From IMG/VR virus record IMGVR_UViG_3300021400_000095: 64,000 nt of DNA. One strand, written 5' to 3'. The notes beneath the pieces were generated by a model. That model saw nothing but the letters and a program-made list of their open reading frames with translations, was not told the DNA's origin and ran no database searches. This document shows, one piece after another, positions 1-64,000 of the stretch. Made by a program: the position numbers and the translations under genes. How positions within the stretch are numbered: position 1 is the stretch's first letter; each line of letters begins with the position of its first letter. Source of the DNA: a virus. Its lineage: Duplodnaviria; Caudoviricetes.

Positions 1-295
1 TTGCATCATAATAACCAGTAAATTCATAAGCAAATCCTATCCCCCTAAATGTTTTTTCAAAACAACAACTTGTTCTATGTTGTTCATATACCCAATCAAC
101 TAACATGTAATCAACTATTGAACTATCTCTTTGATACTTTATATATTTACCCTCCAAATCATTCAAAGCATATTTTTTTAACTGTAAATTTATGATTTTA
201 TCATGTATATCATGTAATTTTGAACTGACTTCAGTATACTCCTTCTCCAATTCCAATATTTTATTGTCAAGATTCTTGTTGTCTGTCTTCTTCAT
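1..295 (-). CDS. hypothetical phage protein (3'-truncated by window edge)
   Basis: Not in the ORF track. ATG at 293-295; I translated MKKTDNKNLDNKILELEKEYTEVSSKL...EFTGYYDA, open to position 1; overlaps the stop of the 267..716 gene. Confidence 0.7.
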   Translation of the reverse strand, partial: MKKTDNKNLDNKILELEKEYTEVSSKLHDIHDKIINLQLKKYALNDLEGKYIKYQRDSSIVDYMLVDWVYEQHRTSCCFEKTFRGIGFAYEFTGYYDA

Positions 296-716
296 TGATA
301 TTTTCCTCTTCATTTTTTACTTCTTTTTTCTTGGTTTTTGGCTTTGCCTTATAAACAAATTCATAATTCTTTAATCTTGAAATTGGTATTGTTTCATCCA
401 TGAATATATCCTGTAATTCAAGTATCTTTTCCTTTAATAATTTGGCCCTTTCTTGGGCTGTTGTCATCTTTTCTATTGTATAATCAATTGCATCAAAAAT
501 CTTTTCAAAACCAACTGCCATTTCAGCACAAAAATAATATGTCTCATTATCCTTTGCTACTGAAACACCAAATTTTTCTTCAACATCCTTACTTACAACC
601 CATTTGTTGGGAAATATGACCATAATATATATTATGTTGTCATTGCCAACTTCCTGCACTTGCATCCCTTTAAAATAAGGCTTTATTTTCTCTATTCTGT
701 TTCCAATATCAGCCAT
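267..716 (-). CDS. hypothetical phage protein, C-terminal coiled coil
   Basis: 149 aa ORF, preceded by a TATATTTG element. Confidence 0.8.
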   Translation of the reverse strand: MADIGNRIEKIKPYFKGMQVQEVGNDNIIYIMVIFPNKWVVSKDVEEKFGVSVAKDNETYYFCAEMAVGFEKIFDAIDYTIEKMTTAQERAKLLKEKILELQDIFMDETIPISRLKNYEFVYKAKPKTKKKEVKNEEENINEEDRQQES

Positions 717-731
717 TCTTTACTTTTTCTA

Positions 732-763
732 CAAATATACATATATTTATTATAAAAATCAAG
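732..763 (-). promoter_or_regulatory. Bacteroidota-type sigma70 promoter (-7 TATATTTG, -33 CTTG)
   Basis: Minus-strand TATATTTG at 732-739, with TTG 20 nt upstream. Confidence 0.55.
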
Positions 764-787
764 TAATTAGAAAAAAATCAAAATATT

Positions 788-1438
788 ATGGATAAGCAAA
801 AACTACTTAAAATAATTGGAATTATTCTTGGTGTTGCCATTATATTTATTGGTGGTATCTATGTTGGAAAAAAAACAACACCAATAAAAACTGTTACAAT
901 TACTAAATATGAAAAAGGTGAAACAATACATGATAGTATTGATAAACCTGTCCCTGTTTATATCAAACAAACAATTGATACAGGCAAATTCATTGCACAA
1001 TGTGTTAAAGATGGTGTGTTCTATGAACTTTTCCCTGAAAAAATTAAATATGATACACTTATACTTGATAAAACTGATTCAACAAAAATCATTGCTGACT
1101 ATTCTGCAAAAAGAGAATATAATGAAACACTCTTTGATTCAGATACACTTGGTACAATGAAAATTAAAACCTCTGTACAATATAATAGACTTGGTACTAT
1201 TAACTATAGTTTTACCCCTGTAACTAAAACAGTTGAAACAACAAAATATGTTGAAAGACATATCCTCCCTTTTGTTGGTGCTGGCCTTTCAACCTTCCCT
1301 TCATATGGTGCTGAAGCAGGTATGTTCATTAATAAATCTTGGGGATTCTCTGTCAATGGTAACTACTACCCAAATTACCAAAATATTCAAAACCTTCCAA
1401 AATTTGATGTTAGTGTGAAAGTACTTAAAATGTTCTAA
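788..1438 (+). CDS. membrane-anchored protein, possible lysis/spanin-like function
   Basis: N-terminal TM helix (IIGIILGVAIIFIGGIYVG); C-terminal amphipathic beta strands ending in Phe; ATATTTAT at 743-750. Confidence 0.6.
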   Translation: MDKQKLLKIIGIILGVAIIFIGGIYVGKKTTPIKTVTITKYEKGETIHDSIDKPVPVYIKQTIDTGKFIAQCVKDGVFYELFPEKIKYDTLILDKTDSTKIIADYSAKREYNETLFDSDTLGTMKIKTSVQYNRLGTINYSFTPVTKTVETTKYVERHILPFVGAGLSTFPSYGAEAGMFINKSWGFSVNGNYYPNYQNIQNLPKFDVSVKVLKMF

Positions 1439-1462
1439 TTTTATTTGTTACAATATAAAAAA

Positions 1463-1494
1463 AATAAAGGTTAGGATTTTTCCTAACCTTTATT
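1463..1494. terminator. bidirectional intrinsic terminator
   Basis: Perfect inverted repeat AATAAAGGTTAGGA-tttt-TCCTAACCTTTATT between convergent genes. Confidence 0.85.
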
Positions 1495-1520
1495 CATTTA
1501 TTTGTGCTATGCTACTATTA

Positions 1521-3779
1521 TTAAGCACCAAATGTACCACAGTCAACAACAAGATTACTTACATCAAGTTTGACAACATCATCTTCCTTTACAATTGCAA
1601 TCTTTGTTAATGCACCATTTGCTGAATTGTCCTTAACAGCACTTACTGCAAATTGCTTTACATCATAAGCATCTGCTAAACCAGTTGCTGCACTTGTAGA
1701 AGTTGCAATGTCATGTGTGATTGCACTGATACCAATAGTAGTACCACTCTCATCCTTAGAAACCTCAGTTGCAATGTACTTGTTGTCATCAACAACCTCA
1801 ATGTCTAATGCTTCCTTAGCAGCATCAATCTCCTTAAGGATGTCACTAATCTTATCAGCAACAGTTGCTGCACTTGTGAATGCTACATTATAATCAGGAT
1901 TAGTTTCACCTGTGTGTGAACCAATCTTATCATCAATTGCCTTTTCAGCATCCTTTGCTCTGTTAACTTCAGCTGTTAATGCACTTGCACTTGCAATGTC
2001 AGTTTCTTTAAGTGTTAAAGTCTTAAGTTTACCATCCTCTTGGACAACACCAACCTCAATATGTGCTGTGTTACCAGAAACCTCTGAATCAAAGCCTTCA
2101 ACTAATTGTTGAACAGCACCACTTAATGCCTGTAAGTCAGAATCACTTGCAATGTTCTTTTCATTAAGAGCAACACTGGTAAGTTTACCATCAGTCTCAA
2201 CAATAGTTACATCAATGTGAGATGTCTTAGCACTTACAGTTGCATCAAGGTCTAATACAGAACCACTTAATGCCTCTAATTGACTTTGTGAAGCAACATC
2301 ATTTAATGCAAATTCATATACATCATGACCATCAGCAGCAACTGTCTTATTAATTGTCATGTGGGTCTTAGTTGCATCACCAGCAACAGTTGTGTTGATT
2401 TCAGTCTTACCTGAAGCCATTGCAGCATCAATTGCATCTTGAACACCTGCAAGTTTGAAACCATTAGCACCAACAGTTAAGAAGTCCTCACTTTGAGAGT
2501 CAACTACACCATGAACAATACCATCTGTTACAGTAACACCACTTGCAAATTCTGCTTCAAGAACAAGTTCAGACATATCAACATAGGTTGTCTGAGTTGC
2601 ACCAGAAGCATCAATGTAAACATATTCAAGATTCTGATAATGTGCATCAGTAGGGTCAGTAATATAATTAATACTTACAATATGACTATCTTTAGGAACA
2701 TCAATGTTTGCACCAATTTGGTCATTATTAGAATCAAGAAGTTGATATCTTTCCTTGATTGTTTCAGGAAGACCTGTTGTAATCTTTACAAGGTCAAGGT
2801 CAGTATAAAGACCATCACCATCACTCTTAAGAACTTTCTCACCTGATTTGATGTTAACTGCAATATCAGTACCTGTAGCAGCAGTTGTTACATTAATTGA
2901 GTTGTCTTCACTTGCAACTGTGACAGCACTGACAGCTTCAGCAATCTCATCTTCAATCTTGTCAATAGCCTGACCAAGAGTATCAGCAGAAGTTACTGTA
3001 CCATGGTCACCATTGTAGCCATTAAGTTTAATGTCAGTAAGATTTGCCTTTGTTTCAGTAACCTTACCATCAGCCTCAGCAACAGTGGTAACTACCTTAC
3101 CTTCAACTGCATCAGCTTCTTTGTCCATTGCATTGATTTGACCTTGGAGTTTACCAAGAGCAGCATTAAGTGTATCAGTTTCTGCAAGTTTTGCATCTGC
3201 ACCTTCTGTATAACCAGTAATTGTGAACTCACCAACATGCTTAGTGTCTGCACTACCAATTAATCCACCATGTTGCTCTAAGTCAACAAGAATCTTATCA
3301 GGGTCAGCATTTACTGAATTAACATTGAGGTCATCAAGAACTGCATCATCAATTCTCTTGATATTTTCATCAAGTTCTTTAAGAGCATCAATAACAGTTG
3401 TTTTACCAGAAAGATAATTTGTATTAGTAAATGCACTTGCTGGCATTGTACCATTATTTGCAAGACCAACAGCAGCAATAATATTATTTACTCTTTCAGT
3501 TTCATGTCCTGTTGCTTCTTGAATTTCAAGAACTTTACCATCAACATATGCTTGATTTACAAATCTAACAGCAGTGTCTTTATCACTAGCAAGTGTCCAT
3601 AATGATGTACCTGTGTTACCTGAACCAGCATCACCAAGTTGAACTATGATTTCACCTTCAGCTGCAACATCTTTTAATCTACCATTAGCAAGACCATGAG
3701 GGCCAATTGCTTCAGCACCAAGTGTTGTCCTTAAGTGTTGTAAAACTTTTCTGTTTAATTCACTAGGAGTTTTAGCCAT
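1521..3779 (-). CDS. virion fibre-like structural protein
   Basis: 752 aa, A/D/T/V-rich, repeated 'DTL..A..KL' coiled segments and 'V.ETDGKLT...E.DIAS...L.ALS' repeats, N-terminal GEI motif, C-terminal DCGTF. Confidence 0.65.
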   Translation of the reverse strand: MAKTPSELNRKVLQHLRTTLGAEAIGPHGLANGRLKDVAAEGEIIVQLGDAGSGNTGTSLWTLASDKDTAVRFVNQAYVDGKVLEIQEATGHETERVNNIIAAVGLANNGTMPASAFTNTNYLSGKTTVIDALKELDENIKRIDDAVLDDLNVNSVNADPDKILVDLEQHGGLIGSADTKHVGEFTITGYTEGADAKLAETDTLNAALGKLQGQINAMDKEADAVEGKVVTTVAEADGKVTETKANLTDIKLNGYNGDHGTVTSADTLGQAIDKIEDEIAEAVSAVTVASEDNSINVTTAATGTDIAVNIKSGEKVLKSDGDGLYTDLDLVKITTGLPETIKERYQLLDSNNDQIGANIDVPKDSHIVSINYITDPTDAHYQNLEYVYIDASGATQTTYVDMSELVLEAEFASGVTVTDGIVHGVVDSQSEDFLTVGANGFKLAGVQDAIDAAMASGKTEINTTVAGDATKTHMTINKTVAADGHDVYEFALNDVASQSQLEALSGSVLDLDATVSAKTSHIDVTIVETDGKLTSVALNEKNIASDSDLQALSGAVQQLVEGFDSEVSGNTAHIEVGVVQEDGKLKTLTLKETDIASASALTAEVNRAKDAEKAIDDKIGSHTGETNPDYNVAFTSAATVADKISDILKEIDAAKEALDIEVVDDNKYIATEVSKDESGTTIGISAITHDIATSTSAATGLADAYDVKQFAVSAVKDNSANGALTKIAIVKEDDVVKLDVSNLVVDCGTFGA

Positions 3780-3815
3780 AATTTTATTTGTTTAATATTT
3801 GTTATTTTATTTTTA

Positions 3816-3825
3816 TATAAATAGT
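3816..3825 (-). promoter_or_regulatory. putative phage late promoter ACTATTTATA
   Basis: Identical 10-mer upstream of structural genes at 3816, 7491, 33582 and 58093. Confidence 0.6.
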
Positions 3826-3850
3826 TTTATTTTTTCAATAATATTTAATT

Positions 3851-6800
3851 TTAATAATCACCTGCATCAAAAATTACTGTATCTGTACTATTTTCTAATG
3901 CAAGCACTCTTGTATTGAGGTTATTCATTGCTGCTGAAATTACTTTACCATCAAGGTCAATCTCATCCTTTGTATAGAAATTTTCAGTTGCATATGAAGC
4001 AACATCACCACTTGTGACTAAATTAGCAGTTGCAGTTGCAATTGCAGCATCAGTTTGACCACTTGTGTAATATCCACTTAAATCAACCTGTCCTGAATTA
4101 CCACTAATGACAGCAATCTTGTTATTAAGGTCATTCAATGCCGTTGAGATAACAAATTCATCATCAATCCATTGCTCTTTTGTAAGGAATTTGTCATCAG
4201 CCTCTTCTTTAGTATAAACTGAGCCAGTAACACTTTCTTCAATTTCACCAATCCTGTCATTGAGGTCATTTATTGCAGCAGCAATCACCTCTTCCTTAGG
4301 ATTAAGGAAGTCATATGTTACATAGTATTCAGTGTTAGCTGAAAGTTGATTAAGTTTGCTGTTAATTGCATTGTCAGCACTCTGTCTTTGGCTTCTTTCA
4401 TTATTAATTGCACCTGTCAACTCTTGTCTAAGGCCATCAAGTTGGTCACTTACATCAATATCAGCAATTAACTCATCCACTTCTTCTTTAGTATAGACAT
4501 CACCACTGATATTTTGTTCAAGGGTTTCAAGTCTTTCATCAAGGTCATTTAATGCAGCAGCAGTTACTCTTTCATCTTCAACAATAACTTTTTTAAGAAC
4601 AGTTGCATCAACTGCTTTTTTAGAAGGATTTGATTCATCCATTGTAACTGCTGAAAATTCAGCAACAGTTTGGATTAAATCAATATCAGATGATGAGCCA
4701 CTTAATTCAATAATTCTTTCATTTAAATCATTTAAAGCAGCTGCAATTACCTCAGAATCATCATCAATTTCTTCTTTGGTGTAGTAATTTGTCAAAGCAC
4801 TTTCAACATAATCTTCAACCCATACTTCAGTTGCATAACCACTAACAACAGGAATATCAGTTTTATCTGCTTTTCTATCATTAAGGTCATTTAAAGAAGC
4901 AGCAATTACTTTCTCAGCATTATCAATTTCTTCTTTAGTATAGTATTGGGTTAAAGCACTTTCAACATAATCTTGTGTTTCTGCTGAAGTCCAATATGCT
5001 GAAAGGTCAACTTGTCCTGAATTACCACTTAATTCAATAATTCTTGCATTTAAATCATTTAGAGCAGCAGAGACAACTTCTTCAGAATCATCAATTTCTT
5101 CTTTAGTATAGTATTCAGTTAAAGCACTTTCAATTTGTGTTTCAACATCACCACTTGTTGTATAGGTAGCACCAAGGTTAAAAGTAATTTGGTGGCCACT
5201 TACAGCAATATCAGTAACAGCATTACCATTACCTGTACTTGCAGAAGTTAATTGAGTTTCAGCAGTAAGAACTGTTCCAAGGTCAACAACACCTGTATTA
5301 GATACTGTTAAATCATCACCATTCATGGTAATACCAGTAACCAATGTACCTAATGCTGCTGTATCACCTGTAACTGTTTTATTGTTAAAAGTAATTGCAG
5401 AGACAAAATGCTTATTATCAATCTCAGTTTTGGTATAGTAATTATTTGGATTAAAGATATCAGTCAATGGAATTGCAATATCTTGTTTTCCAGCATCTGT
5501 ATTAAATGTAATTACTAAACTACCACCAGAGATGAGTACATTGTCAACCATTCCATCCTTAACAAAATTAGCACCATCAATGGTCATTGAAGTCAATGTA
5601 GTACCATTGTTTTTGAAATATATTTTCTTATCAGTACTATTCCATTCAGCAGAATCAGGATAAACATTTAAATCAGGTTTATTTTGGATAAATGCATCAC
5701 TTGTTGTTGCTGTTTCATTCCAATCAGCCTGAACATTAACCTCAGCACCTTCTTCAATACCTGCTAACTTGTTTTTCTCTGTGGTTGTATAATTATTGTC
5801 AGTATGGACATAATTTGCATCTTGAACATAATTTGAACCAAGATTTAAAACCTTGTTAGTTACTGTAACATTAGAACCATTAATGGTTGCACCTGTTACC
5901 ATATTGGTGTATGCAGTTGCACCTGAACTAGCATTATTTCTAATGGTAGTCAAATCATCAATTGCATCTTGTTTATTATTCCAATTAGTTCTTTCTTGTG
6001 CAGTAATGTGTGCAGTTGTATCACCTGTATGTGCAGTAAATGCAGATAAAGGTGTATAATCACTTAATTTCCTTGTTGAACCATCAGTAATATCATCTAA
6101 TGTAGAAGGAATTGTGATTGTTTTTCTTGTTGAAGAAACAGTAAGGTCACCATCTGTTGCAGTATTAGTTCCAGCAAGACTTTCAACATAAGTTATTGTT
6201 TTAGCAGTTTCAGCAGTAGCAGTACCATTATCAGCAATTAATTTATGTTTTGCATGGTCTGTTGTAACAACCAAATCAAGTTTACCATTAGTAATTGTCT
6301 GTGCACTACCATTTAAATCAACTGCTGTAACAACTGTACCTAAATCAGCAACTTTATTGGCCTTACTTACAGCAGAACCATTCATAGTTACACCTGTAAG
6401 CATGTCAGTATAAGCAGTTGCACCTGAACTAGCATTATTTCTAATGGTTGTTAGGTCATTAATTGCATCTTGCTTACCATTCCAAGTTGATTTTTCAGTG
6501 TCAGTAACTAATCTATGTGTTGCATCATCAGATAATTCTGATAATTGTGTAGGAACAGTAATATCAACAGATTTATCTGTTATTGTTTGTTCTGTTCCAT
6601 TTACTTTTACTTTTTCAATAACATTTACCTGTGCACCATTTTCAATACCACTTAATTTAGTTCTTTCTTCATCAGTAAAGTTGTTAATGGTTTTTCTTGT
6701 TGAATATAGATTCAAATTACCACTTGTTTTTGGTGAACCACTAAGACTGTCAACAATTGTTACTGTTTGTGCAGTGGTTTGACTTGTAGGTGTACCATCA

Positions 6801-7456
6801 TTGGCTATTAAAGCATGTTCAGCATGGTCTGTTGTTACTGTTAAATCAAGCACACCATCAGTAATTGTTTGTGCACTACCATTTAAATTAACTGCATTAA
6901 CAACAGTTCCAAGGTCAACAATACCATTAGTATCAGGAGATTTTGTACTACCATTTTCCTTTACACCTGTTACAGTACCCTTATAGTTTTGAATAAGTCC
7001 TTCAACATCAGCAGTTGTTACTGGTGTTGAACCAGTAACATGGCCAAATTTATCAGAACTTATTTTGTTAAAGCCACTTACAGGTGTAAAATCACTTTTA
7101 TGTGAGATAGTAATAGAATTACCACTTGCATCAGTATTTACTAAATTGGCTGAGATTACAGTATCACCTGATACACTATTAATTGTACTATCAAGGACTA
7201 CTTCAGCAAGGTGTGCAACAGTATTATATACATTTTGTACTTTTTTGTTAACAGAACCTTCTGTGATAAAAGTTGCTAAAGTATTAGCATTATTACTATC
7301 ATTAACAGTTTCAACATAAAGTTTGGTATCATCATCTTTAGTTGACCCACTAACATGAACAACAGCTATTTCACCAAGAGATAATTTTCCAACAGGTTTG
7401 GCATCTATTGTGCCACTGTGTAAATTAATTAATTGTTTTCTTTGTTTTTCAGCCAT
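3851..7456 (-). CDS. long tail-fibre-like protein
   Basis: 1201 aa; fibre-type segments (HTDNNYTTTEKNKLAGIE..AEVNVQADW...FIQNKP), DLGT repeats, coiled-coil repeats, ends DAGDY. Confidence 0.75.
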   Translation of the reverse strand: MAEKQRKQLINLHSGTIDAKPVGKLSLGEIAVVHVSGSTKDDDTKLYVETVNDSNNANTLATFITEGSVNKKVQNVYNTVAHLAEVVLDSTINSVSGDTVISANLVNTDASGNSITISHKSDFTPVSGFNKISSDKFGHVTGSTPVTTADVEGLIQNYKGTVTGVKENGSTKSPDTNGIVDLGTVVNAVNLNGSAQTITDGVLDLTVTTDHAEHALIANDGTPTSQTTAQTVTIVDSLSGSPKTSGNLNLYSTRKTINNFTDEERTKLSGIENGAQVNVIEKVKVNGTEQTITDKSVDITVPTQLSELSDDATHRLVTDTEKSTWNGKQDAINDLTTIRNNASSGATAYTDMLTGVTMNGSAVSKANKVADLGTVVTAVDLNGSAQTITNGKLDLVVTTDHAKHKLIADNGTATAETAKTITYVESLAGTNTATDGDLTVSSTRKTITIPSTLDDITDGSTRKLSDYTPLSAFTAHTGDTTAHITAQERTNWNNKQDAIDDLTTIRNNASSGATAYTNMVTGATINGSNVTVTNKVLNLGSNYVQDANYVHTDNNYTTTEKNKLAGIEEGAEVNVQADWNETATTSDAFIQNKPDLNVYPDSAEWNSTDKKIYFKNNGTTLTSMTIDGANFVKDGMVDNVLISGGSLVITFNTDAGKQDIAIPLTDIFNPNNYYTKTEIDNKHFVSAITFNNKTVTGDTAALGTLVTGITMNGDDLTVSNTGVVDLGTVLTAETQLTSASTGNGNAVTDIAVSGHQITFNLGATYTTSGDVETQIESALTEYYTKEEIDDSEEVVSAALNDLNARIIELSGNSGQVDLSAYWTSAETQDYVESALTQYYTKEEIDNAEKVIAASLNDLNDRKADKTDIPVVSGYATEVWVEDYVESALTNYYTKEEIDDDSEVIAAALNDLNERIIELSGSSSDIDLIQTVAEFSAVTMDESNPSKKAVDATVLKKVIVEDERVTAAALNDLDERLETLEQNISGDVYTKEEVDELIADIDVSDQLDGLRQELTGAINNERSQRQSADNAINSKLNQLSANTEYYVTYDFLNPKEEVIAAAINDLNDRIGEIEESVTGSVYTKEEADDKFLTKEQWIDDEFVISTALNDLNNKIAVISGNSGQVDLSGYYTSGQTDAAIATATANLVTSGDVASYATENFYTKDEIDLDGKVISAAMNNLNTRVLALENSTDTVIFDAGDY
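3900..5130 (-). repeat. ~7 intragenic repeats YTKEEIDD.E.VIAAALNDLN.R
   Basis: Repeated peptide visible in the translation; DNA copies such as tcaatttcttctttagtatagta. Confidence 0.85.
5890..6920 (-). repeat. intragenic duplications in fibre gene
   Basis: QDAI.DLTTIRNNASSGATAYT at ~5890-5975 and ~6390-6475; DLGTVV.AV.LNGSAQTIT.G.LDL.VTTDHA at ~6250-6350 and ~6820-6920. Confidence 0.85.
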
Positions 7457-7490
7457 TGTATCTTTGTTTATATAAACTTTATTTGCTCTC

Positions 7491-7500
7491 TATAAATAGT
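7491..7500 (-). promoter_or_regulatory. putative phage late promoter ACTATTTATA
   Basis: Exact motif 35 nt upstream of the fibre ATG. Confidence 0.6.
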
Positions 7501-7517
7501 CACAATATTAGAAAAAA

Positions 7518-7547
7518 ACAGGAAGACTTATTAATAAATCTCCCTGT
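7518..7547 (-). terminator. putative terminator
   Basis: Imperfect hairpin ACAGGAAGACTTA/TAAATCTCCCTGT with a minus-strand U-tract. Confidence 0.45.
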
Positions 7548-7628
7548 AAAAATAAAAAACAAATGATACAATTTGGCTTTTAAAACCTTTTCAATATAAA
7601 AATAATATATAATCTCTAAAAAAACAAG

Positions 7629-8780
7629 TTATTTAGTATATTCTGATGTTGATGTCATCTGTATTTTCTTTTTTGTCCAACCTGTCATTTCAATTAATTT
7701 GTCTTCCAATTTTTTTCTTTTTTCTGAAATAACATTAAATGAACCTAAAAAGAATACTTGTTTTACTTTATCTTTTTTTACATATTCTTCCAATAAACTA
7801 TAAAACCTACCAGCATCTGTTACTGATTTACAAAAAACAATATCCAATTCATCATTATCATCTTTAAATATGATTTTGTTTTTATATAAACAAACAAATC
7901 TTAAATCATATTCACTATATATTTTACCTAATAATATGTTTTCATATATCCATTGAAATGTTTTCCTGTCTTTTCTGTTATTGTAACCCCAAACCCAAAA
8001 AGTTTCTTCTACATCATATTTAAATTTGTCATATACACTCCAATTTAAACTATTTGTCTTTTGTTCAACTAATTTTCCATATTCATTTCTTAATAAATTA
8101 ATCTTTTCAGAATCTGTTTTCCTTTCAAGTATTAAATATTCATATTTTGCATCTGTCATTTTATTGGATATTGATATTCTTGATGGGAAAATAACCTCTT
8201 TTGACTCTCTAAGTAATTCATTTACCTTTTCATATGCTGTTGAAACATTTTCACAATAACAAATAAACTCATTTTGATTCCCATTTCTACATGAAACAAC
8301 CTTATAATTAAAACTATTATATTTCTTTGGTAAGTTTCTTTTTAATTCAAGTTCCTTTTTCTTTTTTCTCCTTTTATAATAGTTAATTTTTCTACCAACC
8401 TTTTTTGGCCTTCCTATTGGCCTTTTTTTCTTAACTGGTTTTGGTGGATGTGCTTCTAAATATAATCTTTTCTTTTCTGCTTCTCTTTCCTTCTTCTTTT
8501 GCTTTTTAATCCTTTCCTTTTCTTTTTTTTCTTCCTTTAATTTTATTGCTTTTGCTCTTTCCCTCTCCCTTTTTCTTAATTTCTTTTCTTTCTCCCTTTT
8601 TAACCTTTTTTCTTTTTCTTTTCTTAATTTTTTGCAATATTCTTCATGACCTCTCTTTCTATTTTCAGCAATTTTTTTATTATGCCTTAATTGAAAGATG
8701 GTAATACCCTTTTCTTTTGCCTCCTGTTCCTCTTTTTCAAGAGTTTCTTTATCTATAAAATATTTTGTTTTTTCAGTCAT
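7629..8780 (-). CDS. very basic protein with AT-hook-like motif
   Basis: 383 aa; K/R/E-rich N-terminal 150 aa; KKRPIGRPKKVGRK. Confidence 0.75.
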   Translation of the reverse strand: MTEKTKYFIDKETLEKEEQEAKEKGITIFQLRHNKKIAENRKRGHEEYCKKLRKEKEKRLKREKEKKLRKRERERAKAIKLKEEKKEKERIKKQKKKEREAEKKRLYLEAHPPKPVKKKRPIGRPKKVGRKINYYKRRKKKKELELKRNLPKKYNSFNYKVVSCRNGNQNEFICYCENVSTAYEKVNELLRESKEVIFPSRISISNKMTDAKYEYLILERKTDSEKINLLRNEYGKLVEQKTNSLNWSVYDKFKYDVEETFWVWGYNNRKDRKTFQWIYENILLGKIYSEYDLRFVCLYKNKIIFKDDNDELDIVFCKSVTDAGRFYSLLEEYVKKDKVKQVFFLGSFNVISEKRKKLEDKLIEMTGWTKKKIQMTSTSEYTK

Positions 8781-8794
8781 TTTATATATATTTG
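8764..8794 (+). promoter_or_regulatory. Bacteroidota sigma70 promoter TTTG-N19-TATATTTG
   Basis: Exact match to the established -33/-7 consensus, upstream of 8820. Confidence 0.7.
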
Positions 8795-8819
8795 CAGTAA
8801 CTAATTAAATATATAGTTT

Positions 8820-9224
8820 ATGAGTGAAAAAGTAAACACCACATTATTTGAAGATATTGTCAATAATGTGATAACAACAACAAAAAAAGGTATAGTCATA
8901 ACCATCCCAAAAACAATTAAATGGGAAAACTATAAGAAAGAACTTGATGCTGTTGCTGATTGGTCACAAGCAATGAATTTTAAAGTAAGCCATAAACCAA
9001 AAGACCTTGAACCTGGTAATAGGGTATATTTATGTTATAACAACCAAATTATTGGCTGGCAAACATTTATTGGATATTATACAGGTCAATTTAATTGTAC
9101 AACAACAGGAAATGATTGGAAAGGTGTCTTTATTCAAAGAAGTGGCCCATTCCACTACCTTGAAACACCTATTCCTTGTAAGGGATTCAGAGGATTTAAA
9201 TATTTTGATTATGTTGTAGAATAA
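8820..9224 (+). CDS. hypothetical protein (possibly PUA/ASCH-like fold)
   Basis: 134 aa ORF; PG.RVYL and PIPCKGFRGF segments. Confidence 0.7.
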   Translation: MSEKVNTTLFEDIVNNVITTTKKGIVITIPKTIKWENYKKELDAVADWSQAMNFKVSHKPKDLEPGNRVYLCYNNQIIGWQTFIGYYTGQFNCTTTGNDWKGVFIQRSGPFHYLETPIPCKGFRGFKYFDYVVE

Positions 9225-9258
9225 CATTCAAGAATTATTAAAATATAAAAGTTGACTT

Positions 9259-9522
9259 ATGAGAAAAACAATAAAAGAAATATTTACAACAAACATTAAT
9301 ACTACTGGGTTTGTTGATAATTCATCTTATACAACACAAACAAGTGCAAAACCATTTCAATGTGTTTATATTGCATGGTCACATGCACATGATTTCTATC
9401 CTGAAATGGTACTTGGATATTTTGACACAATTGTGGATGCAGAACAAGCAATTATTAATAATGGATATGGTGGTAGAATTGAACAAACCACTTGGGATGA
9501 ACTTACAAAAATAACATATTAA
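9259..9522 (+). CDS. hypothetical protein
   Basis: 87 aa ORF, co-oriented within the operon. Confidence 0.6.
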   Translation: MRKTIKEIFTTNINTTGFVDNSSYTTQTSAKPFQCVYIAWSHAHDFYPEMVLGYFDTIVDAEQAIINNGYGGRIEQTTWDELTKITY

Positions 9523-9547
9523 ATAATATATAAAAATATAAATAGTT

Positions 9548-10015
9548 ATGGCAAAATTTTATGCAGCAGATGAAGAAATTCAAAATCTAGTACATGAGGT
9601 AGCAGCTGAACTTGGTCTTGAACAATACATGGACTTTGAAGCATTGTGTGTGCCTAAGGCAAAAGAAGTTGTTACTGTTTCAAAGGCAAGTGCCCTTGCT
9701 GAATTCCTTTCAAATAGGGATGACCTTATTCTTGTTATGGTTTTTGATGAAGTATTTAGTCAATTTGATGAGAAAACTAAATATATGTTTATTAGAATGG
9801 CAATGGACAAAATTTCTTATGATAGTGAAAAAGATAAGATTGTTCTTGATTGCCCTATGATTACCCTACCTGTTGGCTTCTATCAGAAGTATGAAAAAGT
9901 TGCAGTAGACACTGCCCTTCTTGGCCAAATGTCAATTGCACAATGGGAAGATAAGAAGAGACAAGAAAAGGAAGAAAAGAAAGCACTTAAGACTAAAAAG
10001 AAGAAGTCTGAATAA
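9548..10015 (+). CDS. hypothetical protein (resembles phage metallopeptidase-like family but lacks HExxH)
   Basis: 155 aa ORF followed by a terminator; family resemblance is weak and from memory. Confidence 0.7.
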   Translation: MAKFYAADEEIQNLVHEVAAELGLEQYMDFEALCVPKAKEVVTVSKASALAEFLSNRDDLILVMVFDEVFSQFDEKTKYMFIRMAMDKISYDSEKDKIVLDCPMITLPVGFYQKYEKVAVDTALLGQMSIAQWEDKKRQEKEEKKALKTKKKKSE

Positions 10016-10021
10016 AAAAGA

Positions 10022-10047
10022 AAAGAGGTCTAAACTTAGACCTCTTT
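10022..10047. terminator. bidirectional intrinsic terminator
   Basis: AAAGAGGTCTA-aact-TAGACCTCTTT between convergent genes. Confidence 0.85.
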
Positions 10048-10051
10048 CTTA

Positions 10052-12295
10052 TTAATTTACAAAAGTCATTCCTAATTCAGCAGTAATATTTACATTACCA
10101 TTTAATTCCCACCAATCACTAAGGTCAATTTCCTTACTTACTTTTGTTTGACTTCCAATATTATATCTAAGTTCAACTAGTTTACTTTCACTTGTATTTG
10201 CTTTGAAAAGTGTCATTTGTAAAATTACACTTGAACACATCCAATCAGTTTCATAAGTTCCTTCAAAATTAACACCAAAATCAATTGTTACTGTTGAAGC
10301 ATCTTTATTATATACTCTGAAGTTAAAAATGCCTTCACCTTTTGTGCCAACACTATCTTTTATGTCACCTTCAAAACCACAGGCAGCATAAATTGAACTA
10401 TCATCAGATGGTCTAAATATTAAGTCATTTGAACTAGTAGTATCAATAAGTGTTCCCTTACAACCTTCACCAACAGTGCAATCAACAAAACCACCAAAAT
10501 TTATTTCAAAATTACAAATATCATATGGTTGTGGTTGTGGTGCAGCAGTACTTCTTAAAACAATTGAACCATCATAGTATTGACTTAATTTTCTTCTTGT
10601 TTTTAAATATTCTCTTAACTCTGCATATTTCTCATCAAATGTTCCTGTTGTTGTACCTGTCCAATTAAGTGCTTCATCACCTGCATAATCTGGATTTGAA
10701 TGGAACTCAAAACATTTAAAATCACTATTAGATAATCTATTTTTAGTGAATGACCTTATATTAAGTGTTGTTAAATAAGATGGTAAACTATTGTATGTAT
10801 CCTGCTTAAGTTTTATTGCAAATGGGTCATTTTGTGTTTTGTAGATATATTGAGGATTAAAAATATTTACTTCATATGTTGTAGAATTTTGTGTAATACC
10901 TGATATTGTGAAATAGTCACCATCAGGCATCTGTTGTTTAACATCATCTTTATATATATTGATAGCAAATGCATTCAAGCCCTTTTGTGCTGCATATACA
11001 TTATAAGTAACATTATTATTAAGGTCTTTTACAACAATGTTACCATCCCTACCCATTAAAGCAGTTTCACCTGAGAAAACACCAACAGTAACATTTACTG
11101 CCTGACTTGTTGAACCTGTTGTTGGACTTACTGTTGCCCAACTTGGGCTTGATGTTATTTGCCAATTGTGGCCAATTGTATCTGTGATTTGGAATGATAG
11201 TGTTCCACCTGTGTATTCAAATGTTCTTAATTCACCAACACTGAACACACCTGCTTCTTGTGAGCATGTTATTGTTGTTGTTCTATTATTTGTCACATCC
11301 TTAACAACAAAATTACCTGACCTTGCATCTGTTGTTTGTGTTGCTGTTAATGTAACAGTTGCATTTCCTGTACCAGCAGTAACACTTGCACTAATCCAAC
11401 TTGGTAAATTTTGTATTTGCCAACTGAAGCCATTAGGATTGGTAATAGTCATAGTCTTTGAACCACCTGTATTTGAAAAACTAAATGAGGTTGGGTTAAC
11501 ACTGAAACCATAACTTGCTGCATTTTGTACAACTGATGTTGTTGCTGTAACAGTTGGATAATTAGTACAAGATGCTGTGATTACATGTGTTACAGGATTT
11601 ATGCCAGTATTAGCAGGAATTGTAAATGTTCCTGTTTTAGTTGTTTTTGTTTGGTTACCATACTTGACAGTCACAGCATCAACATTTGATGTTACTGTAT
11701 ATGACATACTTGTTGCAGTGGAAGCAACAGGGGTTGGTGCTGTAATTGAAATTGTTGGGGCTACTGCACTTTGTGTAATAGTAAATGTTTTAACAATACT
11801 ACCACAAGTAACAGTAATTGTAGCAGTTCTACTTGTTGTTCCTGTAAAGTTAGAAATTGTTATTGTTTGTGACAGGTCACCTGTACCAGCAGTTGTTGGT
11901 ACAGATACCCAATTAGCATTAGTAGTAATAGTCCAATTACTATTTGAGGTGATTGCTAAAGTACCATTTCCACCACCACTATCATATGTATCTGGTGTAA
12001 GTGTTGCTGTTAATGTTCTTTGTGCTGGTGTAACTGAACTCCAAGTAAGTGCTGTAACAGTATATAATTTATTACCAACCATGACATCTTCTGATTGGTA
12101 TGTGATTTTAGATGTATCAATTGCAGTACCAACATCAGTTTGCCATTGTGTTGATGCTGTTACATATGTGTTTTTAACATTTACTGTAACAGGATTAGCA
12201 TTGTTATATTTCAATGTAACTGGTATTGTAACATCATAATTATGTTTTAATTTTAAATCCCATTTTCCTGTTAATGTTTGTGAAGCATCTGCCAT
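10052..12295 (-). CDS. BACON-domain (Ig-like) virion adhesin
   Basis: Multiple 'SN..WT.....W.S....G.G.......N.....R...I......TV.Q' BACON-type repeats; Thr-rich. Confidence 0.8.
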   Translation of the reverse strand: MADASQTLTGKWDLKLKHNYDVTIPVTLKYNNANPVTVNVKNTYVTASTQWQTDVGTAIDTSKITYQSEDVMVGNKLYTVTALTWSSVTPAQRTLTATLTPDTYDSGGGNGTLAITSNSNWTITTNANWVSVPTTAGTGDLSQTITISNFTGTTSRTATITVTCGSIVKTFTITQSAVAPTISITAPTPVASTATSMSYTVTSNVDAVTVKYGNQTKTTKTGTFTIPANTGINPVTHVITASCTNYPTVTATTSVVQNAASYGFSVNPTSFSFSNTGGSKTMTITNPNGFSWQIQNLPSWISASVTAGTGNATVTLTATQTTDARSGNFVVKDVTNNRTTTITCSQEAGVFSVGELRTFEYTGGTLSFQITDTIGHNWQITSSPSWATVSPTTGSTSQAVNVTVGVFSGETALMGRDGNIVVKDLNNNVTYNVYAAQKGLNAFAINIYKDDVKQQMPDGDYFTISGITQNSTTYEVNIFNPQYIYKTQNDPFAIKLKQDTYNSLPSYLTTLNIRSFTKNRLSNSDFKCFEFHSNPDYAGDEALNWTGTTTGTFDEKYAELREYLKTRRKLSQYYDGSIVLRSTAAPQPQPYDICNFEINFGGFVDCTVGEGCKGTLIDTTSSNDLIFRPSDDSSIYAACGFEGDIKDSVGTKGEGIFNFRVYNKDASTVTIDFGVNFEGTYETDWMCSSVILQMTLFKANTSESKLVELRYNIGSQTKVSKEIDLSDWWELNGNVNITAELGMTFVN

Positions 12296-12308
12296 ATTAA
12301 TATAATAT

Positions 12309-13100
12309 TTAAATTTCTAATTCTTCATCATTTTTTAAATCTATATCATTAGTATTTTCTTGGTTTAATGAATTTTCTTCTAAACTATTTGAATCTGAGG
12401 TCATTGCAAACATGTTGTTTGATGGTGTAAATGTTAGTGATATTCTTAAATATTCACCACCAGGAATAAAATCTTCTTTAGAACTATATATTAATCCTGC
12501 ATATGCTTGCATATCACCACTACTATAACTACCATAGTCAACTTTCATACTAAAAAAGCCATCACCTGTTCCTGTTGATTTAGTAAGATTTGTAATAGTA
12601 ATTGTAATATCTATATCAGTTGTTGTTTGTGATGGATTTAAAACAACATCCATATCATAATAATCTTCTCTAATAGAATCTTCAAGATGTGCAGGATGAG
12701 TATCACCCATGCCATTATAACTCTCTATTGTTATCATAAGGTCAGCAGTACAATTATCAAAATTATAACCCCTAACATCACATGGAACTATGCCTGTTAT
12801 TCCAGGTTGTACATTTGCACCTTGTGTTACTGTCCAAGCACAAGTAATTGTTGCTGTACCATCATATCCAGCAGTTGCATTTGTTGTTCCTGTAAGTGAA
12901 AGTGTTCCTGTTCTGCTTGTGTAACTACCATTTTCTTTAACACCAAGTATAAATTGTGCAGCCTGTCCTGAATAATTTTGTGTTCCACCTGTGACTTCAA
13001 AAAAATCAGGACAAGTATAATCTATTTTACCATTTTGTGGTAATGAATTTATACTAAGTAAAAAGGTTGTTTTATTTTTTGGTATATTAATTGTATCCAT
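12309..13100 (-). CDS. BACON-like domain protein
   Basis: ENGSYTSRTGTLSL...WTVTQGA pattern. Confidence 0.6.
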   Translation of the reverse strand: MDTINIPKNKTTFLLSINSLPQNGKIDYTCPDFFEVTGGTQNYSGQAAQFILGVKENGSYTSRTGTLSLTGTTNATAGYDGTATITCAWTVTQGANVQPGITGIVPCDVRGYNFDNCTADLMITIESYNGMGDTHPAHLEDSIREDYYDMDVVLNPSQTTTDIDITITITNLTKSTGTGDGFFSMKVDYGSYSSGDMQAYAGLIYSSKEDFIPGGEYLRISLTFTPSNNMFAMTSDSNSLEENSLNQENTNDIDLKNDEELEI

Positions 13101-13117
13101 TTAAAAATAAAAATTTA

Positions 13118-14920
13118 TTATGTTATTTTTATTTGAACTGAAGAATTATCAGCACTATAGTTGTAATCATGGTCAATTTCATGATAATTATCACTTGCAT
13201 TATATTTTGCTGTAAATGTAACTTTCTGTCCAAGTCTTAGAGGCATTTCAGATGATGAACTACTTCCATATGATATTTTACATGTCAAGTTACTTGGCAT
13301 TGTTGTAGCACTTACTAGTTCAAATTCATATGTAACCTGTGTTTGGCCACTGTTGGCTTCATTAAGAAGTGCCAAAACTCTTGTACCCAAACTTGAATTT
13401 GTCATAGCACTTGTAACAATATCCAAATAATGGGTTTCACCTAATGCTGATATAGTTCTAAATTTAAATAAAAATCCATATCTTGCAGGTACAACATTGA
13501 AAACAATGTTACCATCAATAATTCCATGATTACCTGTTTTTGTGTTTTGATATACTGTTATTGCACTCTCTGTATAAGTAAAATCATCACCATTTTTCTT
13601 TACAATATTAAATGCACCTTCTCTTGTATCATAACCATCACTAAGTGTATATGCACTCATAACAACAACTGTATCACCTACACCTGATGTTGGTTTTGCA
13701 TATAACCATGCTGGTTTATTCTTTATGCTCCATTGATAATCACCTGCATAAATATTAAAGTTAACTGGACTACCATTAAAGTTTAAAATTACCTCTTCAG
13801 GGTCATGTGCAATATATGTAATATATGTTGAAGTAAATCTTGGTGTTTGAAGTGCCTCTCTTGCTGCTTGTGATACATTTATTGTCTGATGAGTATTACC
13901 ATGTGTTGTCTCATTTACAACAAAACTACCTGTTCTAATACTGCTGTTAGGATTTTGGCCAGCTGTTAATGTAACTGTTGCATTTCCAGTACCAGCAGTT
14001 GTACTTGCACTAATCCAACTTGGTAAGCCTGTAATGTTCCAACTGAGGCCATTAGGATTATTAATGGTTATTGTACTTTGACTACCACCTGAAGCAAAAT
14101 TAAGACTTGTTGGACTAACACTGAATACATATCCAGCAGCATTTTGTACAACTGATGTTGTTGCTGTAACTGTTGGATAATCAGTACAAGATGCTGTGAT
14201 TACATGTGTTACAGGTGTTAAACCTGTATTTGCAGGAATAGTAAAACTACCTGTTTTAGTTGTTTTTGTTTGATTACCATATTTAACAGTCACAGCAGTC
14301 ATGTTTGATGTAACTGTATATGATATACTTGTTGCTGTTGCTTCAATAGGTGTTGTGGATGATATTGAAATTGTTGGGACAAGTGCATTTTGTGTAACAG
14401 TAAATGTTTTAACAATTTCACCACAGGTAATTGTAATTATACCTGTTCTATTAGTTGTACCTGTATAATTTGCAATTGTTATTGTTTGTGATAAACTACC
14501 ATCACCAGACATTGTTGGTACAGATATCCAATTAACATTAGTAGTAATAGTCCAATTACTATTTGAGTTAATTGCCAAAGTTGCTGTTCCACCTGTATTA
14601 TTAAATGTGGTTTGTGAAAGTGTTGCAGTTAATGTTCTTTGTACAGGAATAACTTCAAGCCAATTGATTTTATTTACTATATATGTTTTTGTTTCATCAG
14701 AAACTTCCTCTGTTTGTTCAAATGTAATTCTATTTGTATCAATTGCAGTACCAACTTCAGTTCTCCACTCAGTTGATGCTGATACATATGTATTACCAAC
14801 TTCCAATGAAACAGGATTAGCATCATCATATTTCAGTACAACAGGTATTGTTATACCATCATAGATGTGCTTTAATTTCACATTCCATTTTCCATTTAAT
14901 GTTTGTTCTGTACTAGCCAT
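13118..14920 (-). CDS. BACON-domain virion adhesin, paralog of 10052..12295
   Basis: N-terminal ~350 aa closely similar to the paralog; different C-terminus. Confidence 0.8.
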   Translation of the reverse strand: MASTEQTLNGKWNVKLKHIYDGITIPVVLKYDDANPVSLEVGNTYVSASTEWRTEVGTAIDTNRITFEQTEEVSDETKTYIVNKINWLEVIPVQRTLTATLSQTTFNNTGGTATLAINSNSNWTITTNVNWISVPTMSGDGSLSQTITIANYTGTTNRTGIITITCGEIVKTFTVTQNALVPTISISSTTPIEATATSISYTVTSNMTAVTVKYGNQTKTTKTGSFTIPANTGLTPVTHVITASCTDYPTVTATTSVVQNAAGYVFSVSPTSLNFASGGSQSTITINNPNGLSWNITGLPSWISASTTAGTGNATVTLTAGQNPNSSIRTGSFVVNETTHGNTHQTINVSQAAREALQTPRFTSTYITYIAHDPEEVILNFNGSPVNFNIYAGDYQWSIKNKPAWLYAKPTSGVGDTVVVMSAYTLSDGYDTREGAFNIVKKNGDDFTYTESAITVYQNTKTGNHGIIDGNIVFNVVPARYGFLFKFRTISALGETHYLDIVTSAMTNSSLGTRVLALLNEANSGQTQVTYEFELVSATTMPSNLTCKISYGSSSSSEMPLRLGQKVTFTAKYNASDNYHEIDHDYNYSADNSSVQIKIT

Positions 14921-14943
14921 TTTATATTGTATATTCCTATATT

Positions 14944-17754
14944 TTATTTTTGTGTCAATGTACCTGCAACACTTACAGGCACTCTTTGTATGTCTTCATA
15001 TTGTTCCAAAATACCATCCAAATCAACCAACACTTCATCCTTAAGTGAATTGACAAATCTCCAAGTAAATATTGATGTTGATGGTAAAACTTGTTTAACA
15101 TATTCAATAACAACATTATTTACATAATCTTTCCACTTTTCAAGATTTTCTGTGTTGTCAAACAACCCTTCTGGTTTCTTCAATATTCTTATTACCATAT
15201 TTTTCAAATTAACAACAGAATATGATGCAGGTACTTCATATTCACTACCATTTTCAGGGTTATTCAATCCTTCTGTATGCTCTGAAACATCAGGTAATGT
15301 TGTACTGTTACCAACTTCACATAAATCTGATAAAGATGTAGGTTTAAAATAATCTGCTTTTCTGTTGTTTCTTATTTTGTCACCAATTCCAAATGAAAAG
15401 AAATCACTTCCTTGTCCATCTTCACCAACAATTTTGATAATATCATTATCTGAGAAACTTGTAAAATTGTCTTTATTAACAAATATTTTATCAAATTTCT
15501 TTATATATGATTCACCATTATCATAATCTACATTTTTTGCAACATGTGGATTATTTGCAATTGTTGATTCCTTTATTGTTTCAAAATAAAGAACTCTAAT
15601 TCCATTGTCTGAACTTGCTTCAACAATTTCTTGTAATGGAATATTAACCCAACCTTTCTTATCCTGGTTTAATTCACCAATTATTGTTATATTATTAATG
15701 TCTTCAAGTATAAAATAATGTGAATATTGACCCTGGTATTTTGCAAGAGGTGTTCCACCACTCATATAAGTATCAAGTATTGAATCTATGTTCTCAACAT
15801 AGCATATATCTTTTTCTTTAACTGAATTTGGTAAAAAACTTGCCAAATCAATTAAATTTGTTACAAATTTCATTCTGGTTTCTGTTTCTGAAAATCCTGA
15901 AAATGATGCTGATATTTTAATACCTTGTATATTAAGGTCTTTTACATCAATGTGATGATAACCCCACCCACCATTTTCTTGGAAATATAAATTGTTATCA
16001 TATTGTTTTCCATTTTCATACCAAGGGATTACATATCTATATTTTATATTTCCATTTGTATCATAAACTGAAATAGGTTTACAAGCAATGCCTTCATATC
16101 TAACATCATCAAATGTATTTATTGGAATGCTATCTTTACTTGTATTTATGAATTCAACATCTTCTGCTGATGGATAACAACCAGTATATGCACTATCAAT
16201 AAAGACACATCTATCACTACCTTTTGCAACTGCAATATATTCATCAATAGCATAATCTTTACCATACACTAAACCAAGTAATCCCATAATACTTTGAATA
16301 CTATGTCTTGTTCCCTTTGATGATAATATATATGGTGCATTAATTTTAAGATTTCTCATAAAATTAACATTAGCATCAACTTCACTATACCCATACATTT
16401 TACTTGGATATAATGATTCTGTTACAACACTTGTTTTTCCTGTTGGAATTGGTAAGTATGGTTCAAAACCAGCAAGGCCAACAACATCTTTCAAACCATA
16501 ATCAGGTAAATTGTTCTTCTGATTATATGTTATGTTGTTTGTATATTTAATTGTATCAATATATCTTTTAAGACCATCAAATTGCCTACTATAAATTTGA
16601 ATGATTGGTTCAATTCTACTTGTATCAATTTTTGACATGTCTTCCATATCATCTTCATTTTGTCTGAAGAAAGTCCAATCAAGATTCTTTATTGATTCAT
16701 GGGTCATCATTCTCCACAAATTATTTGAATCATATTGGTCATGATATTCTGCCAATTTAATTAAACCAAGAAGATATGTTGAATATGCACCACTGTGTAC
16801 ATCTGGATTCCAATTATTAACTGATGGCCATATATAAGGCTCCATTGTATATTCAACACCTGTTTCAGTATCATAAGGTGTTTCAAATACAGCAACATAT
16901 AATGGTTTTGATTCTCTATTTAATAAAACACTTTCAAATTCATCAATGGTTTCAAAATACTCAGTAATAATATCATTGTTTGGTCTGTAACTTAAGCCAA
17001 AATTACTACTCCCATTATGAAGATATAATTTAATGTCACCATACTTATAAATTATAACTTCATGATTATTCAACTTTGCAGTACCAATAATACCATCACC
17101 ACATGTATATGCTGTATTTGCACTAAAGCCCCAATTACAACCATTACTTACAAAATTACCATTTCTGTACTCATCATAGTTGCCAGCATTTAAACACATA
17201 TATCTATATGGATTATCTACCTGTTCATTTGTAATATATTTTGTTTCAAGATTAATATTGAAATCATTGTAAACATAATACTTATTTTGTAATTCAGGTA
17301 TTGGGTTTCCATGGTCATCTGTTAAAGTAACCTGTTCATCACTAAAATATATTTCAGCAGGGAAATACATAAGTACATGATTGACAGTACCATGTACCAT
17401 TTCAACAGCAGAACCATAATAAGCAAAATCTTTGATTGATGTATAATCAGGCTTTATTCTGATTTTTGTTTCATCAGATATTGGAGATTCTATTAAATCT
17501 GATAATGTCCATTCTTCATTATCATCATGTTTTAACCAATCATTTTTTACATGTTTCTTTCTTAAATCAGCATCAGTTCTTACACTAAATTTAAAATTTG
17601 AATCAGAGTAAACAACTTCTTGACCATCTGTAAATAAACTATCTAATGGGGTGATGGTCATGATGTCATTTTCATATATATCACCCTTTTCAGTAACCTG
17701 TGACTTCTTTCTTAAATTTGTATAGTCAGCCTTTACTTTATAATTTTCTGCCAT
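14944..17754 (-). CDS. large structural (baseplate/tail) protein
   Basis: 936 aa; 'YILSSKGTRHSIQSIMGLLG' resembles the tail/baseplate-wedge KGT motif; lies in the structural operon. Confidence 0.65.
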   Translation of the reverse strand: MAENYKVKADYTNLRKKSQVTEKGDIYENDIMTITPLDSLFTDGQEVVYSDSNFKFSVRTDADLRKKHVKNDWLKHDDNEEWTLSDLIESPISDETKIRIKPDYTSIKDFAYYGSAVEMVHGTVNHVLMYFPAEIYFSDEQVTLTDDHGNPIPELQNKYYVYNDFNINLETKYITNEQVDNPYRYMCLNAGNYDEYRNGNFVSNGCNWGFSANTAYTCGDGIIGTAKLNNHEVIIYKYGDIKLYLHNGSSNFGLSYRPNNDIITEYFETIDEFESVLLNRESKPLYVAVFETPYDTETGVEYTMEPYIWPSVNNWNPDVHSGAYSTYLLGLIKLAEYHDQYDSNNLWRMMTHESIKNLDWTFFRQNEDDMEDMSKIDTSRIEPIIQIYSRQFDGLKRYIDTIKYTNNITYNQKNNLPDYGLKDVVGLAGFEPYLPIPTGKTSVVTESLYPSKMYGYSEVDANVNFMRNLKINAPYILSSKGTRHSIQSIMGLLGLVYGKDYAIDEYIAVAKGSDRCVFIDSAYTGCYPSAEDVEFINTSKDSIPINTFDDVRYEGIACKPISVYDTNGNIKYRYVIPWYENGKQYDNNLYFQENGGWGYHHIDVKDLNIQGIKISASFSGFSETETRMKFVTNLIDLASFLPNSVKEKDICYVENIDSILDTYMSGGTPLAKYQGQYSHYFILEDINNITIIGELNQDKKGWVNIPLQEIVEASSDNGIRVLYFETIKESTIANNPHVAKNVDYDNGESYIKKFDKIFVNKDNFTSFSDNDIIKIVGEDGQGSDFFSFGIGDKIRNNRKADYFKPTSLSDLCEVGNSTTLPDVSEHTEGLNNPENGSEYEVPASYSVVNLKNMVIRILKKPEGLFDNTENLEKWKDYVNNVVIEYVKQVLPSTSIFTWRFVNSLKDEVLVDLDGILEQYEDIQRVPVSVAGTLTQK

Positions 17755-17756
17755 AA

Positions 17757-18644
17757 TTAGATGTTATTTATTTTTTCATCATATGATTCTTCACTGTCAA
17801 TAAATTCTCTCTTCCTCTTAACATCATATAATGGATTACCCAAACTATCCTTAACAGTATAGTAATCTTGCTGTAAGTAAATTTCATGGTCATCATTATA
17901 TGTTGTAATAATTGCTTTATCTCTATTTCTGATTTGGTCACCTTCAAGCATATATGTTATTGTATCAGCATCATGGTCAACCATTTCAATTTCAATTAAT
18001 TTTGGGTCAAATTTTGTATTTGTTACAGTAACTTTACCACCAGGAATACCAATATATGGTGTTACATTTGGTTTAAAACTACTTGCTGAGGATGGTGTAA
18101 CTGTACAAAATACAAGATTATTTGAACTTGAATCAGTCAATCTGTATCTTGTTGCTTTTGGATATGCATCACCAACAGTTACAAGAATTGGTTCACATCT
18201 ATTACATGATGTAATTAATCTACTGATGTCATTTCTAACACCATCTTCATTAAAATAATCAATCCTATATCCTGTTAAATCAGTAATACTTGTTCCTGAA
18301 AATTGTGCCAAATTAAAAACAACACCCTTAATATCAGGATATGCAGCAAGAACACTAACATCAGTCAATGTTGTTTCAATCTCTTTTGGCCTAATATATA
18401 TTGTATAAAATCCCTTCTTGTTAAAAATATTAACAGGTAATCTTAATTCATATAACCCTAATATATCATTAGGATTCTTATTTAAACTACTATCATATTC
18501 AGCCTTGACCAAACACTCTGAACCAAGTGGTAAAAAACCATCCATAGTATCAGGGTCTGTTGACCTTGATGGCCTATAATAGTAGAACATTTCAACATCA
18601 CTAATATCAATGTTTGCACTTCTTACTGTTCCATATAAATCCAT
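17757..18644 (-). CDS. structural protein, hypothetical
   Basis: ORF 17757..18650; ATG at 18644 (MDLYGTVRSANI) preferred over TTG. Confidence 0.7.
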   Translation of the reverse strand: MDLYGTVRSANIDISDVEMFYYYRPSRSTDPDTMDGFLPLGSECLVKAEYDSSLNKNPNDILGLYELRLPVNIFNKKGFYTIYIRPKEIETTLTDVSVLAAYPDIKGVVFNLAQFSGTSITDLTGYRIDYFNEDGVRNDISRLITSCNRCEPILVTVGDAYPKATRYRLTDSSSNNLVFCTVTPSSASSFKPNVTPYIGIPGGKVTVTNTKFDPKLIEIEMVDHDADTITYMLEGDQIRNRDKAIITTYNDDHEIYLQQDYYTVKDSLGNPLYDVKRKREFIDSEESYDEKINNI

Positions 18645-18659
18645 ATCCAAAATATATTT

Positions 18660-20339
18660 TTATAAATCATACATGTTATTACCAATTTCTTCCAAATCCT
18701 GCATTGAATTACATTCTGATAATCTTAAATGCCTTTCAAATGCTGCTGCATTCCCTCTGTTAATCTCAACATCTAATTCTACTTTTGAATCAAATGCTAC
18801 ACCCATTAAATAATCTTGTTTGATTACTGGTGTATTTTCAACACTACCATCCATTCTCCAAACATCACCACCTATTATTTTTTGTATGTTTGTGATGTTG
18901 TCCTCTGTTGTCATGTTGAACTCACTGTTATAAATTTGTGTTTTTACATCATCAAAATCAATCTTGTTATACCAATAATCTACATTTTCAAATCCATCAA
19001 CATTAAATGTATCTTTAACAGCCTCTTCATATCCATAACTCTCTTTATATTCAATACCTTCTGTTGCTGTTGAAATATTATATGTATTATTAGTAAACTT
19101 TGCTCCAATTATATAATCAAAACTAATTATATTGTCACTAATTGTAATTTCTTTAATAAAATCACCTCTGAATTCACCATTTGCTTCCTCCTTGTTTAAA
19201 ACAAGTTCTGTCTTATATGGTATTTCCATTGGGTAATCTGATGAATTATTGTATTTTACTAAAAAGTAGTATGTTCCTGACAAATTATATTTATCAATTT
19301 CAGATAAAACACTGATTGTTCTATATTTCTTTTGTCCTGAACTAATTAATTCATCATCACCACAAACAAGGTCATTTCCTGTATATTCTTGCTTATTATT
19401 TGTAAAATATTTACCAACATTATTGTTAGTACCATATTTTTTAAAAATACCAGGTAATATTTTTCCTTCATCATCAGAGTAATATTCAGGTATCCTTAAT
19501 GTACTTAATTTTGATGTTGCTGTTACATTATGCCCACTTAGAATAACAGTACCTTTTGTTAAACCTGAACACTCAATATATCTTTCTATAGTATATTCAT
19601 TATTAATTGTTAATCCACTTGTTTTTTCATACCAATCCTTTGTATTTCCATTTTGAAAAATCCTAATATTATCACCAAATGTATCATAGTAATTTGTCAA
19701 TATTCCTGTATCAGCATAATTACAAGTCAATAATAATGGAATTGGAATATATGGTATTTCAGGTGTTTTATCAAAATTATCAAAAATAAGTGTTTTGGCT
19801 TCACAATAGAAACTAATACCAGAATTAATGACCTCAGTATCTGAATATTCTTCAGGTATTTTTAACAAATTTCTAAATCTTTCAATATCATCTTCTGAAA
19901 TTAATATAACACAATTACCATGAACACTTTGTTCTGTTGTATATCTTCTACCATCTATTGTGGAAAATAAATTTTCATTATAGACATCATGATTTTCACA
20001 AGTGGCTTCATTTATAAAATCTTCTGTTGTTCCTGTATAATCAAAATTAGTAACAAAATTGTTACTCATATCAATATTTCCACAATTAATATTTTGCAAT
20101 CTATATAAATGAATTGAGTTTCTGAATGTATTAAGAATTTCAGAATATTTTTTTATATAATCAACACCTTTTGTTATTTCATCATCACTTTTGTTCCAGT
20201 TACAGATAAATGTTCCATAATCATTGTTTGTGTCTGTTCCATCATAATATACATAGTCAGTACCACTCACTGATGGAATGATACCATTTACATGTGACTT
20301 AAAGTCATCAAGATTAATTTGTTTGTATATTGTTTCCAT
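18660..20339 (-). CDS. structural protein, hypothetical
   Basis: 559 aa ORF in a tightly packed operon. Confidence 0.75.
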   Translation of the reverse strand: METIYKQINLDDFKSHVNGIIPSVSGTDYVYYDGTDTNNDYGTFICNWNKSDDEITKGVDYIKKYSEILNTFRNSIHLYRLQNINCGNIDMSNNFVTNFDYTGTTEDFINEATCENHDVYNENLFSTIDGRRYTTEQSVHGNCVILISEDDIERFRNLLKIPEEYSDTEVINSGISFYCEAKTLIFDNFDKTPEIPYIPIPLLLTCNYADTGILTNYYDTFGDNIRIFQNGNTKDWYEKTSGLTINNEYTIERYIECSGLTKGTVILSGHNVTATSKLSTLRIPEYYSDDEGKILPGIFKKYGTNNNVGKYFTNNKQEYTGNDLVCGDDELISSGQKKYRTISVLSEIDKYNLSGTYYFLVKYNNSSDYPMEIPYKTELVLNKEEANGEFRGDFIKEITISDNIISFDYIIGAKFTNNTYNISTATEGIEYKESYGYEEAVKDTFNVDGFENVDYWYNKIDFDDVKTQIYNSEFNMTTEDNITNIQKIIGGDVWRMDGSVENTPVIKQDYLMGVAFDSKVELDVEINRGNAAAFERHLRLSECNSMQDLEEIGNNMYDL

Positions 20340-22113
20340 TTATATTATCAAATAAATAAACAAACACTTTTTCATTATTTATGTTGTTTTCTTTCTGCAC
20401 ATATTTTAATTTAATTGGTACATAAAGCCATTCTTTAACATCTTTTACAGATAAAGTACCATCTAATTTTGGTTCAACCAAATTTAATACAGCAGTGTTT
20501 CCAACAAGTTCAGGAGTTACTTTTGGGGTTTTTGGCCATAATATCATTGGTATTGTTCTGCCATAACCTGCATGATTAAACTCCACTTTCATATAAATAG
20601 TTTCTTCTACATTTTCAGCATTTAAAACAATATCAGGAAAATAATAAATATTAAATCCATCACTTGATTTTTCAGTAAAATATTCATCACAAACAGTAAA
20701 ATGACAATCCAATCTATAATTTGTTAATCCACTTGATGATAGTACAACATTTCCTGTATCCTGGCCATTCTTTGCAAGTTCATTTTTTGCCTTAATATAT
20801 TTTCCAAATAATTCACCTGTATCAACAAAAATTGTTGAATAATATAATAACTTTTGTGTTAAAGGGTCTTTTGAATCATAAAATGATAATCTGATAAAAC
20901 TTTTCTTTAATTTCATTTTTTGATTTTGTACATCATTATCAGTAAAACCAAGATAATAAAGCATATCAGAAATATTATTTTGTATTAAATTTGATGGTGT
21001 TGTATTACTATTCCAATATAAAGAATCATTATCAATATAATTCCAACCTTCTTTACTTAAATCCCTTACTCTGAAATGAAGATTATATGTAACACTTGTA
21101 AGTGGTTTATATTTACCTGATTCTATGTAATATGGAGCATATTTAACTTTTTCCATATCAATAACAGGTGCACTTTCAACAACAAGATTCTTAACCTCTT
21201 CAGTAAATGCATTATTAACATTTTGTTCCTGATATAAATGTGAAAAATCTTGTGTGGTTTCAAAACCAACAGGTATCCTCCAATAACCAGTCTCTTTTGC
21301 AATTGTAATTCTATTATATAATTCTACACCATCTTTTTCAGTAACTCTTATTGTCCCATTTTCAGTTATACTTGGGTCTTTGAAGAGAACACATGTTCCA
21401 TTATTTTTTACAAAATAAAATGCATTCCATTTATAACATAAAACATGCTCATGTAATGATTCTTCAGTAACACCTGATTTTAACTTACCAAAAATAACAT
21501 TACTATTTGTTTTAAATGGCTTATAATAATACATTGGCTCATTTTTCAAAATATTTTCTGGACTACAATTAAAATCAGTATCCATCCAATGATTAAATAA
21601 AAACTCACTTGGCTTTCTTGGTGATTTTACTTGATAAGACTTATTTTGGTCTGTTGTAAAATTAATTTCTTCCATTTGAAGGTCTGTTATCACATCTTCA
21701 AATTTCATAGTATCTGTATTATACCATTGAATTGTTGCACCTGAAGCAAAAACAATATCTTGTGCAAATATATTGGTATCATTATTAAAAACAAGTCTTG
21801 AATAACCTGTTATTTTATCTGAAATATAAGAAAAATCCAATGGAACTCTATTAATGGCATCCATCATGATTTCTGTATTATCATTAATAAAATTAACACC
21901 TGTAACTTTCTTTCTTACAACAAAATTCTCTATGTTTTCATCATTAGATTCAGCATATACAAATCTTTTAAAGACAATTGTATCACCTTCTCTTATATTA
22001 TTTCTACCATTAACTGTTATTATAAGGGTATTACCAGATTCTTTCATTGAAACTGGTAATATTGGTTCTTCCAAAACCATTTTATTATTTGTATTTATTT
22101 TCAATGTTTCCAT
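20314..22113 (-). CDS. structural protein, hypothetical
   Basis: ATG at 22113 overlaps the upstream TAA (TAATG coupling). Confidence 0.75.
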   Translation of the reverse strand: METLKINTNNKMVLEEPILPVSMKESGNTLIITVNGRNNIREGDTIVFKRFVYAESNDENIENFVVRKKVTGVNFINDNTEIMMDAINRVPLDFSYISDKITGYSRLVFNNDTNIFAQDIVFASGATIQWYNTDTMKFEDVITDLQMEEINFTTDQNKSYQVKSPRKPSEFLFNHWMDTDFNCSPENILKNEPMYYYKPFKTNSNVIFGKLKSGVTEESLHEHVLCYKWNAFYFVKNNGTCVLFKDPSITENGTIRVTEKDGVELYNRITIAKETGYWRIPVGFETTQDFSHLYQEQNVNNAFTEEVKNLVVESAPVIDMEKVKYAPYYIESGKYKPLTSVTYNLHFRVRDLSKEGWNYIDNDSLYWNSNTTPSNLIQNNISDMLYYLGFTDNDVQNQKMKLKKSFIRLSFYDSKDPLTQKLLYYSTIFVDTGELFGKYIKAKNELAKNGQDTGNVVLSSSGLTNYRLDCHFTVCDEYFTEKSSDGFNIYYFPDIVLNAENVEETIYMKVEFNHAGYGRTIPMILWPKTPKVTPELVGNTAVLNLVEPKLDGTLSVKDVKEWLYVPIKLKYVQKENNINNEKVFVYLFDNINGNNIQTN

Positions 22114-24647
22114 TAATAACAAATTGGTGTTAAATCTCCATTATTATATTCTATATTTTCAAAATCAACCTCATCCCAACCATAAATATTATATTGCCCC
22201 ATTGGATTCTTATCATTGCAATTCAATAAACCATATTTGTTAACAGGGTCTTGTCTCTTTAAGAACAAATTAACATTCTGCTCAATATAAAAACATCCAT
22301 TAGCAAATGGCCTATTATATAATAAACTATCATTAGCTAATTCTGATGGTGCAATTGTTTCTCTCCAAACAAAACTGTTTGAATTTGGTACATATGTTGC
22401 ATATTTTGGGACACCTTCATTGGTTTTTATAAAGTAATAACCTCTATTCCTTAACTGATTTTCATCAAGTCTTACATCACAATAAAAATCAATAGTGTTA
22501 CCTGAAATCTCATTTACAATTGCAAAATATGTTTCTTTTTTTACATTATCATATATTATAACATCATCATTTTTAATAAAATTATAGTTATTTAAGAATG
22601 TCATTTTGAAGCCATCTGTGGTTGCTGTATAACTATTTCCATTATACTTTAATAATGTACCAGAAACCTTTGTTATTGCATCTGATAACTCTCTTAATTG
22701 TATTCTTGTAAATGGGCTATAAAAATATCCTTCAGGTGCTAAATTTCCATTAAACTCAGTTCCATCCAATGTATTTAATTTAGTTTCAGCAGTGTCAAAA
22801 CCACCATTGTCATAATCATCACTTAATATTGTATCAAAAAATACTTCCTTGAATCTTTCATTTGTAGATTCTCTTTGTGCTGTATTAAATCTATATTGCA
22901 CTTTACTTAATATTGTTTCTGTGCAATTAACAGGATTATATTCTACAATATCACCATAAAATTCATCAGTACCTTCTATTGTAATATCATCTTCTATTGG
23001 TTTTGGTGTGATACCATTTGTTAAATTTCCAAATACCATAGCATTTCCACCTGTTAAATTTGATAAATTATGTAGTTTTCTTACATTATAATCAATAACA
23101 TTTTCATCCAATTCAATACCAGATGTTACCTTACCAAAACAATGTGAAAATTCAATATCTGAATCAGTATATATATTATTATCATACCATTTTTTATAAC
23201 CTTTATTCCTTTTAATAATAAGTAAATATATTTCAGTAAGAGGTCTTCCTCTATGGTCAACAAGTCCTTCAACATTTACATCATCAGTAAAAACAATTTG
23301 TGCAATTCTATCACCATATATGTTTTCACCATAAGCCAATTTATTAACAACACTTGTTAATTCCTGACCATTATTTGTTATCTTTTTGAATTTTCTAAAA
23401 TAATATTCACAATCAACACCACTAACAGTTTTCTTGAAATAAAATGTTATATTTCCATTACCATTTTTTGGTTTAAGTTCACCATTTTCAATAATAAAAT
23501 CATGAGCAATATCATTATATGCAAATGAAAACCAATTGTCTTTTTCAGAACCATCAAATAATCCAACAGAAACAACCCTTACTTTATTATTTAATTCATT
23601 GACACTTCCATTAATTTCATAAGACAAGGAAATTAAACTATTTGGTAATAGGTTATGCTTAAGTAATGATTTTACCCTAATTAATGTTGTTCCACCAGGG
23701 GAAACATAAGGGGAATATTCCATTGTTTTAATACCCATATTTTCAGTACTTGCTGAAAAAACCTCCTTTAATTTAGCAGTATCCTTTTTAAATGGATAAA
23801 CAAGACAATAATCCCAGTTCTTTTCAATTCTATGTCTATATTTATTAACTTTTGGTATAAATGAATATAATGACCTATCAGGGTACAAATCAATTTGTTC
23901 ACAAGATTTGTTATTGTTCATTATCTTGTTAATTGTAATTTCATCAGAACTAGCATTTGGTATTGCAATATCTGTTTTGTTAGTAAATCCATACCAACCA
24001 TCTTTTTCAGTCAATTTCTCACTGAATGTTTCATACAGTGTTGATGTTACATTGTCATATTGATATATGTGCACATTTTGTAATGTTGGCCTTGGGTTTG
24101 AAAGAGAAACAACCTCCTGAACATTTATACCTTCATTACTCCTAACCAAATCAGCCAGTGTATTGAACTTTGATTTATCACTTTCATTGGTCTTATTCAC
24201 ATATATGAAATCATTTGTCCTCAATCTATGGTTATTAAAAATATCTAAACCACAATGATAAACATAAGGTTCTTTATTTGTAAACAACTCAGGATGTGTA
24301 TATTCAGTATCCCTAATTGCTTGCTTCCAATCCAAGTTAGTTGTGTTAATTGCATTTCCTTTATCTGACTGATTAAACACAAGCATACAGTTATCTGAAC
24401 CCTCATACCTAACAACCTCTGTTCTTGTATTGAACAAAACATTTGAGCATATTGGATTAACAGTTAAGATTACCCTATATTTATTACAATTGTCCCTTTC
24501 ATATGTATATAAATTGTTCAAATTCAATACATCATTAACATTATTATATGGGAACAACCTTGATGTTGATTTTAAATCAACATCAATAAAGTTGGTTCTG
24601 TTAACAGAATTAATGCTTCTATTTTTTTCTAAAAATACTTTTCTCAT
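22113..24647 (-). CDS. structural protein, hypothetical
   Basis: 844 aa ORF in the operon. Confidence 0.75.
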   Translation of the reverse strand: MRKVFLEKNRSINSVNRTNFIDVDLKSTSRLFPYNNVNDVLNLNNLYTYERDNCNKYRVILTVNPICSNVLFNTRTEVVRYEGSDNCMLVFNQSDKGNAINTTNLDWKQAIRDTEYTHPELFTNKEPYVYHCGLDIFNNHRLRTNDFIYVNKTNESDKSKFNTLADLVRSNEGINVQEVVSLSNPRPTLQNVHIYQYDNVTSTLYETFSEKLTEKDGWYGFTNKTDIAIPNASSDEITINKIMNNNKSCEQIDLYPDRSLYSFIPKVNKYRHRIEKNWDYCLVYPFKKDTAKLKEVFSASTENMGIKTMEYSPYVSPGGTTLIRVKSLLKHNLLPNSLISLSYEINGSVNELNNKVRVVSVGLFDGSEKDNWFSFAYNDIAHDFIIENGELKPKNGNGNITFYFKKTVSGVDCEYYFRKFKKITNNGQELTSVVNKLAYGENIYGDRIAQIVFTDDVNVEGLVDHRGRPLTEIYLLIIKRNKGYKKWYDNNIYTDSDIEFSHCFGKVTSGIELDENVIDYNVRKLHNLSNLTGGNAMVFGNLTNGITPKPIEDDITIEGTDEFYGDIVEYNPVNCTETILSKVQYRFNTAQRESTNERFKEVFFDTILSDDYDNGGFDTAETKLNTLDGTEFNGNLAPEGYFYSPFTRIQLRELSDAITKVSGTLLKYNGNSYTATTDGFKMTFLNNYNFIKNDDVIIYDNVKKETYFAIVNEISGNTIDFYCDVRLDENQLRNRGYYFIKTNEGVPKYATYVPNSNSFVWRETIAPSELANDSLLYNRPFANGCFYIEQNVNLFLKRQDPVNKYGLLNCNDKNPMGQYNIYGWDEVDFENIEYNNGDLTPICY

Positions 24648-24650
24648 GTT

Positions 24651-27600
24651 TTACTGTTGTTCTAATATACCATCAATTGTTACCAATTGTCTAATTAATG
24701 CAGCCTGTTGTTTTATATTAATAATAACATCACTAAGGCTTGCTTCATTAACAGGACTACATATAATTCTACCTGTCCTTTCTTCACCACTATTTTCTAA
24801 TACATGTGCTGCCAATGTTTTATTACCTGAACCAGAATATGTTGTCATATCCTGACCATTTTCACTGATTTTAAGCCATGAACTTGCACTGTTATCAACT
24901 GAAATTGTCCAACCAACATTTGAACTTATGCTTAATGCCACCATAGTATCTGCTGATGTTGCTGTTATTGTTGTTTCAGCAGCAGTACCATTAACAGTTA
25001 AATATGGATTTTCAGCACCACTATCATATTGATTTAACTTGGTAAACTTATCATAAACCCTTATTAAATCAGTACTACCCTTTACACCAACTATTTGTGT
25101 TGCCATTGCAATACAATAATAATCAGTATCAGGATAATACATACCCATTTCATTGAAATTCAACTTAATTTTAGGTATGTTTTCATTCAATATATAATTT
25201 CTTATTGCTTCAGTATAATCAGCAATGTTTACATTTGGTTTTAAAAGATAAGTTTCTTCAATGCTAACATCCCAATTTGATTTTAATTGTTGTTTTATTG
25301 ATTGTGAATAACCAGTAATACTTGCATATGTTATTCCTGGCAATACTAAAGACCTATTAATTCTACTATTTTCACTCACATTTATTGGTATTGTAAATGT
25401 TCCTGCAATACCACCAGCAAATTCAACAACAACCATAGAACCAGGCTTATTCAAAACAACACCTTGACCTCCAACATTGAATTTTGCATCTGAATTTTCA
25501 CCAAATCTACATAATAACAATGCCCTACCAACAACATCAGGGAACTGTGTCATTGGTTCTTGAATTGTATAATATACATAACCACTTTGAGCAATTGGAC
25601 ATGGGTATGTTGCTCTTGGTATCAAATAGTAATCATTTTCAATGTCATCAATATCATTATAATATATTGCTCTTGATGAGTCACCTACACTTGGTCTATA
25701 ACTGATGTTATTTGCAAATACTGCTGATATTTCATCACTTATATTCCATGGTATTGGTCTGTTTGGCTGCATTATTAACTCATCATAACCAGTATCTGCT
25801 GATGTTGGTGTATTTCCATTTATTGAATAAAAGAATGAATCATATGACATAATGCCATTTGTAATTTCACTCTTTCCACTAAAACTTGCAATAACACCAT
25901 TGACATCATTCATATTTGAAATATCTGTTGTGCCATTGGTTCTTGTTATTGTAAATTCATTTTCATTAAAAGTACAATTTCCAAATTTGTTATTATATGT
26001 TATACCATTATGGACCTTACCACCAAATGCATATCTTTCATCATTATATGCATATGTTGCATCCTGACTTGTTTGTTCTTCTTGTGAAAGTGATAATGTT
26101 AAATTAATCCAATCAACAATACCAACATTTGCATAGAATGGTCTATACATTACAGGATAATAGAATACTGGATATACTGAAACCCTATCACCAACATTTA
26201 AAGAATCTCCTTCATAATAATATGTTGTACCATTACCATTATTGGTTACATATAAATTACTACCATTTGGTGTTCTGATAATATATGCCATTCCATTTAA
26301 ACTTGTATTTGCAAATCTAATGGTATAATATGTATTACCACTTACCATATTTTGTGAAATAGATGAAATTGTTGTTTCAGTAAGTTTATTTGCAACAATT
26401 GCATCACCATTCATTGCCATTTCAGCAAATAACTTCCTACCATTTGTTAAACTTGTTGGACCATTTGTTGGAATAACTGAACTATCTGAAACAATTCCTG
26501 GTAATCTGTAATCATTTTCAAATGAATAACCATCAACTAAAATTGTATTTCCACTTTCATCTGTTGTTTCTGGCTGACCAAACAATGCAGTGTCCAATTG
26601 TCTGTTATATCTCTTATCTATTGAAAATACTTTGTTGGTAAAATATGCAGTATCATCATCTGTTTGTCTGAATAATGCAAATCTCTTTGCCCAGTTATCA
26701 ATGTTATTTCCACCAATATTATTCCACCATTCACCTGTTAAGGTACTTAATTTTGTACTATATGGTAAATAATAACTACCTAAGAACAAATCAATATTTT
26801 CAATACCCTCAATAAGATATGTGCCATATTCATAATATTTATTACATGCTGACCAAACATATACAGTATATCTTGTATCAGGCTTCCATAAATAAACAAT
26901 TAAGGTATTTCCTTCTGTTCTTGTCCTTGCTGCAATTGAAGAACCTGTTGTTATGCTAGCAATCTGTCTTCCATAATAATTTCCTGTTTCATTATCAACA
27001 ATTGTTACATTATTTAATGGAATTACTGAAGTGCTTCCAAAATTAATTTCATTAATTTTAATATAGCCAGAATTTGAAGTTTCAGCACTCTGTGAAACTG
27101 TTGTACCTGTTGCTCCATTTATCCTGAATGCAAAATTACTTGTTTCAATATCAGCATTAATTAAATTAGTACCAATTTCAACCACCTTAATAAGTTCAAC
27201 ACCACTATTATCTGTACCAATAAATGTATATGTACCAAATGGTACATTATTAAGTGATACTGAATATATACCATTATTAATATGTATTGCTGACTCAGGT
27301 ATTTCAGTACCATTATATGTAATTCTAAGGCCATCAACAGCATCAGTACCATTTATTTCAACATGTGCAACTAAATTACATGTATCCTCATCACTAACAT
27401 CAACCTTCATTGTTAATTTTCTTCTCAAAATGCTTTCACTTTCACATACTGAGAAAAATTGTTTGTTAAACTCATCAAATGCAGTTGCACCATTATGTAA
27501 ACCAAAATAAAAATAAAATGAATTTTCATATTGTGGCAATGATGCACCATGACTATTATCATAACTTAAAAATCTCTTCAATTGTTCTGTATTATCAAGT

Positions 27601-30600
27601 GAATTAAGACCTAATCTAAATTTATAATAGTCAACATTTCCATTTTCTAATGTCCTTGTATATGTTTCACCTGTTTCACTATTATCATAGTTGAAATCTT
27701 TAGGTATATTTCCACCAAGTGATGACCATTCATCAACAATTGTTAATTTTTTATTCCATTGGTTGTTAATATCATTTGATGTTGTTATTTCTTTATGTAA
27801 TGCACCATCAAAACCTGCATTTCTCATGTAAATGAAATCATAAATAGGATAACCTGTCTTGTCATCATATCTATTGTTGCATAATAATCTCTTTTGATTC
27901 ATGGTTGCAAACATTGTTCTGAAATCAACTGAATTAATTTCATCATTTGAAATCAAACCTGTTGGAACAAAATATCTATACTGTAAATCACCATTACTTT
28001 GCCCTCTCACTTCTTCCCTTCTTTGTGAAATATTTGAACCTGCCTCACATACTCTTTGTAAATTAATACATGATTTGATATTTGTTTCTGAATTAGTACA
28101 TGAAATACCTAAGAAATGTCCACCAGGCATATAAAGACTCTTATTAACATCATTACTCTTTACACCTTGACCAGGGCCTGTATAGTTCCAAGCAATACCT
28201 GCTGCTTCAGTAAGTGGTATAGTATCATCAAATATCTCTTCATTTATAGTTGCATCATTTGGGTTTTTAATTTCACCATAAATAATTGGATTTTGAGTTG
28301 TTGAATAATAATTTGTTGTTGCACTAAAACTTGGTTCAAGTTGTGTAACACCACTTTCAACAATTTTACCTGAAGATGTTGTAGTACAAATTGTGTTCTT
28401 ATCATCTGCATAAAGATAACCATCATCATCCATATTAGTTAAAGCCAAATTTGTTGGCATTACATATGATGAACTTGTTAAATATTTAAATGCCTGTGGA
28501 ACACCATATAAATTACATTCCAATAATGAGCCAAGAAGAACTATGTCATTGGCAAATAAAATGGTTTTCTTACCACTTTCCTTCCATTCACATGGTTTTA
28601 AATAATAAACATATTGTTGCTTTGATGTCTGATTTTCATGAACAATACCACCATTTCCACTTCCATTTCTCTTATTACCACCAAAAATTGGATATAGTTT
28701 TCTACCCCACTCCTTATGACATTTCTGCTTATTTGTTCTTTGGTTTTTACAACCATTAGGTGTACTGATTTTAGTATATGTACCATCATTATCCTTTACA
28801 TATGACAGTGCACATTGTTGTACATAAAATCTTGTTTTATTGAACATCTTTGTATTGTCCATACAGGCTTTAATTTTTGACTTGATTTTAATTAAACCAA
28901 ACAAAAATGTTCTTTTTACTCTGATAAATCTCATCCATCTTGGCATGTATATAACACCATTAACCCAATCATTATAAAAGTCAAAATTAATAACTTTATA
29001 TTCTTGGGCTAATGCCATTTCAATACAAGCCATTAAATAATCTGTTTTTGTTGTAATACAAACACTTTCATTGTCATCCCTATTTTGAAAGTCAACTGAA
29101 TTTTCATCTTGTGGACTATCCCCAAAATAATAGGCATTACCATCACTATCTTTACCTCTTCTATTACTTCCTCTGCCTGGGTTATTACCACCACCTCCAC
29201 TATGTTGTGAATTACCACCACCACTTGAAGTACTTGCTTGTCCAAAATCACCTGTTAAATACTCTAGTGTTTGTTTCAATATGTTTACAGTTGCTTTTGT
29301 TTTATTACCTGATAACCATTGAAAAAACCCTCTTGATTTAACTTCTTCATTAAAATTGTAATTAACAGGTGCAAAATACCAATTTTCCAAATCAGGGCAA
29401 AGTCCATCAGCAATTGTCAAATACCTATATGTTAACAATTTTTGTATAATATCTCTATCTGTACCACCAGTACCTACTAATCTTAATCTAACAATAAATT
29501 TAAATACATGTGCAATAATATTAAGTACACAGTTGATAATATAGACAACTCTAATATATGTCTTAATCAATGCACACAAGATAGTGAACATTAATGGAAG
29601 TCTAATTCTAATATTATTATATGGCATTGGATTATTATTACCATATATATTACAATGTTTAATACCTGTAAATCTTTCTGATTTCATTGTCCTACTTTTT
29701 TGAAATCTTGGAATATAGGATTTAACAGTATATACATTATTCCACATGAGGTCTCTAAATGAATCTTCCCTTGTATCACTACCAAATTCATAGTCATAAT
29801 TCTCATGTAATCTGACATTTGTACCTTCAATGTTTTGTGGATTATGTGGGACAAGAACCTTTGCTCTGAAGTAGTTATCAGTATTTTTTTCCATATCATG
29901 CATGGAAATTCTGAATCTAACCCTTGTTCTTGTTGGAATACCTTTGCTTGGGTCATCAGTAGGAACCATATTACCAAACTCATCAGTCATCATATAATCA
30001 AGGTTCATTGGAATCTGGTAACACCAAACACCATTTCCATCAATTAATTGTGTTCCTCTGATTTGGAATTCTTCAACACCACCACCAGGTGTTTTTCTAA
30101 TCATTTCAATTGTGCCTTCACCTGTGGTAAGTTCATCCATTGCACCCATTTGGTTTGTTGGTATACATTTTTTTGAAATACCATTTGATGAGTTATCTGC
30201 AACAAGTGAACCAATGAACACACATGTTGGCTCAAATTTAAATGCAACATTAATATCAGCCCTTGTAATACCAATTGTTTCACCATTATCAGCATTCCCC
30301 CAGAATGGAATAACATTAACAACTTGGTCTTGTCTAAAAATTTGACTTAAACTTTCAAGGTCAGTACTTTTCTTAAATTGGTTTGGATTTTCAAATTGTT
30401 CTATTGTATAACCCTTGTAAACAAAATCTCTTGGCCTCTGTGAAAGAATACCACAATCAGAAAGGTCAAGGTCCATATGTAATGTTTGTGTACCAACAGG
30501 AACACCTGCAATTATGTAATCACCAGAATTATTTGTTCTGGTTGTATATATATAATATTTGTCAAAAACTTCTATAAGAGCATCATTATCAAGAAGATAT

Positions 30601-30980
30601 GTTTTATTTGGAAAAGTACCAACAACTTGGTGGCAGTTATCTACTTTGTTATCAGGTAACAAATTATATTTAACACCTTCTCCATTTTTTGAAGATGTTG
30701 AAGTATATGGATAAAGGGCTGCAATTTCATATTCATCTTCATCAAAATCACCTTCAATAAAGACACTAATTTTAGCATTTGGAACACCAAAACTTTCATT
30801 TGCAAGAACTCTACCAGCAATAACACCATAATTTGAGGAATGAAGCCTGTAAACATCTTCAGACTTCATTTTAAGTGAAAGGATTTCAAATGAATCATAT
30901 GTTTGATTTAAATCAACTGTAACAAATGAATCACTATTTACCTGTGTTCTTATTCTTAAACTCTTATTAGTTTCTGACAT
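24651..30980 (-). CDS. very large baseplate/tail protein with C-terminal BACON domain
   Basis: 2109 aa; N-terminal beta-sandwich (TRTNNSGDYIIAGVPVGTQTLHMD), hydrophobic segment, Gly-rich linker, terminal SSNVGWTI...W...SGSG...EN..EERTG. Confidence 0.7.
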   Translation of the reverse strand: MSETNKSLRIRTQVNSDSFVTVDLNQTYDSFEILSLKMKSEDVYRLHSSNYGVIAGRVLANESFGVPNAKISVFIEGDFDEDEYEIAALYPYTSTSSKNGEGVKYNLLPDNKVDNCHQVVGTFPNKTYLLDNDALIEVFDKYYIYTTRTNNSGDYIIAGVPVGTQTLHMDLDLSDCGILSQRPRDFVYKGYTIEQFENPNQFKKSTDLESLSQIFRQDQVVNVIPFWGNADNGETIGITRADINVAFKFEPTCVFIGSLVADNSSNGISKKCIPTNQMGAMDELTTGEGTIEMIRKTPGGGVEEFQIRGTQLIDGNGVWCYQIPMNLDYMMTDEFGNMVPTDDPSKGIPTRTRVRFRISMHDMEKNTDNYFRAKVLVPHNPQNIEGTNVRLHENYDYEFGSDTREDSFRDLMWNNVYTVKSYIPRFQKSRTMKSERFTGIKHCNIYGNNNPMPYNNIRIRLPLMFTILCALIKTYIRVVYIINCVLNIIAHVFKFIVRLRLVGTGGTDRDIIQKLLTYRYLTIADGLCPDLENWYFAPVNYNFNEEVKSRGFFQWLSGNKTKATVNILKQTLEYLTGDFGQASTSSGGGNSQHSGGGGNNPGRGSNRRGKDSDGNAYYFGDSPQDENSVDFQNRDDNESVCITTKTDYLMACIEMALAQEYKVINFDFYNDWVNGVIYMPRWMRFIRVKRTFLFGLIKIKSKIKACMDNTKMFNKTRFYVQQCALSYVKDNDGTYTKISTPNGCKNQRTNKQKCHKEWGRKLYPIFGGNKRNGSGNGGIVHENQTSKQQYVYYLKPCEWKESGKKTILFANDIVLLGSLLECNLYGVPQAFKYLTSSSYVMPTNLALTNMDDDGYLYADDKNTICTTTSSGKIVESGVTQLEPSFSATTNYYSTTQNPIIYGEIKNPNDATINEEIFDDTIPLTEAAGIAWNYTGPGQGVKSNDVNKSLYMPGGHFLGISCTNSETNIKSCINLQRVCEAGSNISQRREEVRGQSNGDLQYRYFVPTGLISNDEINSVDFRTMFATMNQKRLLCNNRYDDKTGYPIYDFIYMRNAGFDGALHKEITTSNDINNQWNKKLTIVDEWSSLGGNIPKDFNYDNSETGETYTRTLENGNVDYYKFRLGLNSLDNTEQLKRFLSYDNSHGASLPQYENSFYFYFGLHNGATAFDEFNKQFFSVCESESILRRKLTMKVDVSDEDTCNLVAHVEINGTDAVDGLRITYNGTEIPESAIHINNGIYSVSLNNVPFGTYTFIGTDNSGVELIKVVEIGTNLINADIETSNFAFRINGATGTTVSQSAETSNSGYIKINEINFGSTSVIPLNNVTIVDNETGNYYGRQIASITTGSSIAARTRTEGNTLIVYLWKPDTRYTVYVWSACNKYYEYGTYLIEGIENIDLFLGSYYLPYSTKLSTLTGEWWNNIGGNNIDNWAKRFALFRQTDDDTAYFTNKVFSIDKRYNRQLDTALFGQPETTDESGNTILVDGYSFENDYRLPGIVSDSSVIPTNGPTSLTNGRKLFAEMAMNGDAIVANKLTETTISSISQNMVSGNTYYTIRFANTSLNGMAYIIRTPNGSNLYVTNNGNGTTYYYEGDSLNVGDRVSVYPVFYYPVMYRPFYANVGIVDWINLTLSLSQEEQTSQDATYAYNDERYAFGGKVHNGITYNNKFGNCTFNENEFTITRTNGTTDISNMNDVNGVIASFSGKSEITNGIMSYDSFFYSINGNTPTSADTGYDELIMQPNRPIPWNISDEISAVFANNISYRPSVGDSSRAIYYNDIDDIENDYYLIPRATYPCPIAQSGYVYYTIQEPMTQFPDVVGRALLLCRFGENSDAKFNVGGQGVVLNKPGSMVVVEFAGGIAGTFTIPINVSENSRINRSLVLPGITYASITGYSQSIKQQLKSNWDVSIEETYLLKPNVNIADYTEAIRNYILNENIPKIKLNFNEMGMYYPDTDYYCIAMATQIVGVKGSTDLIRVYDKFTKLNQYDSGAENPYLTVNGTAAETTITATSADTMVALSISSNVGWTISVDNSASSWLKISENGQDMTTYSGSGNKTLAAHVLENSGEERTGRIICSPVNEASLSDVIINIKQQAALIRQLVTIDGILEQQ

Positions 30981-30983
30981 AAA

Positions 30984-31229
30984 TTATACTGTTTTCAATC
31001 TTAATATTTTTTTCATGTTAATTGTTTTTTCCTTTTTAAAAATTGCAGTAAATAAAACATGAAAAACCATTATTGGTACTATTGGAATACAAACAATGTA
31101 AATAAGTAAATTTCTAAAAAATTCTTTAACTCTGAACCTTATTATACTTTTTTTTGATGTTGGAATTTTATGCCCATATTTTTTATGAAGATAATCAAGG
31201 TCAGCATTTACTTTACAAGCACAAGCCAT
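30984..31229 (-). CDS. small membrane protein
   Basis: 81 aa, N-terminal CxC, one TM helix. Confidence 0.65.
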   Translation of the reverse strand: MACACKVNADLDYLHKKYGHKIPTSKKSIIRFRVKEFFRNLLIYIVCIPIVPIMVFHVLFTAIFKKEKTINMKKILRLKTV

Positions 31230-31232
31230 ATA

Positions 31233-33170
31233 TTATCTAATCTTGCATCTTATTATAATATCATTATTGACATCCTTGATTTCAAGCATTGAATCATTGT
31301 TTGAATAAACAATGTAATCTGAAGCCTCCAAATCAATTTCAGAATAGTTACCTAAACCTCTCCATTCAAATACTTGTCCTGTTTCCTGTGTTGTTCTTGA
31401 TTTTGAATAATTTCCACCAAATAAATTATATACTTTCAAATCAATCAAATTCAAAACACCATCAACCTTTGAAATCTCTTTCTTGATGTCACCAATGAAT
31501 AAATCATCACCCATGTTATGTTTATTAATGTCCATGTAATCAGTAATTACTTCAACAATACCAGCCATAACATCTGCCTTATTATAACTCTTATCAATAA
31601 ACACATCAACAGTAAATCCTAAATTAATGATTTTACCAGACTTAATCTCAATATAATCATTAACCATCCTGTATTCTGATAAATAATCCCTTACATTCTC
31701 AGCCAAAACAGTTGGCAATGTGTCATCTAATTGACCCTTACTGTTCAATCCAAGTAAATATAACATTATTTTGTTGTTCTCTTCATTACAACTAACTCTG
31801 AATGGTGTCCCAAATTTTGGTGGCATCTGTAATGTCCTTGCAACATAATCCTTAACAGTAACACATCTATTCTTACTACCACTGTTATATTTAATCAAAT
31901 ATCTAAGTTCATCTGCTGTTGGTCTGTCCTTGCCAGAAACAGATGGTGTTGTACTAACAACTGAAATACTTTTCTTAACAGCATCTCTAAGACTTATATT
32001 GTCACCACCAATTTCACAATTAAGGTATGAAATATGATTTATTGCACCTTTAGCAACATTACTCTTCTTCCCACCACCAACTCTATATAATACAAATATT
32101 GTTGAATTTGGCCTTGGTAAGTAACCTAATGATTCATTCTTGATGATTCTTGATATTAGAAATTGTGAAAATGGTTTTCCTTCACTAATATCAACCTCAT
32201 CATTATTTGGGTCAACTCCTGCACCAAATATGATTTTTAAATACCCTCTATCTGTAAACTCAGTAATAAATTTATTTGTTACAGGCTTCCACTCACCCTT
32301 TGTTACACAATATGTCACATTGTTACAATCATCATATGCATATTTATGCCCACCATTTTTTTCACCATCAGCAACTTCCCAAATCTTTTGTTGTGCCAAT
32401 GACTCTACCTCAAAAAATCTTCTTGTTTTAATTGCATTGTCATTTTCACATTCAATGTCTTGTGTTGTTGAATAAAACTCACCATATGTTGGATTTATGT
32501 AAAGATTTGTACCCTCTCTTACAACAATTGATTCAACATTCATTGCATCTTCATCTGGAAGAACAATTTCCATAAATGGATATATATCACTGTTGCCAAC
32601 TGTCTTCTTGAATATCTTACTCTCACCTGCAACAACAACTGCTAATTTTGTTACCCTGTAACTGACAACAATGCTATTTGAATTGAGATTTGGTAAAATT
32701 GTTCTATCAGGATTTCCTCTTGAATCAAATTGTTCTGAAAAATCTACATCATCCAATAATTCAAAGTTTTGTGAACCTGCTGTTAATCTTGTACCCTTTC
32801 TAATAATTGGTGCATAATGATAATCAGGACCAATATCACCTTCACTATTTATTGGTAATGTGCAACTGAATTCAACTTCAGCCATTGCACCTTTAGGACC
32901 AGGAACTTTAAAACCATTGTTTCTGGCCAGTGCATATAATGAGCCTGTCTCTGATGCACTATCAATATTTGTCTCTTGAAATACTCTGTCAATATGATAA
33001 CTTAAATTATCAGCAATATCTGCATTAATATCAATAAGCCATGAACCAACAGAAGCATCATTGTAATTCATTTCAAGTTCAGGATAATATTTCTTTGAAA
33101 AATCAATTAATGCTTGCTTATAATCTTGATAATTCCTGTTTAAATAAGAGATTGTCTTTTTTTCAGCCAT
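31233..33170 (-). CDS. baseplate wedge protein (T4 gp6/baseplate J-like)
   Basis: YLNRNYQD..., LSYHIDR..QE..IDSA....SLY.LA...G, YRVGGG..SNV, RCVTVKDY; adjacent to the gp25-like gene. Confidence 0.85.
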   Translation of the reverse strand: MAEKKTISYLNRNYQDYKQALIDFSKKYYPELEMNYNDASVGSWLIDINADIADNLSYHIDRVFQETNIDSASETGSLYALARNNGFKVPGPKGAMAEVEFSCTLPINSEGDIGPDYHYAPIIRKGTRLTAGSQNFELLDDVDFSEQFDSRGNPDRTILPNLNSNSIVVSYRVTKLAVVVAGESKIFKKTVGNSDIYPFMEIVLPDEDAMNVESIVVREGTNLYINPTYGEFYSTTQDIECENDNAIKTRRFFEVESLAQQKIWEVADGEKNGGHKYAYDDCNNVTYCVTKGEWKPVTNKFITEFTDRGYLKIIFGAGVDPNNDEVDISEGKPFSQFLISRIIKNESLGYLPRPNSTIFVLYRVGGGKKSNVAKGAINHISYLNCEIGGDNISLRDAVKKSISVVSTTPSVSGKDRPTADELRYLIKYNSGSKNRCVTVKDYVARTLQMPPKFGTPFRVSCNEENNKIMLYLLGLNSKGQLDDTLPTVLAENVRDYLSEYRMVNDYIEIKSGKIINLGFTVDVFIDKSYNKADVMAGIVEVITDYMDINKHNMGDDLFIGDIKKEISKVDGVLNLIDLKVYNLFGGNYSKSRTTQETGQVFEWRGLGNYSEIDLEASDYIVYSNNDSMLEIKDVNNDIIIRCKIR

Positions 33171-33174
33171 AATA

Positions 33175-33564
33175 TTATATCTTTATACCAACACTGGTCT
33201 TTTCAACCTTATTACCTTTTTTAACACTATAATGTACAATGATAATCATTGAATTTTCATCATTCTCATCTGATGAAAATGTAATGTCATCAAACATGAC
33301 ATTCTCAACATATTTCCCAATATCTGTTGTTAAACTTGCCTTTAACTCATTTAATGTTGTCTCATCCTTTGGTCCAAATATATACTTGATTAAATCAGTA
33401 CCAAAATCAGGATTCCTTAATCTCTGACCCTTTGGTGTGAATAAGACATGTAAAACTTGTGATTTTACACTATCTGTCATTGTATCATTTAAATCCAAAT
33501 ATACCTCATCCAAATTCTCTGAAGTAAATGGATACCTTATTCCAAATTTTTGCTGTATTGCCAT
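33175..33564 (-). CDS. GPW/gp25 family baseplate protein
   Basis: LFTPKGQRLRNPDFGTDL..YIF signature. Confidence 0.9.
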   Translation of the reverse strand: MAIQQKFGIRYPFTSENLDEVYLDLNDTMTDSVKSQVLHVLFTPKGQRLRNPDFGTDLIKYIFGPKDETTLNELKASLTTDIGKYVENVMFDDITFSSDENDENSMIIIVHYSVKKGNKVEKTSVGIKI

Positions 33565-33581
33565 TTTTATAAATCTTTAAC

Positions 33582-33591
33582 TATAAATAGT
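33582..33591 (-). promoter_or_regulatory. putative phage late promoter ACTATTTATA
   Basis: Exact motif heading the baseplate operon. Confidence 0.6.
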
Positions 33592-33685
33592 TAATATTGC
33601 TTTTTTCCTTATCATTAATTTAAGGTTTATTATTTATAAAATAAAGCAAAAAATTACTATATTATATACAATATAAAATGATAAT

Positions 33686-33708
33686 CCCCATGGTTTTTTC
33701 CCATGGGG
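33686..33708 (-). terminator. intrinsic terminator after glycan operon
   Basis: CCCCATGG-7nt-CCATGGGG hairpin just past the stop at 33719. Confidence 0.7.
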
Positions 33709-33718
33709 TTTTCTTATT

Positions 33719-35389
33719 TTATATTCTTGTTCCTTCAACCAAATCAAAATCAACTTCATATCTCTTATTTGGTTTGAAATTCTTTTGTACCCACAGTGTC
33801 CAAAGTCTTTCACATAAAAATGCAGGAATCATACTTTGCCATTTTAATACTTTTGTATGTATGTTTTTTCTTTCTTGCTCACTAAATCTAATATATTTTC
33901 CATTTTGGATGTTATTTATGACATGCTCATTTAATTTCCTTTCATCAGTTATGTTGTTTCTTTTTATCCACTCTGAACAACAATTAAATAAGAACTCACA
34001 ATATTCATCATATTTTTCTGCTTTCATAATAAAGCCTGATGAATAATAAAGATTTTCTCCATGCTCAATATATTCATTCCAATATCTTCTATATTCAGGA
34101 TAAAGTTCACCAACAACTTTTCTCATTGATTCAAGGTCATCAATGCAATGTGAAAATCTATAACCACCTCTAACTGTTTTTGCTGGAATATAATCATAAT
34201 TCTTTGGATAATTATATGGTTTTGCACAAATTACATCATACTTTTCAAAAATCTTATCAAAATCAGTATTTTCATCAATTCCTGTAAATCTTCTTCTGTA
34301 TTGACAATTTCCCTTATATTTTGCATCCTTTACATTTTTCCAAATCCAATATACACCAGTATTTTCTGCATACATATAATTTTCACTTGAAATATTATCA
34401 CCTGTATTGTCTTTAAGATAACATACATTTCTATGGTTTACATCTGCACCACATTGCAATGGTGTCATAATTGTATTATCAATGAAATCATAATCTTTCT
34501 TATCATAACATAACATGAAAAGTTGTACATCCTTTCTCTTTTCAAAATCAGGAGGGTCAATTGGAAGTAGGTATGACATGTCAATACCAAGTCTTTCTTT
34601 TACCATATCAACCTTTTCCTTTGTTACTTCATTATATCTGAAAAATCTTGTTTCTGTATATGATTCTCTTTTTTCATCATTAACAATATGGTCAGGAAAA
34701 CCTTTTTCCATCTTATTACAATATTCTTCAATTGTTTTTGTGCTATAATGTCTAATATATGCCAAACTATAATTATAAACAACAAATGGTGTTGTATCCT
34801 TGCAAGCATTTCCTACTGAATCACATTGTCCTACAACATTAATAACATGTGGATTTGAAGGGAATTTAACATTTGTTAAACCACCTCTTGCAATTGATTT
34901 AATATGATAGTTTTCAGGGAACTTATATGCAATTTGCTTATTATAGTCTATTGGTGTTTTGAACCTTTCAACAACAGGTTTATCTTCATAATGAACAATA
35001 CCATTATCACCATAACACATCCAATTGATTTTAATTCCATTAAATGGCTTGAAAATATCTCTTGAAAGGTATTCATCAATGGTTTTGTCTTCCACAAGTG
35101 TTAAAAACTCATCACAATCAAAAAATGCAATCCAATCATATTTATTACCATATGTTGCATAACATTCTGCATATGCATTTAACTGGCACACTGATTTATT
35201 TCTATAATCTTTAATAATAACAAAACCTGAATCAATATAATCACCAATTACATCTTCAAAATGTTCTTCACCATCATAGTTATTATCAAATAAGCATATA
35301 TTGGTAAAACCAAGATTTTTATAATATTCAACATATTCCCTAATATATTGATTTTCTTTTCTTCCAATGCAACAAAGTAATGTTTTCAT
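33719..35389 (-). CDS. glycosyltransferase fusion (GT-A, Glyco_tranf_2_4/GT92-like + DUF4422)
   Basis: EN.YIREYVEYY..LG, WIAFFDCDEF DxD motif; C-terminal DNTGDNIS..N..Y.E.TG.YWIWKN...YRR and LCERL. Confidence 0.8.
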   Translation of the reverse strand: MKTLLCCIGRKENQYIREYVEYYKNLGFTNICLFDNNYDGEEHFEDVIGDYIDSGFVIIKDYRNKSVCQLNAYAECYATYGNKYDWIAFFDCDEFLTLVEDKTIDEYLSRDIFKPFNGIKINWMCYGDNGIVHYEDKPVVERFKTPIDYNKQIAYKFPENYHIKSIARGGLTNVKFPSNPHVINVVGQCDSVGNACKDTTPFVVYNYSLAYIRHYSTKTIEEYCNKMEKGFPDHIVNDEKRESYTETRFFRYNEVTKEKVDMVKERLGIDMSYLLPIDPPDFEKRKDVQLFMLCYDKKDYDFIDNTIMTPLQCGADVNHRNVCYLKDNTGDNISSENYMYAENTGVYWIWKNVKDAKYKGNCQYRRRFTGIDENTDFDKIFEKYDVICAKPYNYPKNYDYIPAKTVRGGYRFSHCIDDLESMRKVVGELYPEYRRYWNEYIEHGENLYYSSGFIMKAEKYDEYCEFLFNCCSEWIKRNNITDERKLNEHVINNIQNGKYIRFSEQERKNIHTKVLKWQSMIPAFLCERLWTLWVQKNFKPNKRYEVDFDLVEGTRI

Positions 35390-35392
35390 ATT

Positions 35393-36202
35393 TTATTGTT
35401 TATTTTCCTCATTATTACCAAAAATATCTTCCATTTCAATCTTATCAGCTTCATAAATGCTTTCCTTTGGGAAATTATGAAGAATATATAAAGTAAACAA
35501 TCTTTCAGCCAAGAAGCCACAAATTCCTTGTTGGTATTTTACCCAATCCCAACCTATCTTTTCCTTATCAGGAGGGCATGTTGGTTGTGAGAATGTCTGA
35601 ACATGATGTTCCAATCTATCTTTGTTTGAAATAAAGAATGATTCCAAGAAAACATTGAGAACCCCAAAGACAAATTCACATGCCTTATCAAATTTTTCTT
35701 TCTCACAAATAAAACAATTTGCTGGATATAAAATATGACCATTGTTCATGTATTTGTCCCAATCATTGATATAATCAGGGAAAAATCTTTTCACAATATA
35801 TTCAATGGTAACAAAATCAACATAACTATGACACATGAAATAATTAAATTGAAGTGTTTGGTTGCCAAGGTCTGTTGGTTTGAATGTAATGATTTCTTTT
35901 TTATTCAATATACTACTGATATCCTTATATGAAAGACCAAATCTTCTTCTATAATGTTCACTACCAACATACTTGACATCTTTAACATTTTTCCATACCC
36001 AATACATTCCAGTTAACTCTCTCATACAATCATTTAATATTGAAATATTATCACCTGTATTGTCACAAGTCTCACAAATTTCAACATCCTTATGTAATTC
36101 TTTGCCAACATGTAATGGTGTATGCATTTCATCATCAACCAAGCCATACTCTGGCATCATATGAGTATAGCAATACAATTGTATTTTATTTGATTTCTTC
36201 AT
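35393..36202 (-). CDS. DUF4422 family glycosyltransferase (WbbM-N/WciB-like)
   Basis: PLHVG...DNTGDNIS.LN...ELTG.YWVWKN...HYRR, GFLAERL; start corrected to ATG at 36202. Confidence 0.8.
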   Translation of the reverse strand: MKKSNKIQLYCYTHMMPEYGLVDDEMHTPLHVGKELHKDVEICETCDNTGDNISILNDCMRELTGMYWVWKNVKDVKYVGSEHYRRRFGLSYKDISSILNKKEIITFKPTDLGNQTLQFNYFMCHSYVDFVTIEYIVKRFFPDYINDWDKYMNNGHILYPANCFICEKEKFDKACEFVFGVLNVFLESFFISNKDRLEHHVQTFSQPTCPPDKEKIGWDWVKYQQGICGFLAERLFTLYILHNFPKESIYEADKIEMEDIFGNNEENKQ

Positions 36203-36209
36203 TTTTTTA

Positions 36210-37322
36210 TTAAAATTTAAAATATGATAAAGCTCTTTCAATTGTTGGTGACATATCATAATATTTATATTCTGCAAGTCTTCCACCAAAAACAACATTT
36301 GGTTTATTTATTGAAAGTTCTTTATACTGATTATATATTATATTATTTTTATCATTATTAATTGGATAAAAAGGCTCATTTTGTCCATTGAACATTTCAG
36401 GGTATTCTTTTGAAACAATTGTATGATTTATTTTCATTACATCTTCTTTATTCAAACATTCAAAATACTTATGTTCAATGCTTCTTGTATAATCAACCTC
36501 AGTTGTAGTATAATTGATGACTGCTGTTCCTTGATATGATGGTGCATCATATTGCTTGGTTTCCCATCTTAAACTTCTATAGTCAAGTTTTCCAAATTTG
36601 TAATCAAAGAACTCATCAATACAACCTGTGAATATAATATTATTTGCCAATCCATCAAAATATTCTCTATTATCAAAATAATTACAATTTACTTTAATTT
36701 CAATACCTTTTAATAAAGAATCAAATAATTTATTATATCCCCCAACTGGGATTCCTTGATATATGTCATTGAAATAGTTGTTATTCCATTCAAATCTTAA
36801 TGGAAGTCTTTTAATTATATCAAGTGGTAACTCATTACATGGTTTTCCCCATTGCTTTTCAGTATAACCTTTTATTAATTTTTTATATATTGTTGTTCCA
36901 ACCATTGATATTGCCTGTTCTTCAAGATTCTTTGGTACAATATCTCTTGGTCTCTCTGATTCTATTCTCCTTATTGCATCCTCAGGTGTTATTACATCAT
37001 TCCATATCTCATGAAATGTATTCATATTAAATGGTAAATGATATAAACCATTATTTTCACCACAAAATGCCAATGGTTGATTAATGTAATTGTTAAATGT
37101 TACAAACTGATTTAAAAAATCCCATACTTTTTTATTAGATGTGTGAAAAATATGTGGGCCATATTTATGAACATTAATGCCATCAATATTTTCACAATAG
37201 CAATTCCCACCAATATGTGGCCTTTTATCAATAACAAGACACTTATAACCAAGTTGTTTTGCCATATAAGCAAAAACACAGCCAAATAATCCTGCACCAA
37301 CAATTAAATAATCATATTGCAT
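36210..37322 (-). CDS. glf: UDP-galactopyranose mutase
   Basis: YDYLIVGAGLFG, HIGGNCY, HKYGPHIFHT, YTEKQWG, GGRLAEYKYYDM. Confidence 0.97.
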   Translation of the reverse strand: MQYDYLIVGAGLFGCVFAYMAKQLGYKCLVIDKRPHIGGNCYCENIDGINVHKYGPHIFHTSNKKVWDFLNQFVTFNNYINQPLAFCGENNGLYHLPFNMNTFHEIWNDVITPEDAIRRIESERPRDIVPKNLEEQAISMVGTTIYKKLIKGYTEKQWGKPCNELPLDIIKRLPLRFEWNNNYFNDIYQGIPVGGYNKLFDSLLKGIEIKVNCNYFDNREYFDGLANNIIFTGCIDEFFDYKFGKLDYRSLRWETKQYDAPSYQGTAVINYTTTEVDYTRSIEHKYFECLNKEDVMKINHTIVSKEYPEMFNGQNEPFYPINNDKNNIIYNQYKELSINKPNVVFGGRLAEYKYYDMSPTIERALSYFKF

Positions 37323-37326
37323 ATTA

Positions 37327-38070
37327 TTAAAATTTTAAATCACCAAAAATTGTTTCTATTTTGTCAACCTTTTTAACTTGACAACTTGTCTTATTAATAT
37401 AATATTTGTCAATTTTATTTAAAACACTTGAATTCTTTTTCTCTTTAATATATGCTGCACACCACACACCAACATATTTGAATATGTTTTTGTAATCAAA
37501 TTCATCATTATATGTTATGTTGTCCATGATTTTCAATGTCTTCAGATAATCAATATTATTTTGATTATAATATTTTAACAAATTCATGCCAAGGCAAACA
37601 TCATCAACACCTGTATAACATTTATCTTTAATGAATTCAAAAATATCCTTCATTATTTGTTTATTTATAACAATAAAATTACCTCTTAAAAATGGTGCAC
37701 CTTGACTTTCAGCATTTGATAAGAGGTATCCACCATATAATTCCCTAACATTTGGGTCTAACCTATCCAATGTGTTTAATAATAGTTCAACATTTATCCA
37801 AGTACTTGTATTTGTTCTAACAATAAAATCATACTTGTTACTATTCCTGAAAACAGATAATGCCCTTATTGTTTTGGTAAATGTATGATTTAAATCATCA
37901 TCAGATTTAAGTTTTAAAACATCACCTTCAAGTGTATCTGTGCCATCACCTCTATAAAAAATAAGGTCACATCCTTTTCTTAATCTGCTACCCCATGTTT
38001 TCCTAATGATTTCTTCCTCTTCAAGAAATCTTTCTTGATTACAAGATTGTACTAAAAATAAAACTCTCAT
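37327..38070 (-). CDS. GT31/galactosyltransferase-like glycosyltransferase
   Basis: L..KT..AL....YDFIVRTN.ST.IN, F.RG, DDV..G pattern. Confidence 0.65.
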   Translation of the reverse strand: MRVLFLVQSCNQERFLEEEEIIRKTWGSRLRKGCDLIFYRGDGTDTLEGDVLKLKSDDDLNHTFTKTIRALSVFRNSNKYDFIVRTNTSTWINVELLLNTLDRLDPNVRELYGGYLLSNAESQGAPFLRGNFIVINKQIMKDIFEFIKDKCYTGVDDVCLGMNLLKYYNQNNIDYLKTLKIMDNITYNDEFDYKNIFKYVGVWCAAYIKEKKNSSVLNKIDKYYINKTSCQVKKVDKIETIFGDLKF

Positions 38071-38942
38071 TTTAAATCATATAATTTATTGGTACTTAGA
38101 CAAAAAACAGGTTTTTTTGTTATTCTATTTATTTCTTTGGCTTGTTGGTCATCTGATTCAACAAACAATTTATAATCACTCAACTTATTATACACATAAG
38201 ATTTATATAGCCAAGAAGGTGTTTTAGCCCTTTCTTCATATGAATCAGAATTAAACATATAAACTAGTTTTTTTGTCAGCCCAACACTATCTAAAAACTT
38301 AAAGGTTTGCTCCTTATATTTTATTAATCTATATGTACAAATTGTTATTTTGTCCAAAGTTGGTATTATTAGTGGTATTGGATTATCTATATATTTTACA
38401 TATTCATCAATTTTTCTCTCATCAGGTGGTTCAACACATAAAACACCATCTAAATCAAAAATAGTCTTTTCCATAATACCAGGATTTGAAAATAAATTCC
38501 ACTCATACAAGCATATACCAAATCCACTATTTTTAACATTTTTACTAATATCCACTAAATACAAATCTGGTTTATCAATCATACAACTTCCTTCAAGATA
38601 AACACACATAAATATGAATTCATATTCATTGTTGAATTTACTTAATTTCAATCTATTTTTCTTTGTCTCTGTCCCATTATAACAAGTATCATCTACAACT
38701 AAAATTTTTTTTGACTCAATGCTTCTTAGTTTTCTATTACCATGATTTGAACTAAAAACATCAGCACCCTTTTCAATAAATTCATTAATAGTACATAGCC
38801 CAACATTTAATTGACCTGCAATTATTGTTGCAGGTAACATTCCACTTCTTGGAACACCAATGATACCTAAAACATCTTTTGGTATTTTTGTTATATTTGT
38901 TTTAATATCTTCTATTATCTTTTGGTATGAAATATATTCCAT
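38067..38942 (-). CDS. phosphoribosyltransferase-HAD phosphatase fusion
   Basis: IGVPRSGM.PA and KILVVDDTCYNG (PRPP loop), then IFDLDGVLC (HAD motif I) and FVESD. Confidence 0.8.
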   Translation of the reverse strand: MEYISYQKIIEDIKTNITKIPKDVLGIIGVPRSGMLPATIIAGQLNVGLCTINEFIEKGADVFSSNHGNRKLRSIESKKILVVDDTCYNGTETKKNRLKLSKFNNEYEFIFMCVYLEGSCMIDKPDLYLVDISKNVKNSGFGICLYEWNLFSNPGIMEKTIFDLDGVLCVEPPDERKIDEYVKYIDNPIPLIIPTLDKITICTYRLIKYKEQTFKFLDSVGLTKKLVYMFNSDSYEERAKTPSWLYKSYVYNKLSDYKLFVESDDQQAKEINRITKKPVFCLSTNKLYDLK

Positions 38943-39586
38943 TTGAAATATTTACAATTAAAAATTGACTTATCTAAAACTACTATTTCTGTATTTGTTT
39001 TCCATTTAGCATAATATAAAGAGAGTTGGTCTCTGTGGCTTTTATTTTTTACCTCATTCCACCAACATTCCATTAGTTTTATGCATTCTGAATTATTGTG
39101 ATATCTGAAAATGATGGAATTTTGTGTTAAGCCATAATTTTCAGGAAACCCTTCTTTTTTATATCCTTCAACTTGTTCAAACATTGTTTCCTTTTTGTCT
39201 TTTTTAAGGTCAACAAGTGCTATTGCTTCATCATATATACAATTTCTCCCATATGGGTGTTTTCCAATAAAAACATAACCCTTGTCAGGTGTACAATTAT
39301 TTCTAACATACTCATTGATGTCTCCCTTAATATCAATATTACCATCAATGTAAATTGAAAAATCATATTCAGGTAAATATTTGTGGGGCAATATTTTGAT
39401 ACACCTGTTTTTCTTTGAATCTGACAATTCTTTTAATTCATCTGGAATATATCTTATTTCCCAAAAATCACTTTTCAAATTTTTATTATCAGTAAAACAA
39501 ATATAATCAAATCCATCTTGTTTTGGTTGGTTCTTTAATGTGTCATAATTACCTGCTATGACTGTATATATAACCTTTCTGTTCAT
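38915..39586 (-). CDS. DUF616 (TOD1/MUCI70-like) glycosyltransferase
   Basis: VIYT.I.G.YD, DYICFTD, KILPH.YL..YD.SIYIDGN, HP..RNCIYDEA, RDQLS. Confidence 0.85.
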   Translation of the reverse strand: MNRKVIYTVIAGNYDTLKNQPKQDGFDYICFTDNKNLKSDFWEIRYIPDELKELSDSKKNRCIKILPHKYLPEYDFSIYIDGNIDIKGDINEYVRNNCTPDKGYVFIGKHPYGRNCIYDEAIALVDLKKDKKETMFEQVEGYKKEGFPENYGLTQNSIIFRYHNNSECIKLMECWWNEVKNKSHRDQLSLYYAKWKTNTEIVVLDKSIFNCKYFKWNIFHTKR

Positions 39587-39661
39587 ATTTTTTTATGGGA
39601 AAATAAACTAAAAAAACATTAAAATCAAGTATATTGGTAAAAATCATTATAACAGTTATTA

Positions 39662-40024
39662 TTACTTACTTAATATCTTGATGAATTTTTTAATTAGTAG
39701 CAATAAAGTCTTAAACAACATATCTATTGACTTGTGATTCATTATTTTAAACTTCAAATTCTGCCACCAAGTCAATGATACATAAATTTCACTGTTATTA
39801 TTGTCTTCCCTTCTTAACTGATACACATATTTATCAAACACCTTAACATTAAGGATATCAGTATATTTCACTTTATCAGTTCTATATATTTTATAAAAAA
39901 TGTTTGGCTTATTGCTAATATAATAGTTATTTCCTACTATTGTAATGGTGTTATTTTTATCATAAACTTCTAATGTACCATCTGCTTCATTAAGTTCATT
40001 AGCTTTTAAGTTCTTTATCTTCAT
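39662..40024 (-). CDS. hypothetical protein
   Basis: 120 aa ORF overlapping the stop of the ATP-grasp gene. Confidence 0.6.
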   Translation of the reverse strand: MKIKNLKANELNEADGTLEVYDKNNTITIVGNNYYISNKPNIFYKIYRTDKVKYTDILNVKVFDKYVYQLRREDNNNSEIYVSLTWWQNLKFKIMNHKSIDMLFKTLLLLIKKFIKILSK

Positions 40025-40865
40025 TTTTTTTTAAATTTAACAAATCACCAATTATTTTATTATATTTACTATCCTTATAATGGAAAAATCCAGCGCCAGG
40101 TGTAAAGGTAAGTTCACCAATATATAATTTACCATTAATTTCATAAAAATCTACTCTTACAAACTTAAAATCTTCTGACAAAACCTTAGCATATTCAATC
40201 ATTTTATCAAATGTATTTGGTTTTTGTGGATTATATGGCATTGGTCTAAAATCAGTTCTTTCAATGTCAAGTTTATTGAAATTCATGTCATAATAGTTCA
40301 TCCTACCATGACCATTTCCATCATTAATTGTCATGAATTTTGGTTCACCATTAAAACACCAGAATTTATAATCAAACAATGATTGTTTTTGTCCTTCATC
40401 ACTCATATATTTTTCAACAAAAATTCTATGAGGAATATCATGATAATGCATTTCATAACCAACATGGAATGCAAAATCATCATTCATGAAACCTTGTAAT
40501 CTTCTTTCAGCATCAGCAATATTTAATGTGCTTTTATCTTTTACAATAATATTCATTCCTGAACCATGATTACATTTGATAACAAACTGATTTGGTAATT
40601 CATCCCAATTTATATCACTAACCTTATCATAAATTTTAATGATTGGAATGCATAAATCAACACCTAATTTCTCCTTACAATAATCATGCAATTGGATTTT
40701 ATCAGCACATCTTGTTTTCAATGGTGTTGAATCATAGATTTTCATCCAATTAAGTTTATCTTGAATTGTTACAGGATTATCAAGATTATAGCCAATGCCA
40801 TGCCTTTTACATAAATTAATTAATGGCTCTTTATATTTCTCAAATCTTTTATCCAATTCTTCCAT
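39999..40865 (-). CDS. TupA-like ATP-grasp amidoligase
   Basis: NP.T..DK..W.K, ADK, LPNQFVIKCNHGSG, DYKFWCFNG, FVRVDFY...GELTFTP; start corrected to ATG at 40865. Confidence 0.9.
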   Translation of the reverse strand: MEELDKRFEKYKEPLINLCKRHGIGYNLDNPVTIQDKLNWMKIYDSTPLKTRCADKIQLHDYCKEKLGVDLCIPIIKIYDKVSDINWDELPNQFVIKCNHGSGMNIIVKDKSTLNIADAERRLQGFMNDDFAFHVGYEMHYHDIPHRIFVEKYMSDEGQKQSLFDYKFWCFNGEPKFMTINDGNGHGRMNYYDMNFNKLDIERTDFRPMPYNPQKPNTFDKMIEYAKVLSEDFKFVRVDFYEINGKLYIGELTFTPGAGFFHYKDSKYNKIIGDLLNLKKNEDKELKS

Positions 40866-40866
40866 A

Positions 40867-43566
40867 TTACCAGTTACTATCAAATCTTGGGTCTAACATT
40901 TTTGGCTGTTTATCAACCATTATTTTTTTAACCCTAACCTTATTTTCTTCTTTCTTTGTTTCAAATGTTTTTTCAGCCTTTGTTGGTTCTTCTTTGACCT
41001 TGTTCTTATTTAGTAATTCTAATGCCTTTATCTTTGCTTTATTTTGATTTTCAACCAAAATATTCAATGTTGTATTAACAGGTGCTTGTATTGTTTCACC
41101 TGAAACATCAATGTCATTATAAACATCTTCATTCCCATTATATACATAGTTGAAATCAGTATCAATTTCATAATAACTGTTTGTAACCTTTTTTATTACA
41201 GCTTCTTCCTTCTTTTTTAATTTCATTGTTACTTTATTAACAAAATTAAGGTTTTCTTTTCTTATCTTTGACCTGAAATTTGTTTCCTTTGCAACAGTTA
41301 AATTAGTGTCATGAATTCTTCTCCTAAATAATACTTTGTCTATTTTAATATGTTTAAAGAATTTTTTAGCCCTTACTTCAAAATCAGTATCAGCTGAACA
41401 TGACCAAGGTCTATAACCACCAAGATAATCAAACACATCATGTTTAACATACATTTGTCCACCTGCAATTTGTGTTGATGTACTTCTTCCAAAATTTTTC
41501 ATTTTGAAATTAACAAATTCAGCATCACCTTTTTTCTTCATAATGGTTTCAACCATTTCAGTTAACATAACATCATCAGCATCAAATCTAATTAAACCAT
41601 CATATTTTGCAAGTGACATTATTGTATTGGTTGTAATATATGTTCCCTTGTTTTCTGTCATCATAAAAACCCTTAGGTTTCTATATTTGTTCATTATTGT
41701 TTTTACATATTCAAGTGTTTCCTCACAACCATCAATTCCAAGTAGAACTTCCCAATTGTCATGTGTATTAAACCATGTTTGTGCCTCAACAGAATCAAGA
41801 CATTCTTTAATGAATTTTTTTGCTTTATATGCTGTTATACAAATGGAAACACCACTTTCATAAACATTATCCATTTTAATTTTGTTTGTCTTTACTATTT
41901 TATTGTTTTTAACCCTATCCAAAAATTCTTTATTTGTTATTTCAATTGGACAAGCATCAACCAAAGCATTTAAATCAACCATTGTTCCTGCCTTATATTC
42001 TTGCAAATATTTCATTGCTTTTTCAATGGTGAAAAACTTATCCATTCTTACAGCATTCTTTCTATCCAAACCTATTGATTGGAAAAAATCATGGAATTTT
42101 ATATCAAATATGCTTTTTAATGTAATATCAACCCATAAATTTGGCACACCATATGCTTCTGCCATAATAATTCCATGCAATGATTCAGATATAATATAAT
42201 CACAAGAAAGTATTTCATCAATTACTTGTAACCAATTATTATATCCTGACATCTTTATTACATGAACACCCTTTTTCTGAGAAAAACTTTTTACAATAGA
42301 ACTATTAAGTGATGACCAATGTGGAATTAGCCCAATCTTATATTTCTTTTCAACAATTGGATAGTAATAATATGGTAATAATAAACTTGGGTCACCATAT
42401 ATCTCAGGACATTCAACACCCTTCTTTAATAAAAACTCCCTTGTTAATGGACCTCTTACTGCACATACTTTCTTTGGTGATTCATCCCATTTGGTATTTG
42501 GTATCTGTATTCCAGCACCCCAAACAATACTGTTACTGTCTATAAAATTACTGGTTAAAATTGACCCTATAAATGTATAATTCTCCCTGCCAGTTTCTTG
42601 ATAATCCACTAACTTCTTATCAAATAACTTTTGTAAGAAATAAAAATTAATATCATCCCCCCAATTATTATTAATCAACTTACCATTATTGTCTCTCTGT
42701 GTCCATGTATTAATTTTTATTAAATTTTCATTACAATCAATTTTTAATCTTTTTGCAAAATCAACCTTTTCTTTTGTCTTTTTGTTATACATAAAAAAAT
42801 AATCAAGGTCAAGCCTATCTTTCCCACCATTCATGTACTTTGTTGGCCATAACCTCACCATCTTCTTGGTAACATATTCTTCTATTGTCTTAAATCTATA
42901 GTGATTCAACCAAGCACCCTTCCAAACAGGAATGTCACCTAATTTAATTGCAATCCTACATTTTTCACCAACAGCATTGACAGTTGGTACATTTAAAAAA
43001 CAATGTGGACTTGTAACCTTAAAATCCTTGATGTTTGTTCTGATTATTGATTTTGCTTGTGTGTTTGATATTATTGCATGTTGAACAGGTATCTTATTTT
43101 CAAGACAAAATTTCTTATCAAAAACTTCAGTGAACCTCTTTATTGAATAATTGTTGTTTTTTACAGTTAATAAATTATTATCTGTAAATTGCTTCCAACC
43201 AATCCTGATACACTTTGCTTTGTCAAATTTCTTTTGACTGACAAACTCTTGAATTGTTTCTGATTTGTCAAATTCTATAAATTCATCAATATCCCAAAAA
43301 CAAATCCAATCATATTTATCTTTATATTCATGATAACAAGAATTATAAGAAGGAATTTGTGCTAATTCCTTCCCTCTCCAATTTTTTAATATTACATAAC
43401 CTGATTCAATATAATCCCCAATAACATCTTCAAAATGTTCACCATCAATGTCATTGTTGTCATATAAAACAATATTATTGAAACCAAGATTCTTGTGGTA
43501 TTCTACCCATTCTCTAATGTAATTGTTCTCTAATTTCCCAATACCACATAATAAAACCCTGCACAT
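40867..43566 (-). CDS. tri-domain glycosyltransferase / polysaccharide pyruvyltransferase / GT2 fusion
   Basis: N-terminal GT-A (WDIDEF); middle NWGD...IGSIL...VWGAG...AVRGPLT...GDP.LL...SLHGII.AEAYGVP; C-terminal GT2 (SICITAY, RFDADD, SADTDF); ATG at 43566. Confidence 0.85.
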   Translation of the reverse strand: MCRVLLCGIGKLENNYIREWVEYHKNLGFNNIVLYDNNDIDGEHFEDVIGDYIESGYVILKNWRGKELAQIPSYNSCYHEYKDKYDWICFWDIDEFIEFDKSETIQEFVSQKKFDKAKCIRIGWKQFTDNNLLTVKNNNYSIKRFTEVFDKKFCLENKIPVQHAIISNTQAKSIIRTNIKDFKVTSPHCFLNVPTVNAVGEKCRIAIKLGDIPVWKGAWLNHYRFKTIEEYVTKKMVRLWPTKYMNGGKDRLDLDYFFMYNKKTKEKVDFAKRLKIDCNENLIKINTWTQRDNNGKLINNNWGDDINFYFLQKLFDKKLVDYQETGRENYTFIGSILTSNFIDSNSIVWGAGIQIPNTKWDESPKKVCAVRGPLTREFLLKKGVECPEIYGDPSLLLPYYYYPIVEKKYKIGLIPHWSSLNSSIVKSFSQKKGVHVIKMSGYNNWLQVIDEILSCDYIISESLHGIIMAEAYGVPNLWVDITLKSIFDIKFHDFFQSIGLDRKNAVRMDKFFTIEKAMKYLQEYKAGTMVDLNALVDACPIEITNKEFLDRVKNNKIVKTNKIKMDNVYESGVSICITAYKAKKFIKECLDSVEAQTWFNTHDNWEVLLGIDGCEETLEYVKTIMNKYRNLRVFMMTENKGTYITTNTIMSLAKYDGLIRFDADDVMLTEMVETIMKKKGDAEFVNFKMKNFGRSTSTQIAGGQMYVKHDVFDYLGGYRPWSCSADTDFEVRAKKFFKHIKIDKVLFRRRIHDTNLTVAKETNFRSKIRKENLNFVNKVTMKLKKKEEAVIKKVTNSYYEIDTDFNYVYNGNEDVYNDIDVSGETIQAPVNTTLNILVENQNKAKIKALELLNKNKVKEEPTKAEKTFETKKEENKVRVKKIMVDKQPKMLDPRFDSNW

Positions 43567-43581
43567 GCAAATATATTTTAT

Positions 43582-43590
43582 TATAAATAT
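43582..43590 (-). promoter_or_regulatory. late-type motif ATATTTATA heading the glycan operon
   Basis: Shares the TATTTATA core with the structural-gene motif; 16 nt upstream of ATG and downstream of a terminator. Confidence 0.45.
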
Positions 43591-43605
43591 ATTTAAAATA
43601 TAACA

Positions 43606-43631
43606 AAAAACAAGCATAACTGCTTGTTTTT
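43606..43631 (-). terminator. intrinsic terminator after nrdG
   Basis: AAAAACAAGCA-taac-TGCTTGTTTTT. Confidence 0.75.
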
Positions 43632-43639
43632 CTTGTTTT

Positions 43640-44152
43640 TTAAGTGTTTTTTTTCCAAAACTTACTTGTTATGTCTTTCCACCCTTTCCTCACAACACCA
43701 TCAACTATGCAATACCATGAAAAATATTGTCCACCATAATACATTCTTTGATTTGTTGTTTCTTTATTAAGTGGTCCTGATGATTCAACATATGGCCCAA
43801 TTTTAAGATAATTCAAATTATCCCAATAAAAATCATCATCAATCTTTTCAGAACCAGAATAAAGCCCTATCTTTAAATTAGGATGTTTTTCTTTTATATA
43901 TAAAATTGCTTCTTTTAATGATTTTGGGTCATTTCCTTCACCCATAAAACAAAAACATGTAATTCCATCATTTTTTTCTATAAGGCTGTCTATGGCCTTA
44001 AAATTAAGTTCCTCACCAATATCTTTTCTTAAATATGGACTATGACAACCTTTACAATGATGTGGACAATTACTGATATTTACAGCCAATGTAATCTCAT
44101 CAGGAATCTCTGAAAAAACTACTGTTGTTTCTTCTTTAATATACTTAACCAT
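43640..44152 (-). CDS. nrdG: anaerobic ribonucleotide reductase activating protein (radical SAM)
   Basis: VFSEIPDEITLAVNISNCPHHCKGCHSP (CxxxCxxC), KIGPY, TTNQR; near nrdD. Confidence 0.92.
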   Translation of the reverse strand: MVKYIKEETTVVFSEIPDEITLAVNISNCPHHCKGCHSPYLRKDIGEELNFKAIDSLIEKNDGITCFCFMGEGNDPKSLKEAILYIKEKHPNLKIGLYSGSEKIDDDFYWDNLNYLKIGPYVESSGPLNKETTNQRMYYGGQYFSWYCIVDGVVRKGWKDITSKFWKKNT

Positions 44153-45098
44153 TATTAATATTGTTTAGCAAAAACTCATGAAAAAATAAAGAACCATTCC
44201 TTGAAATATCCTTTAGAGATTCATTTGATATTGTCTTCATCTTAATCATTTCCTTATTAATATTAACTTTTAATCCATATCCAACAAATGCTTTATTAAT
44301 AAAATCAATGTCCTTGTTAGACAAATTATTGCACATATTATTAATTATTAAAAATGTCTGATATGATTCAGTTTTAATTAAACTTTCTTTATATAACTTT
44401 AACAAATAATCATATTTTGCTTCATTGGAAAACCTTTTTATTTTGTTCTTAATAATTTCTAATCTACTTTCAGGAAAAAGTTCCAACAATTGAGTATATG
44501 TGGATGACACTATTGATTGCCTTTCATGATAATAGCAAGCATACATTGCATATGCAAAATTCCTTATCAATTCATTTCTTTCATTCTCAATAATTGTTTT
44601 TATCCCACCATACCAAGATACAATATCAATATTTTTATCATTTGAAATCCTTTTGTTAAAAATGTTTCCATGCATTAATTCATGATTTACAATAGAAACA
44701 ATTTTATTAAAGATTTGTTTACTATCAAATGATAACCTATCAAACTGACTTAAATAAAGTGTGAACTCCAAATCTGTCAATATAATATCATCACCAATAA
44801 TATTACCTCTTGGCATTGTACTGGCATAGGTTTTCCCAACCAAATCTTTAGTTATCACTAAAACCAAATGTACAGGTATTTTTTCACCATCAATCTCAAT
44901 TTCAAAATCTCTTTTATGTTCATTGTTGTTTACCATATCAACAAATTCTTTAGTAATAGACTTTGCAACTTCTGGCTGTTTATTAAATGAACCAAGAGCC
45001 TCATTAACAAAAGAAATCTCCTTTTCAAAAACTTCCTTTATTAATATGTTTTTTATTTTGTTTTCATTAAAAAATGGTGGTACAATATAACTATTCAT
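44145..45098 (-). CDS. hypothetical protein with HExxH motif (putative metalloprotease)
   Basis: IVNHELMHG plus downstream YHE; ATG at 45098 overlaps the nrdD stop. Confidence 0.6.
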   Translation of the reverse strand: MNSYIVPPFFNENKIKNILIKEVFEKEISFVNEALGSFNKQPEVAKSITKEFVDMVNNNEHKRDFEIEIDGEKIPVHLVLVITKDLVGKTYASTMPRGNIIGDDIILTDLEFTLYLSQFDRLSFDSKQIFNKIVSIVNHELMHGNIFNKRISNDKNIDIVSWYGGIKTIIENERNELIRNFAYAMYACYYHERQSIVSSTYTQLLELFPESRLEIIKNKIKRFSNEAKYDYLLKLYKESLIKTESYQTFLIINNMCNNLSNKDIDFINKAFVGYGLKVNINKEMIKMKTISNESLKDISRNGSLFFHEFLLNNINNG

Positions 45099-47463
45099 TG
45101 TCAATATTGGTTATATCTGTGTATACTCTTGTCTTTTGCTCAATCTGTCTTCCATCTGACCAATTCTTAACCTTTGTTAAATAACCTATAATTCTATCCC
45201 AAAGGCTGACATTAGTACTTCCACAATGAGGGCATTTTTCAAATGGTTGTTTTGCAATAAAACCACAATTTTCACATTGGCAATTTGGAATGTTAAATGT
45301 TAGATATGAACATCCATTTTCAGCAGCATATTTTAGTATTTTCTCATATTGTGCTTTTGATAAGTGTGCATCAAGATTTAAATGTGCTGCACTACCACCA
45401 TCCAAATAATCACCAATATAGTTTTTGCCCATTAATCTAATCTTTTCAAAAACACTGAGATTTTCATTTGGTTTATAAACATAACTTGCATACAAATTAG
45501 TATCATTTGGAACCCAGTAACCATCTTCTTTATCCCAATTATAATTCTTTACTGCAAGTGATTCAGCAGGAACTTGTTCAGTATTAAAAGTAATTTTGTG
45601 CTTTTCATCTGTAACTTTATGTAAAGTATTTTGTTCCTTAATGTTACCAAAAATGTTTTGGCAGAATTTTGCATAAGCATCATTATCTGTACACTTTAAA
45701 CCAAGGAATTCTGCTGCTTGATTCAAACCATTTAAACCAATTGTTAAATACTGTTTGTTAAGGTCAATAAAACCAGCTTTATAAACAGGCAATAGGTTGG
45801 AATCATACATGTCCCATAATAGTTCATTATATGCAGTATGATATTTATAAACTCTTTCAAGAATTTTGTTTAAATATGATTTCAAACTACTATAATCTGA
45901 ATCAGAACCACTAAAAACAAAATCATTGTTCTTTTCCTTCCTTGAATTGAACCAATCCTGAGTAATTCTATTAAGATTTAATGTTATAACAGACTTAGAA
46001 CCTGTCTGTACACCAATATTACCATTAGTAAAGTTAAATTCTTTGGTTTGTATCTTGTTTTTTAATCTGCAACATGAACTGAGGCTGTCAACAGAATCAC
46101 TTATATAAGTAAAGAAACTATGACCTCTTGCATATTCCTCACAGACAAAATTAAACATTTCCTCATCTTCAAATTTTCCATCTTTATAAAGAAGTGTAAA
46201 AGATTCAACAGGGAATGTTAACAAACACTTAAGTCTTTCATTGTTAAACCACATCATGAACTCTTTTTCAACCCACTTAAGGCTTTCCCAATCAGGTTGT
46301 GTTCCATCAGGAAAATAGAAATTACCAAACATACCATCAAAGAATGGCTTATCAAAATAAGAAAAATTCACGAAGGCGGATTGATAACCCCTTGCTGCTG
46401 CTGGTTGAGAAATGGTATAAACAATTTGCTGCCAATATTGATGTATTTGTCCCTTTATTGTTCTTGTCCCATCACCAAATTTAAGTATATAGTTAGGGTC
46501 TTCTTTAATGTGTTCACAATAATCCTTTAATTCATCTTCAGTCAATGGTCTTTCACTTTCATAAACAAGTTCATCTCTTAATTTATTTAACTCATCACTA
46601 CCAAAATCATGTTCTGCAAGTTCTTTTACATTATTAGTCCAATAGTGTGATTCATTAAGTAACTTTCTTAGTTTATAACCAATTTTATAAAATGAATTTG
46701 ATTCTTTATAAAAATCATCACCCCATTCTTTCTTACAGAAATAGGTAAAATATAATAGAGATTCAGAAGTAGCAACAGCACCTGCAAATTGTGAAGAAAT
46801 TGCAAAAATAAGATTGCAATACATTCCACAATATGAATCAATATTCTTTGGTTCAGCAGAAAGACCACCAATGTTCTTAAGACCATTTGTTAAAAATGGA
46901 TACATTGTTAAAGAAACACAATATGGTGCAATTGCTCCAGCAAAAGAAGATTCATCATGTTTGTATATAATATGATTTTCCAAATCTTTTACATAATTCT
47001 TAGCATTAAAAGTAGGGTACAAATCTTTCAATTTACCCATTATCATTTTTCTGCTAATTTGAAGATTCTCTTCTTTGTGTATTTCAGCATTTAATACACC
47101 AATATTTTTGTTTGCAACATTTGAATTATCATCAATAGTTGCATTTGCTGTATTGGTTGCTTTCTTGTAATTATTAATAAAATTAATTTTTCTTTCTACA
47201 AAATTTTCAATCTCTTCTTTCTTGTTTTTTACTGACCTATATGCATTTAAAAGTCTATCATCTCTTTCACTAAACCTCTCTTCTAATTGCTTTCTAATTG
47301 AGGAACATAAAATGCCATCATATATATACAAACTATCAACAATTTCCTTTGCACATTCTGCATTACATTCAACACCAGCAGTATTAAAAACCTTTTTAAT
47401 AATATTTATCAACTTCCTTCTACTAAATTCCTCATAGGAGCCATCACTTTTTCTAACATCCAT
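45091..47463 (-). CDS. nrdD: class III anaerobic ribonucleoside-triphosphate reductase with N-terminal ATP cone
   Basis: VRKSDG..EEF, IYKHD, PYC, LTFPV, SCCRL, PAESLA, CxxC...CxxC, glycyl loop RIIGYL. Confidence 0.96.
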   Translation of the reverse strand: MDVRKSDGSYEEFSRRKLINIIKKVFNTAGVECNAECAKEIVDSLYIYDGILCSSIRKQLEERFSERDDRLLNAYRSVKNKKEEIENFVERKINFINNYKKATNTANATIDDNSNVANKNIGVLNAEIHKEENLQISRKMIMGKLKDLYPTFNAKNYVKDLENHIIYKHDESSFAGAIAPYCVSLTMYPFLTNGLKNIGGLSAEPKNIDSYCGMYCNLIFAISSQFAGAVATSESLLYFTYFCKKEWGDDFYKESNSFYKIGYKLRKLLNESHYWTNNVKELAEHDFGSDELNKLRDELVYESERPLTEDELKDYCEHIKEDPNYILKFGDGTRTIKGQIHQYWQQIVYTISQPAAARGYQSAFVNFSYFDKPFFDGMFGNFYFPDGTQPDWESLKWVEKEFMMWFNNERLKCLLTFPVESFTLLYKDGKFEDEEMFNFVCEEYARGHSFFTYISDSVDSLSSCCRLKNKIQTKEFNFTNGNIGVQTGSKSVITLNLNRITQDWFNSRKEKNNDFVFSGSDSDYSSLKSYLNKILERVYKYHTAYNELLWDMYDSNLLPVYKAGFIDLNKQYLTIGLNGLNQAAEFLGLKCTDNDAYAKFCQNIFGNIKEQNTLHKVTDEKHKITFNTEQVPAESLAVKNYNWDKEDGYWVPNDTNLYASYVYKPNENLSVFEKIRLMGKNYIGDYLDGGSAAHLNLDAHLSKAQYEKILKYAAENGCSYLTFNIPNCQCENCGFIAKQPFEKCPHCGSTNVSLWDRIIGYLTKVKNWSDGRQIEQKTRVYTDITNIDNE

Positions 47464-47499
47464 ATATTATATAATTTAAAAATTTATTTTAAAAAAATT

Positions 47500-47585
47500 T
47501 ACCTTTCAAGAAAGAAAGGTAGATAAAATAAATAGGGGAAAATTTATAATAATTCTAAGAAAATCCAGGTAATTTTCCCCTATTT
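47500..47585. repeat. two inverted repeats upstream of nrdD
   Basis: TACCTTTC-6-GAAAGGTA (47500-47521) and 15-bp AAATAGGGGAAAATT-26-AATTTTCCCCTATTT (47530-47585). Confidence 0.8.
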
Positions 47586-47630
47586 TTTCTAACAATTTAT
47601 GGGTCAAGACTTTTTATTTGAAAAAAAAAA

Positions 47631-49067
47631 TTACTTTTTTGATTTATCTTTTTTCACTTCACCTTGGAGGAATTGAATGGTTTCAATAGTATTTCTATTA
47701 TTGATTTCTTCCTGTTCATCTTCCCATTGTTTAAAGGAATCAAGTTCTTCAACATCATCACATCTAATAATACTTTTTCCATTATCAAAGTAGATGTTTT
47801 TGAACAATTTAGCACCTTTACCTGACCTATTTTTAAGTAATGCAAGTGTTGCTCTATTTTGTTCTCTATCTTCAAGTGTTCTTGCAATTGAAATAATAAC
47901 TTGTGCAACCTGTCCCTTTTTAATTGACCCACCAGCCTTATCAACAGTAACAATATCTGATACAATACTATCTTTATTACCTTGTGTTGGAATCCATATT
48001 GCAATATCAAGTTCCTTTGCAATAGTTTCAAGTTTTCTCATTGTAATTCCTTCTCTTGTCCACTCAGTATCAGTTGCAAAGCCACCTTTTTCATGAGCAA
48101 GACATTCAAAATAATCAATTGTTACCAAGTCAGGTTTAAAACCTCTATTTGTTAATTTAACAATGAAGTTTTTAATGTCAGTTGCTGACATTTCACCTGT
48201 CTTAAATGATTTAAGCCTAAGGTTTTTATTAATTTCATCAATATCTGGATGGTGTGAAAGAATTTCAAGGACATTTTCTTTATCTTCATCACTAAGTCTC
48301 TTGAATTCCATTGCTTCCTTATCAGCAAGTCTTGAAAAATGTTTTCTTGTTATATCAACATCATCATCCTCAAAATAAATTTGCAATGTCTTCCACCCAT
48401 GAGCAGCAGCAGATGATGCAAATGCTGTAGTAAGTGTTGTCTTGCCAGTCCCTAATGGTGCTATAATAAGACCAATTTTACCCTTATCAAGACCACCACC
48501 AAGTACATCATCAAGTTTATCAATACCTGTTGGAATTGACACAGTATAGTCAGCAGAAAGGGCTTTTTCTTTCAAATCAAGGATTGAATAACCATAGTCA
48601 TCAATTGCACTTGGAGCAATTGCTTCTTCAATCATTTTTTGACATTCATCAAACTGTTCAATATCACCACTCCCTACTTTTTCAAGCATTTTATTTGCTG
48701 CCTTAATTAGTTTTTGTTGCTTGAAAAATTTGAGGGCATTCTCCTTTACAGTAGAACAACCCTCAGTGTCCATTTTTTTAAATTTATCAATCAGTTCTTC
48801 ATATTCTCTAATTTGTATTTCATCAGATGCTTTTGACCTAAGGATAATATCAATTGTTTCATAAGATGGAACAACATTTTCTTTATTATAATAATCTTTA
48901 ATTGTTCCAACAAATGTTTTTAGTAGGATATCAGTGAAACAATTTTGGTCAACAATATTAGAGATTTCATTAAAAAAATGATGGTCTTCAATCAAGTATT
49001 TTACAAGTTTATATTGGAAATCAATACCAAGATAGCCCAATGTACTTTTATCAATACTTTTTCCCAT
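47631..49067 (-). CDS. dnaB: replicative DNA helicase (DnaB/T4 gp41-like)
   Basis: IPTGIDKLD..LGGGL, Walker A APLGTGKT, IDY, IWIPTQ, LKNR.G. Confidence 0.9.
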   Translation of the reverse strand: MGKSIDKSTLGYLGIDFQYKLVKYLIEDHHFFNEISNIVDQNCFTDILLKTFVGTIKDYYNKENVVPSYETIDIILRSKASDEIQIREYEELIDKFKKMDTEGCSTVKENALKFFKQQKLIKAANKMLEKVGSGDIEQFDECQKMIEEAIAPSAIDDYGYSILDLKEKALSADYTVSIPTGIDKLDDVLGGGLDKGKIGLIIAPLGTGKTTLTTAFASSAAAHGWKTLQIYFEDDDVDITRKHFSRLADKEAMEFKRLSDEDKENVLEILSHHPDIDEINKNLRLKSFKTGEMSATDIKNFIVKLTNRGFKPDLVTIDYFECLAHEKGGFATDTEWTREGITMRKLETIAKELDIAIWIPTQGNKDSIVSDIVTVDKAGGSIKKGQVAQVIISIARTLEDREQNRATLALLKNRSGKGAKLFKNIYFDNGKSIIRCDDVEELDSFKQWEDEQEEINNRNTIETIQFLQGEVKKDKSKK

Positions 49068-49069
49068 AA

Positions 49070-49876
49070 TTACCTCTTACTTTTCTTAGATAACTTTGTC
49101 ATCCCATCATAAGAAAGGCCATAAAGTTTGCAAAGTTCACTAAAACTCTGTTTGTTACTATAAACTTTATCTCCATAAACTTCCTTCAAGGTATAATCAT
49201 TTGAATCCTTATAGGAACAGACAGTACAAATATCTCTGATAAGTCCCCAAACAAGGTCATTTCTACCTTTTACAATACAATAGTCAAGATATTGTTCAAA
49301 ATTAAGTCTTGAAATGTCTTCAATATCCTGTCTACCCTTCTTATTAGAAAGGTCTATAGAATTCCTAATATATCTTGGATAAACACCTTCCCAAATTCTA
49401 GTACAAACTTCTCTACCATCAACAAGGAATGCAAACTTATAAGTTACCCTGTCATCATCAGTCAATTCAGAATTAAGTTCACCATCATCAAATTTGAATG
49501 ACAGCATGTGTGGCATTCCATCCTTTCCCCAAGCATAATCAAACTGTGAACCCTTAACAACAATTCCATGTCCAATATGCATTCTTTCACAATTCCTTTT
49601 ATTTTCAAAATAGGAATTCATTTCATCAACACTATTGAAATACATTGGAGCAAAGATTTCCAAATAATCAATAGTCTTAGACTTAAGTTCATTATCAATA
49701 ATATTAACACAATTGTTAATAGTATCAGTTAATTCACTAGAATAGAGTGAATCCCAATTGAAGTTGTTAATTTTAAAGTACCTTTGACAAATAATATTGT
49801 CACCAACAGTCAATTTAAATTCAAACCTTTCTTTGTAGTCCTTTGCCTGAATAGGCTGTTTTCTTAAATCAATCAT
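49070..49876 (-). CDS. hypothetical phage protein
   Basis: 268 aa ORF behind a host-type promoter. Confidence 0.8.
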   Translation of the reverse strand: MIDLRKQPIQAKDYKERFEFKLTVGDNIICQRYFKINNFNWDSLYSSELTDTINNCVNIIDNELKSKTIDYLEIFAPMYFNSVDEMNSYFENKRNCERMHIGHGIVVKGSQFDYAWGKDGMPHMLSFKFDDGELNSELTDDDRVTYKFAFLVDGREVCTRIWEGVYPRYIRNSIDLSNKKGRQDIEDISRLNFEQYLDYCIVKGRNDLVWGLIRDICTVCSYKDSNDYTLKEVYGDKVYSNKQSFSELCKLYGLSYDGMTKLSKKSKR

Positions 49877-49920
49877 TTTTATATATATTAAAAATTAAAC
49901 ATAGTTTCTTATTTTCAAAG

Positions 49921-49951
49921 CAAATATATAAAATTATATTTTAAAAACAAA
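49921..49951 (-). promoter_or_regulatory. Bacteroidota sigma70 promoter TTTG-N19-TATATTTG
   Basis: Exact consensus on the minus strand. Confidence 0.7.
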
Positions 49952-49954
49952 ATC

Positions 49955-51148
49955 TTATTTTTTTATTTCTTTTTTATATCTTGCTATCTCTTTATTAGTA
50001 AGAGATTTAAATGGCTCAAAAAATCCTGAAAATTTATTTTCATCCAATAATTCTGTTAAATCATCTTCAACAATATATTGATATATGTTATTAAATGACC
50101 TTCCTTCAGGGTCTTGTACATTATACATGGTTGATTCTAGTTCTGCTTTTGCATAGTCACTGATGAGTGGATTTGATAAATCTATGATTTTTCTATTGAT
50201 TTCATAGAAATCACCATCATAATTCCCTTTTGTTACACCATTTACAATGTTTTCATGCCATTTTAATGGCTTTTTCTTTTGTGAAAGTCTTTCATCAACC
50301 TTTTCCTTAGCCCTTTGTCTAATTTCATTAATAGTAACAGGTCTTTTTTCAATTTCAGGTATTAGTTCATGTAATCTGTTCTGGCTGACACCTTCAATGT
50401 TCTTTATATTATCACTTGTATCACCACAAATAATTTTCTCAATCACAACATTTTCAACTGGAACACCTCTAATTTCTTGAATGTTATCCTTTGTTATAAA
50501 TTTCTTTATCATATGGTCATAAACACAAACAGTATCAGAAATTAATTGTGTAAGGTCATGGTCTGTTGACATTATGACAATTTTTTCTTCAGGTTTTTTA
50601 TTCTTTACATAATATGCAATATAGTCATCACCTTCAGTTGATTCCTCATCATCAAAAAACCATCTTATATATAATTCATTAAAATACTTTAAAAGCAAAT
50701 CCCTTTCCCTTGAAAAGTTTTCATCAATGAATTTTTGCAAATCTGATTTTTCCTTCTTTTTATTTTTTCCAAATAGATAATTTTGCATTGATTTTAACTT
50801 CTCTTCATATGCTTTCCCATATTCTGACAAATTTTCAAAATTCTCTATGAGTGAATAATTCTTATCCTCTCTATTTGCTTTATATCCATTATAAATCTTA
50901 TATCTTTTCAATCCAGAACAATGCCCATCAAAAAAAACATACACATAATCAAAACTTTTCTTCTGTAACATCATTCTAAGTTGCAAAAGAAATTGAAAAA
51001 CACCACCATAATGTTCACCTTTTGTATTAACTTTATCATCTTTCATTGAAAGTCTTAATAAATTATTGCCATCAACTAATAAAGTATAAATCTTGGTTTC
51101 TGTGATGTTATGTGCTTCCTTAACTATTTTCTTAATTGGTTGTGCCAT
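49955..51148 (-). CDS. 5'-3' exonuclease / flap endonuclease (T4 RNase H, PolI N-terminal-like)
   Basis: LLVDGNN, YKANR, EGDDYIA, STDHDLTQL, GDTSDNI..I.GV; ATG at 51148. Confidence 0.92.
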   Translation of the reverse strand: MAQPIKKIVKEAHNITETKIYTLLVDGNNLLRLSMKDDKVNTKGEHYGGVFQFLLQLRMMLQKKSFDYVYVFFDGHCSGLKRYKIYNGYKANREDKNYSLIENFENLSEYGKAYEEKLKSMQNYLFGKNKKKEKSDLQKFIDENFSRERDLLLKYFNELYIRWFFDDEESTEGDDYIAYYVKNKKPEEKIVIMSTDHDLTQLISDTVCVYDHMIKKFITKDNIQEIRGVPVENVVIEKIICGDTSDNIKNIEGVSQNRLHELIPEIEKRPVTINEIRQRAKEKVDERLSQKKKPLKWHENIVNGVTKGNYDGDFYEINRKIIDLSNPLISDYAKAELESTMYNVQDPEGRSFNNIYQYIVEDDLTELLDENKFSGFFEPFKSLTNKEIARYKKEIKK

Positions 51149-51163
51149 ATTCAATTATTTTTA

Positions 51164-51202
51164 CAAATATACAAAAATAATGGCTTTTTACCAACTATTT
51201 AT
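51164..51202. promoter_or_regulatory. divergent promoters: TATATTTG (minus, 51164-51171) and ACTATTTAT (plus, 51194-51202)
   Basis: Both recurrent motifs are present in a 70-bp intergenic gap. Confidence 0.55.
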
Positions 51203-51218
51203 TAAAAAATGTGTATTT

Positions 51219-51953
51219 ATGGAATTTTTATTTGGTACAGCAACACCTGACACAATAAAAGTGCAGAAAAAAAATTCAGACCAATATCTTTATAATGTAT
51301 CATGTGATTCACCAGAAGGTAAACCAAAACCATTTATTTATGGCTATGATACCAATGGTAATAAAAGGGTATGGCTTGGAAAAGCCTGTCAATACCATTA
51401 TGCATTATGCAATGAATATAAGGAAATGGTCACTCAACTTATTGATGGAAGACTTTGGGAGAATTTAAAAATTATGTCAATTTGGGACCTTAATAAAGGT
51501 TTTGTACAAAAAAATATTAAAGGTTGTTTAACTGATTTAGAACAAAGATACAAAATCAATTTGTCAGATTATTCACTACTATATAACACAAGTAAGGATG
51601 TTGTCAAAAAAATAAGCATTGATGAATTTCTTGGTAGAGAACATCAGTCTTCTGATGCTTCTGATACATCATATGAAAGAGAACTTCACTTAATGTCACC
51701 AACTCAAAAACAACAGGAACTACAAACCAATGATGAATATAAAAAAAGAAGAGAAGCCTATGCAAAAGCATCTCAAAATGCTTGGATTTCCAAACATGGT
51801 AACATTGACCCTGCTTATTATCACTTACTTATGTATCAGGAAGGAAAAAACAAAAAACTTACCATAACAGAATCTGATATTAAAAAAATGGTAAAAGAAT
51901 GTATAAGAAGAATTAAAAATAAAAAAAATGAGAATGAGTCAACTACACACTAA
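51219..51953 (+). CDS. hypothetical protein, possible internal head protein
   Basis: Start corrected to ATG at 51219 (MEFLFG); C-terminal ITESDIKKMVKECIRRI motif; late-type motif upstream. Confidence 0.7.
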   Translation: MEFLFGTATPDTIKVQKKNSDQYLYNVSCDSPEGKPKPFIYGYDTNGNKRVWLGKACQYHYALCNEYKEMVTQLIDGRLWENLKIMSIWDLNKGFVQKNIKGCLTDLEQRYKINLSDYSLLYNTSKDVVKKISIDEFLGREHQSSDASDTSYERELHLMSPTQKQQELQTNDEYKKRREAYAKASQNAWISKHGNIDPAYYHLLMYQEGKNKKLTITESDIKKMVKECIRRIKNKKNENESTTH

Positions 51954-51976
51954 ACTAAAGGTTTAGTATCTTCCTT
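51938..51976 (+). mobile_element. possible degenerate IS200/IS605-family end (hairpin remnant)
   Basis: GTCAACTAC followed by ACTAAAC-TAAAG-GTTTAGT hairpin and CTT; resembles the GTCAACTAC...CTAAAG...CTT ends of TnpB/IscB elements; no transposase nearby. Confidence 0.3.
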
Positions 51977-52026
51977 GATGATATTTGATTGTGAAATAGA
52001 AAATAAGAATTTTATTTATAAACAAT

Positions 52027-52055
52027 AAAGCCATAGATTTTTTATCTATGGCTTT
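52027..52055. terminator. bidirectional intrinsic terminator
   Basis: AAAGCCATAGAT-5-ATCTATGGCTTT between convergent genes. Confidence 0.85.
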
Positions 52056-52060
52056 TCTTA

Positions 52061-53128
52061 TTATTCAATGTCTTTTATCCAACCTGAATCAAAATTATCA
52101 CAATAAAAATTAATTGTTTTTCTAATTCCTTCTTCAAAAGTTACCTTTTGTTTCCATCCCATTGATTCAAGTTTTGAACAATCAATTGCATATCTTAAAT
52201 CATGTCCCTTTCTGTCTTCAACATATGTTATTAATGATTTATATTTTTTAATCCACATTGGTTCAGGGTTGACAATGTATTTTTTATTATCATTCAATTG
52301 TCTTTGATGTGCAAATATTTCAATAATAGTGTTTATCATGTCAATGTTGCTCATTTCATGATTTCCACCAACATTGTATGTTTCACCAGCAACACCATTA
52401 TGAAAAATAAAATCAATTGCACTACAATGGTCTTCAACATATAGCCAATCTCTAATATTTTCACCCTTTCCATAAACAGGAATTGGCTTTTCACCCATAA
52501 GATTAAATAAGACCACAGGTATTAATTTTTCAGGATACTGATATGGCCCATAATTATTTGAACAATTTGATATTGTAGTATTCATACCATATGTATCATG
52601 AAATGCTTTTACAAAATGGTCTGAACTTGCCTTACTTGCTGAATATGGTGAATGTGGGTCATATTTTGTATTTTCTGTAAACTTTTCTTTACTATCCAAT
52701 TCCAATGAACCATATACTTCATCAGTTGAAACATGATGGAATCTATGCCCCTTCAATGTACCAAACTTTTTTTCCCAATAATTCATTGCTATATTTAACA
52801 AACAATGTGTTCCATGAACATTTGTCCATTCAAATACATAAGGGTCAAGAATACTTCTATCAACATGACTTTCAGCAGCAAGATGAATAACATCTGTAAT
52901 CTCATATTTTTCAAAAGTTTCTTTTAACTTTTTATCATCACAAATATCACCCTTAATAAAAACATAGTTTTCTAAATTCTCAATATCTTTAAGATTATTT
53001 GGATTACCTGCATATGTCAATTTGTCATAATTCACAATCTTATATTCAGGATATTTTCTCAGTAAGTAATGAATTAAATTACTACCAATAAATCCACAAC
53101 CACCTGTTACTAAAATATTTTTCTTCAT
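52061..53128 (-). CDS. rfbB: dTDP-glucose 4,6-dehydratase
   Basis: VTGGCGFIGSN, DKLTYAGN, HLAAESHVDRSI, STDEVYG, PYSASKA, NCSNNYGPYQ.PEKLIP, GHDLRYA. Confidence 0.97.
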   Translation of the reverse strand: MKKNILVTGGCGFIGSNLIHYLLRKYPEYKIVNYDKLTYAGNPNNLKDIENLENYVFIKGDICDDKKLKETFEKYEITDVIHLAAESHVDRSILDPYVFEWTNVHGTHCLLNIAMNYWEKKFGTLKGHRFHHVSTDEVYGSLELDSKEKFTENTKYDPHSPYSASKASSDHFVKAFHDTYGMNTTISNCSNNYGPYQYPEKLIPVVLFNLMGEKPIPVYGKGENIRDWLYVEDHCSAIDFIFHNGVAGETYNVGGNHEMSNIDMINTIIEIFAHQRQLNDNKKYIVNPEPMWIKKYKSLITYVEDRKGHDLRYAIDCSKLESMGWKQKVTFEEGIRKTINFYCDNFDSGWIKDIE

Positions 53129-53147
53129 ATTAATTTATTTTTAAAAA

Positions 53148-53172
53148 AAAACCACTGATATACAGTGGTTTT
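53148..53172 (-). terminator. intrinsic terminator after recA
   Basis: AAAACCACTG-atata-CAGTGGTTTT with a long minus-strand U-tract. Confidence 0.8.
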
Positions 53173-53176
53173 ATTA

Positions 53177-54379
53177 TTACATTTCATCCTCTTCAGTTTC
53201 AGTAAAGACAATATCATCCTTTTCAGAAACAACTACATTTTCATTGTTGCTCTTGCTAATATTATTTAACTGCTTAAGAATATCAGCAACATGTTCTTTT
53301 CTATATGCATCAACTACATCTTTTTCAGTACTAATCATACCATGTGGTGTACAAATAATATCACCTTCATATGTCACTGTATAAGGATTTGGTAATTGAT
53401 TCTTCATGACCTTAATTTTGGTTTGAATTGCATAATTATAACTTAAACCCTTGGATTGTGCTGTCAATTTCTTAATTGATGATTTTAATTGCCCACCAAG
53501 AAGAATAATTAACCTTGATGCATAGAATATTGAATTTCCACCCTTTAACTGAATGCTTGGAGGTCCAACAGGATTTGTCATTGAATCAAGCCATACTTTA
53601 TTAACTAAAATCATTGTATTTGAATATGGTGATGACACTTTTCTTGACCTTGGAATTCTATCATTAACAATCCCATTAAAGGCAACACTAATTGCAGCAG
53701 CATCCCACATTGCATTGGATGATTTTGAATTATAACTCTTAAAACTTGAAATACTTCCAACAGAATCCCATAAGAAAACAAAACCAGCATCAACTTCACC
53801 ATTATCTTGTGCATCAAGTAACTCATTTATTGAATATGCAATGTCTTCAATAACTGCAATTTTTCTTCCCTTTGCAGTTTCCTTACCTGTTGAATAGTCA
53901 TTTTTCCCATATCTTTCAGCAAGAAGAGCATTATTGAAGTAAATGAAATTACCATCATAAGCCACAATACCATTTTCTTTTACAATTTCAACTTCACCAG
54001 TTTCTTCATTAACTTTTTCAACATCAATATCACCATATATTGGTGTTGCTTCCATTCCCATGTCAATTGCATATTTAAAATCAAAATTGTTTTCTGTATC
54101 ATAAATAACAGGAATATAACCTTGTCTTTGTGCAGCAACAATTGCATGATTTATTAATGTTGATTTTCCTGTATTTGAATGACCAATAATTGTTGTAACA
54201 TATGAAATTGGAATACCAGGAAGTCTTAGACTTTCCTTATATGCATCAGGCATTTCAAGCCATTCCATTGGCTTATCTGCATTACTTGATTCCTTAGTTG
54301 CAACAAGACCCATCTTTGCCTTAAATTCAGATATTGTTGGCTTTTTCTTTATCTCTTTCTTTTTTAATGGTTGTGCCAT
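53177..54379 (-). CDS. recA: RecA/UvsX-like recombinase
   Basis: Walker A GHSNTGKS, YDTE, Walker B FLWDSVG, KGG.SI.YAS, KN. Confidence 0.85.
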   Translation of the reverse strand: MAQPLKKKEIKKKPTISEFKAKMGLVATKESSNADKPMEWLEMPDAYKESLRLPGIPISYVTTIIGHSNTGKSTLINHAIVAAQRQGYIPVIYDTENNFDFKYAIDMGMEATPIYGDIDVEKVNEETGEVEIVKENGIVAYDGNFIYFNNALLAERYGKNDYSTGKETAKGRKIAVIEDIAYSINELLDAQDNGEVDAGFVFLWDSVGSISSFKSYNSKSSNAMWDAAAISVAFNGIVNDRIPRSRKVSSPYSNTMILVNKVWLDSMTNPVGPPSIQLKGGNSIFYASRLIILLGGQLKSSIKKLTAQSKGLSYNYAIQTKIKVMKNQLPNPYTVTYEGDIICTPHGMISTEKDVVDAYRKEHVADILKQLNNISKSNNENVVVSEKDDIVFTETEEDEM

Positions 54380-55178
54380 ATTATTAAAAATTTTATTTTA
54401 TTTATTTAAATATTCTTGTTCAATTTCACACACAATTTCAATTGCAGATGGTGGAATATTATCATATGTGTATATACAATCAAAAGCATTTGGGTCATAT
54501 GAAAAATTTACATCCTTAATTTCTTCTGTGTCAATTGCTAATAATATATATGTCCCATTATATGGCATTATCTTTTTATTTTTTGCTTCCTCAGCATGAA
54601 ACTGTTGCATCAAACATAAACAATCATCCATATATGGTTCATGAAGGAAAAAATAAACTCTATCAGGATATTTAAATTTTTTATTATCTGTTCTTGGTGT
54701 AAGACCATTTTTTAAAATCTTATCCACTTTAGAGGTTTTAGTTAAATGATATATATATTCTTCATCTTGAACCAATTCATTAATCTTATTTTGATGTCTT
54801 GGTTCATAAAAAATATATAACATTTTTCCATCATTAGTTACATTTTTAGTTGATGGAAAATACCCACACAATGCCATGTCTTTATCAACAACACTTTCAT
54901 TTTCTTTGTCATTATAAATGCCAATTCTAAAAACATTAACTTCATTATCATTTTCAAAACAATCAATATATGCATATTTACCATATCTTTTCTTAAGATA
55001 TTTTTCAACCTTATCAACAGGATATGTTGCATAATATCCTTCCATTAATGGATTGCTTTTTAATTCATCAGGTAATGAAAATGGGTTAGTTAATGATTCA
55101 TTTAAATGAAAAATCACACTATTAACCATTTTTTCAATGTCATTTTCTGTTAGCTTGATTTTTAATGGTTGTGCCATA
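54361..55178. repeat. 20-bp direct repeat TATGGCACAACCATTAAAAA (minus strand) at 54361-54380 and 55159-55178
   Basis: Exact match read from the sequence; brackets the 54398..55177 gene. Confidence 0.9.
54398..55177 (-). CDS. ADP-ribosyltransferase-fold protein (Tpt1/KptA/DarT-like C-terminal domain)
   Basis: YIYHLT....DKILKNGLTP...RVYFF...LLAID...NIPPSAI; N-terminal LTENDIEKMV motif. Confidence 0.65.
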   Translation of the reverse strand: MAQPLKIKLTENDIEKMVNSVIFHLNESLTNPFSLPDELKSNPLMEGYYATYPVDKVEKYLKKRYGKYAYIDCFENDNEVNVFRIGIYNDKENESVVDKDMALCGYFPSTKNVTNDGKMLYIFYEPRHQNKINELVQDEEYIYHLTKTSKVDKILKNGLTPRTDNKKFKYPDRVYFFLHEPYMDDCLCLMQQFHAEEAKNKKIMPYNGTYILLAIDTEEIKDVNFSYDPNAFDCIYTYDNIPPSAIEIVCEIEQEYLNK

Positions 55179-55197
55179 ATAAAATTATTTTTTTCTA

Positions 55198-55806
55198 TTA
55201 TTCATCATCATTATTTTTAGCATAAAATTTATTACCTGTTTTTTCAAAATAACATTTTCTGCACAAAGCAACATATCTATCATCACCACCAACTTCAATT
55301 TGATTTCCATCAGTTACAATTTCCTTATTGGCATTGATTCTTGCATTAAACATTGTGTTATTACCACAATAACATATTGATGGTAATTCTTGAATTTCAT
55401 CAGAAATCTCAATCAATCTTTTTGAACCAGGAAATAACTTGGTTTTGAAATCTGTTTTTAATCCATAACAAATAATATTAATTTTTAATATATCTGATAT
55501 TGCAGCCAGTTCATCAACTTGTTTTTCAGTTAAAAATTGTGCCTCATCAACCAAAATATATTTTAATTTACTATTTGAAATTTGTAAATATTTTGAAATT
55601 AAATAAAATATGTTATCATCAACTGAAATCATTACACATTCTCTCTTACCAAGTGCTCTTGAATAGACAACATTTTCACCATCCCTATCATCAATTTTGC
55701 TTTTTAATGTTAAAAATGGTATTTTATGTTCTTGAAAACTATATGCTGTTGCTAAAAGATGTAGTGATTTACCAGAACTCATTGTTCCATAAATAAACTT
55801 CAACAT
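55198..55806 (-). CDS. tdk: thymidine kinase
   Basis: GTMSSGKS, VDEAQF, CYGLKTDF, F.GS, Zn-binding C.C...CRKC; ATG at 55806. Confidence 0.96.
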   Translation of the reverse strand: MLKFIYGTMSSGKSLHLLATAYSFQEHKIPFLTLKSKIDDRDGENVVYSRALGKRECVMISVDDNIFYLISKYLQISNSKLKYILVDEAQFLTEKQVDELAAISDILKINIICYGLKTDFKTKLFPGSKRLIEISDEIQELPSICYCGNNTMFNARINANKEIVTDGNQIEVGGDDRYVALCRKCYFEKTGNKFYAKNNDDE

Positions 55807-55824
55807 ATAAAAAACAATTTTTAT

Positions 55825-55853
55825 ATGCAGTGCCATATTATATGACACTGCAT
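55825..55853 (-). terminator. hairpin between SSB and tdk
   Basis: ATGCAGTG.CATA-tta-TATG.CACTGCAT. Confidence 0.6.
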
Positions 55854-55860
55854 TTATTAT

Positions 55861-56865
55861 TTAGAATGGAAGTTCTTCTTCATTATCTTCAAGAACAATT
55901 GTTTTCTTCAATTCTTCTACCTTCTTATTTACTGGCTTTTCTTGAACTGAATCTTCTTTAAGTTTCCTATCAGCATCTTCAACTTTCTTTTCATTGTCTA
56001 TCTGCTCATTCTTCTTTCTAGCATCAAACTCAGCCTTGTCTATCCACTTATTGTTTTCCTTATCCCACCAAGGATATTTTTTCTGTGCAACAAGTGTCAA
56101 ATAATCATAATCCTTTGGTGTGAAAACATCTTGCCATTTCTTTTTATCATAAATCCATTCTCTCATGGTTTCTTCTGATGTAGAAAGTGGAGTAATCTCA
56201 TCATCACAATCAATTCTTGGTGCTGAATTACCAGGTCTAATTGTTACAATCAAATCTCTACCATGAAAAATATCAAATATATTTTCATCAGGTTCACCCT
56301 TCTCTCTTGACTTCTGCAACTTCTTATTAAAGAGTTTCATAATTTCATTATAAGGGTCTGACTTGTCTTGTCTTAAATTAAATTTCCAAAACTTCACACC
56401 ATCTTCTTCATGACCTCTTTCAATACATCTGACAATTACTGATTCATAACTCTTATTTGCAATTGAAATTTCAACAAAATTCTTTTTCTTAAGAGGGTCT
56501 TTTTCATCCTTTGCTAACTCATATGCTTTCTTGTTTAATTCACAAAACGGACAATCTGAACCAAAAGTATCATGGTCAATATCAGTGTTCTTCTTTAAAC
56601 AAAGATATGACTTCCACTCTGTTCCAAAAATTTCCTTTGGTACTTTTACATTGTGAAAATGAGTTAAGACAAATGGATTTCCTGTTTCCAAATCCATTGG
56701 AAGAAGTCTGATTGTAAGTTCTTTTTCTGTTTCTCCTTCTGCAAGTCTTGTGTTAAGATAATTTTTTGTGCTGAATACACTTTGTGTTTTTGCTTTTCCC
56801 TGATTAATACCAATTCCAGTTACAGATTCAGGGGTAATGTTTGGTAAATTAACTAAGTTACCCAT
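55861..56865 (-). CDS. single-stranded DNA-binding protein (T4 gp32-like)
   Basis: IRLLP, H...C...CPFC Zn site, VKFWKF, FD...GRDL, acidic tail ending EEELPF. Confidence 0.8.
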   Translation of the reverse strand: MGNLVNLPNITPESVTGIGINQGKAKTQSVFSTKNYLNTRLAEGETEKELTIRLLPMDLETGNPFVLTHFHNVKVPKEIFGTEWKSYLCLKKNTDIDHDTFGSDCPFCELNKKAYELAKDEKDPLKKKNFVEISIANKSYESVIVRCIERGHEEDGVKFWKFNLRQDKSDPYNEIMKLFNKKLQKSREKGEPDENIFDIFHGRDLIVTIRPGNSAPRIDCDDEITPLSTSEETMREWIYDKKKWQDVFTPKDYDYLTLVAQKKYPWWDKENNKWIDKAEFDARKKNEQIDNEKKVEDADRKLKEDSVQEKPVNKKVEELKKTIVLEDNEEELPF

Positions 56866-56954
56866 TTTAATACTAAAAAAATTTTATATAAATTATTATT
56901 AAATTATTTTAAGTTTACAACATTTTATAGTTATAAACAATATATTACTTTTTA

Positions 56955-56986
56955 CAAATATACAAAAATTAAAAAATAAAAGCAAA
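56955..56986 (-). promoter_or_regulatory. Bacteroidota sigma70 promoter TTTG-N20-TATATTTG
   Basis: Exact consensus on the minus strand. Confidence 0.7.
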
Positions 56987-57019
56987 TGGGTTATGGGTAA
57001 ATTAATACTCATAACCCAT
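56986..57019 (-). terminator. hairpin terminator after scaffold-like gene
   Basis: ATGGGTTATG.GTA...TAC.CATAACCCAT. Confidence 0.7.
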
Positions 57020-57024
57020 AAGAT

Positions 57025-57804
57025 TTAAAAACCAAACATATCATTTAATGTATAGTCATCCAATGACCTGTAAGCAGAAGCATAATCATTAAAATTATCA
57101 ATTTCATCTTTTGTTATCTGATAAACTCTATCATTTGCTCCATTTTCATCATCTTCAGTACTATAATTAGATGTTGCTTCCTTATCCTTCCAATAATCTT
57201 CTGGTGATACATTGAATGGATATGCATCTTTTGACCTCAATGAAAGTTTCTCAACAGGTGTTGGATTCCTTTTTTCAATCTCAGCCCTTAAAGTTTCCAT
57301 CCTTTCATTACTTGCATCAATCCTGTTTTCAAAATCATCAATCTTTGTTAATAATTTATCAAATTTTGATGTTAAATCATCAATCTTGTCCTTAGCCTCT
57401 TCTTGTGAATCAACTAATTCATCAACATCAATAACTTCTTCATCCTCTTCAGGTGCTGCTGCCATACTTTGGTCACCACCCATGGTAGGGTCTGCTCCTT
57501 GTGGTGCAAAACCTTCAGGTCCTGCTACCATATTAGGGTCACCACCCATCATACTTGGGTCTTCACCACCCATATTAGGGTCTGCTCCCATATTTTGGTC
57601 AGGTCCTGCTGCCATACTTGGGTCACCACCCATCATATTTTGGTCTTCACCACCCATATTAGGGTCAGGTGCTGCTGTATTTTGGTCATCTTCACCATCC
57701 TCACTAAGAGTGTTTGCACCACCTGCATATGTATATTCAAGTATTTGTTGAAATCTATTTACAGACTCCAACAAACCATGTTCCTCTAAATATTTTCTGT
57801 CCAT
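57025..57804 (-). CDS. acidic, low-complexity coiled-coil protein, likely prohead scaffold/core
   Basis: ATG at 57804; LLE/ILE/LSE sites, MGGDP repeats, heptad segment. Confidence 0.65.
   Translation of the reverse strand: MDRKYLEEHGLLESVNRFQQILEYTYAGGANTLSEDGEDDQNTAAPDPNMGGEDQNMMGGDPSMAAGPDQNMGADPNMGGEDPSMMGGDPNMVAGPEGFAPQGADPTMGGDQSMAAAPEEDEEVIDVDELVDSQEEAKDKIDDLTSKFDKLLTKIDDFENRIDASNERMETLRAEIEKRNPTPVEKLSLRSKDAYPFNVSPEDYWKDKEATSNYSTEDDENGANDRVYQITKDEIDNFNDYASAYRSLDDYTLNDMFGF
57455..57680 (-). repeat. tandem M-G-G-(E)-D-[PQ]-[NS]-M peptide repeats
   Basis: ~8 imperfect copies; DNA units such as catacttgggtcaccacc and catattagggtc. Confidence 0.9.
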
Positions 57805-57805
57805 A

Positions 57806-58075
57806 TTAGTCAATAAGTACTTGTCTATTATCTTCAGTAAGAACAACCTTTTCAGTCTCTGCTCTTTCAATCAAACCTTTTTCTTTTTTAATGACCTTAA
57901 CTTTTGGTGCATTCATATCTTTAACCAGATTTTCTGCTCTCTCAATTTCATTAATTGTCATATCTTCTCCTTTTTTTGGTTTATTATTATTTGCAATAAC
58001 AACATCTTCAGCAACAGTCTTTACTGGTGCTATATCATACCTTTTAATTCTTTTAACTATTTGTTTTATTGCCAT
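57806..58075 (-). CDS. hypothetical protein
   Basis: 89 aa ORF directly behind the ACTATTTATA motif. Confidence 0.7.
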   Translation of the reverse strand: MAIKQIVKRIKRYDIAPVKTVAEDVVIANNNKPKKGEDMTINEIERAENLVKDMNAPKVKVIKKEKGLIERAETEKVVLTEDNRQVLID

Positions 58076-58092
58076 GTTTATACTATTTTTTA

Positions 58093-58102
58093 TATAAATA
58101 GT
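58093..58102 (-). promoter_or_regulatory. putative phage late promoter ACTATTTATA
   Basis: Exact motif. Confidence 0.6.
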
Positions 58103-58120
58103 TTGTTTTTATTAAAAAAA

Positions 58121-58714
58121 TTAATTTGAAAACAAGTAAGGTATTAAATATGGCTCATTTAATAATTGATATTTTATTTTTAATACAATATCATTATTGT
58201 TCTTTACTAAATGTATATTTGAATTTGAATATATGTTTGATAAAAACCTGTTTTTATCTTTCCCTTCATATTCTATATCATTTAATGAAATACCAATAAC
58301 ATTTTTGTTATTATCTTTACAAAAATAAGCAATATTATTATCAATATAACATGTTTTTTCAGTATTATCTTTTAAAAATTTAAAAAAATCTTCTTTTCTT
58401 TCATCATTTTCAATCAATATATTAAAAAAAACATATTTAACATTCTTTTTTAATGTTTTTAATGCTAATTTGTTAAACCTTTCAATGTCTTCTTCATATC
58501 TTTCCCCTCTCTCTCTTCTACCAAATGTCCAATATGTCATATTGTCAATTTTCCAATCAAGAAGGCTTATATTATCATAATTTTTGTTTACCTTATCCCA
58601 CCCAATAACCAAAGTAGGAATATCTTTTATAATGTCTTCCTTTGATTTGACAACATTATATAATTCTTGATTTGCAAATTGCAAATCAGTTAATATGTTT
58701 CCTATGTATTTCAT
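58121..58714 (-). CDS. hypothetical protein
   Basis: 197 aa ORF (PTLVIGW...YWTF). Confidence 0.8.
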   Translation of the reverse strand: MKYIGNILTDLQFANQELYNVVKSKEDIIKDIPTLVIGWDKVNKNYDNISLLDWKIDNMTYWTFGRRERGERYEEDIERFNKLALKTLKKNVKYVFFNILIENDERKEDFFKFLKDNTEKTCYIDNNIAYFCKDNNKNVIGISLNDIEYEGKDKNRFLSNIYSNSNIHLVKNNNDIVLKIKYQLLNEPYLIPYLFSN

Positions 58715-58732
58715 TAAAAAAATAATTTTTTA

Positions 58733-58764
58733 CAAAAATACATATTTGAAAACAAAAAAACAAA
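58733..58764 (-). promoter_or_regulatory. Bacteroidota sigma70 promoter TTTG-N20-TATTTTTG
   Basis: Consensus match upstream of 58714. Confidence 0.6.
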
Positions 58765-58765
58765 A

Positions 58766-61700
58766 TTATGCTTTTAATTCTGGTGCTCTAAATACCTTTA
58801 GTACCCAACTATTATATTTAGGGTCTGTTGGTGGATACTTATTATCATTTCCATATACAAATGTTGAACCATAGTTATTTAATCTATCACAAGACCATCC
58901 TGATTTACATTGTTTTTCCATCTCAGGTTTCTCATTCACAACATTAATGTTAGATGAATAACCTGGTACTGAACTAAGATATGCATCACCTGTATAAAAT
59001 TGTGCATGCATTTTTGCACCAGCAGTACCATATGCTTGTGTTGAATTATAATATAAAACAACATCACCATAATTGAAATTATTGCTGTTTGCAAGATATT
59101 TCTTAATTTCATCCTTATTTAAAACAACATTTGTTTCTTCCTTGTATCCAATTTTAGTTAAATGATTCCAAAGGCCAATCTGATTTGGATTACCACCAGC
59201 AGATACCTCACATGTTGGGTCAAAATCAGGCTGTACAAAACATTGTGCTAATCTAAATGTCCATCTTGCACAATGATGAACATAACTACCTGAAGATGTA
59301 ATAGCATGCCCACAACTAAATACCTTCTTTACAGCCTCTGTTACTCTACCCTTAGCAGTTAAAAGATTTTCAGGTGACATTTTTGGTTTTGCTTTAATAT
59401 TTCCAAGACCATAAACACCATTATTATTAACAATTTCAATTGCTTGCTCCTGTGAAAAACCTTGACTGATAAGTTCATCAAGTCTTGCCTTAGGGTCACT
59501 TGTTGTTATGTTTACATAATTCATTTCACCATTTTCATTTGCAAATATATAATCACTATTAACAAATGGCATTGCATTCCTGTTAACTCTTACACCTGTA
59601 AATTTTGTTGTTATATTGTTTGCAACAATATTATGTTCAACAGATATAATCATATATGCACCATGCCACATTGGTATATTATTTAATTGGAAATACATAA
59701 GTGGCATAACTTGCATATTACCTAACATTTCAACACTACATTGATAAGAATAACCTGCATATACTCTATATAAATCCTGTCCATATAATGTGCTTTCTCT
59801 TGGACCATCTGTTTGGCCTCTTCCTGCAATATCCATTGTTGCAGTGATTGAGTGTTCTGTTGTCTGTTGACTTGCTGTTGATAATGATATGTTAGAAAAG
59901 AAACTTTGATTCTGTTTTGCATATGTAACAGCAAATGCAGGTATTAAATCATCACCATTAATTGTTTGTAATGCTGATGGTAATGCACCCTCTGTTATAT
60001 CAAATGAATCATTCTTATATCCATATTCAGTCTCTTCAATATCAAGTCTCTCAGATGGTTTATATGAATACAACCCAATATAACAACCATCATTTGCATG
60101 CCTATTTGTATATACATCTTGTAATGATTGTGGACTAAACATCTTTTCAATATTATCAACACCACTAAGGCCAAACTCCTGTGGTAATGCCAAAAATGTT
60201 AATCCATTATGCTCACAAATATCAGCCATAACTTCATAAACAGATTTTTTCATATTAAGTTTTACTGGTGTGTTCATTGCACCCTCTGACTGATATACTG
60301 TGTCTCTAAAGATGTCAAGCAAATAGTTACCATTTACAATTAATTTCTTTGAAATATCATTGTAAAAACTATCAATAAATCTGAATTTCTTAAATTCACT
60401 ATTTTCATTACCAATAACAAATATATCACTATTAATGTTACAGAAAAATTTATCATACAAATCCTTTAATGTAAGATATGTTGATAATTTTATATCTTTA
60501 TCATTAACAAGACCTGTACTGACAATTATATCTTCTGAATCAATATCATTTGTTACCTCAATATTCTTTTCTTCATAAATTGTTGCCAAATTTTTCAAGA
60601 AAGAAGAATAACAATCAAAAACATCATTATCTTTTATTTTCTTATCTTTACCATTCTCAATTGGTTGTGCATAATCTATGAATATGTCTTCACTTGAAAG
60701 AAGATTTAACAGATTTCTTTGTAATTTATTATAATCATCACTATCTTCTTGTGTACTTTCAAGAAGATAAAAATCTTTAAAAATATTACTTATTGTTGCA
60801 AAATTAACAAACAATTTCTTTAAATAATTTCTCCTTGCTTCACTTACTTGGAAATCTTTATCTAATCCATTTAATTCATTAAAAGTAATATAATCATTTT
60901 TAGTGTGATTTACTTTATCTAAATATAAAGTGTTGTTTAACTTTCCAAATAATCCAACCCTTCTTAATATTGGAACAAGTGATTTTTCTCCATTGAATCC
61001 CTTTCCATACTCACCTAAATTAATTGGTTCACCACTTTCATCTTCTCTCCAATAGTGTGCACCCTCTCTCAATAAAAGCCATTTATTTGCATTACCATAG
61101 TTTGTTTCAATACATGCTTTAGCATATGAAGAATTAATTGGTAATGAGAATAAAAACAAATATGCCTTAGCAAGTGGTTTTTGTTTGTTTGCATTATAGA
61201 CATCATTTCCTTTAAATACACCAAACCTTTCATATTCACCATTTACAATACCAAAATAAAAATTACCATTATTTGCATTATTACTGGTATATAAATAAGC
61301 ATTTGTATTATGTAACTCTAAAAAGTTTTTTGCTGTGCTGATTTTTGGTTTGTTTTTCTTTTCATTAACATCAATTATCTTTACTGATAAATTATCACCA
61401 AAAACACCTGAAATTGTATCCTCATGTTTATATTTTTTCTCAAAAACCTTTGTATAAACATCAAATTTACCTTCTTTTAACCCATAAGTTTCAGCAGCAC
61501 CAATTTCTGTCCTATATTTCTCCAAGAAATCAGTGTTGTTAATACTAACAAATGTGTCCTTATTTAATTGTGAATCATTAATACAAATATATTTACTTGA
61601 ATCAATGTGTTTTCCCATACTAACATCATTTCTGTTAGACCTAAACTCAACATTCATTGGTAAATATGTGTTTTTCCCATCCTTAATTAAAGAATACAAC

Positions 61701-64000
61701 CAATTTTCAGTATCACTAAACATTGGTACACCATCAATAATTGTCCATTGGCTTTGCTTAATACTCTTTGTTTTTGACTTTGCCTTTTCAACACCATTGT
61801 TTATTGATTGATTACTTTTAGTATTAATTGACAATTCATTTTTAGTGTCTCTTGCCAATTTTTCACCAAAAGCCTTTCTAACATTAAGTGCTTCAGCCCA
61901 TGCAACATACTTTTTAATATCATTAATTTCACTCCTTGAATTATTTCTGAAAGAATATATTGTATAGTAACATCTTATCATAAATGTTGCCATTATTAAA
62001 TTTGCTTTATCTATGTCACTATAACTACTTCTATTTGCAATAATTTCATATGGGTTTTTTTGTTTGAAAATAATATCATACAATGTTGCAGGAATAAACT
62101 TTTCAATAGGTTCTTCTTCATTCCTATTTTTTGTATTTCCCTCCAACTCTTTTATTTCTTCCAAAACTTTTTGTGCATTTTCAACATAACAATGTGCACC
62201 CTTAATCAAGGCTTTAGTGAACTTTGTTTCTTCAATTTGTGTACCAGTTACATCTTCAGGCCAAACAGCAACTTGTCTTGTTGAATCACCTTCTTGTATT
62301 GAAGAAATACAAAGTGGATATGGTGGTACATATTGATATGATTTTGGAATATCTGTCAAATCATATCCACCAAAATTAGAAATGCTTCTTATATTTTTAT
62401 TTCCATCAAGTTGTTTCTTAATCTGATTCAATGCTGTATAGTAATGATAAATAAAACATTCCAAATGAGCAAATATCATTTTGAAAACATTATAAATGCT
62501 GATTTTAAAACCAAGATTTGCTTCAATGGTTTCAACCATTACTTCATTTATTAAACTTTCTTGCTCATCCTTATTTTTTTCTAATGAATTTAAAATTTCA
62601 TCAATACTATAAAGTACTTCTGTACTTAAAACATGAATGTAAATTGGTTTTGTCTTATCACTAATTTTATCAATAGCATCTTTAAATCTTGGTGATAAAG
62701 TAATGCTTTCTGAATTATCTGCAAGAACATAATTCTTTTTTGATTGATAATTGGTAAAACTTTCTGCAATATTAATATTATTAAAATTAATGTTGTTATT
62801 AGTATATTTATATGCAACACCATTTCTAACAACATATTTACACAACATGTGTTTTGTGCTATTGCTATTTAATTCATTTTCATTAATTTTAATATCACTT
62901 ATCATGTCAATCAATGTTTCATATTGACTGTATCTTTCTGAAAATGCTTCTAAACTATGATAATATTTATATAATGTTTTAACATCATCAGTTGTTAAAC
63001 TATCTGAATATGAAATAAAAGCAATTTCTTTATTAAATCTATCTTCATCTAATACAATACTATTATTTATATCCAAACTTCTTGGAAAAGTGTTTTTTAA
63101 TTCTTGTAGTTCTCCCTTACATTTTTCAATATATATGTAATTGTTTTTCTTTGCAATGTCTAATTTATATTGTTCAAAATTAGTTATTGATGTTTTTATT
63201 CTTTTTGTGAATTCTGAAAGTGTTATCATTTCAGCACCATTATCAAAAACAAAATCACCACTTGCAACTCTTGAATTCCAATATGCCATATCATCAATAT
63301 ATGGAGCAACTGCTGTATATATAAATGGTATTTCAGTATATATACCATACATGTTACCAATAAACTCCATATCAACAACAGAATTACCTGTTGTAGCATC
63401 AAAATTTGAATTAAATTTTGACATCTTCAAATTATATGTTATTGGCTTGCCATAAAAACCCTTTACTGTTAACTTAAATACTGGACATGGACATGAAAAC
63501 ACTGCTTTAAAAAAAGAACCACTATCAATTTGTGTAATCTTACTATTATTAACAGCACCTTGTTCCCTTTCCATCTTCTCTCTTTCAAGTGTTTGTTGTA
63601 ACCCCTTTTCTTGTGGCATGAACAATGAAGCACCTCTAACATCAACAAATTTAATATTAACAATTGGATAAAACCATTGCTGATAAGAAACATTTATTGA
63701 TTCAATACCAAGACATTCTTTATTTCCCCTACCAACATTTGTTGATGAAATGTCTGTAAAACTTGTTGTTAAATATCCATTCTTGTCTGTTTCACCACCA
63801 CTACCACCAAAAAAATTAATAGTACCATTACTTGATGAATATGTTAATACATGCCCTGTTTTATCAGCACATGAATATCTATCTGGTATGGTCACTGTTA
63901 AATCAACAGCCATACAGTAATTTTCATAAGAGTGTAAAATGGCATTATCAGGTAATGTCAAATATGGATTATTTGGCTCAATATAAGCAAATCTGCCAAT
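58766..64000 (-). CDS. baseplate hub-like protein with C-terminal CHAP/amidase-like domain (5'-truncated)
   Basis: Frame stays open past 63961 to the window edge (IGRFAYIEPNNPY); hub motif C.VEMLGN....P...F......GAYMI.SV.H.I.....T.F.G.R; terminal HCARW...GDVV.Y...HAQFY.G...W.CD. Confidence 0.7.
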   Translation of the reverse strand: MGRFAYIEPNNPYLTLPDNAILHSYENYCMAVDLTVTIPDRYSCADKTGHVLTYSSSNGTINFFGGSGGETDKNGYLTTSFTDISSTNVGRGNKECLGIESINVSYQQWFYPIVNIKFVDVRGASLFMPQEKGLQQTLEREKMEREQGAVNNSKITQIDSGSFFKAVFSCPCPVFKLTVKGFYGKPITYNLKMSKFNSNFDATTGNSVVDMEFIGNMYGIYTEIPFIYTAVAPYIDDMAYWNSRVASGDFVFDNGAEMITLSEFTKRIKTSITNFEQYKLDIAKKNNYIYIEKCKGELQELKNTFPRSLDINNSIVLDEDRFNKEIAFISYSDSLTTDDVKTLYKYYHSLEAFSERYSQYETLIDMISDIKINENELNSNSTKHMLCKYVVRNGVAYKYTNNNINFNNINIAESFTNYQSKKNYVLADNSESITLSPRFKDAIDKISDKTKPIYIHVLSTEVLYSIDEILNSLEKNKDEQESLINEVMVETIEANLGFKISIYNVFKMIFAHLECFIYHYYTALNQIKKQLDGNKNIRSISNFGGYDLTDIPKSYQYVPPYPLCISSIQEGDSTRQVAVWPEDVTGTQIEETKFTKALIKGAHCYVENAQKVLEEIKELEGNTKNRNEEEPIEKFIPATLYDIIFKQKNPYEIIANRSSYSDIDKANLIMATFMIRCYYTIYSFRNNSRSEINDIKKYVAWAEALNVRKAFGEKLARDTKNELSINTKSNQSINNGVEKAKSKTKSIKQSQWTIIDGVPMFSDTENWLYSLIKDGKNTYLPMNVEFRSNRNDVSMGKHIDSSKYICINDSQLNKDTFVSINNTDFLEKYRTEIGAAETYGLKEGKFDVYTKVFEKKYKHEDTISGVFGDNLSVKIIDVNEKKNKPKISTAKNFLELHNTNAYLYTSNNANNGNFYFGIVNGEYERFGVFKGNDVYNANKQKPLAKAYLFLFSLPINSSYAKACIETNYGNANKWLLLREGAHYWREDESGEPINLGEYGKGFNGEKSLVPILRRVGLFGKLNNTLYLDKVNHTKNDYITFNELNGLDKDFQVSEARRNYLKKLFVNFATISNIFKDFYLLESTQEDSDDYNKLQRNLLNLLSSEDIFIDYAQPIENGKDKKIKDNDVFDCYSSFLKNLATIYEEKNIEVTNDIDSEDIIVSTGLVNDKDIKLSTYLTLKDLYDKFFCNINSDIFVIGNENSEFKKFRFIDSFYNDISKKLIVNGNYLLDIFRDTVYQSEGAMNTPVKLNMKKSVYEVMADICEHNGLTFLALPQEFGLSGVDNIEKMFSPQSLQDVYTNRHANDGCYIGLYSYKPSERLDIEETEYGYKNDSFDITEGALPSALQTINGDDLIPAFAVTYAKQNQSFFSNISLSTASQQTTEHSITATMDIAGRGQTDGPRESTLYGQDLYRVYAGYSYQCSVEMLGNMQVMPLMYFQLNNIPMWHGAYMIISVEHNIVANNITTKFTGVRVNRNAMPFVNSDYIFANENGEMNYVNITTSDPKARLDELISQGFSQEQAIEIVNNNGVYGLGNIKAKPKMSPENLLTAKGRVTEAVKKVFSCGHAITSSGSYVHHCARWTFRLAQCFVQPDFDPTCEVSAGGNPNQIGLWNHLTKIGYKEETNVVLNKDEIKKYLANSNNFNYGDVVLYYNSTQAYGTAGAKMHAQFYTGDAYLSSVPGYSSNINVVNEKPEMEKQCKSGWSCDRLNNYGSTFVYGNDNKYPPTDPKYNSWVLKVFRAPELKA

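Follow-up and report, generated by a model that had tools for sequence, protein, structure and literature searches.

Genes and features of the locus

The window, by which we mean the whole 64,000-nucleotide stretch of DNA analysed here, is a segment of the ~353-kb genome of an uncultured jumbo myophage of the ruminant gut, with cattle and sheep as its sources. It carries tail, baseplate, glycosyltransferase and replication modules and is free of GATC from its first position to its last. The gene content suggests that the host probably belongs to the Bacteroidales: the top bacterial matches of the rfbB-like product lie in this order, and BACON-domain proteins, two of which are encoded here, are a typical feature of Bacteroidota phages. 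A search of deposited phage records returned no close relative.

Table 1. Genes, residual CG sites and the candidate nuclease gene, with positions in the window unless another contig is named.
Feature	Position	Strand	Remarks
Residual CG	4142..4143		Thr ACG codon, gene 3851-7456; varies among strains
BACON-domain proteins (n=2)	10052-12295 and 13118-14920 (span 10052..14920)	-	
Baseplate wedge subunit, contractile tail	31233..33170	-	
UDP-galactopyranose mutase, glf	36210..37322	-	CG-free; no homolog in complete relatives G001 and G005
Residual CG	40094..40095		GGC-GCT codon junction, TupA-like ATP-grasp gene; missing in strain L075
Anaerobic ribonucleotide reductase NrdD	45091..47463	-	
Two residual CGs (46371, 46377)	46371..46378		Codon junctions in nrdD; common to strain L075
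DnaB-like replicative helicase	47631..49067	-	Marker for gathering the clade; 0 CG
rfbB-like NDP-sugar dehydratase	52061..53128	-	CG-free; missing in 98%-identical strain L075
RecA/UvsX-like recombinase	53177..54379	-	
Thymidine kinase	55198..55848	-	CG-free
gp32-like single-strand binding protein	55861..56865	-	
Residual CG	56548..56549		Pro CCG codon, gp32-like gene; common to strain L075
DEDDh-fold candidate P0413	L621:13647-14642		331 aa; adjoins dUTPase

Loss of CG through selection on DNA

The dinucleotide CG occurs five times in the 64 kb, where 1,322 occurrences would be expected (observed/expected ratio, o/e, 0.004), while GC stands at an o/e of 1.00. The initial annotation had reported five sites against roughly a thousand expected, with GC abundant, and our recount returned the identical positions. 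The same five are the only CGs in the whole 79,256-bp contig (o/e 0.003), and 15 occur in the ~116 kb of the genome that could be read. Further sheep and cattle assemblies of the same phage are low as well (o/e 0-0.023), so the loss is not an assembly artefact. Among other short words, GATC, CTGCAG, GGTACC and CTCAAG are all absent, and AGCT stands at 0.16.

The depletion extends to every reading frame, with an o/e of 0.000 for CGN codons (0 of 793 arginine codons), 0.004 for NCG and 0.006 for C/G codon junctions, and to intergenic DNA, where there is no CG against 52 expected. This bears out the earlier proposal of a frame-independent constraint on the DNA, distinct from codon bias, that spares neither arginine codons nor host-like genes, since glf, the rfbB-like gene and the thymidine kinase gene are all CG-free. 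The ratio lies far below those of other AT-rich phages, the level at which the annotation's count would have to be judged badly low, and CG is normal in the DNA of Bacteroidales, the order in which the host is probably placed.

Codon usage, AT drift or the combined effect of ordinary restriction sites of 4-6 bp built around CG might be thought sufficient, given that the clade avoids many palindromes and that its background CG o/e is near 0.5. However, all three frames and the intergenic DNA are empty while GC is normal, the emptiness extends equally to the palindromes ACGT, GCGC and CCGG and to non-palindromic contexts such as ACGA and ACGC, and relatives of equal or lower G+C still have an o/e of 0.40-0.57. 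As the sole cause these factors are refuted by the empty non-palindromic contexts, the frames and the CG-keeping relatives, and we regard an explanation along these lines as very improbable.

Comparison with relatives and between strains shows that the loss is maintained. In the closest complete relative, G001, 410 of 3408 arginine codons are CGN; at sites where another, G005, has CGN arginine codons, the window lineage has AGA (37), AGG (13), Lys (14), His (2) and Cys (2). His and Cys are the deamination products of CGN. Among 1,033 strain differences compared between assemblies, T/C changes before G number 9 against 118 expected and A/C changes before G number 0 against ~17; variants that create CG between strains are 13-fold rarer than expected. 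Strain-specific genes, namely those for an IS605 TnpB, an IS200 element, an intein endonuclease and an SNF2-methyltransferase, are likewise CG-free or almost so. The loss of CG is thus the outcome of selection at the level of DNA and not of deamination or codon bias, and natural selection has removed ~99.5% of CG from the phage genome.

The 44 distinct surviving CGs fall in 9 of the 10 NCGN classes, each class standing at an o/e of 0-0.03 and palindromic contexts being no rarer than the others; CCG contexts are mildly enriched (28/44 against 47% expected). Since a few CGs survive and are common to strains, a single CG is costly but not lethal.

We considered whether a CG-specific C5 methyltransferase of phage or host could have removed CG, either through deamination and mutational load or through methyl-directed restriction. 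TG and CA are raised on the + strand of the window (1.52 and 1.44), the strand-symmetric TG/CA value is 1.43 compared with about 1.2-1.3 in near kin, NCA and T-before-G are commoner in the window's lineage (A) than in kin, the mild CCG enrichment resembles that of some methylase-carrying phages, and selection per site is weak, at a strength that mutational load could provide. The TG/CA excess that the annotation had put forward as a check on deamination is therefore present, but it does not separate the models: selection predicts an excess as well, and one-time conversion and continued flux would differ by ~10% at AT-rich sites. Against methylation, the o/e in five phage records that encode SssI-like methylases is 0.15-0.25, and these retain CGN as 3-8% of arginine codons, with CGT kept, and the lowest o/e among 80 SssI-like methylase loci is 0.13. 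Methylation-driven depletion is in this sense partial, whereas the window phage stands at 0.003-0.006 (0.003 over the contig), with CGN its emptiest frame even though either product of CGN deamination changes the amino acid. The ~116 kb read, a third of the genome, contained no C5 methylase; PF00145 in the contig and 55 clade records matched only unrelated enzymes in three fragments and nothing in complete genomes. Among SssI/MpeI-type proteins in the protein database and IMG/VR, none was tied to CG-free lineages, and none of the top 120 SssI-like proteins lies on a contig of such a lineage. The empty CGN frame, the purging of CG-creating variants and the plateau at 0.15-0.25 in methylase phages disfavour the deamination driver offered in the annotation, and we consider methylation in either form an improbable cause.

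An on/off trait within the clade

A clade gathered with the DnaB-like helicase as marker divides sharply in its CG content: three lineages have an o/e of at most 0.045 and all the remaining ones lie at 0.33–1.1. The nearest relatives of the window phage have 0.40-0.64, and G001 alone carries 6,547 CGs. The two CG-free lineages A and B are possibly sister to each other, and lineage D, a sister lineage that keeps CG, is a probable revertant. The helicase tree suggested that CG had been lost independently more than once, a reading that finds no support when three genes are joined (AU p=0.218). Probing IMG/VR with capsid, primase, sigma and ATPase sequences yielded no further CG-free fragments, some probes returning sister-clade contigs only. 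A gene of ~240 aa that lies between those for RecA and the exonuclease was rejected as a marker of the CG-free lineages, as lineage B does not share it.

Classical restriction sites are also purged completely in this clade, and lineage by lineage: GGCC is normal in the window lineage and depleted in G001 and G005, and GATC is absent from 363 kb and 393 kb of clade DNA. A search for a phage nuclease of the DpnII family that might account for GATC found none, and a Dam-like methylase does not explain the relatives that keep GATC, as D12 methylases occur in GATC-free genomes too.

The same comparison bears on escape from animal CpG sensing by TLR9, which the annotation had listed and which the cattle and sheep gut habitat would favour. 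CG-keeping relatives occur in the same kind of ruminant assemblies, however, and both they and the nearest relatives retain thousands of CGs. Cultured human-associated phages, moreover, have at least 4 CpG per kb, the lowest value among 7,011 of them, and the ~0.1 CG per kb of our phage genome is ~30-fold under it (10.1101/2025.05.15.652987). We find this explanation unsupported and its probability negligible.

Possible CG-reading agents and known systems

The loss of CG here, while relatives keep it, points to an enzyme that attacks DNA at CG. Because every CGN arginine codon has been recoded, this activity would read bare CG in bacteria, with no use of the usual methyl tag; our literature search found neither a description of such a bacterial activity nor a report of a CG-free phage. 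It is fairly probable that Bacteroidales infections involve a nuclease or DNA toxin of phage or host origin that reads CG and has yet to be described. Of the annotation's proposals we retain both a host defence against CG and a phage CG nuclease; what does not fit is the summation of ordinary restriction sites with CG at their centre, non-palindromic contexts being equally empty.

We favour, with a probability of about 0.4, a host defence effector. An enzyme inside the host cell would recognise bare CG in any context and damage the DNA there, and purifying selection would then strip CG from phage DNA. Such an effector would most likely operate without methyl-based self/non-self marking; examples would be an infection-triggered nuclease or a DNA-modifying toxin that prefers CG, and infection-triggered effectors with short motif preferences exist. 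The cost may rise with the number of sites or arise in some hosts only, so that ~1 CG per 8 kb would be tolerated. The lineage would recode all its sites, as with GATC, CTGCAG and GGTACC, with CGN arginine codons becoming AGA or AGG, and relatives in hosts without the effector would keep or regain CG. Selection, context independence, an on/off state restricted to lineages and tolerance of a few sites are demonstrated, and the full, lineage-specific purging of classical restriction sites in the clade supports the host side. These hosts are unlikely to carry a classical restriction-modification pair for CG, since CG is normal in Bacteroidales DNA and a search of 401 Bacteroidales genomes found no methylase of the SssI/MpeI type. 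A point against the host effector is that a phage gene tracks the CG-free state.

That gene favours the other reading, a phage-encoded CG-directed nuclease, nickase or modifier that would destroy host or competitor DNA and spare the phage's own CG-less, unmodified genome. The trait flips with phage lineage, CG-rich host-type DNA would make CG a good non-self tag, and the revertant look of lineage D is what gene loss should produce. The candidate, P0413, is kept in 10 lineage-A sequences, belongs to a family that makes up just 5 clusters in a set of 1.84 billion representatives, and has a homolog on a 118,601-bp contig, putatively the longest of CG-free lineage B; 50 CG-keeping clade records, 13 of them complete, gave no match in a search that included a positive control. 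Its model has a DnaQ-like fold by Foldseek resemblance to TREX1/2 (E 2.7e-4 to 1e-3, TM 0.44-0.51 by target; atlas lead 0.89), although model confidence is modest (pLDDT 64.5). Of the DEDDh motif residues (DxE in ExoI, D in ExoII, H and D in ExoIII), D27 and H196 are invariant and D119 and D201 almost invariant; ExoI has no glutamate at +2, and E43 is invariant. On the other side, DEDDh enzymes are 3'-5' exonucleases that are not known to have dinucleotide specificity. Possession of the gene by A and B perhaps reflects plain ancestry, as the two are possibly sisters, a homolog (P0439) lies putatively on a contig outside the A-D group, and the CGs common to strains rule out an efficient double-strand cutter. 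We hold a phage enzyme to be possible but rather unlikely, and it is improbable that this divergent DEDDh/TREX-fold protein in particular reads bare CG and destroys CG-rich bacterial DNA, and that its gain erased CG and its loss let lineage D regain it.

The clade offers a natural experiment, with completely sequenced sisters that keep or lack CG, one lineage that has probably reverted and a candidate gene, and a CG-specific nuclease would be of use as a tool enzyme.

Phage genomes are known to avoid restriction sites (Rusinov et al. 2018, PMC6286503). The loss of CG resembles such avoidance in that selection purges a DNA word in all frames and maintains its absence, as this clade does for GATC and CTGCAG. 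These two are recognition sites within the 4-8 bp of Type II avoidance, in contrast to the bare 2-bp CG, which is avoided in every context with few survivors tolerated and for which we found no characterised restriction enzyme. Bare CG is the word recognised by the methylases M.SssI, M.MpeI and Mhy1, and CpG is under-represented in Mollicutes; Mhy1 adjoins the HNH gene End1, proposed but not demonstrated to be its nuclease (PMC11282364; PMC13736764). The raised TG/CA is a further likeness to these systems, but the window phage is depleted of CG 25-80 times more deeply than phages that carry such methylases, and the CGN codons are gone. Suppression of CpG in vertebrate viruses (ZAP, TLR9) concerns the same dinucleotide and is likewise driven by selection; here, by contrast, the host is bacterial, the gene content is that of a phage, the depletion is two orders of magnitude deeper and co-resident relatives are unpurged.

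In T4, EndoII and EndoIV degrade host DNA and spare DNA that contains hydroxymethyl-cytosine. General base modification is argued against in our phage by the purging of CG sites, and thymidylate synthase matches in relatives are canonical only. Unlike in T4, protection would come from a missing site and not from a modified base, and the nuclease is putative; the resemblance to T4 lies in a large, lytic myophage whose DNA would be left untouched by an activity directed at sites that contain cytosine.

CG loss and selection

The window contains five CG dinucleotides (4142, 40094, 46371, 46377 and 56548) against 1,322 expected, an observed/expected ratio (o/e) of 0.004, with GC at 1.00. A recount thus reproduces the positions and near-total loss reported in the initial annotation, and the 79,256-bp contig around the window adds no further CG. 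The claimed frame independence also holds, since the o/e in window genes is 0.000 for CGN, 0.004 for NCG and 0.006 across codon junctions, and intergenic DNA has 0 CG against 52 expected. GATC, CTGCAG, GGTACC and CTCAAG are likewise absent. Across the ~116 kb examined of lineage A, to which the window belongs, including the polymerase region, there are 15 CGs (o/e 0.006) and no GATC. The loss is real, extreme and driven by selection.

The initial annotation had offered methylation-driven deamination as one cause. Deamination of CGN gives His, Gln, Cys, Trp or a stop; it changes the amino acid, and CGN should therefore be the refuge of CG under methylation. Instead CGN is the emptiest class, with none among 793 Arg codons, as previously claimed, where usage in G001, a complete 363-kb CG-keeping relative, predicts ~95. 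At 84 CGN-Arg positions of the CG-keeping outgroup G005, the window lineage has AGA or AGG at 50 and His or Cys at 4. Of 1,033 differences between strains, 9 are T/C changes before G, where 118 would be expected, and none is an A/C change before G, where ~17 would be. CG is also absent, or almost so, from genes that only some strains carry (IS605 TnpB, IS200, an intein endonuclease, SNF2-methyltransferase, rfbB).

In 80 viral loci with SssI-like methylases, whose CG specificity is assumed, the lowest o/e is 0.13. Five such phage records have o/e 0.15-0.25, with CGN at 3-8% of Arg codons; two of the five have stretches down to 0.03-0.06. CG is patchy in G463 and G464 (L602-L608), two phages with SssI-like methylases, where 10-kb blocks at 0.03-0.10 interleave with blocks at 0.3-0.4. 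Another phage, the 159-kb GATC-free L581 (G461), encodes an 821-aa SssI-like methylase with a long insert (CG o/e 0.25, GCGC 0.07). The TG/CA excess suggested as support for deamination exists (1.43), although it does not tell the models apart. CG loss is thus due to selection, not mutation. C5 methylases were found neither in the ~116 kb nor in the complete relatives searched, and the CGN footprint is wrong for methylation with mutational load; we keep this explanation as an unlikely one because the DNA read and searched is about one third of the genome.

An on/off state in a jumbo phage clade

The contig carries large-myophage genes (baseplate wedge, BACON proteins, glycosyltransferases, NrdD, DnaB-like helicase, RecA, gp32, thymidine kinase), and its helicase matches deposited phages at 26% at best. 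Letter-identical proteins occur on 352.7-352.8-kb contigs from sheep assemblies, so the window is ~18% of a jumbo phage genome. The phage occurs in sequencing runs of 13 studies, mostly of cattle and sheep gut. Relatives L076, L078 and L079 have a ~1,100-aa TonB-dependent receptor gene upstream of the 5'-3' exonuclease.

Lineages and features discussed in the text
Feature	Location	Strand	Description
CG-free lineage A	window and strains
CG-free lineage B	L005, L081, L083
CG-free lineage C	L086
Candidate gene P0413	L621:13647-14642	+	331 aa, beside dUTPase, polymerase region
Strain-variable cluster	window 33719-43617		glycosyltransferases, glf, TupA-like ATP-grasp, pyruvyl-transferase; contents differ in 98%-identical L075; rmlC-like gene rightward on same contig
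nrdD	window 45091-47463		no intein; two residual CGs common to strains, 6 bases apart
nrdD, intein present	L075:11605-14445		intein also in L086
Family-B DNA polymerase	L621:48-6839		two genes, interrupted by DUF723/DUF4379 homing-endonuclease-like gene (weak Vsr and Mom matches); 295-aa ORF
SNF2 helicase-methyltransferase fusion	L626:894-3551		885 aa, CG-free, strain-specific; eight genes here in other strains
RNA repair cluster	L625:4685-13080		RNA-ligase-like, HD/kinase, cyclic phosphodiesterase, CCA-adding-like, RlaP nucleotidyltransferase
Candidate bare-CG restriction pair	L495:1153-3509		Mycoplasma hyorhinis; SssI-like methylase gene, HNH endonuclease gene directly after

The CG o/e values of ~200 related loci fall into two ranges, up to 0.045 and from 0.33 upwards. 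The closest group by helicase (73-77% identity), group D, which includes G001, has o/e 0.40-0.64. A three-gene tree unites A, B, C and D (SH-aLRT 99) without resolving their branching, and an AU test does not reject a monophyletic CG-free group (p=0.218). Codon usage suggests that group D may have lost CG and later regained it, because fast synonymous CGs would return and two-step CGN codons would not: at conserved Arg positions the CGN share is 7.5% in G001 versus 28% in G005, and 7-12% across G001, G010 and G052 versus 27-28%, with more NCG codons in G001 and high NCG use in the group. CGN positions weakly common to group D and the outgroup counsel caution.

GATC is at zero in all 363 kb of G001 and 393 kb of G005, and is missing from almost all of the jumbo-phage clade (G001, G005, L001-L038; G+C 26-48%), with a few lineages retaining it (L045, L056, L072, L371, L391). 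A DpnII gene does not account for this pattern, nor does a D12 methylase.

Target and candidate agents

The 44 distinct surviving CGs represent nine of ten NCGN classes, with CCG mildly favoured (28/44) and palindromes no rarer than others. The target is therefore the bare dinucleotide and not a collection of restriction sites with a CG core. There is about one survivor per 8 kb and several are common to different strains, unlike GATC, so a single CG is costly, not lethal. From the ratio to CG-keeping relatives we estimate a scaled selection coefficient of ~3-5 per CG. Tolerated survivors exclude an efficient, always-active double-strand cutter.

We favour, with a probability of roughly 0.4, a candidate host effector that infection would switch on, that would need no self-protection, and whose damage would scale with the number of CG sites. 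The host order is probably Bacteroidales, as BACON domains and rfbB matches suggest. CG is at normal frequency in Bacteroidales DNA, and no SssI-type methylase was found in 401 Bacteroidales genomes, which together make a classical CG restriction-modification pair unlikely here. Such a pair, Mhy1/End1, has been proposed, untested, in Mycoplasma hyorhinis (PMC13736764). Evasion of TLR9 in the gut, also raised initially, fails, as relatives in the same habitat keep CG.

A less likely explanation than the host effector is that the phage itself encodes a CG-directed enzyme, with P0413 as its one lead. P0413 is conserved in 10 lineage-A sequences, its family comprises five clusters among 1.84 billion representatives, and a homolog, P0440, lies on a 118,601-bp contig tentatively assigned to lineage B by its length alone, which equals that of the longest lineage-B contig; a search of 50 clade records that keep CG, including 13 complete ones, gave no match. 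However, A and B may be sister lineages, and another homolog is on a contig that matches, again by length, one outside the A-D group. The predicted structure resembles TREX1/2 (E 3e-4, pLDDT 64.5), and D27, D119, H196 and D201 are conserved with an altered ExoI motif. This putative DEDDh fold speaks against a CG-directed function, as DEDDh enzymes are not known to have dinucleotide specificity.

Comparison with known systems

We found no report of a CG-free phage in the literature searched. Among 7,011 cultured human-associated phage genomes, none falls below 4 CpG per kb or has fewer than 89 CpG in total (10.1101/2025.05.15.652987), versus ~0.1 CG per kb here. New are the on/off clade, population evidence for selection, a putative revertant and a testable candidate gene. 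The CG purge resembles restriction-site avoidance (PMC6286503) in its mode of action but lacks the 4-8-bp site that defines it, and it shares its target with M.SssI-type methylases but differs in the footprint of CG loss.

Follow-up and report, generated by a model that had tools for sequence, protein, structure and literature searches.

A variable glycan-synthesis island with a fixed anchor enzyme lies beside the baseplate genes of rumen jumbo phages

We analysed a 64,000-nucleotide stretch of a giant rumen phage genome (hereafter, the window) and report a glycan island of about 10 kb, comprising nine co-oriented ORFs on the minus strand (33719-43566). The island is found clade-wide in related jumbo phages, with a fixed anchor enzyme by the baseplate genes and a variable remainder. 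At the level of its enzymes, we read the block with high confidence as a cytoplasmic glycan factory. One or more virion proteins as the glycan acceptor is the leading reading, and is held tentatively.

A nine-gene block bounded by hairpins

The nine co-oriented genes and the enzyme inventory of the initial annotation agreed with Pfam, TIGR00031 and fold models (Table 1). The block encodes seven glycosyltransferase (GT) domains (two GT92-like, two DUF4422/GT111, and one each of GT31-like, DUF616 and GT2), as well as Glf, a pyruvyltransferase, a TupA ATP-grasp protein and a PRTase-HAD fusion. The terminators proposed on both sides were borne out, as each flanking hairpin was stronger than 200 out of 200 shuffles. 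The block also adjoins the baseplate operon as described, the wedge genes W and J-like together spanning 31233..33564 on the minus strand. It was said to be as CG-free as the rest and long resident, and we counted one CG dinucleotide in the block versus four across the remaining window. A hydropathy scan predicted no membrane helix in the nine ORFs, in agreement with the proposed solubility of the enzymes; the sole borderline hydrophobic stretch was in a 301-aa protein (KD19 of 1.61 versus the threshold of 1.6). No near-identical phage record was found by megablast, and PHROGs profiles matched almost none of the large virion proteins.

Table 1 Features of the glycan island and its flanks, in window coordinates.
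Feature	Position	Strand	Evidence and remarks
Baseplate J-like	31233-33170	-	phrog_219; downstream flank of the slot, after baseplate W
Baseplate W	33175-33564	-	phrog_43; downstream flank of the slot
Canonical ACTATTTATA box, baseplate operon	33582-33591	-	16.9 bits
G+C-rich hairpin closing the block	33686-33708	-	z -3.5
556-aa GT92-like + GT111 fusion, the conserved anchor enzyme	33719-35389	-	Sequence and fold
Stand-alone DUF4422/GT111 galactofuranosyltransferase-like protein	35393-36298	-	PF14393, E 4e-41
UDP-galactopyranose mutase Glf	36210-37322	-	TIGR00031 equivalog, 385 vs 304 bits
GT31-like glycosyltransferase (Galactosyl_T)	37327-38070	-	PF01762, 28.4 bits vs cut-off 23
PRTase-HAD fusion	38067-38942	-	Pribosyltran match, motif conservation, predicted model
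DUF616/TOD1-MUCI70-type glycosyltransferase	38915-39586	-	PF04765, E 5e-16
Orphan 120-aa ORF (orf120)	39662-40024	-	Cationic amphipathic C-terminal helix, muH 0.65, charge +5
TupA-like ATP-grasp	39999-40883	-	PF14305, E 9e-47; likely start ATG at 40865
899-aa GT92-like (GT92/Glyco_tranf_2_4) + PS_pyruv_trans + GT2	40867-43566	-	Pfam; ATG at 43566
Variant box TATATTTATA (TATTTATA box)	43582-43591	-	25 nt before ATG; variant of ACTATTTATA
Terminator-like hairpin + U-run after nrdG	43605-43632	-	-14 kcal/mol, z -4.1
nrdG-like activase	43640-44152	-	phrog_626; bounds the slot upstream in every relative (synteny)

Predicted functions of the island enzymes

The two DUF4422 domains scored 133 and 142 bits with PF14393 (cut-off 25), and DUF4422 matched Klebsiella WbbM both in sequence (E 2.7e-13) and as the top Foldseek match (6u4b, E 4.9e-14; model pLDDT of 90.6). 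These GT111 domains look like putative UDP-Galf-using galactofuranosyltransferases, with Glf co-encoded in the window; Glf is missing from the complete relatives G001 and G002. The two GT92-like domains scored 57.8 and 67.3 bits with PF01697 (cut-off 23), and their fold is GalS1-like (8d3z, E 3e-9). The two dual-GT proteins, that is, the anchor enzyme and the 899-aa fusion, had fold matches to WbbM, K4CP and heparosan synthase. Their GT92-like/GT111 and GT92-like/pyruvyltransferase/GT2 architectures resemble bifunctional polymerases of the ABC pathway, thus the product may be a polymer. The 899-aa fusion has an orthologue in L002 (62% identical) and a homologue in a Lak megaphage.

The PRTase half of the PRTase-HAD fusion matched PF00156 (Pribosyltran) at 27.4 bits versus a cut-off of 26.3, and had XGPRT fold matches (E 1e-6), with a type I PRTase fold in the overall pLDDT-95 model. 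Across 32 homologues, D85 of the PRPP loop was invariant and T86 was present in at least 90%. Among the HAD motifs I-IV (DxD, T, K, ESxD), residues D163, D165, T213, K247, E262 and S263 were invariant in the same homologues and D265 was present in at least 90%. The protein is thus a candidate PRPP-dependent ribofuranosyl transferase plus phosphatase. We infer its role in glycan synthesis from its setting among GT genes and from a bacterial trio of DUF616, GT31 and PRT-HAD; the genes around L125, a PRT-HAD homologue from Bacteroidales, were uninformative. The TupA-like ATP-grasp protein is a probable glycan-carboxylate amide ligase. For orf120, neither a Pfam match nor a homologue in the relatives was found.

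A conserved anchor and a variable remainder across related phages

In at least 10 related jumbo phages the gene order is nrdG, island, GT92-GT111 enzyme, baseplate W, baseplate J and a giant protein, and the proteins of this neighbourhood are 50-70% identical. The slot between nrdG and baseplate W holds a glycan island in every one of them, and the GT92-like/GT111 enzyme is always at its baseplate end. The remainder differs, with about nine architectures among these relatives in which domains are re-fused in new combinations, which supports the variable cassette anticipated initially. The anchor enzyme had 489 homologues, with the best 120 of the 489 sharing its architecture, on contigs of up to 378 kb. 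A conserved anchor with a fast-changing remainder makes the island look like a bacterial K- or O-antigen locus. As the anchor is kept while the rest is swapped, a complex glycan of the phage's own making is probable.

The Prevotella Lak megaphages share one fusion enzyme, and in Lak-A1 the homologous enzyme is solitary and outside any island. In the cultured relative Flavobacterium phage immuto, no island was found before baseplate W. A 319-aa protein between nrdD and nrdG, which has paralogues in the islands of relatives, matched no Pfam or ESM Atlas family.

Homing-endonuclease insertions also make the slot a hotspot, and the adjacency to the baseplate genes therefore does not establish a functional link. 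A hotspot is also where passenger DNA might be expected, here a fragment of a host capsule locus without function in the phage. We regard this as the least probable account of all, given that all ORFs are intact, CG has been purged as in the remaining genome, hundreds of phage contigs retain the anchor, and domains have been re-fused many times without decay.

Export and priming genes are absent, and the host envelope as a target

The window contains no flippase, polymerase, ABC permease or initiating transferase, as initially reported, and this extends to whole complete relatives. No Bac_transf phosphoglycosyl transferase was found in G000-G003 (G001 and G002 are complete), and in the complete 363-kb G002 every ORF had at most four hydrophobic segments. 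With neither Bac_transf in the four genomes nor a polytopic ORF in G002, the island does not have the make-up of a Wzx/Wzy-dependent locus. It shares one part of an ABC-transporter-type locus, the multi-domain cytoplasmic GTs of polymerising type (the two dual-GT proteins); the ABC-2 permease/ATPase and lipid primer enzyme are absent from the window, and G002 encodes no 6-TM protein.

A serious rival to a virion acceptor, which we consider possible although doubtful, is remodelling of the host envelope. The enzymes would act at the inner membrane face on host lipid-linked intermediates, and host exporters would bring a changed capsule, LPS or cell-wall glycan to the surface. This could mask receptors, block superinfection or reduce the sticking of progeny to debris. 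Soluble glycosyltransferases are also the norm in lipid-linked synthesis, and solubility is therefore compatible with a host-envelope target; the enzymes and their solubility uphold the initial claim of a cytoplasmic glycan, and its dismissal of the host surface does not follow from them. The closest bacterial kin of the enzymes are in capsule or cell-wall polysaccharide loci, including homologues of the GT92-like domain in a capsule locus that also encodes an acyltransferase, two pyruvyltransferases, GT4 and GT2, and the DUF616, GT31 and PRTase-HAD trio recurs in an Erysipelotrichaceae genome. The cationic amphipathic helix of orf120 points the same way. Moreover, WbbM and the Campylobacter proteins Cj1432 and Cj1438 (PMC12096443) are all lipid-primed polymerases, and an envelope target is the usual reading of large cyanomyovirus GT clusters (PMC12801897).

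On the other hand, the complete relatives have no initiating transferase or polytopic membrane protein, thus an envelope route must borrow every membrane step from the host. The polymerase-like enzymes would also be poorly matched to Wzx/Wzy routes, which are usual in Bacteroidales. Also arguing against it, the anchor belongs to the core genes of the whole clade and is linked to the baseplate operon, the promoter class of which the block has a weak variant is shared by virion operons, and orf120 is not conserved.

The promoter motif and the timing of expression

The initial annotation placed the block apparently in the late programme and noted a start box found before structural genes. The late promoter class that we looked for was ACTATTTAT[AT], in its canonical form and at a distance of 12-90 nt from the first gene. 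As claimed, the ACTATTTATA class heads virion operons, namely those of the sheath and baseplate W and the operons that include the capsid and portal genes; the block itself has only a weak variant, scoring 6.3 bits versus 13.8-20.1 for canonical sites and ranking 21 on its strand. Boxes of the variant class show a 2.7-fold enrichment before starts, TerL carries the same variant type, and L002 has kept the box of the block at the corresponding position. The islands of L027, L032 and L035 have no such box. At the baseplate operon, the box is kept in L001, L002 and L003, with ACTATTTATT in L005. Late timing was not established, because the ACTATTTATA class also precedes nrdD/G, PhoH, TnpB and homing-endonuclease genes and several relatives are box-free. 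The primase carries a host-type box. A candidate host-type promoter of the block, TATATTTG at 43575, was rejected, as it is 2 nt from the ATG, has no correctly spaced TTTG and is not conserved in L002.

The glycan acceptor

For virion proteins as the acceptor, we counted the enzyme domains and folds, the absence of membrane helices from the nine proteins and of export and priming genes from relatives, the conserved gene order and widespread anchor enzyme next to the baseplate genes, the promoter class that heads virion operons together with the variant box kept in L002, and the Megavirinae and mycobacteriophage precedents. The inputs would be host nucleotide sugars, UDP-Galf from the phage Glf, and PRPP. 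From these, soluble enzymes would assemble a heteroglycan in which galactofuranose and ribofuranose are probable constituents, along with a pyruvate ketal and an amide-capped acid sugar. The acceptor would be one or more virion proteins, glycosylated in the cytoplasm before lysis, and the outcome would be strain-specific sugar coats.

The initial annotation took the virion as the acceptor, which our searches did not establish. The C-termini of the capsid and sheath proteins of G002 lack Ser/Thr tails. In the virion proteins of the window, [ST][GA]S occurred 26 times versus 15.4 +/- 3.7 expected (z of about 2.9), a weak excess as eight patterns were tried; [ST]GS, D[ST][AILVMT], NxS/T, TT, S/T triplets, TP and SP showed no excess. 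Also counted against a virion acceptor were the weak box, the box-free relatives and the motif class shared with non-virion genes, as well as the homing-endonuclease hotspot, the bacterial capsule and cell-wall kin, the membrane-seeking helix of orf120, and the lack of a mycobacteriophage match of the anchor enzyme.

The missing acceptor signature on virion proteins would fit another cytoplasmic product, such as a free or carrier-bound polysaccharide released at lysis (as a decoy, matrix or adhesion aid), or glycosylated host or non-virion phage proteins. The absent export genes and polymerase-like dual-GT enzymes are consistent with this too; nonetheless, the ancient, tight linkage with the baseplate operon argues against it, we know of no phage precedent, and we consider it quite unlikely.

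Hypermodification of phage DNA, with the sugars built on modified bases, is very improbable. Phage GT clusters that add mono- to trisaccharides to 5hmC do exist, are derived from LPS or teichoic-acid enzymes, and are sometimes near structural genes (10.1101/2023.12.21.572611). However, neither of the complete relatives, G001 and G002, encodes a C5-cytosine methylase (PF00145), and neither gave a Tet/JBP match (PF12851), a search in which the control was also silent. The thymidylate-synthase family (PF00303) was found only in G002, leaving no hydroxymethylase candidate in G001. Seven GT domains with pyruvylation, amidation and Ribf are also far beyond known DNA glycans.

Comparison with known systems

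A close parallel in gene content is with the fibril-glycan clusters of Megavirinae (Mimivirus, Megavirus and Tupanvirus). These are virus-encoded, clade-specific and variable clusters in a conserved slot, with 6-33 genes (PMC10117803), proteins with 3-4 GT domains and pyruvyltransferases (L143, Mg538), and the glycans are synthesised in the cytoplasm, independently of the secretory machinery of the host (PMC10117803; PMC8456856). They differ in that they belong to eukaryotic giant viruses, encode nucleotide-sugar pathways and have glycans chemically shown on fibrils, whereas Glf is the only sugar-supply gene of the phage island. Mycobacteriophages (Che8, Corndog and Myrna; Freeman et al. 2023, as cited in PMC11256854 and PMC12619734) are tailed phages in which, according to these citing accounts, soluble GTs O-glycosylate virion proteins in the cytoplasm. 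As described there, they have few GTs and bear glycans on capsid and tail-tube proteins, at the C-terminus; in our phages such capsid and sheath tails were not seen (G002), and the anchor enzyme has no mycobacteriophage match.

Among bacterial systems, Klebsiella WbbM (GT111 + GT8, the D-galactan I polymerase; 6u4b) shares DUF4422, two GTs in a single chain and Glf in the locus; in the phage, the partner domain is GT92-like rather than GT8, and the locus lacks an ABC transporter, a WecA-type primer enzyme and any O-antigen context. In Campylobacter jejuni HS:2, Cj1432 combines a GT, a HAD phosphatase and a PRTase, and Cj1438 a GalfNAc transferase and an ATP-grasp amidoligase (PMC12096443). The predicted likeness is one of chemistry, with a ribofuranosyl group derived from PRPP and then dephosphorylated, the transfer of furanoses, an acid sugar amidated by an ATP-grasp enzyme, and a mutase in the locus (PMC12096443). 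An ATP-grasp-GT fusion as in Cj1438 also occurs in the phage relatives L003 and L028, where the TupA-like protein is fused to DUF616. The phage order is PRTase-HAD, and no Kps export or poly-Kdo genes are present. Cyanomyoviruses (P-SSM2, S-SCSM1 and S-SCSM2R) are likewise large myoviruses with a lytic life cycle, and they carry as many as 13 GT genes, for which no target is known (PMC12801897); their islands differ in having other GT families, sugar epimerases and Kds genes, with no conserved baseplate-side anchor reported (PMC12801897).

A more specific form of the virion reading, which we consider rather unlikely, is a viral K-antigen, that is, a polysaccharide coat placed on the baseplate, fibres or whole virion by WbbM-like polymerases and diversified by cassette exchange in the manner of bacterial capsules. 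Such a coat might shield particles or act as bait for the glycan-harvesting surface proteins of Bacteroidota hosts.

Implications

The clade comprises phages of about 350 kb from the rumen and gut, all of which keep a capsule-locus-like island. To our knowledge, glycans on phage particles are known experimentally for mycobacteriophages only, and virus-made polysaccharides for amoebal giant viruses only. If the glycan is on the host surface, the island would be an unusually large programme by which a lytic phage rewrites the bacterial envelope. If it is on the virion, it would influence the way hosts, mucus and antibodies recognise these phages, and would add a new source of strain-level diversity to gut viromes.

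Layout of the glycan island

The window is a 22%-complete fragment from an uncultured jumbo phage; its best-matching relatives suggest a rumen origin and a genome of ~350 kb. Nearly all genes are on the minus strand, including the nine ORFs of the glycan island (between 43566 and 33719), which is bounded by hairpins, in line with the terminators initially annotated. The ORF list starts the 899-aa gene at 43617, within the upstream hairpin; ATG 43566 was preferred because the resulting N-terminus matches the paralogous GT92 domain. Five CG dinucleotides occur in the 79-kb genome piece (observed/expected 0.003), one of them in the island, which is thus as CG-free as its surroundings, as already noted, and was shaped like the rest of the genome. 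The complete relative G002 (363 kb), with proteins 50-70% identical to those of the window phage, has 6547, which makes the CG loss either recent or specific to one lineage of the clade.

Genes and flanking hairpins of the glycan island (window coordinates)
Feature	Position	Strand	Basis
Hairpin with U-run, 3' of nrdG	43632-43605	-	beats 200/200 shuffles in folding
GT92-like + polysaccharide pyruvyltransferase + GT2, 899 aa	first gene, start 43566	-	Pfam
TupA-type ATP-grasp	second gene	-	Pfam
orf120, no annotation	39662-40024	-	Pfam
DUF616/TOD1 glycosyltransferase	fourth gene	-	Pfam
291-aa PRTase-containing protein	fifth gene	-	Pfam
GT31-like protein	sixth gene	-	Pfam
Glf	seventh gene	-	Pfam; NCBIfam equivalog
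DUF4422 protein	eighth gene	-	Pfam
GT92-like + DUF4422 fusion (anchor enzyme), 556 aa	last gene, ends 33719	-	Pfam
G+C-rich hairpin, 3' of last gene	33708-33686	-	beats 200/200 shuffles in folding

A variable cassette with a fixed anchor

Loci of relatives were retrieved with the baseplate J protein and with the anchor enzyme as queries, and both sets agree. The order nrdG, glycan island, GT92-like/GT111 gene, baseplate W, J and giant protein is shared by at least 10 phages, whose common proteins are 50-70% identical. The islands hold two to about ten genes and their content is phage-specific, with a TupA-DUF616 fusion in two phages, single chains (GT111-GT92-GT111 or GT4-GT111-GT92-GT111) in others, and DUF5672, GT4 and a hexapeptide acyltransferase in further relatives. 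Glf was found in the window phage and one relative only and is missing from two complete genomes. Of the 489 homologues of the anchor enzyme (E <= 1e-10), the best 120 all keep its architecture, and many of these lie on 200-378 kb contigs. Given the constant order, changing content and conserved anchor, the island is a variable cassette, as had been predicted.

The slot is also an insertion hotspot, with homing-endonuclease-like genes present there in three relatives. These DUF723/DUF4379 zinc-finger genes sit between island and baseplate W (L002:7472-8383, L005:6830-8149, L035:11855-12811), and a ACTATTTATA box of its own accompanies the gene in L002 and in L005, the two loci checked. A 319-aa protein between nrdD and nrdG (44145-45104) matches no family and has distant paralogues (23-24% identity) within the islands of relatives (L001:4983-5927, L005:4013-4957) and between island and baseplate W (L002:8541-9464). 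Long intergenic stretches with several strong hairpins (L003:9322-9604, L002:7298-7472, L005:6646-6830) precede baseplate W or endonuclease genes and could represent small RNAs or mobile-element ends.

The literature searched does not describe this island. A pyruvyltransferase-GT92 fusion with 44-54% identity to domains of the 899-aa protein also occurs in Prevotella Lak megaphages, where it is solitary in the genome. In Lak-A1 it has 732 aa (L124:8630-10828, TAG read as glutamine), reversed domain order and identities of 44% and 54%, and it lies among IMPDH-like, OmpA-like, HD and DNA polymerase B genes.

Predicted activities of the island enzymes

With 385 bits, Glf scored above the NCBIfam equivalog cut-off. 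The family of the 291-aa protein comprises >900 proteins of ~290 aa, with Bacteroidales and Prevotella genomes among the sources. The HAD residues (DxD, T, K, ES) and D85 of the PRPP loop are invariant in 32 members, T86 and D265 are conserved in 90% or more of them, and the first half adopts a type I PRTase fold in the AlphaFold model (pLDDT 95); the initial PRTase-HAD assignment therefore stands. The predicted two-step chemistry resembles that of the ribofuranose-adding domains of C. jejuni Cj1432 (PMC12096443). On a rumen Bacteroidales contig, a homologue with 44% identity (L126:2185-3036) immediately precedes genes of a small HK97-type phage or prophage, namely TerS, TerL, portal, prohead protease and capsid (L126:3808-9413).

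DUF4422 matched the galactofuranosyltransferase domain of the Klebsiella polymerase WbbM in both sequence (E 2.7e-13) and fold (E 4.9e-14, model pLDDT 90.6). The N-terminal domain of the anchor enzyme matched the plant GT92 galactan synthase GalS1, and a fold search with the whole protein also returned the two-domain polymerases K4CP and heparosan synthase. No convincing membrane helix was seen in any of the nine proteins, consistent with the soluble enzymes originally described. The 120-aa product of orf120, which has no counterpart in relatives, ends in an 18-residue helix that is cationic and strongly amphipathic (muH 0.65, charge +5) and might tether it to a membrane.

Promoter class and timing

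The motif ACTATTTAT[AT] occurs 57 times in G002, 46 of them in intergenic sequence, which makes up 8.7% of the genome, and 38 co-oriented 12-90 nt upstream of a start. It precedes tail sheath and baseplate W and, with head genes located via the T4-like head genes of Flavobacterium phage immuto, also heads the operons holding major capsid protein and portal. Because these operons carry the box and primase has host-type TAnnTTTG boxes, the motif represents a phage-specific promoter class that includes virion genes.

The evidence on the proposal that the island belongs to the late programme is mixed. Its own box, TATATTTATA, 25 nt upstream of the ATG, recurs at the homologous site of L002; the variant class is 2.7x enriched before starts relative to shuffled A/T words and includes the terminase box. 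However, TATATTTATA is weak (6.3 bits vs 13.8-20.1 for canonical boxes), ACTATTTAT[AT] also precedes nrdD, nrdG, PhoH, TnpB-like genes and homing endonucleases, and relatives differ, the L028 island having a near-canonical box and those of L027, L032 and L035 none. Late expression is plausible. Three TnpB-like (phrog_506) genes of G002 each have a ACTATTTATA box 5' (L006:4622-5878, L007:6090-7217, L010:4977-6137). Within the 899-aa gene, a one-mismatch copy of the phage box, ACTATGTATA (41137-41165, 10.8 bits), overlaps a TTGATA-17-TATAAT match ~270 nt upstream of the TupA gene; it could be an internal promoter or a coincidence.

The target of the glycan

Placement of the sugars on phage DNA is a weak alternative. 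Known DNA-glycan clusters rely on base-modifying enzymes (10.1101/2023.12.21.572611). Of these, the complete relatives have no C5-cytosine methylase and no Tet/JBP match, though the control of the latter search was silent, and G001 has no thymidylate-synthase-family gene; DNA modification thus stays disfavoured, as before. In G002 the match to this family is in two pieces ~1.2 kb apart on one strand (18981-21418; L041/L042), which may reflect an intron or intein.

The reported absence of flippase, Wzy, ABC exporter and initiating transferase was upheld. No Bac_transf transferase was found in the window's record or three relatives (two complete), and 0 of the 435 ORFs of G002 has >4 hydrophobic segments, so that no candidate remains for a flippase, Wzy, ABC-2 permease, WecA-type enzyme or oligosaccharyltransferase. 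Judged by gene content, the phage is therefore unable to export or lipid-prime a glycan unaided.

Support for virion and host envelope is indirect on both sides. That the enzymes act on host envelope glycans is a strong competing reading, though somewhat less likely: their bacterial kin are located in capsule or cell-wall loci, characterised relatives use lipid-linked primers and orf120 has a membrane-seeking helix, but the missing membrane machinery, the tie to the baseplate operon and the virion-type promoter class favour the virion. The initially proposed virion target kept these genomic links, whereas no acceptor signature was found, with no Ser/Thr tails on the capsid and sheath of G002 and only a weak [ST][GA]S excess. 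We tentatively suggest that the virion could well be the glycan acceptor, given the ancient baseplate tie, the promoter class common to virion operons, the complete absence of membrane machinery and a close parallel with giant-virus fibril glycan clusters (PMC10117803).
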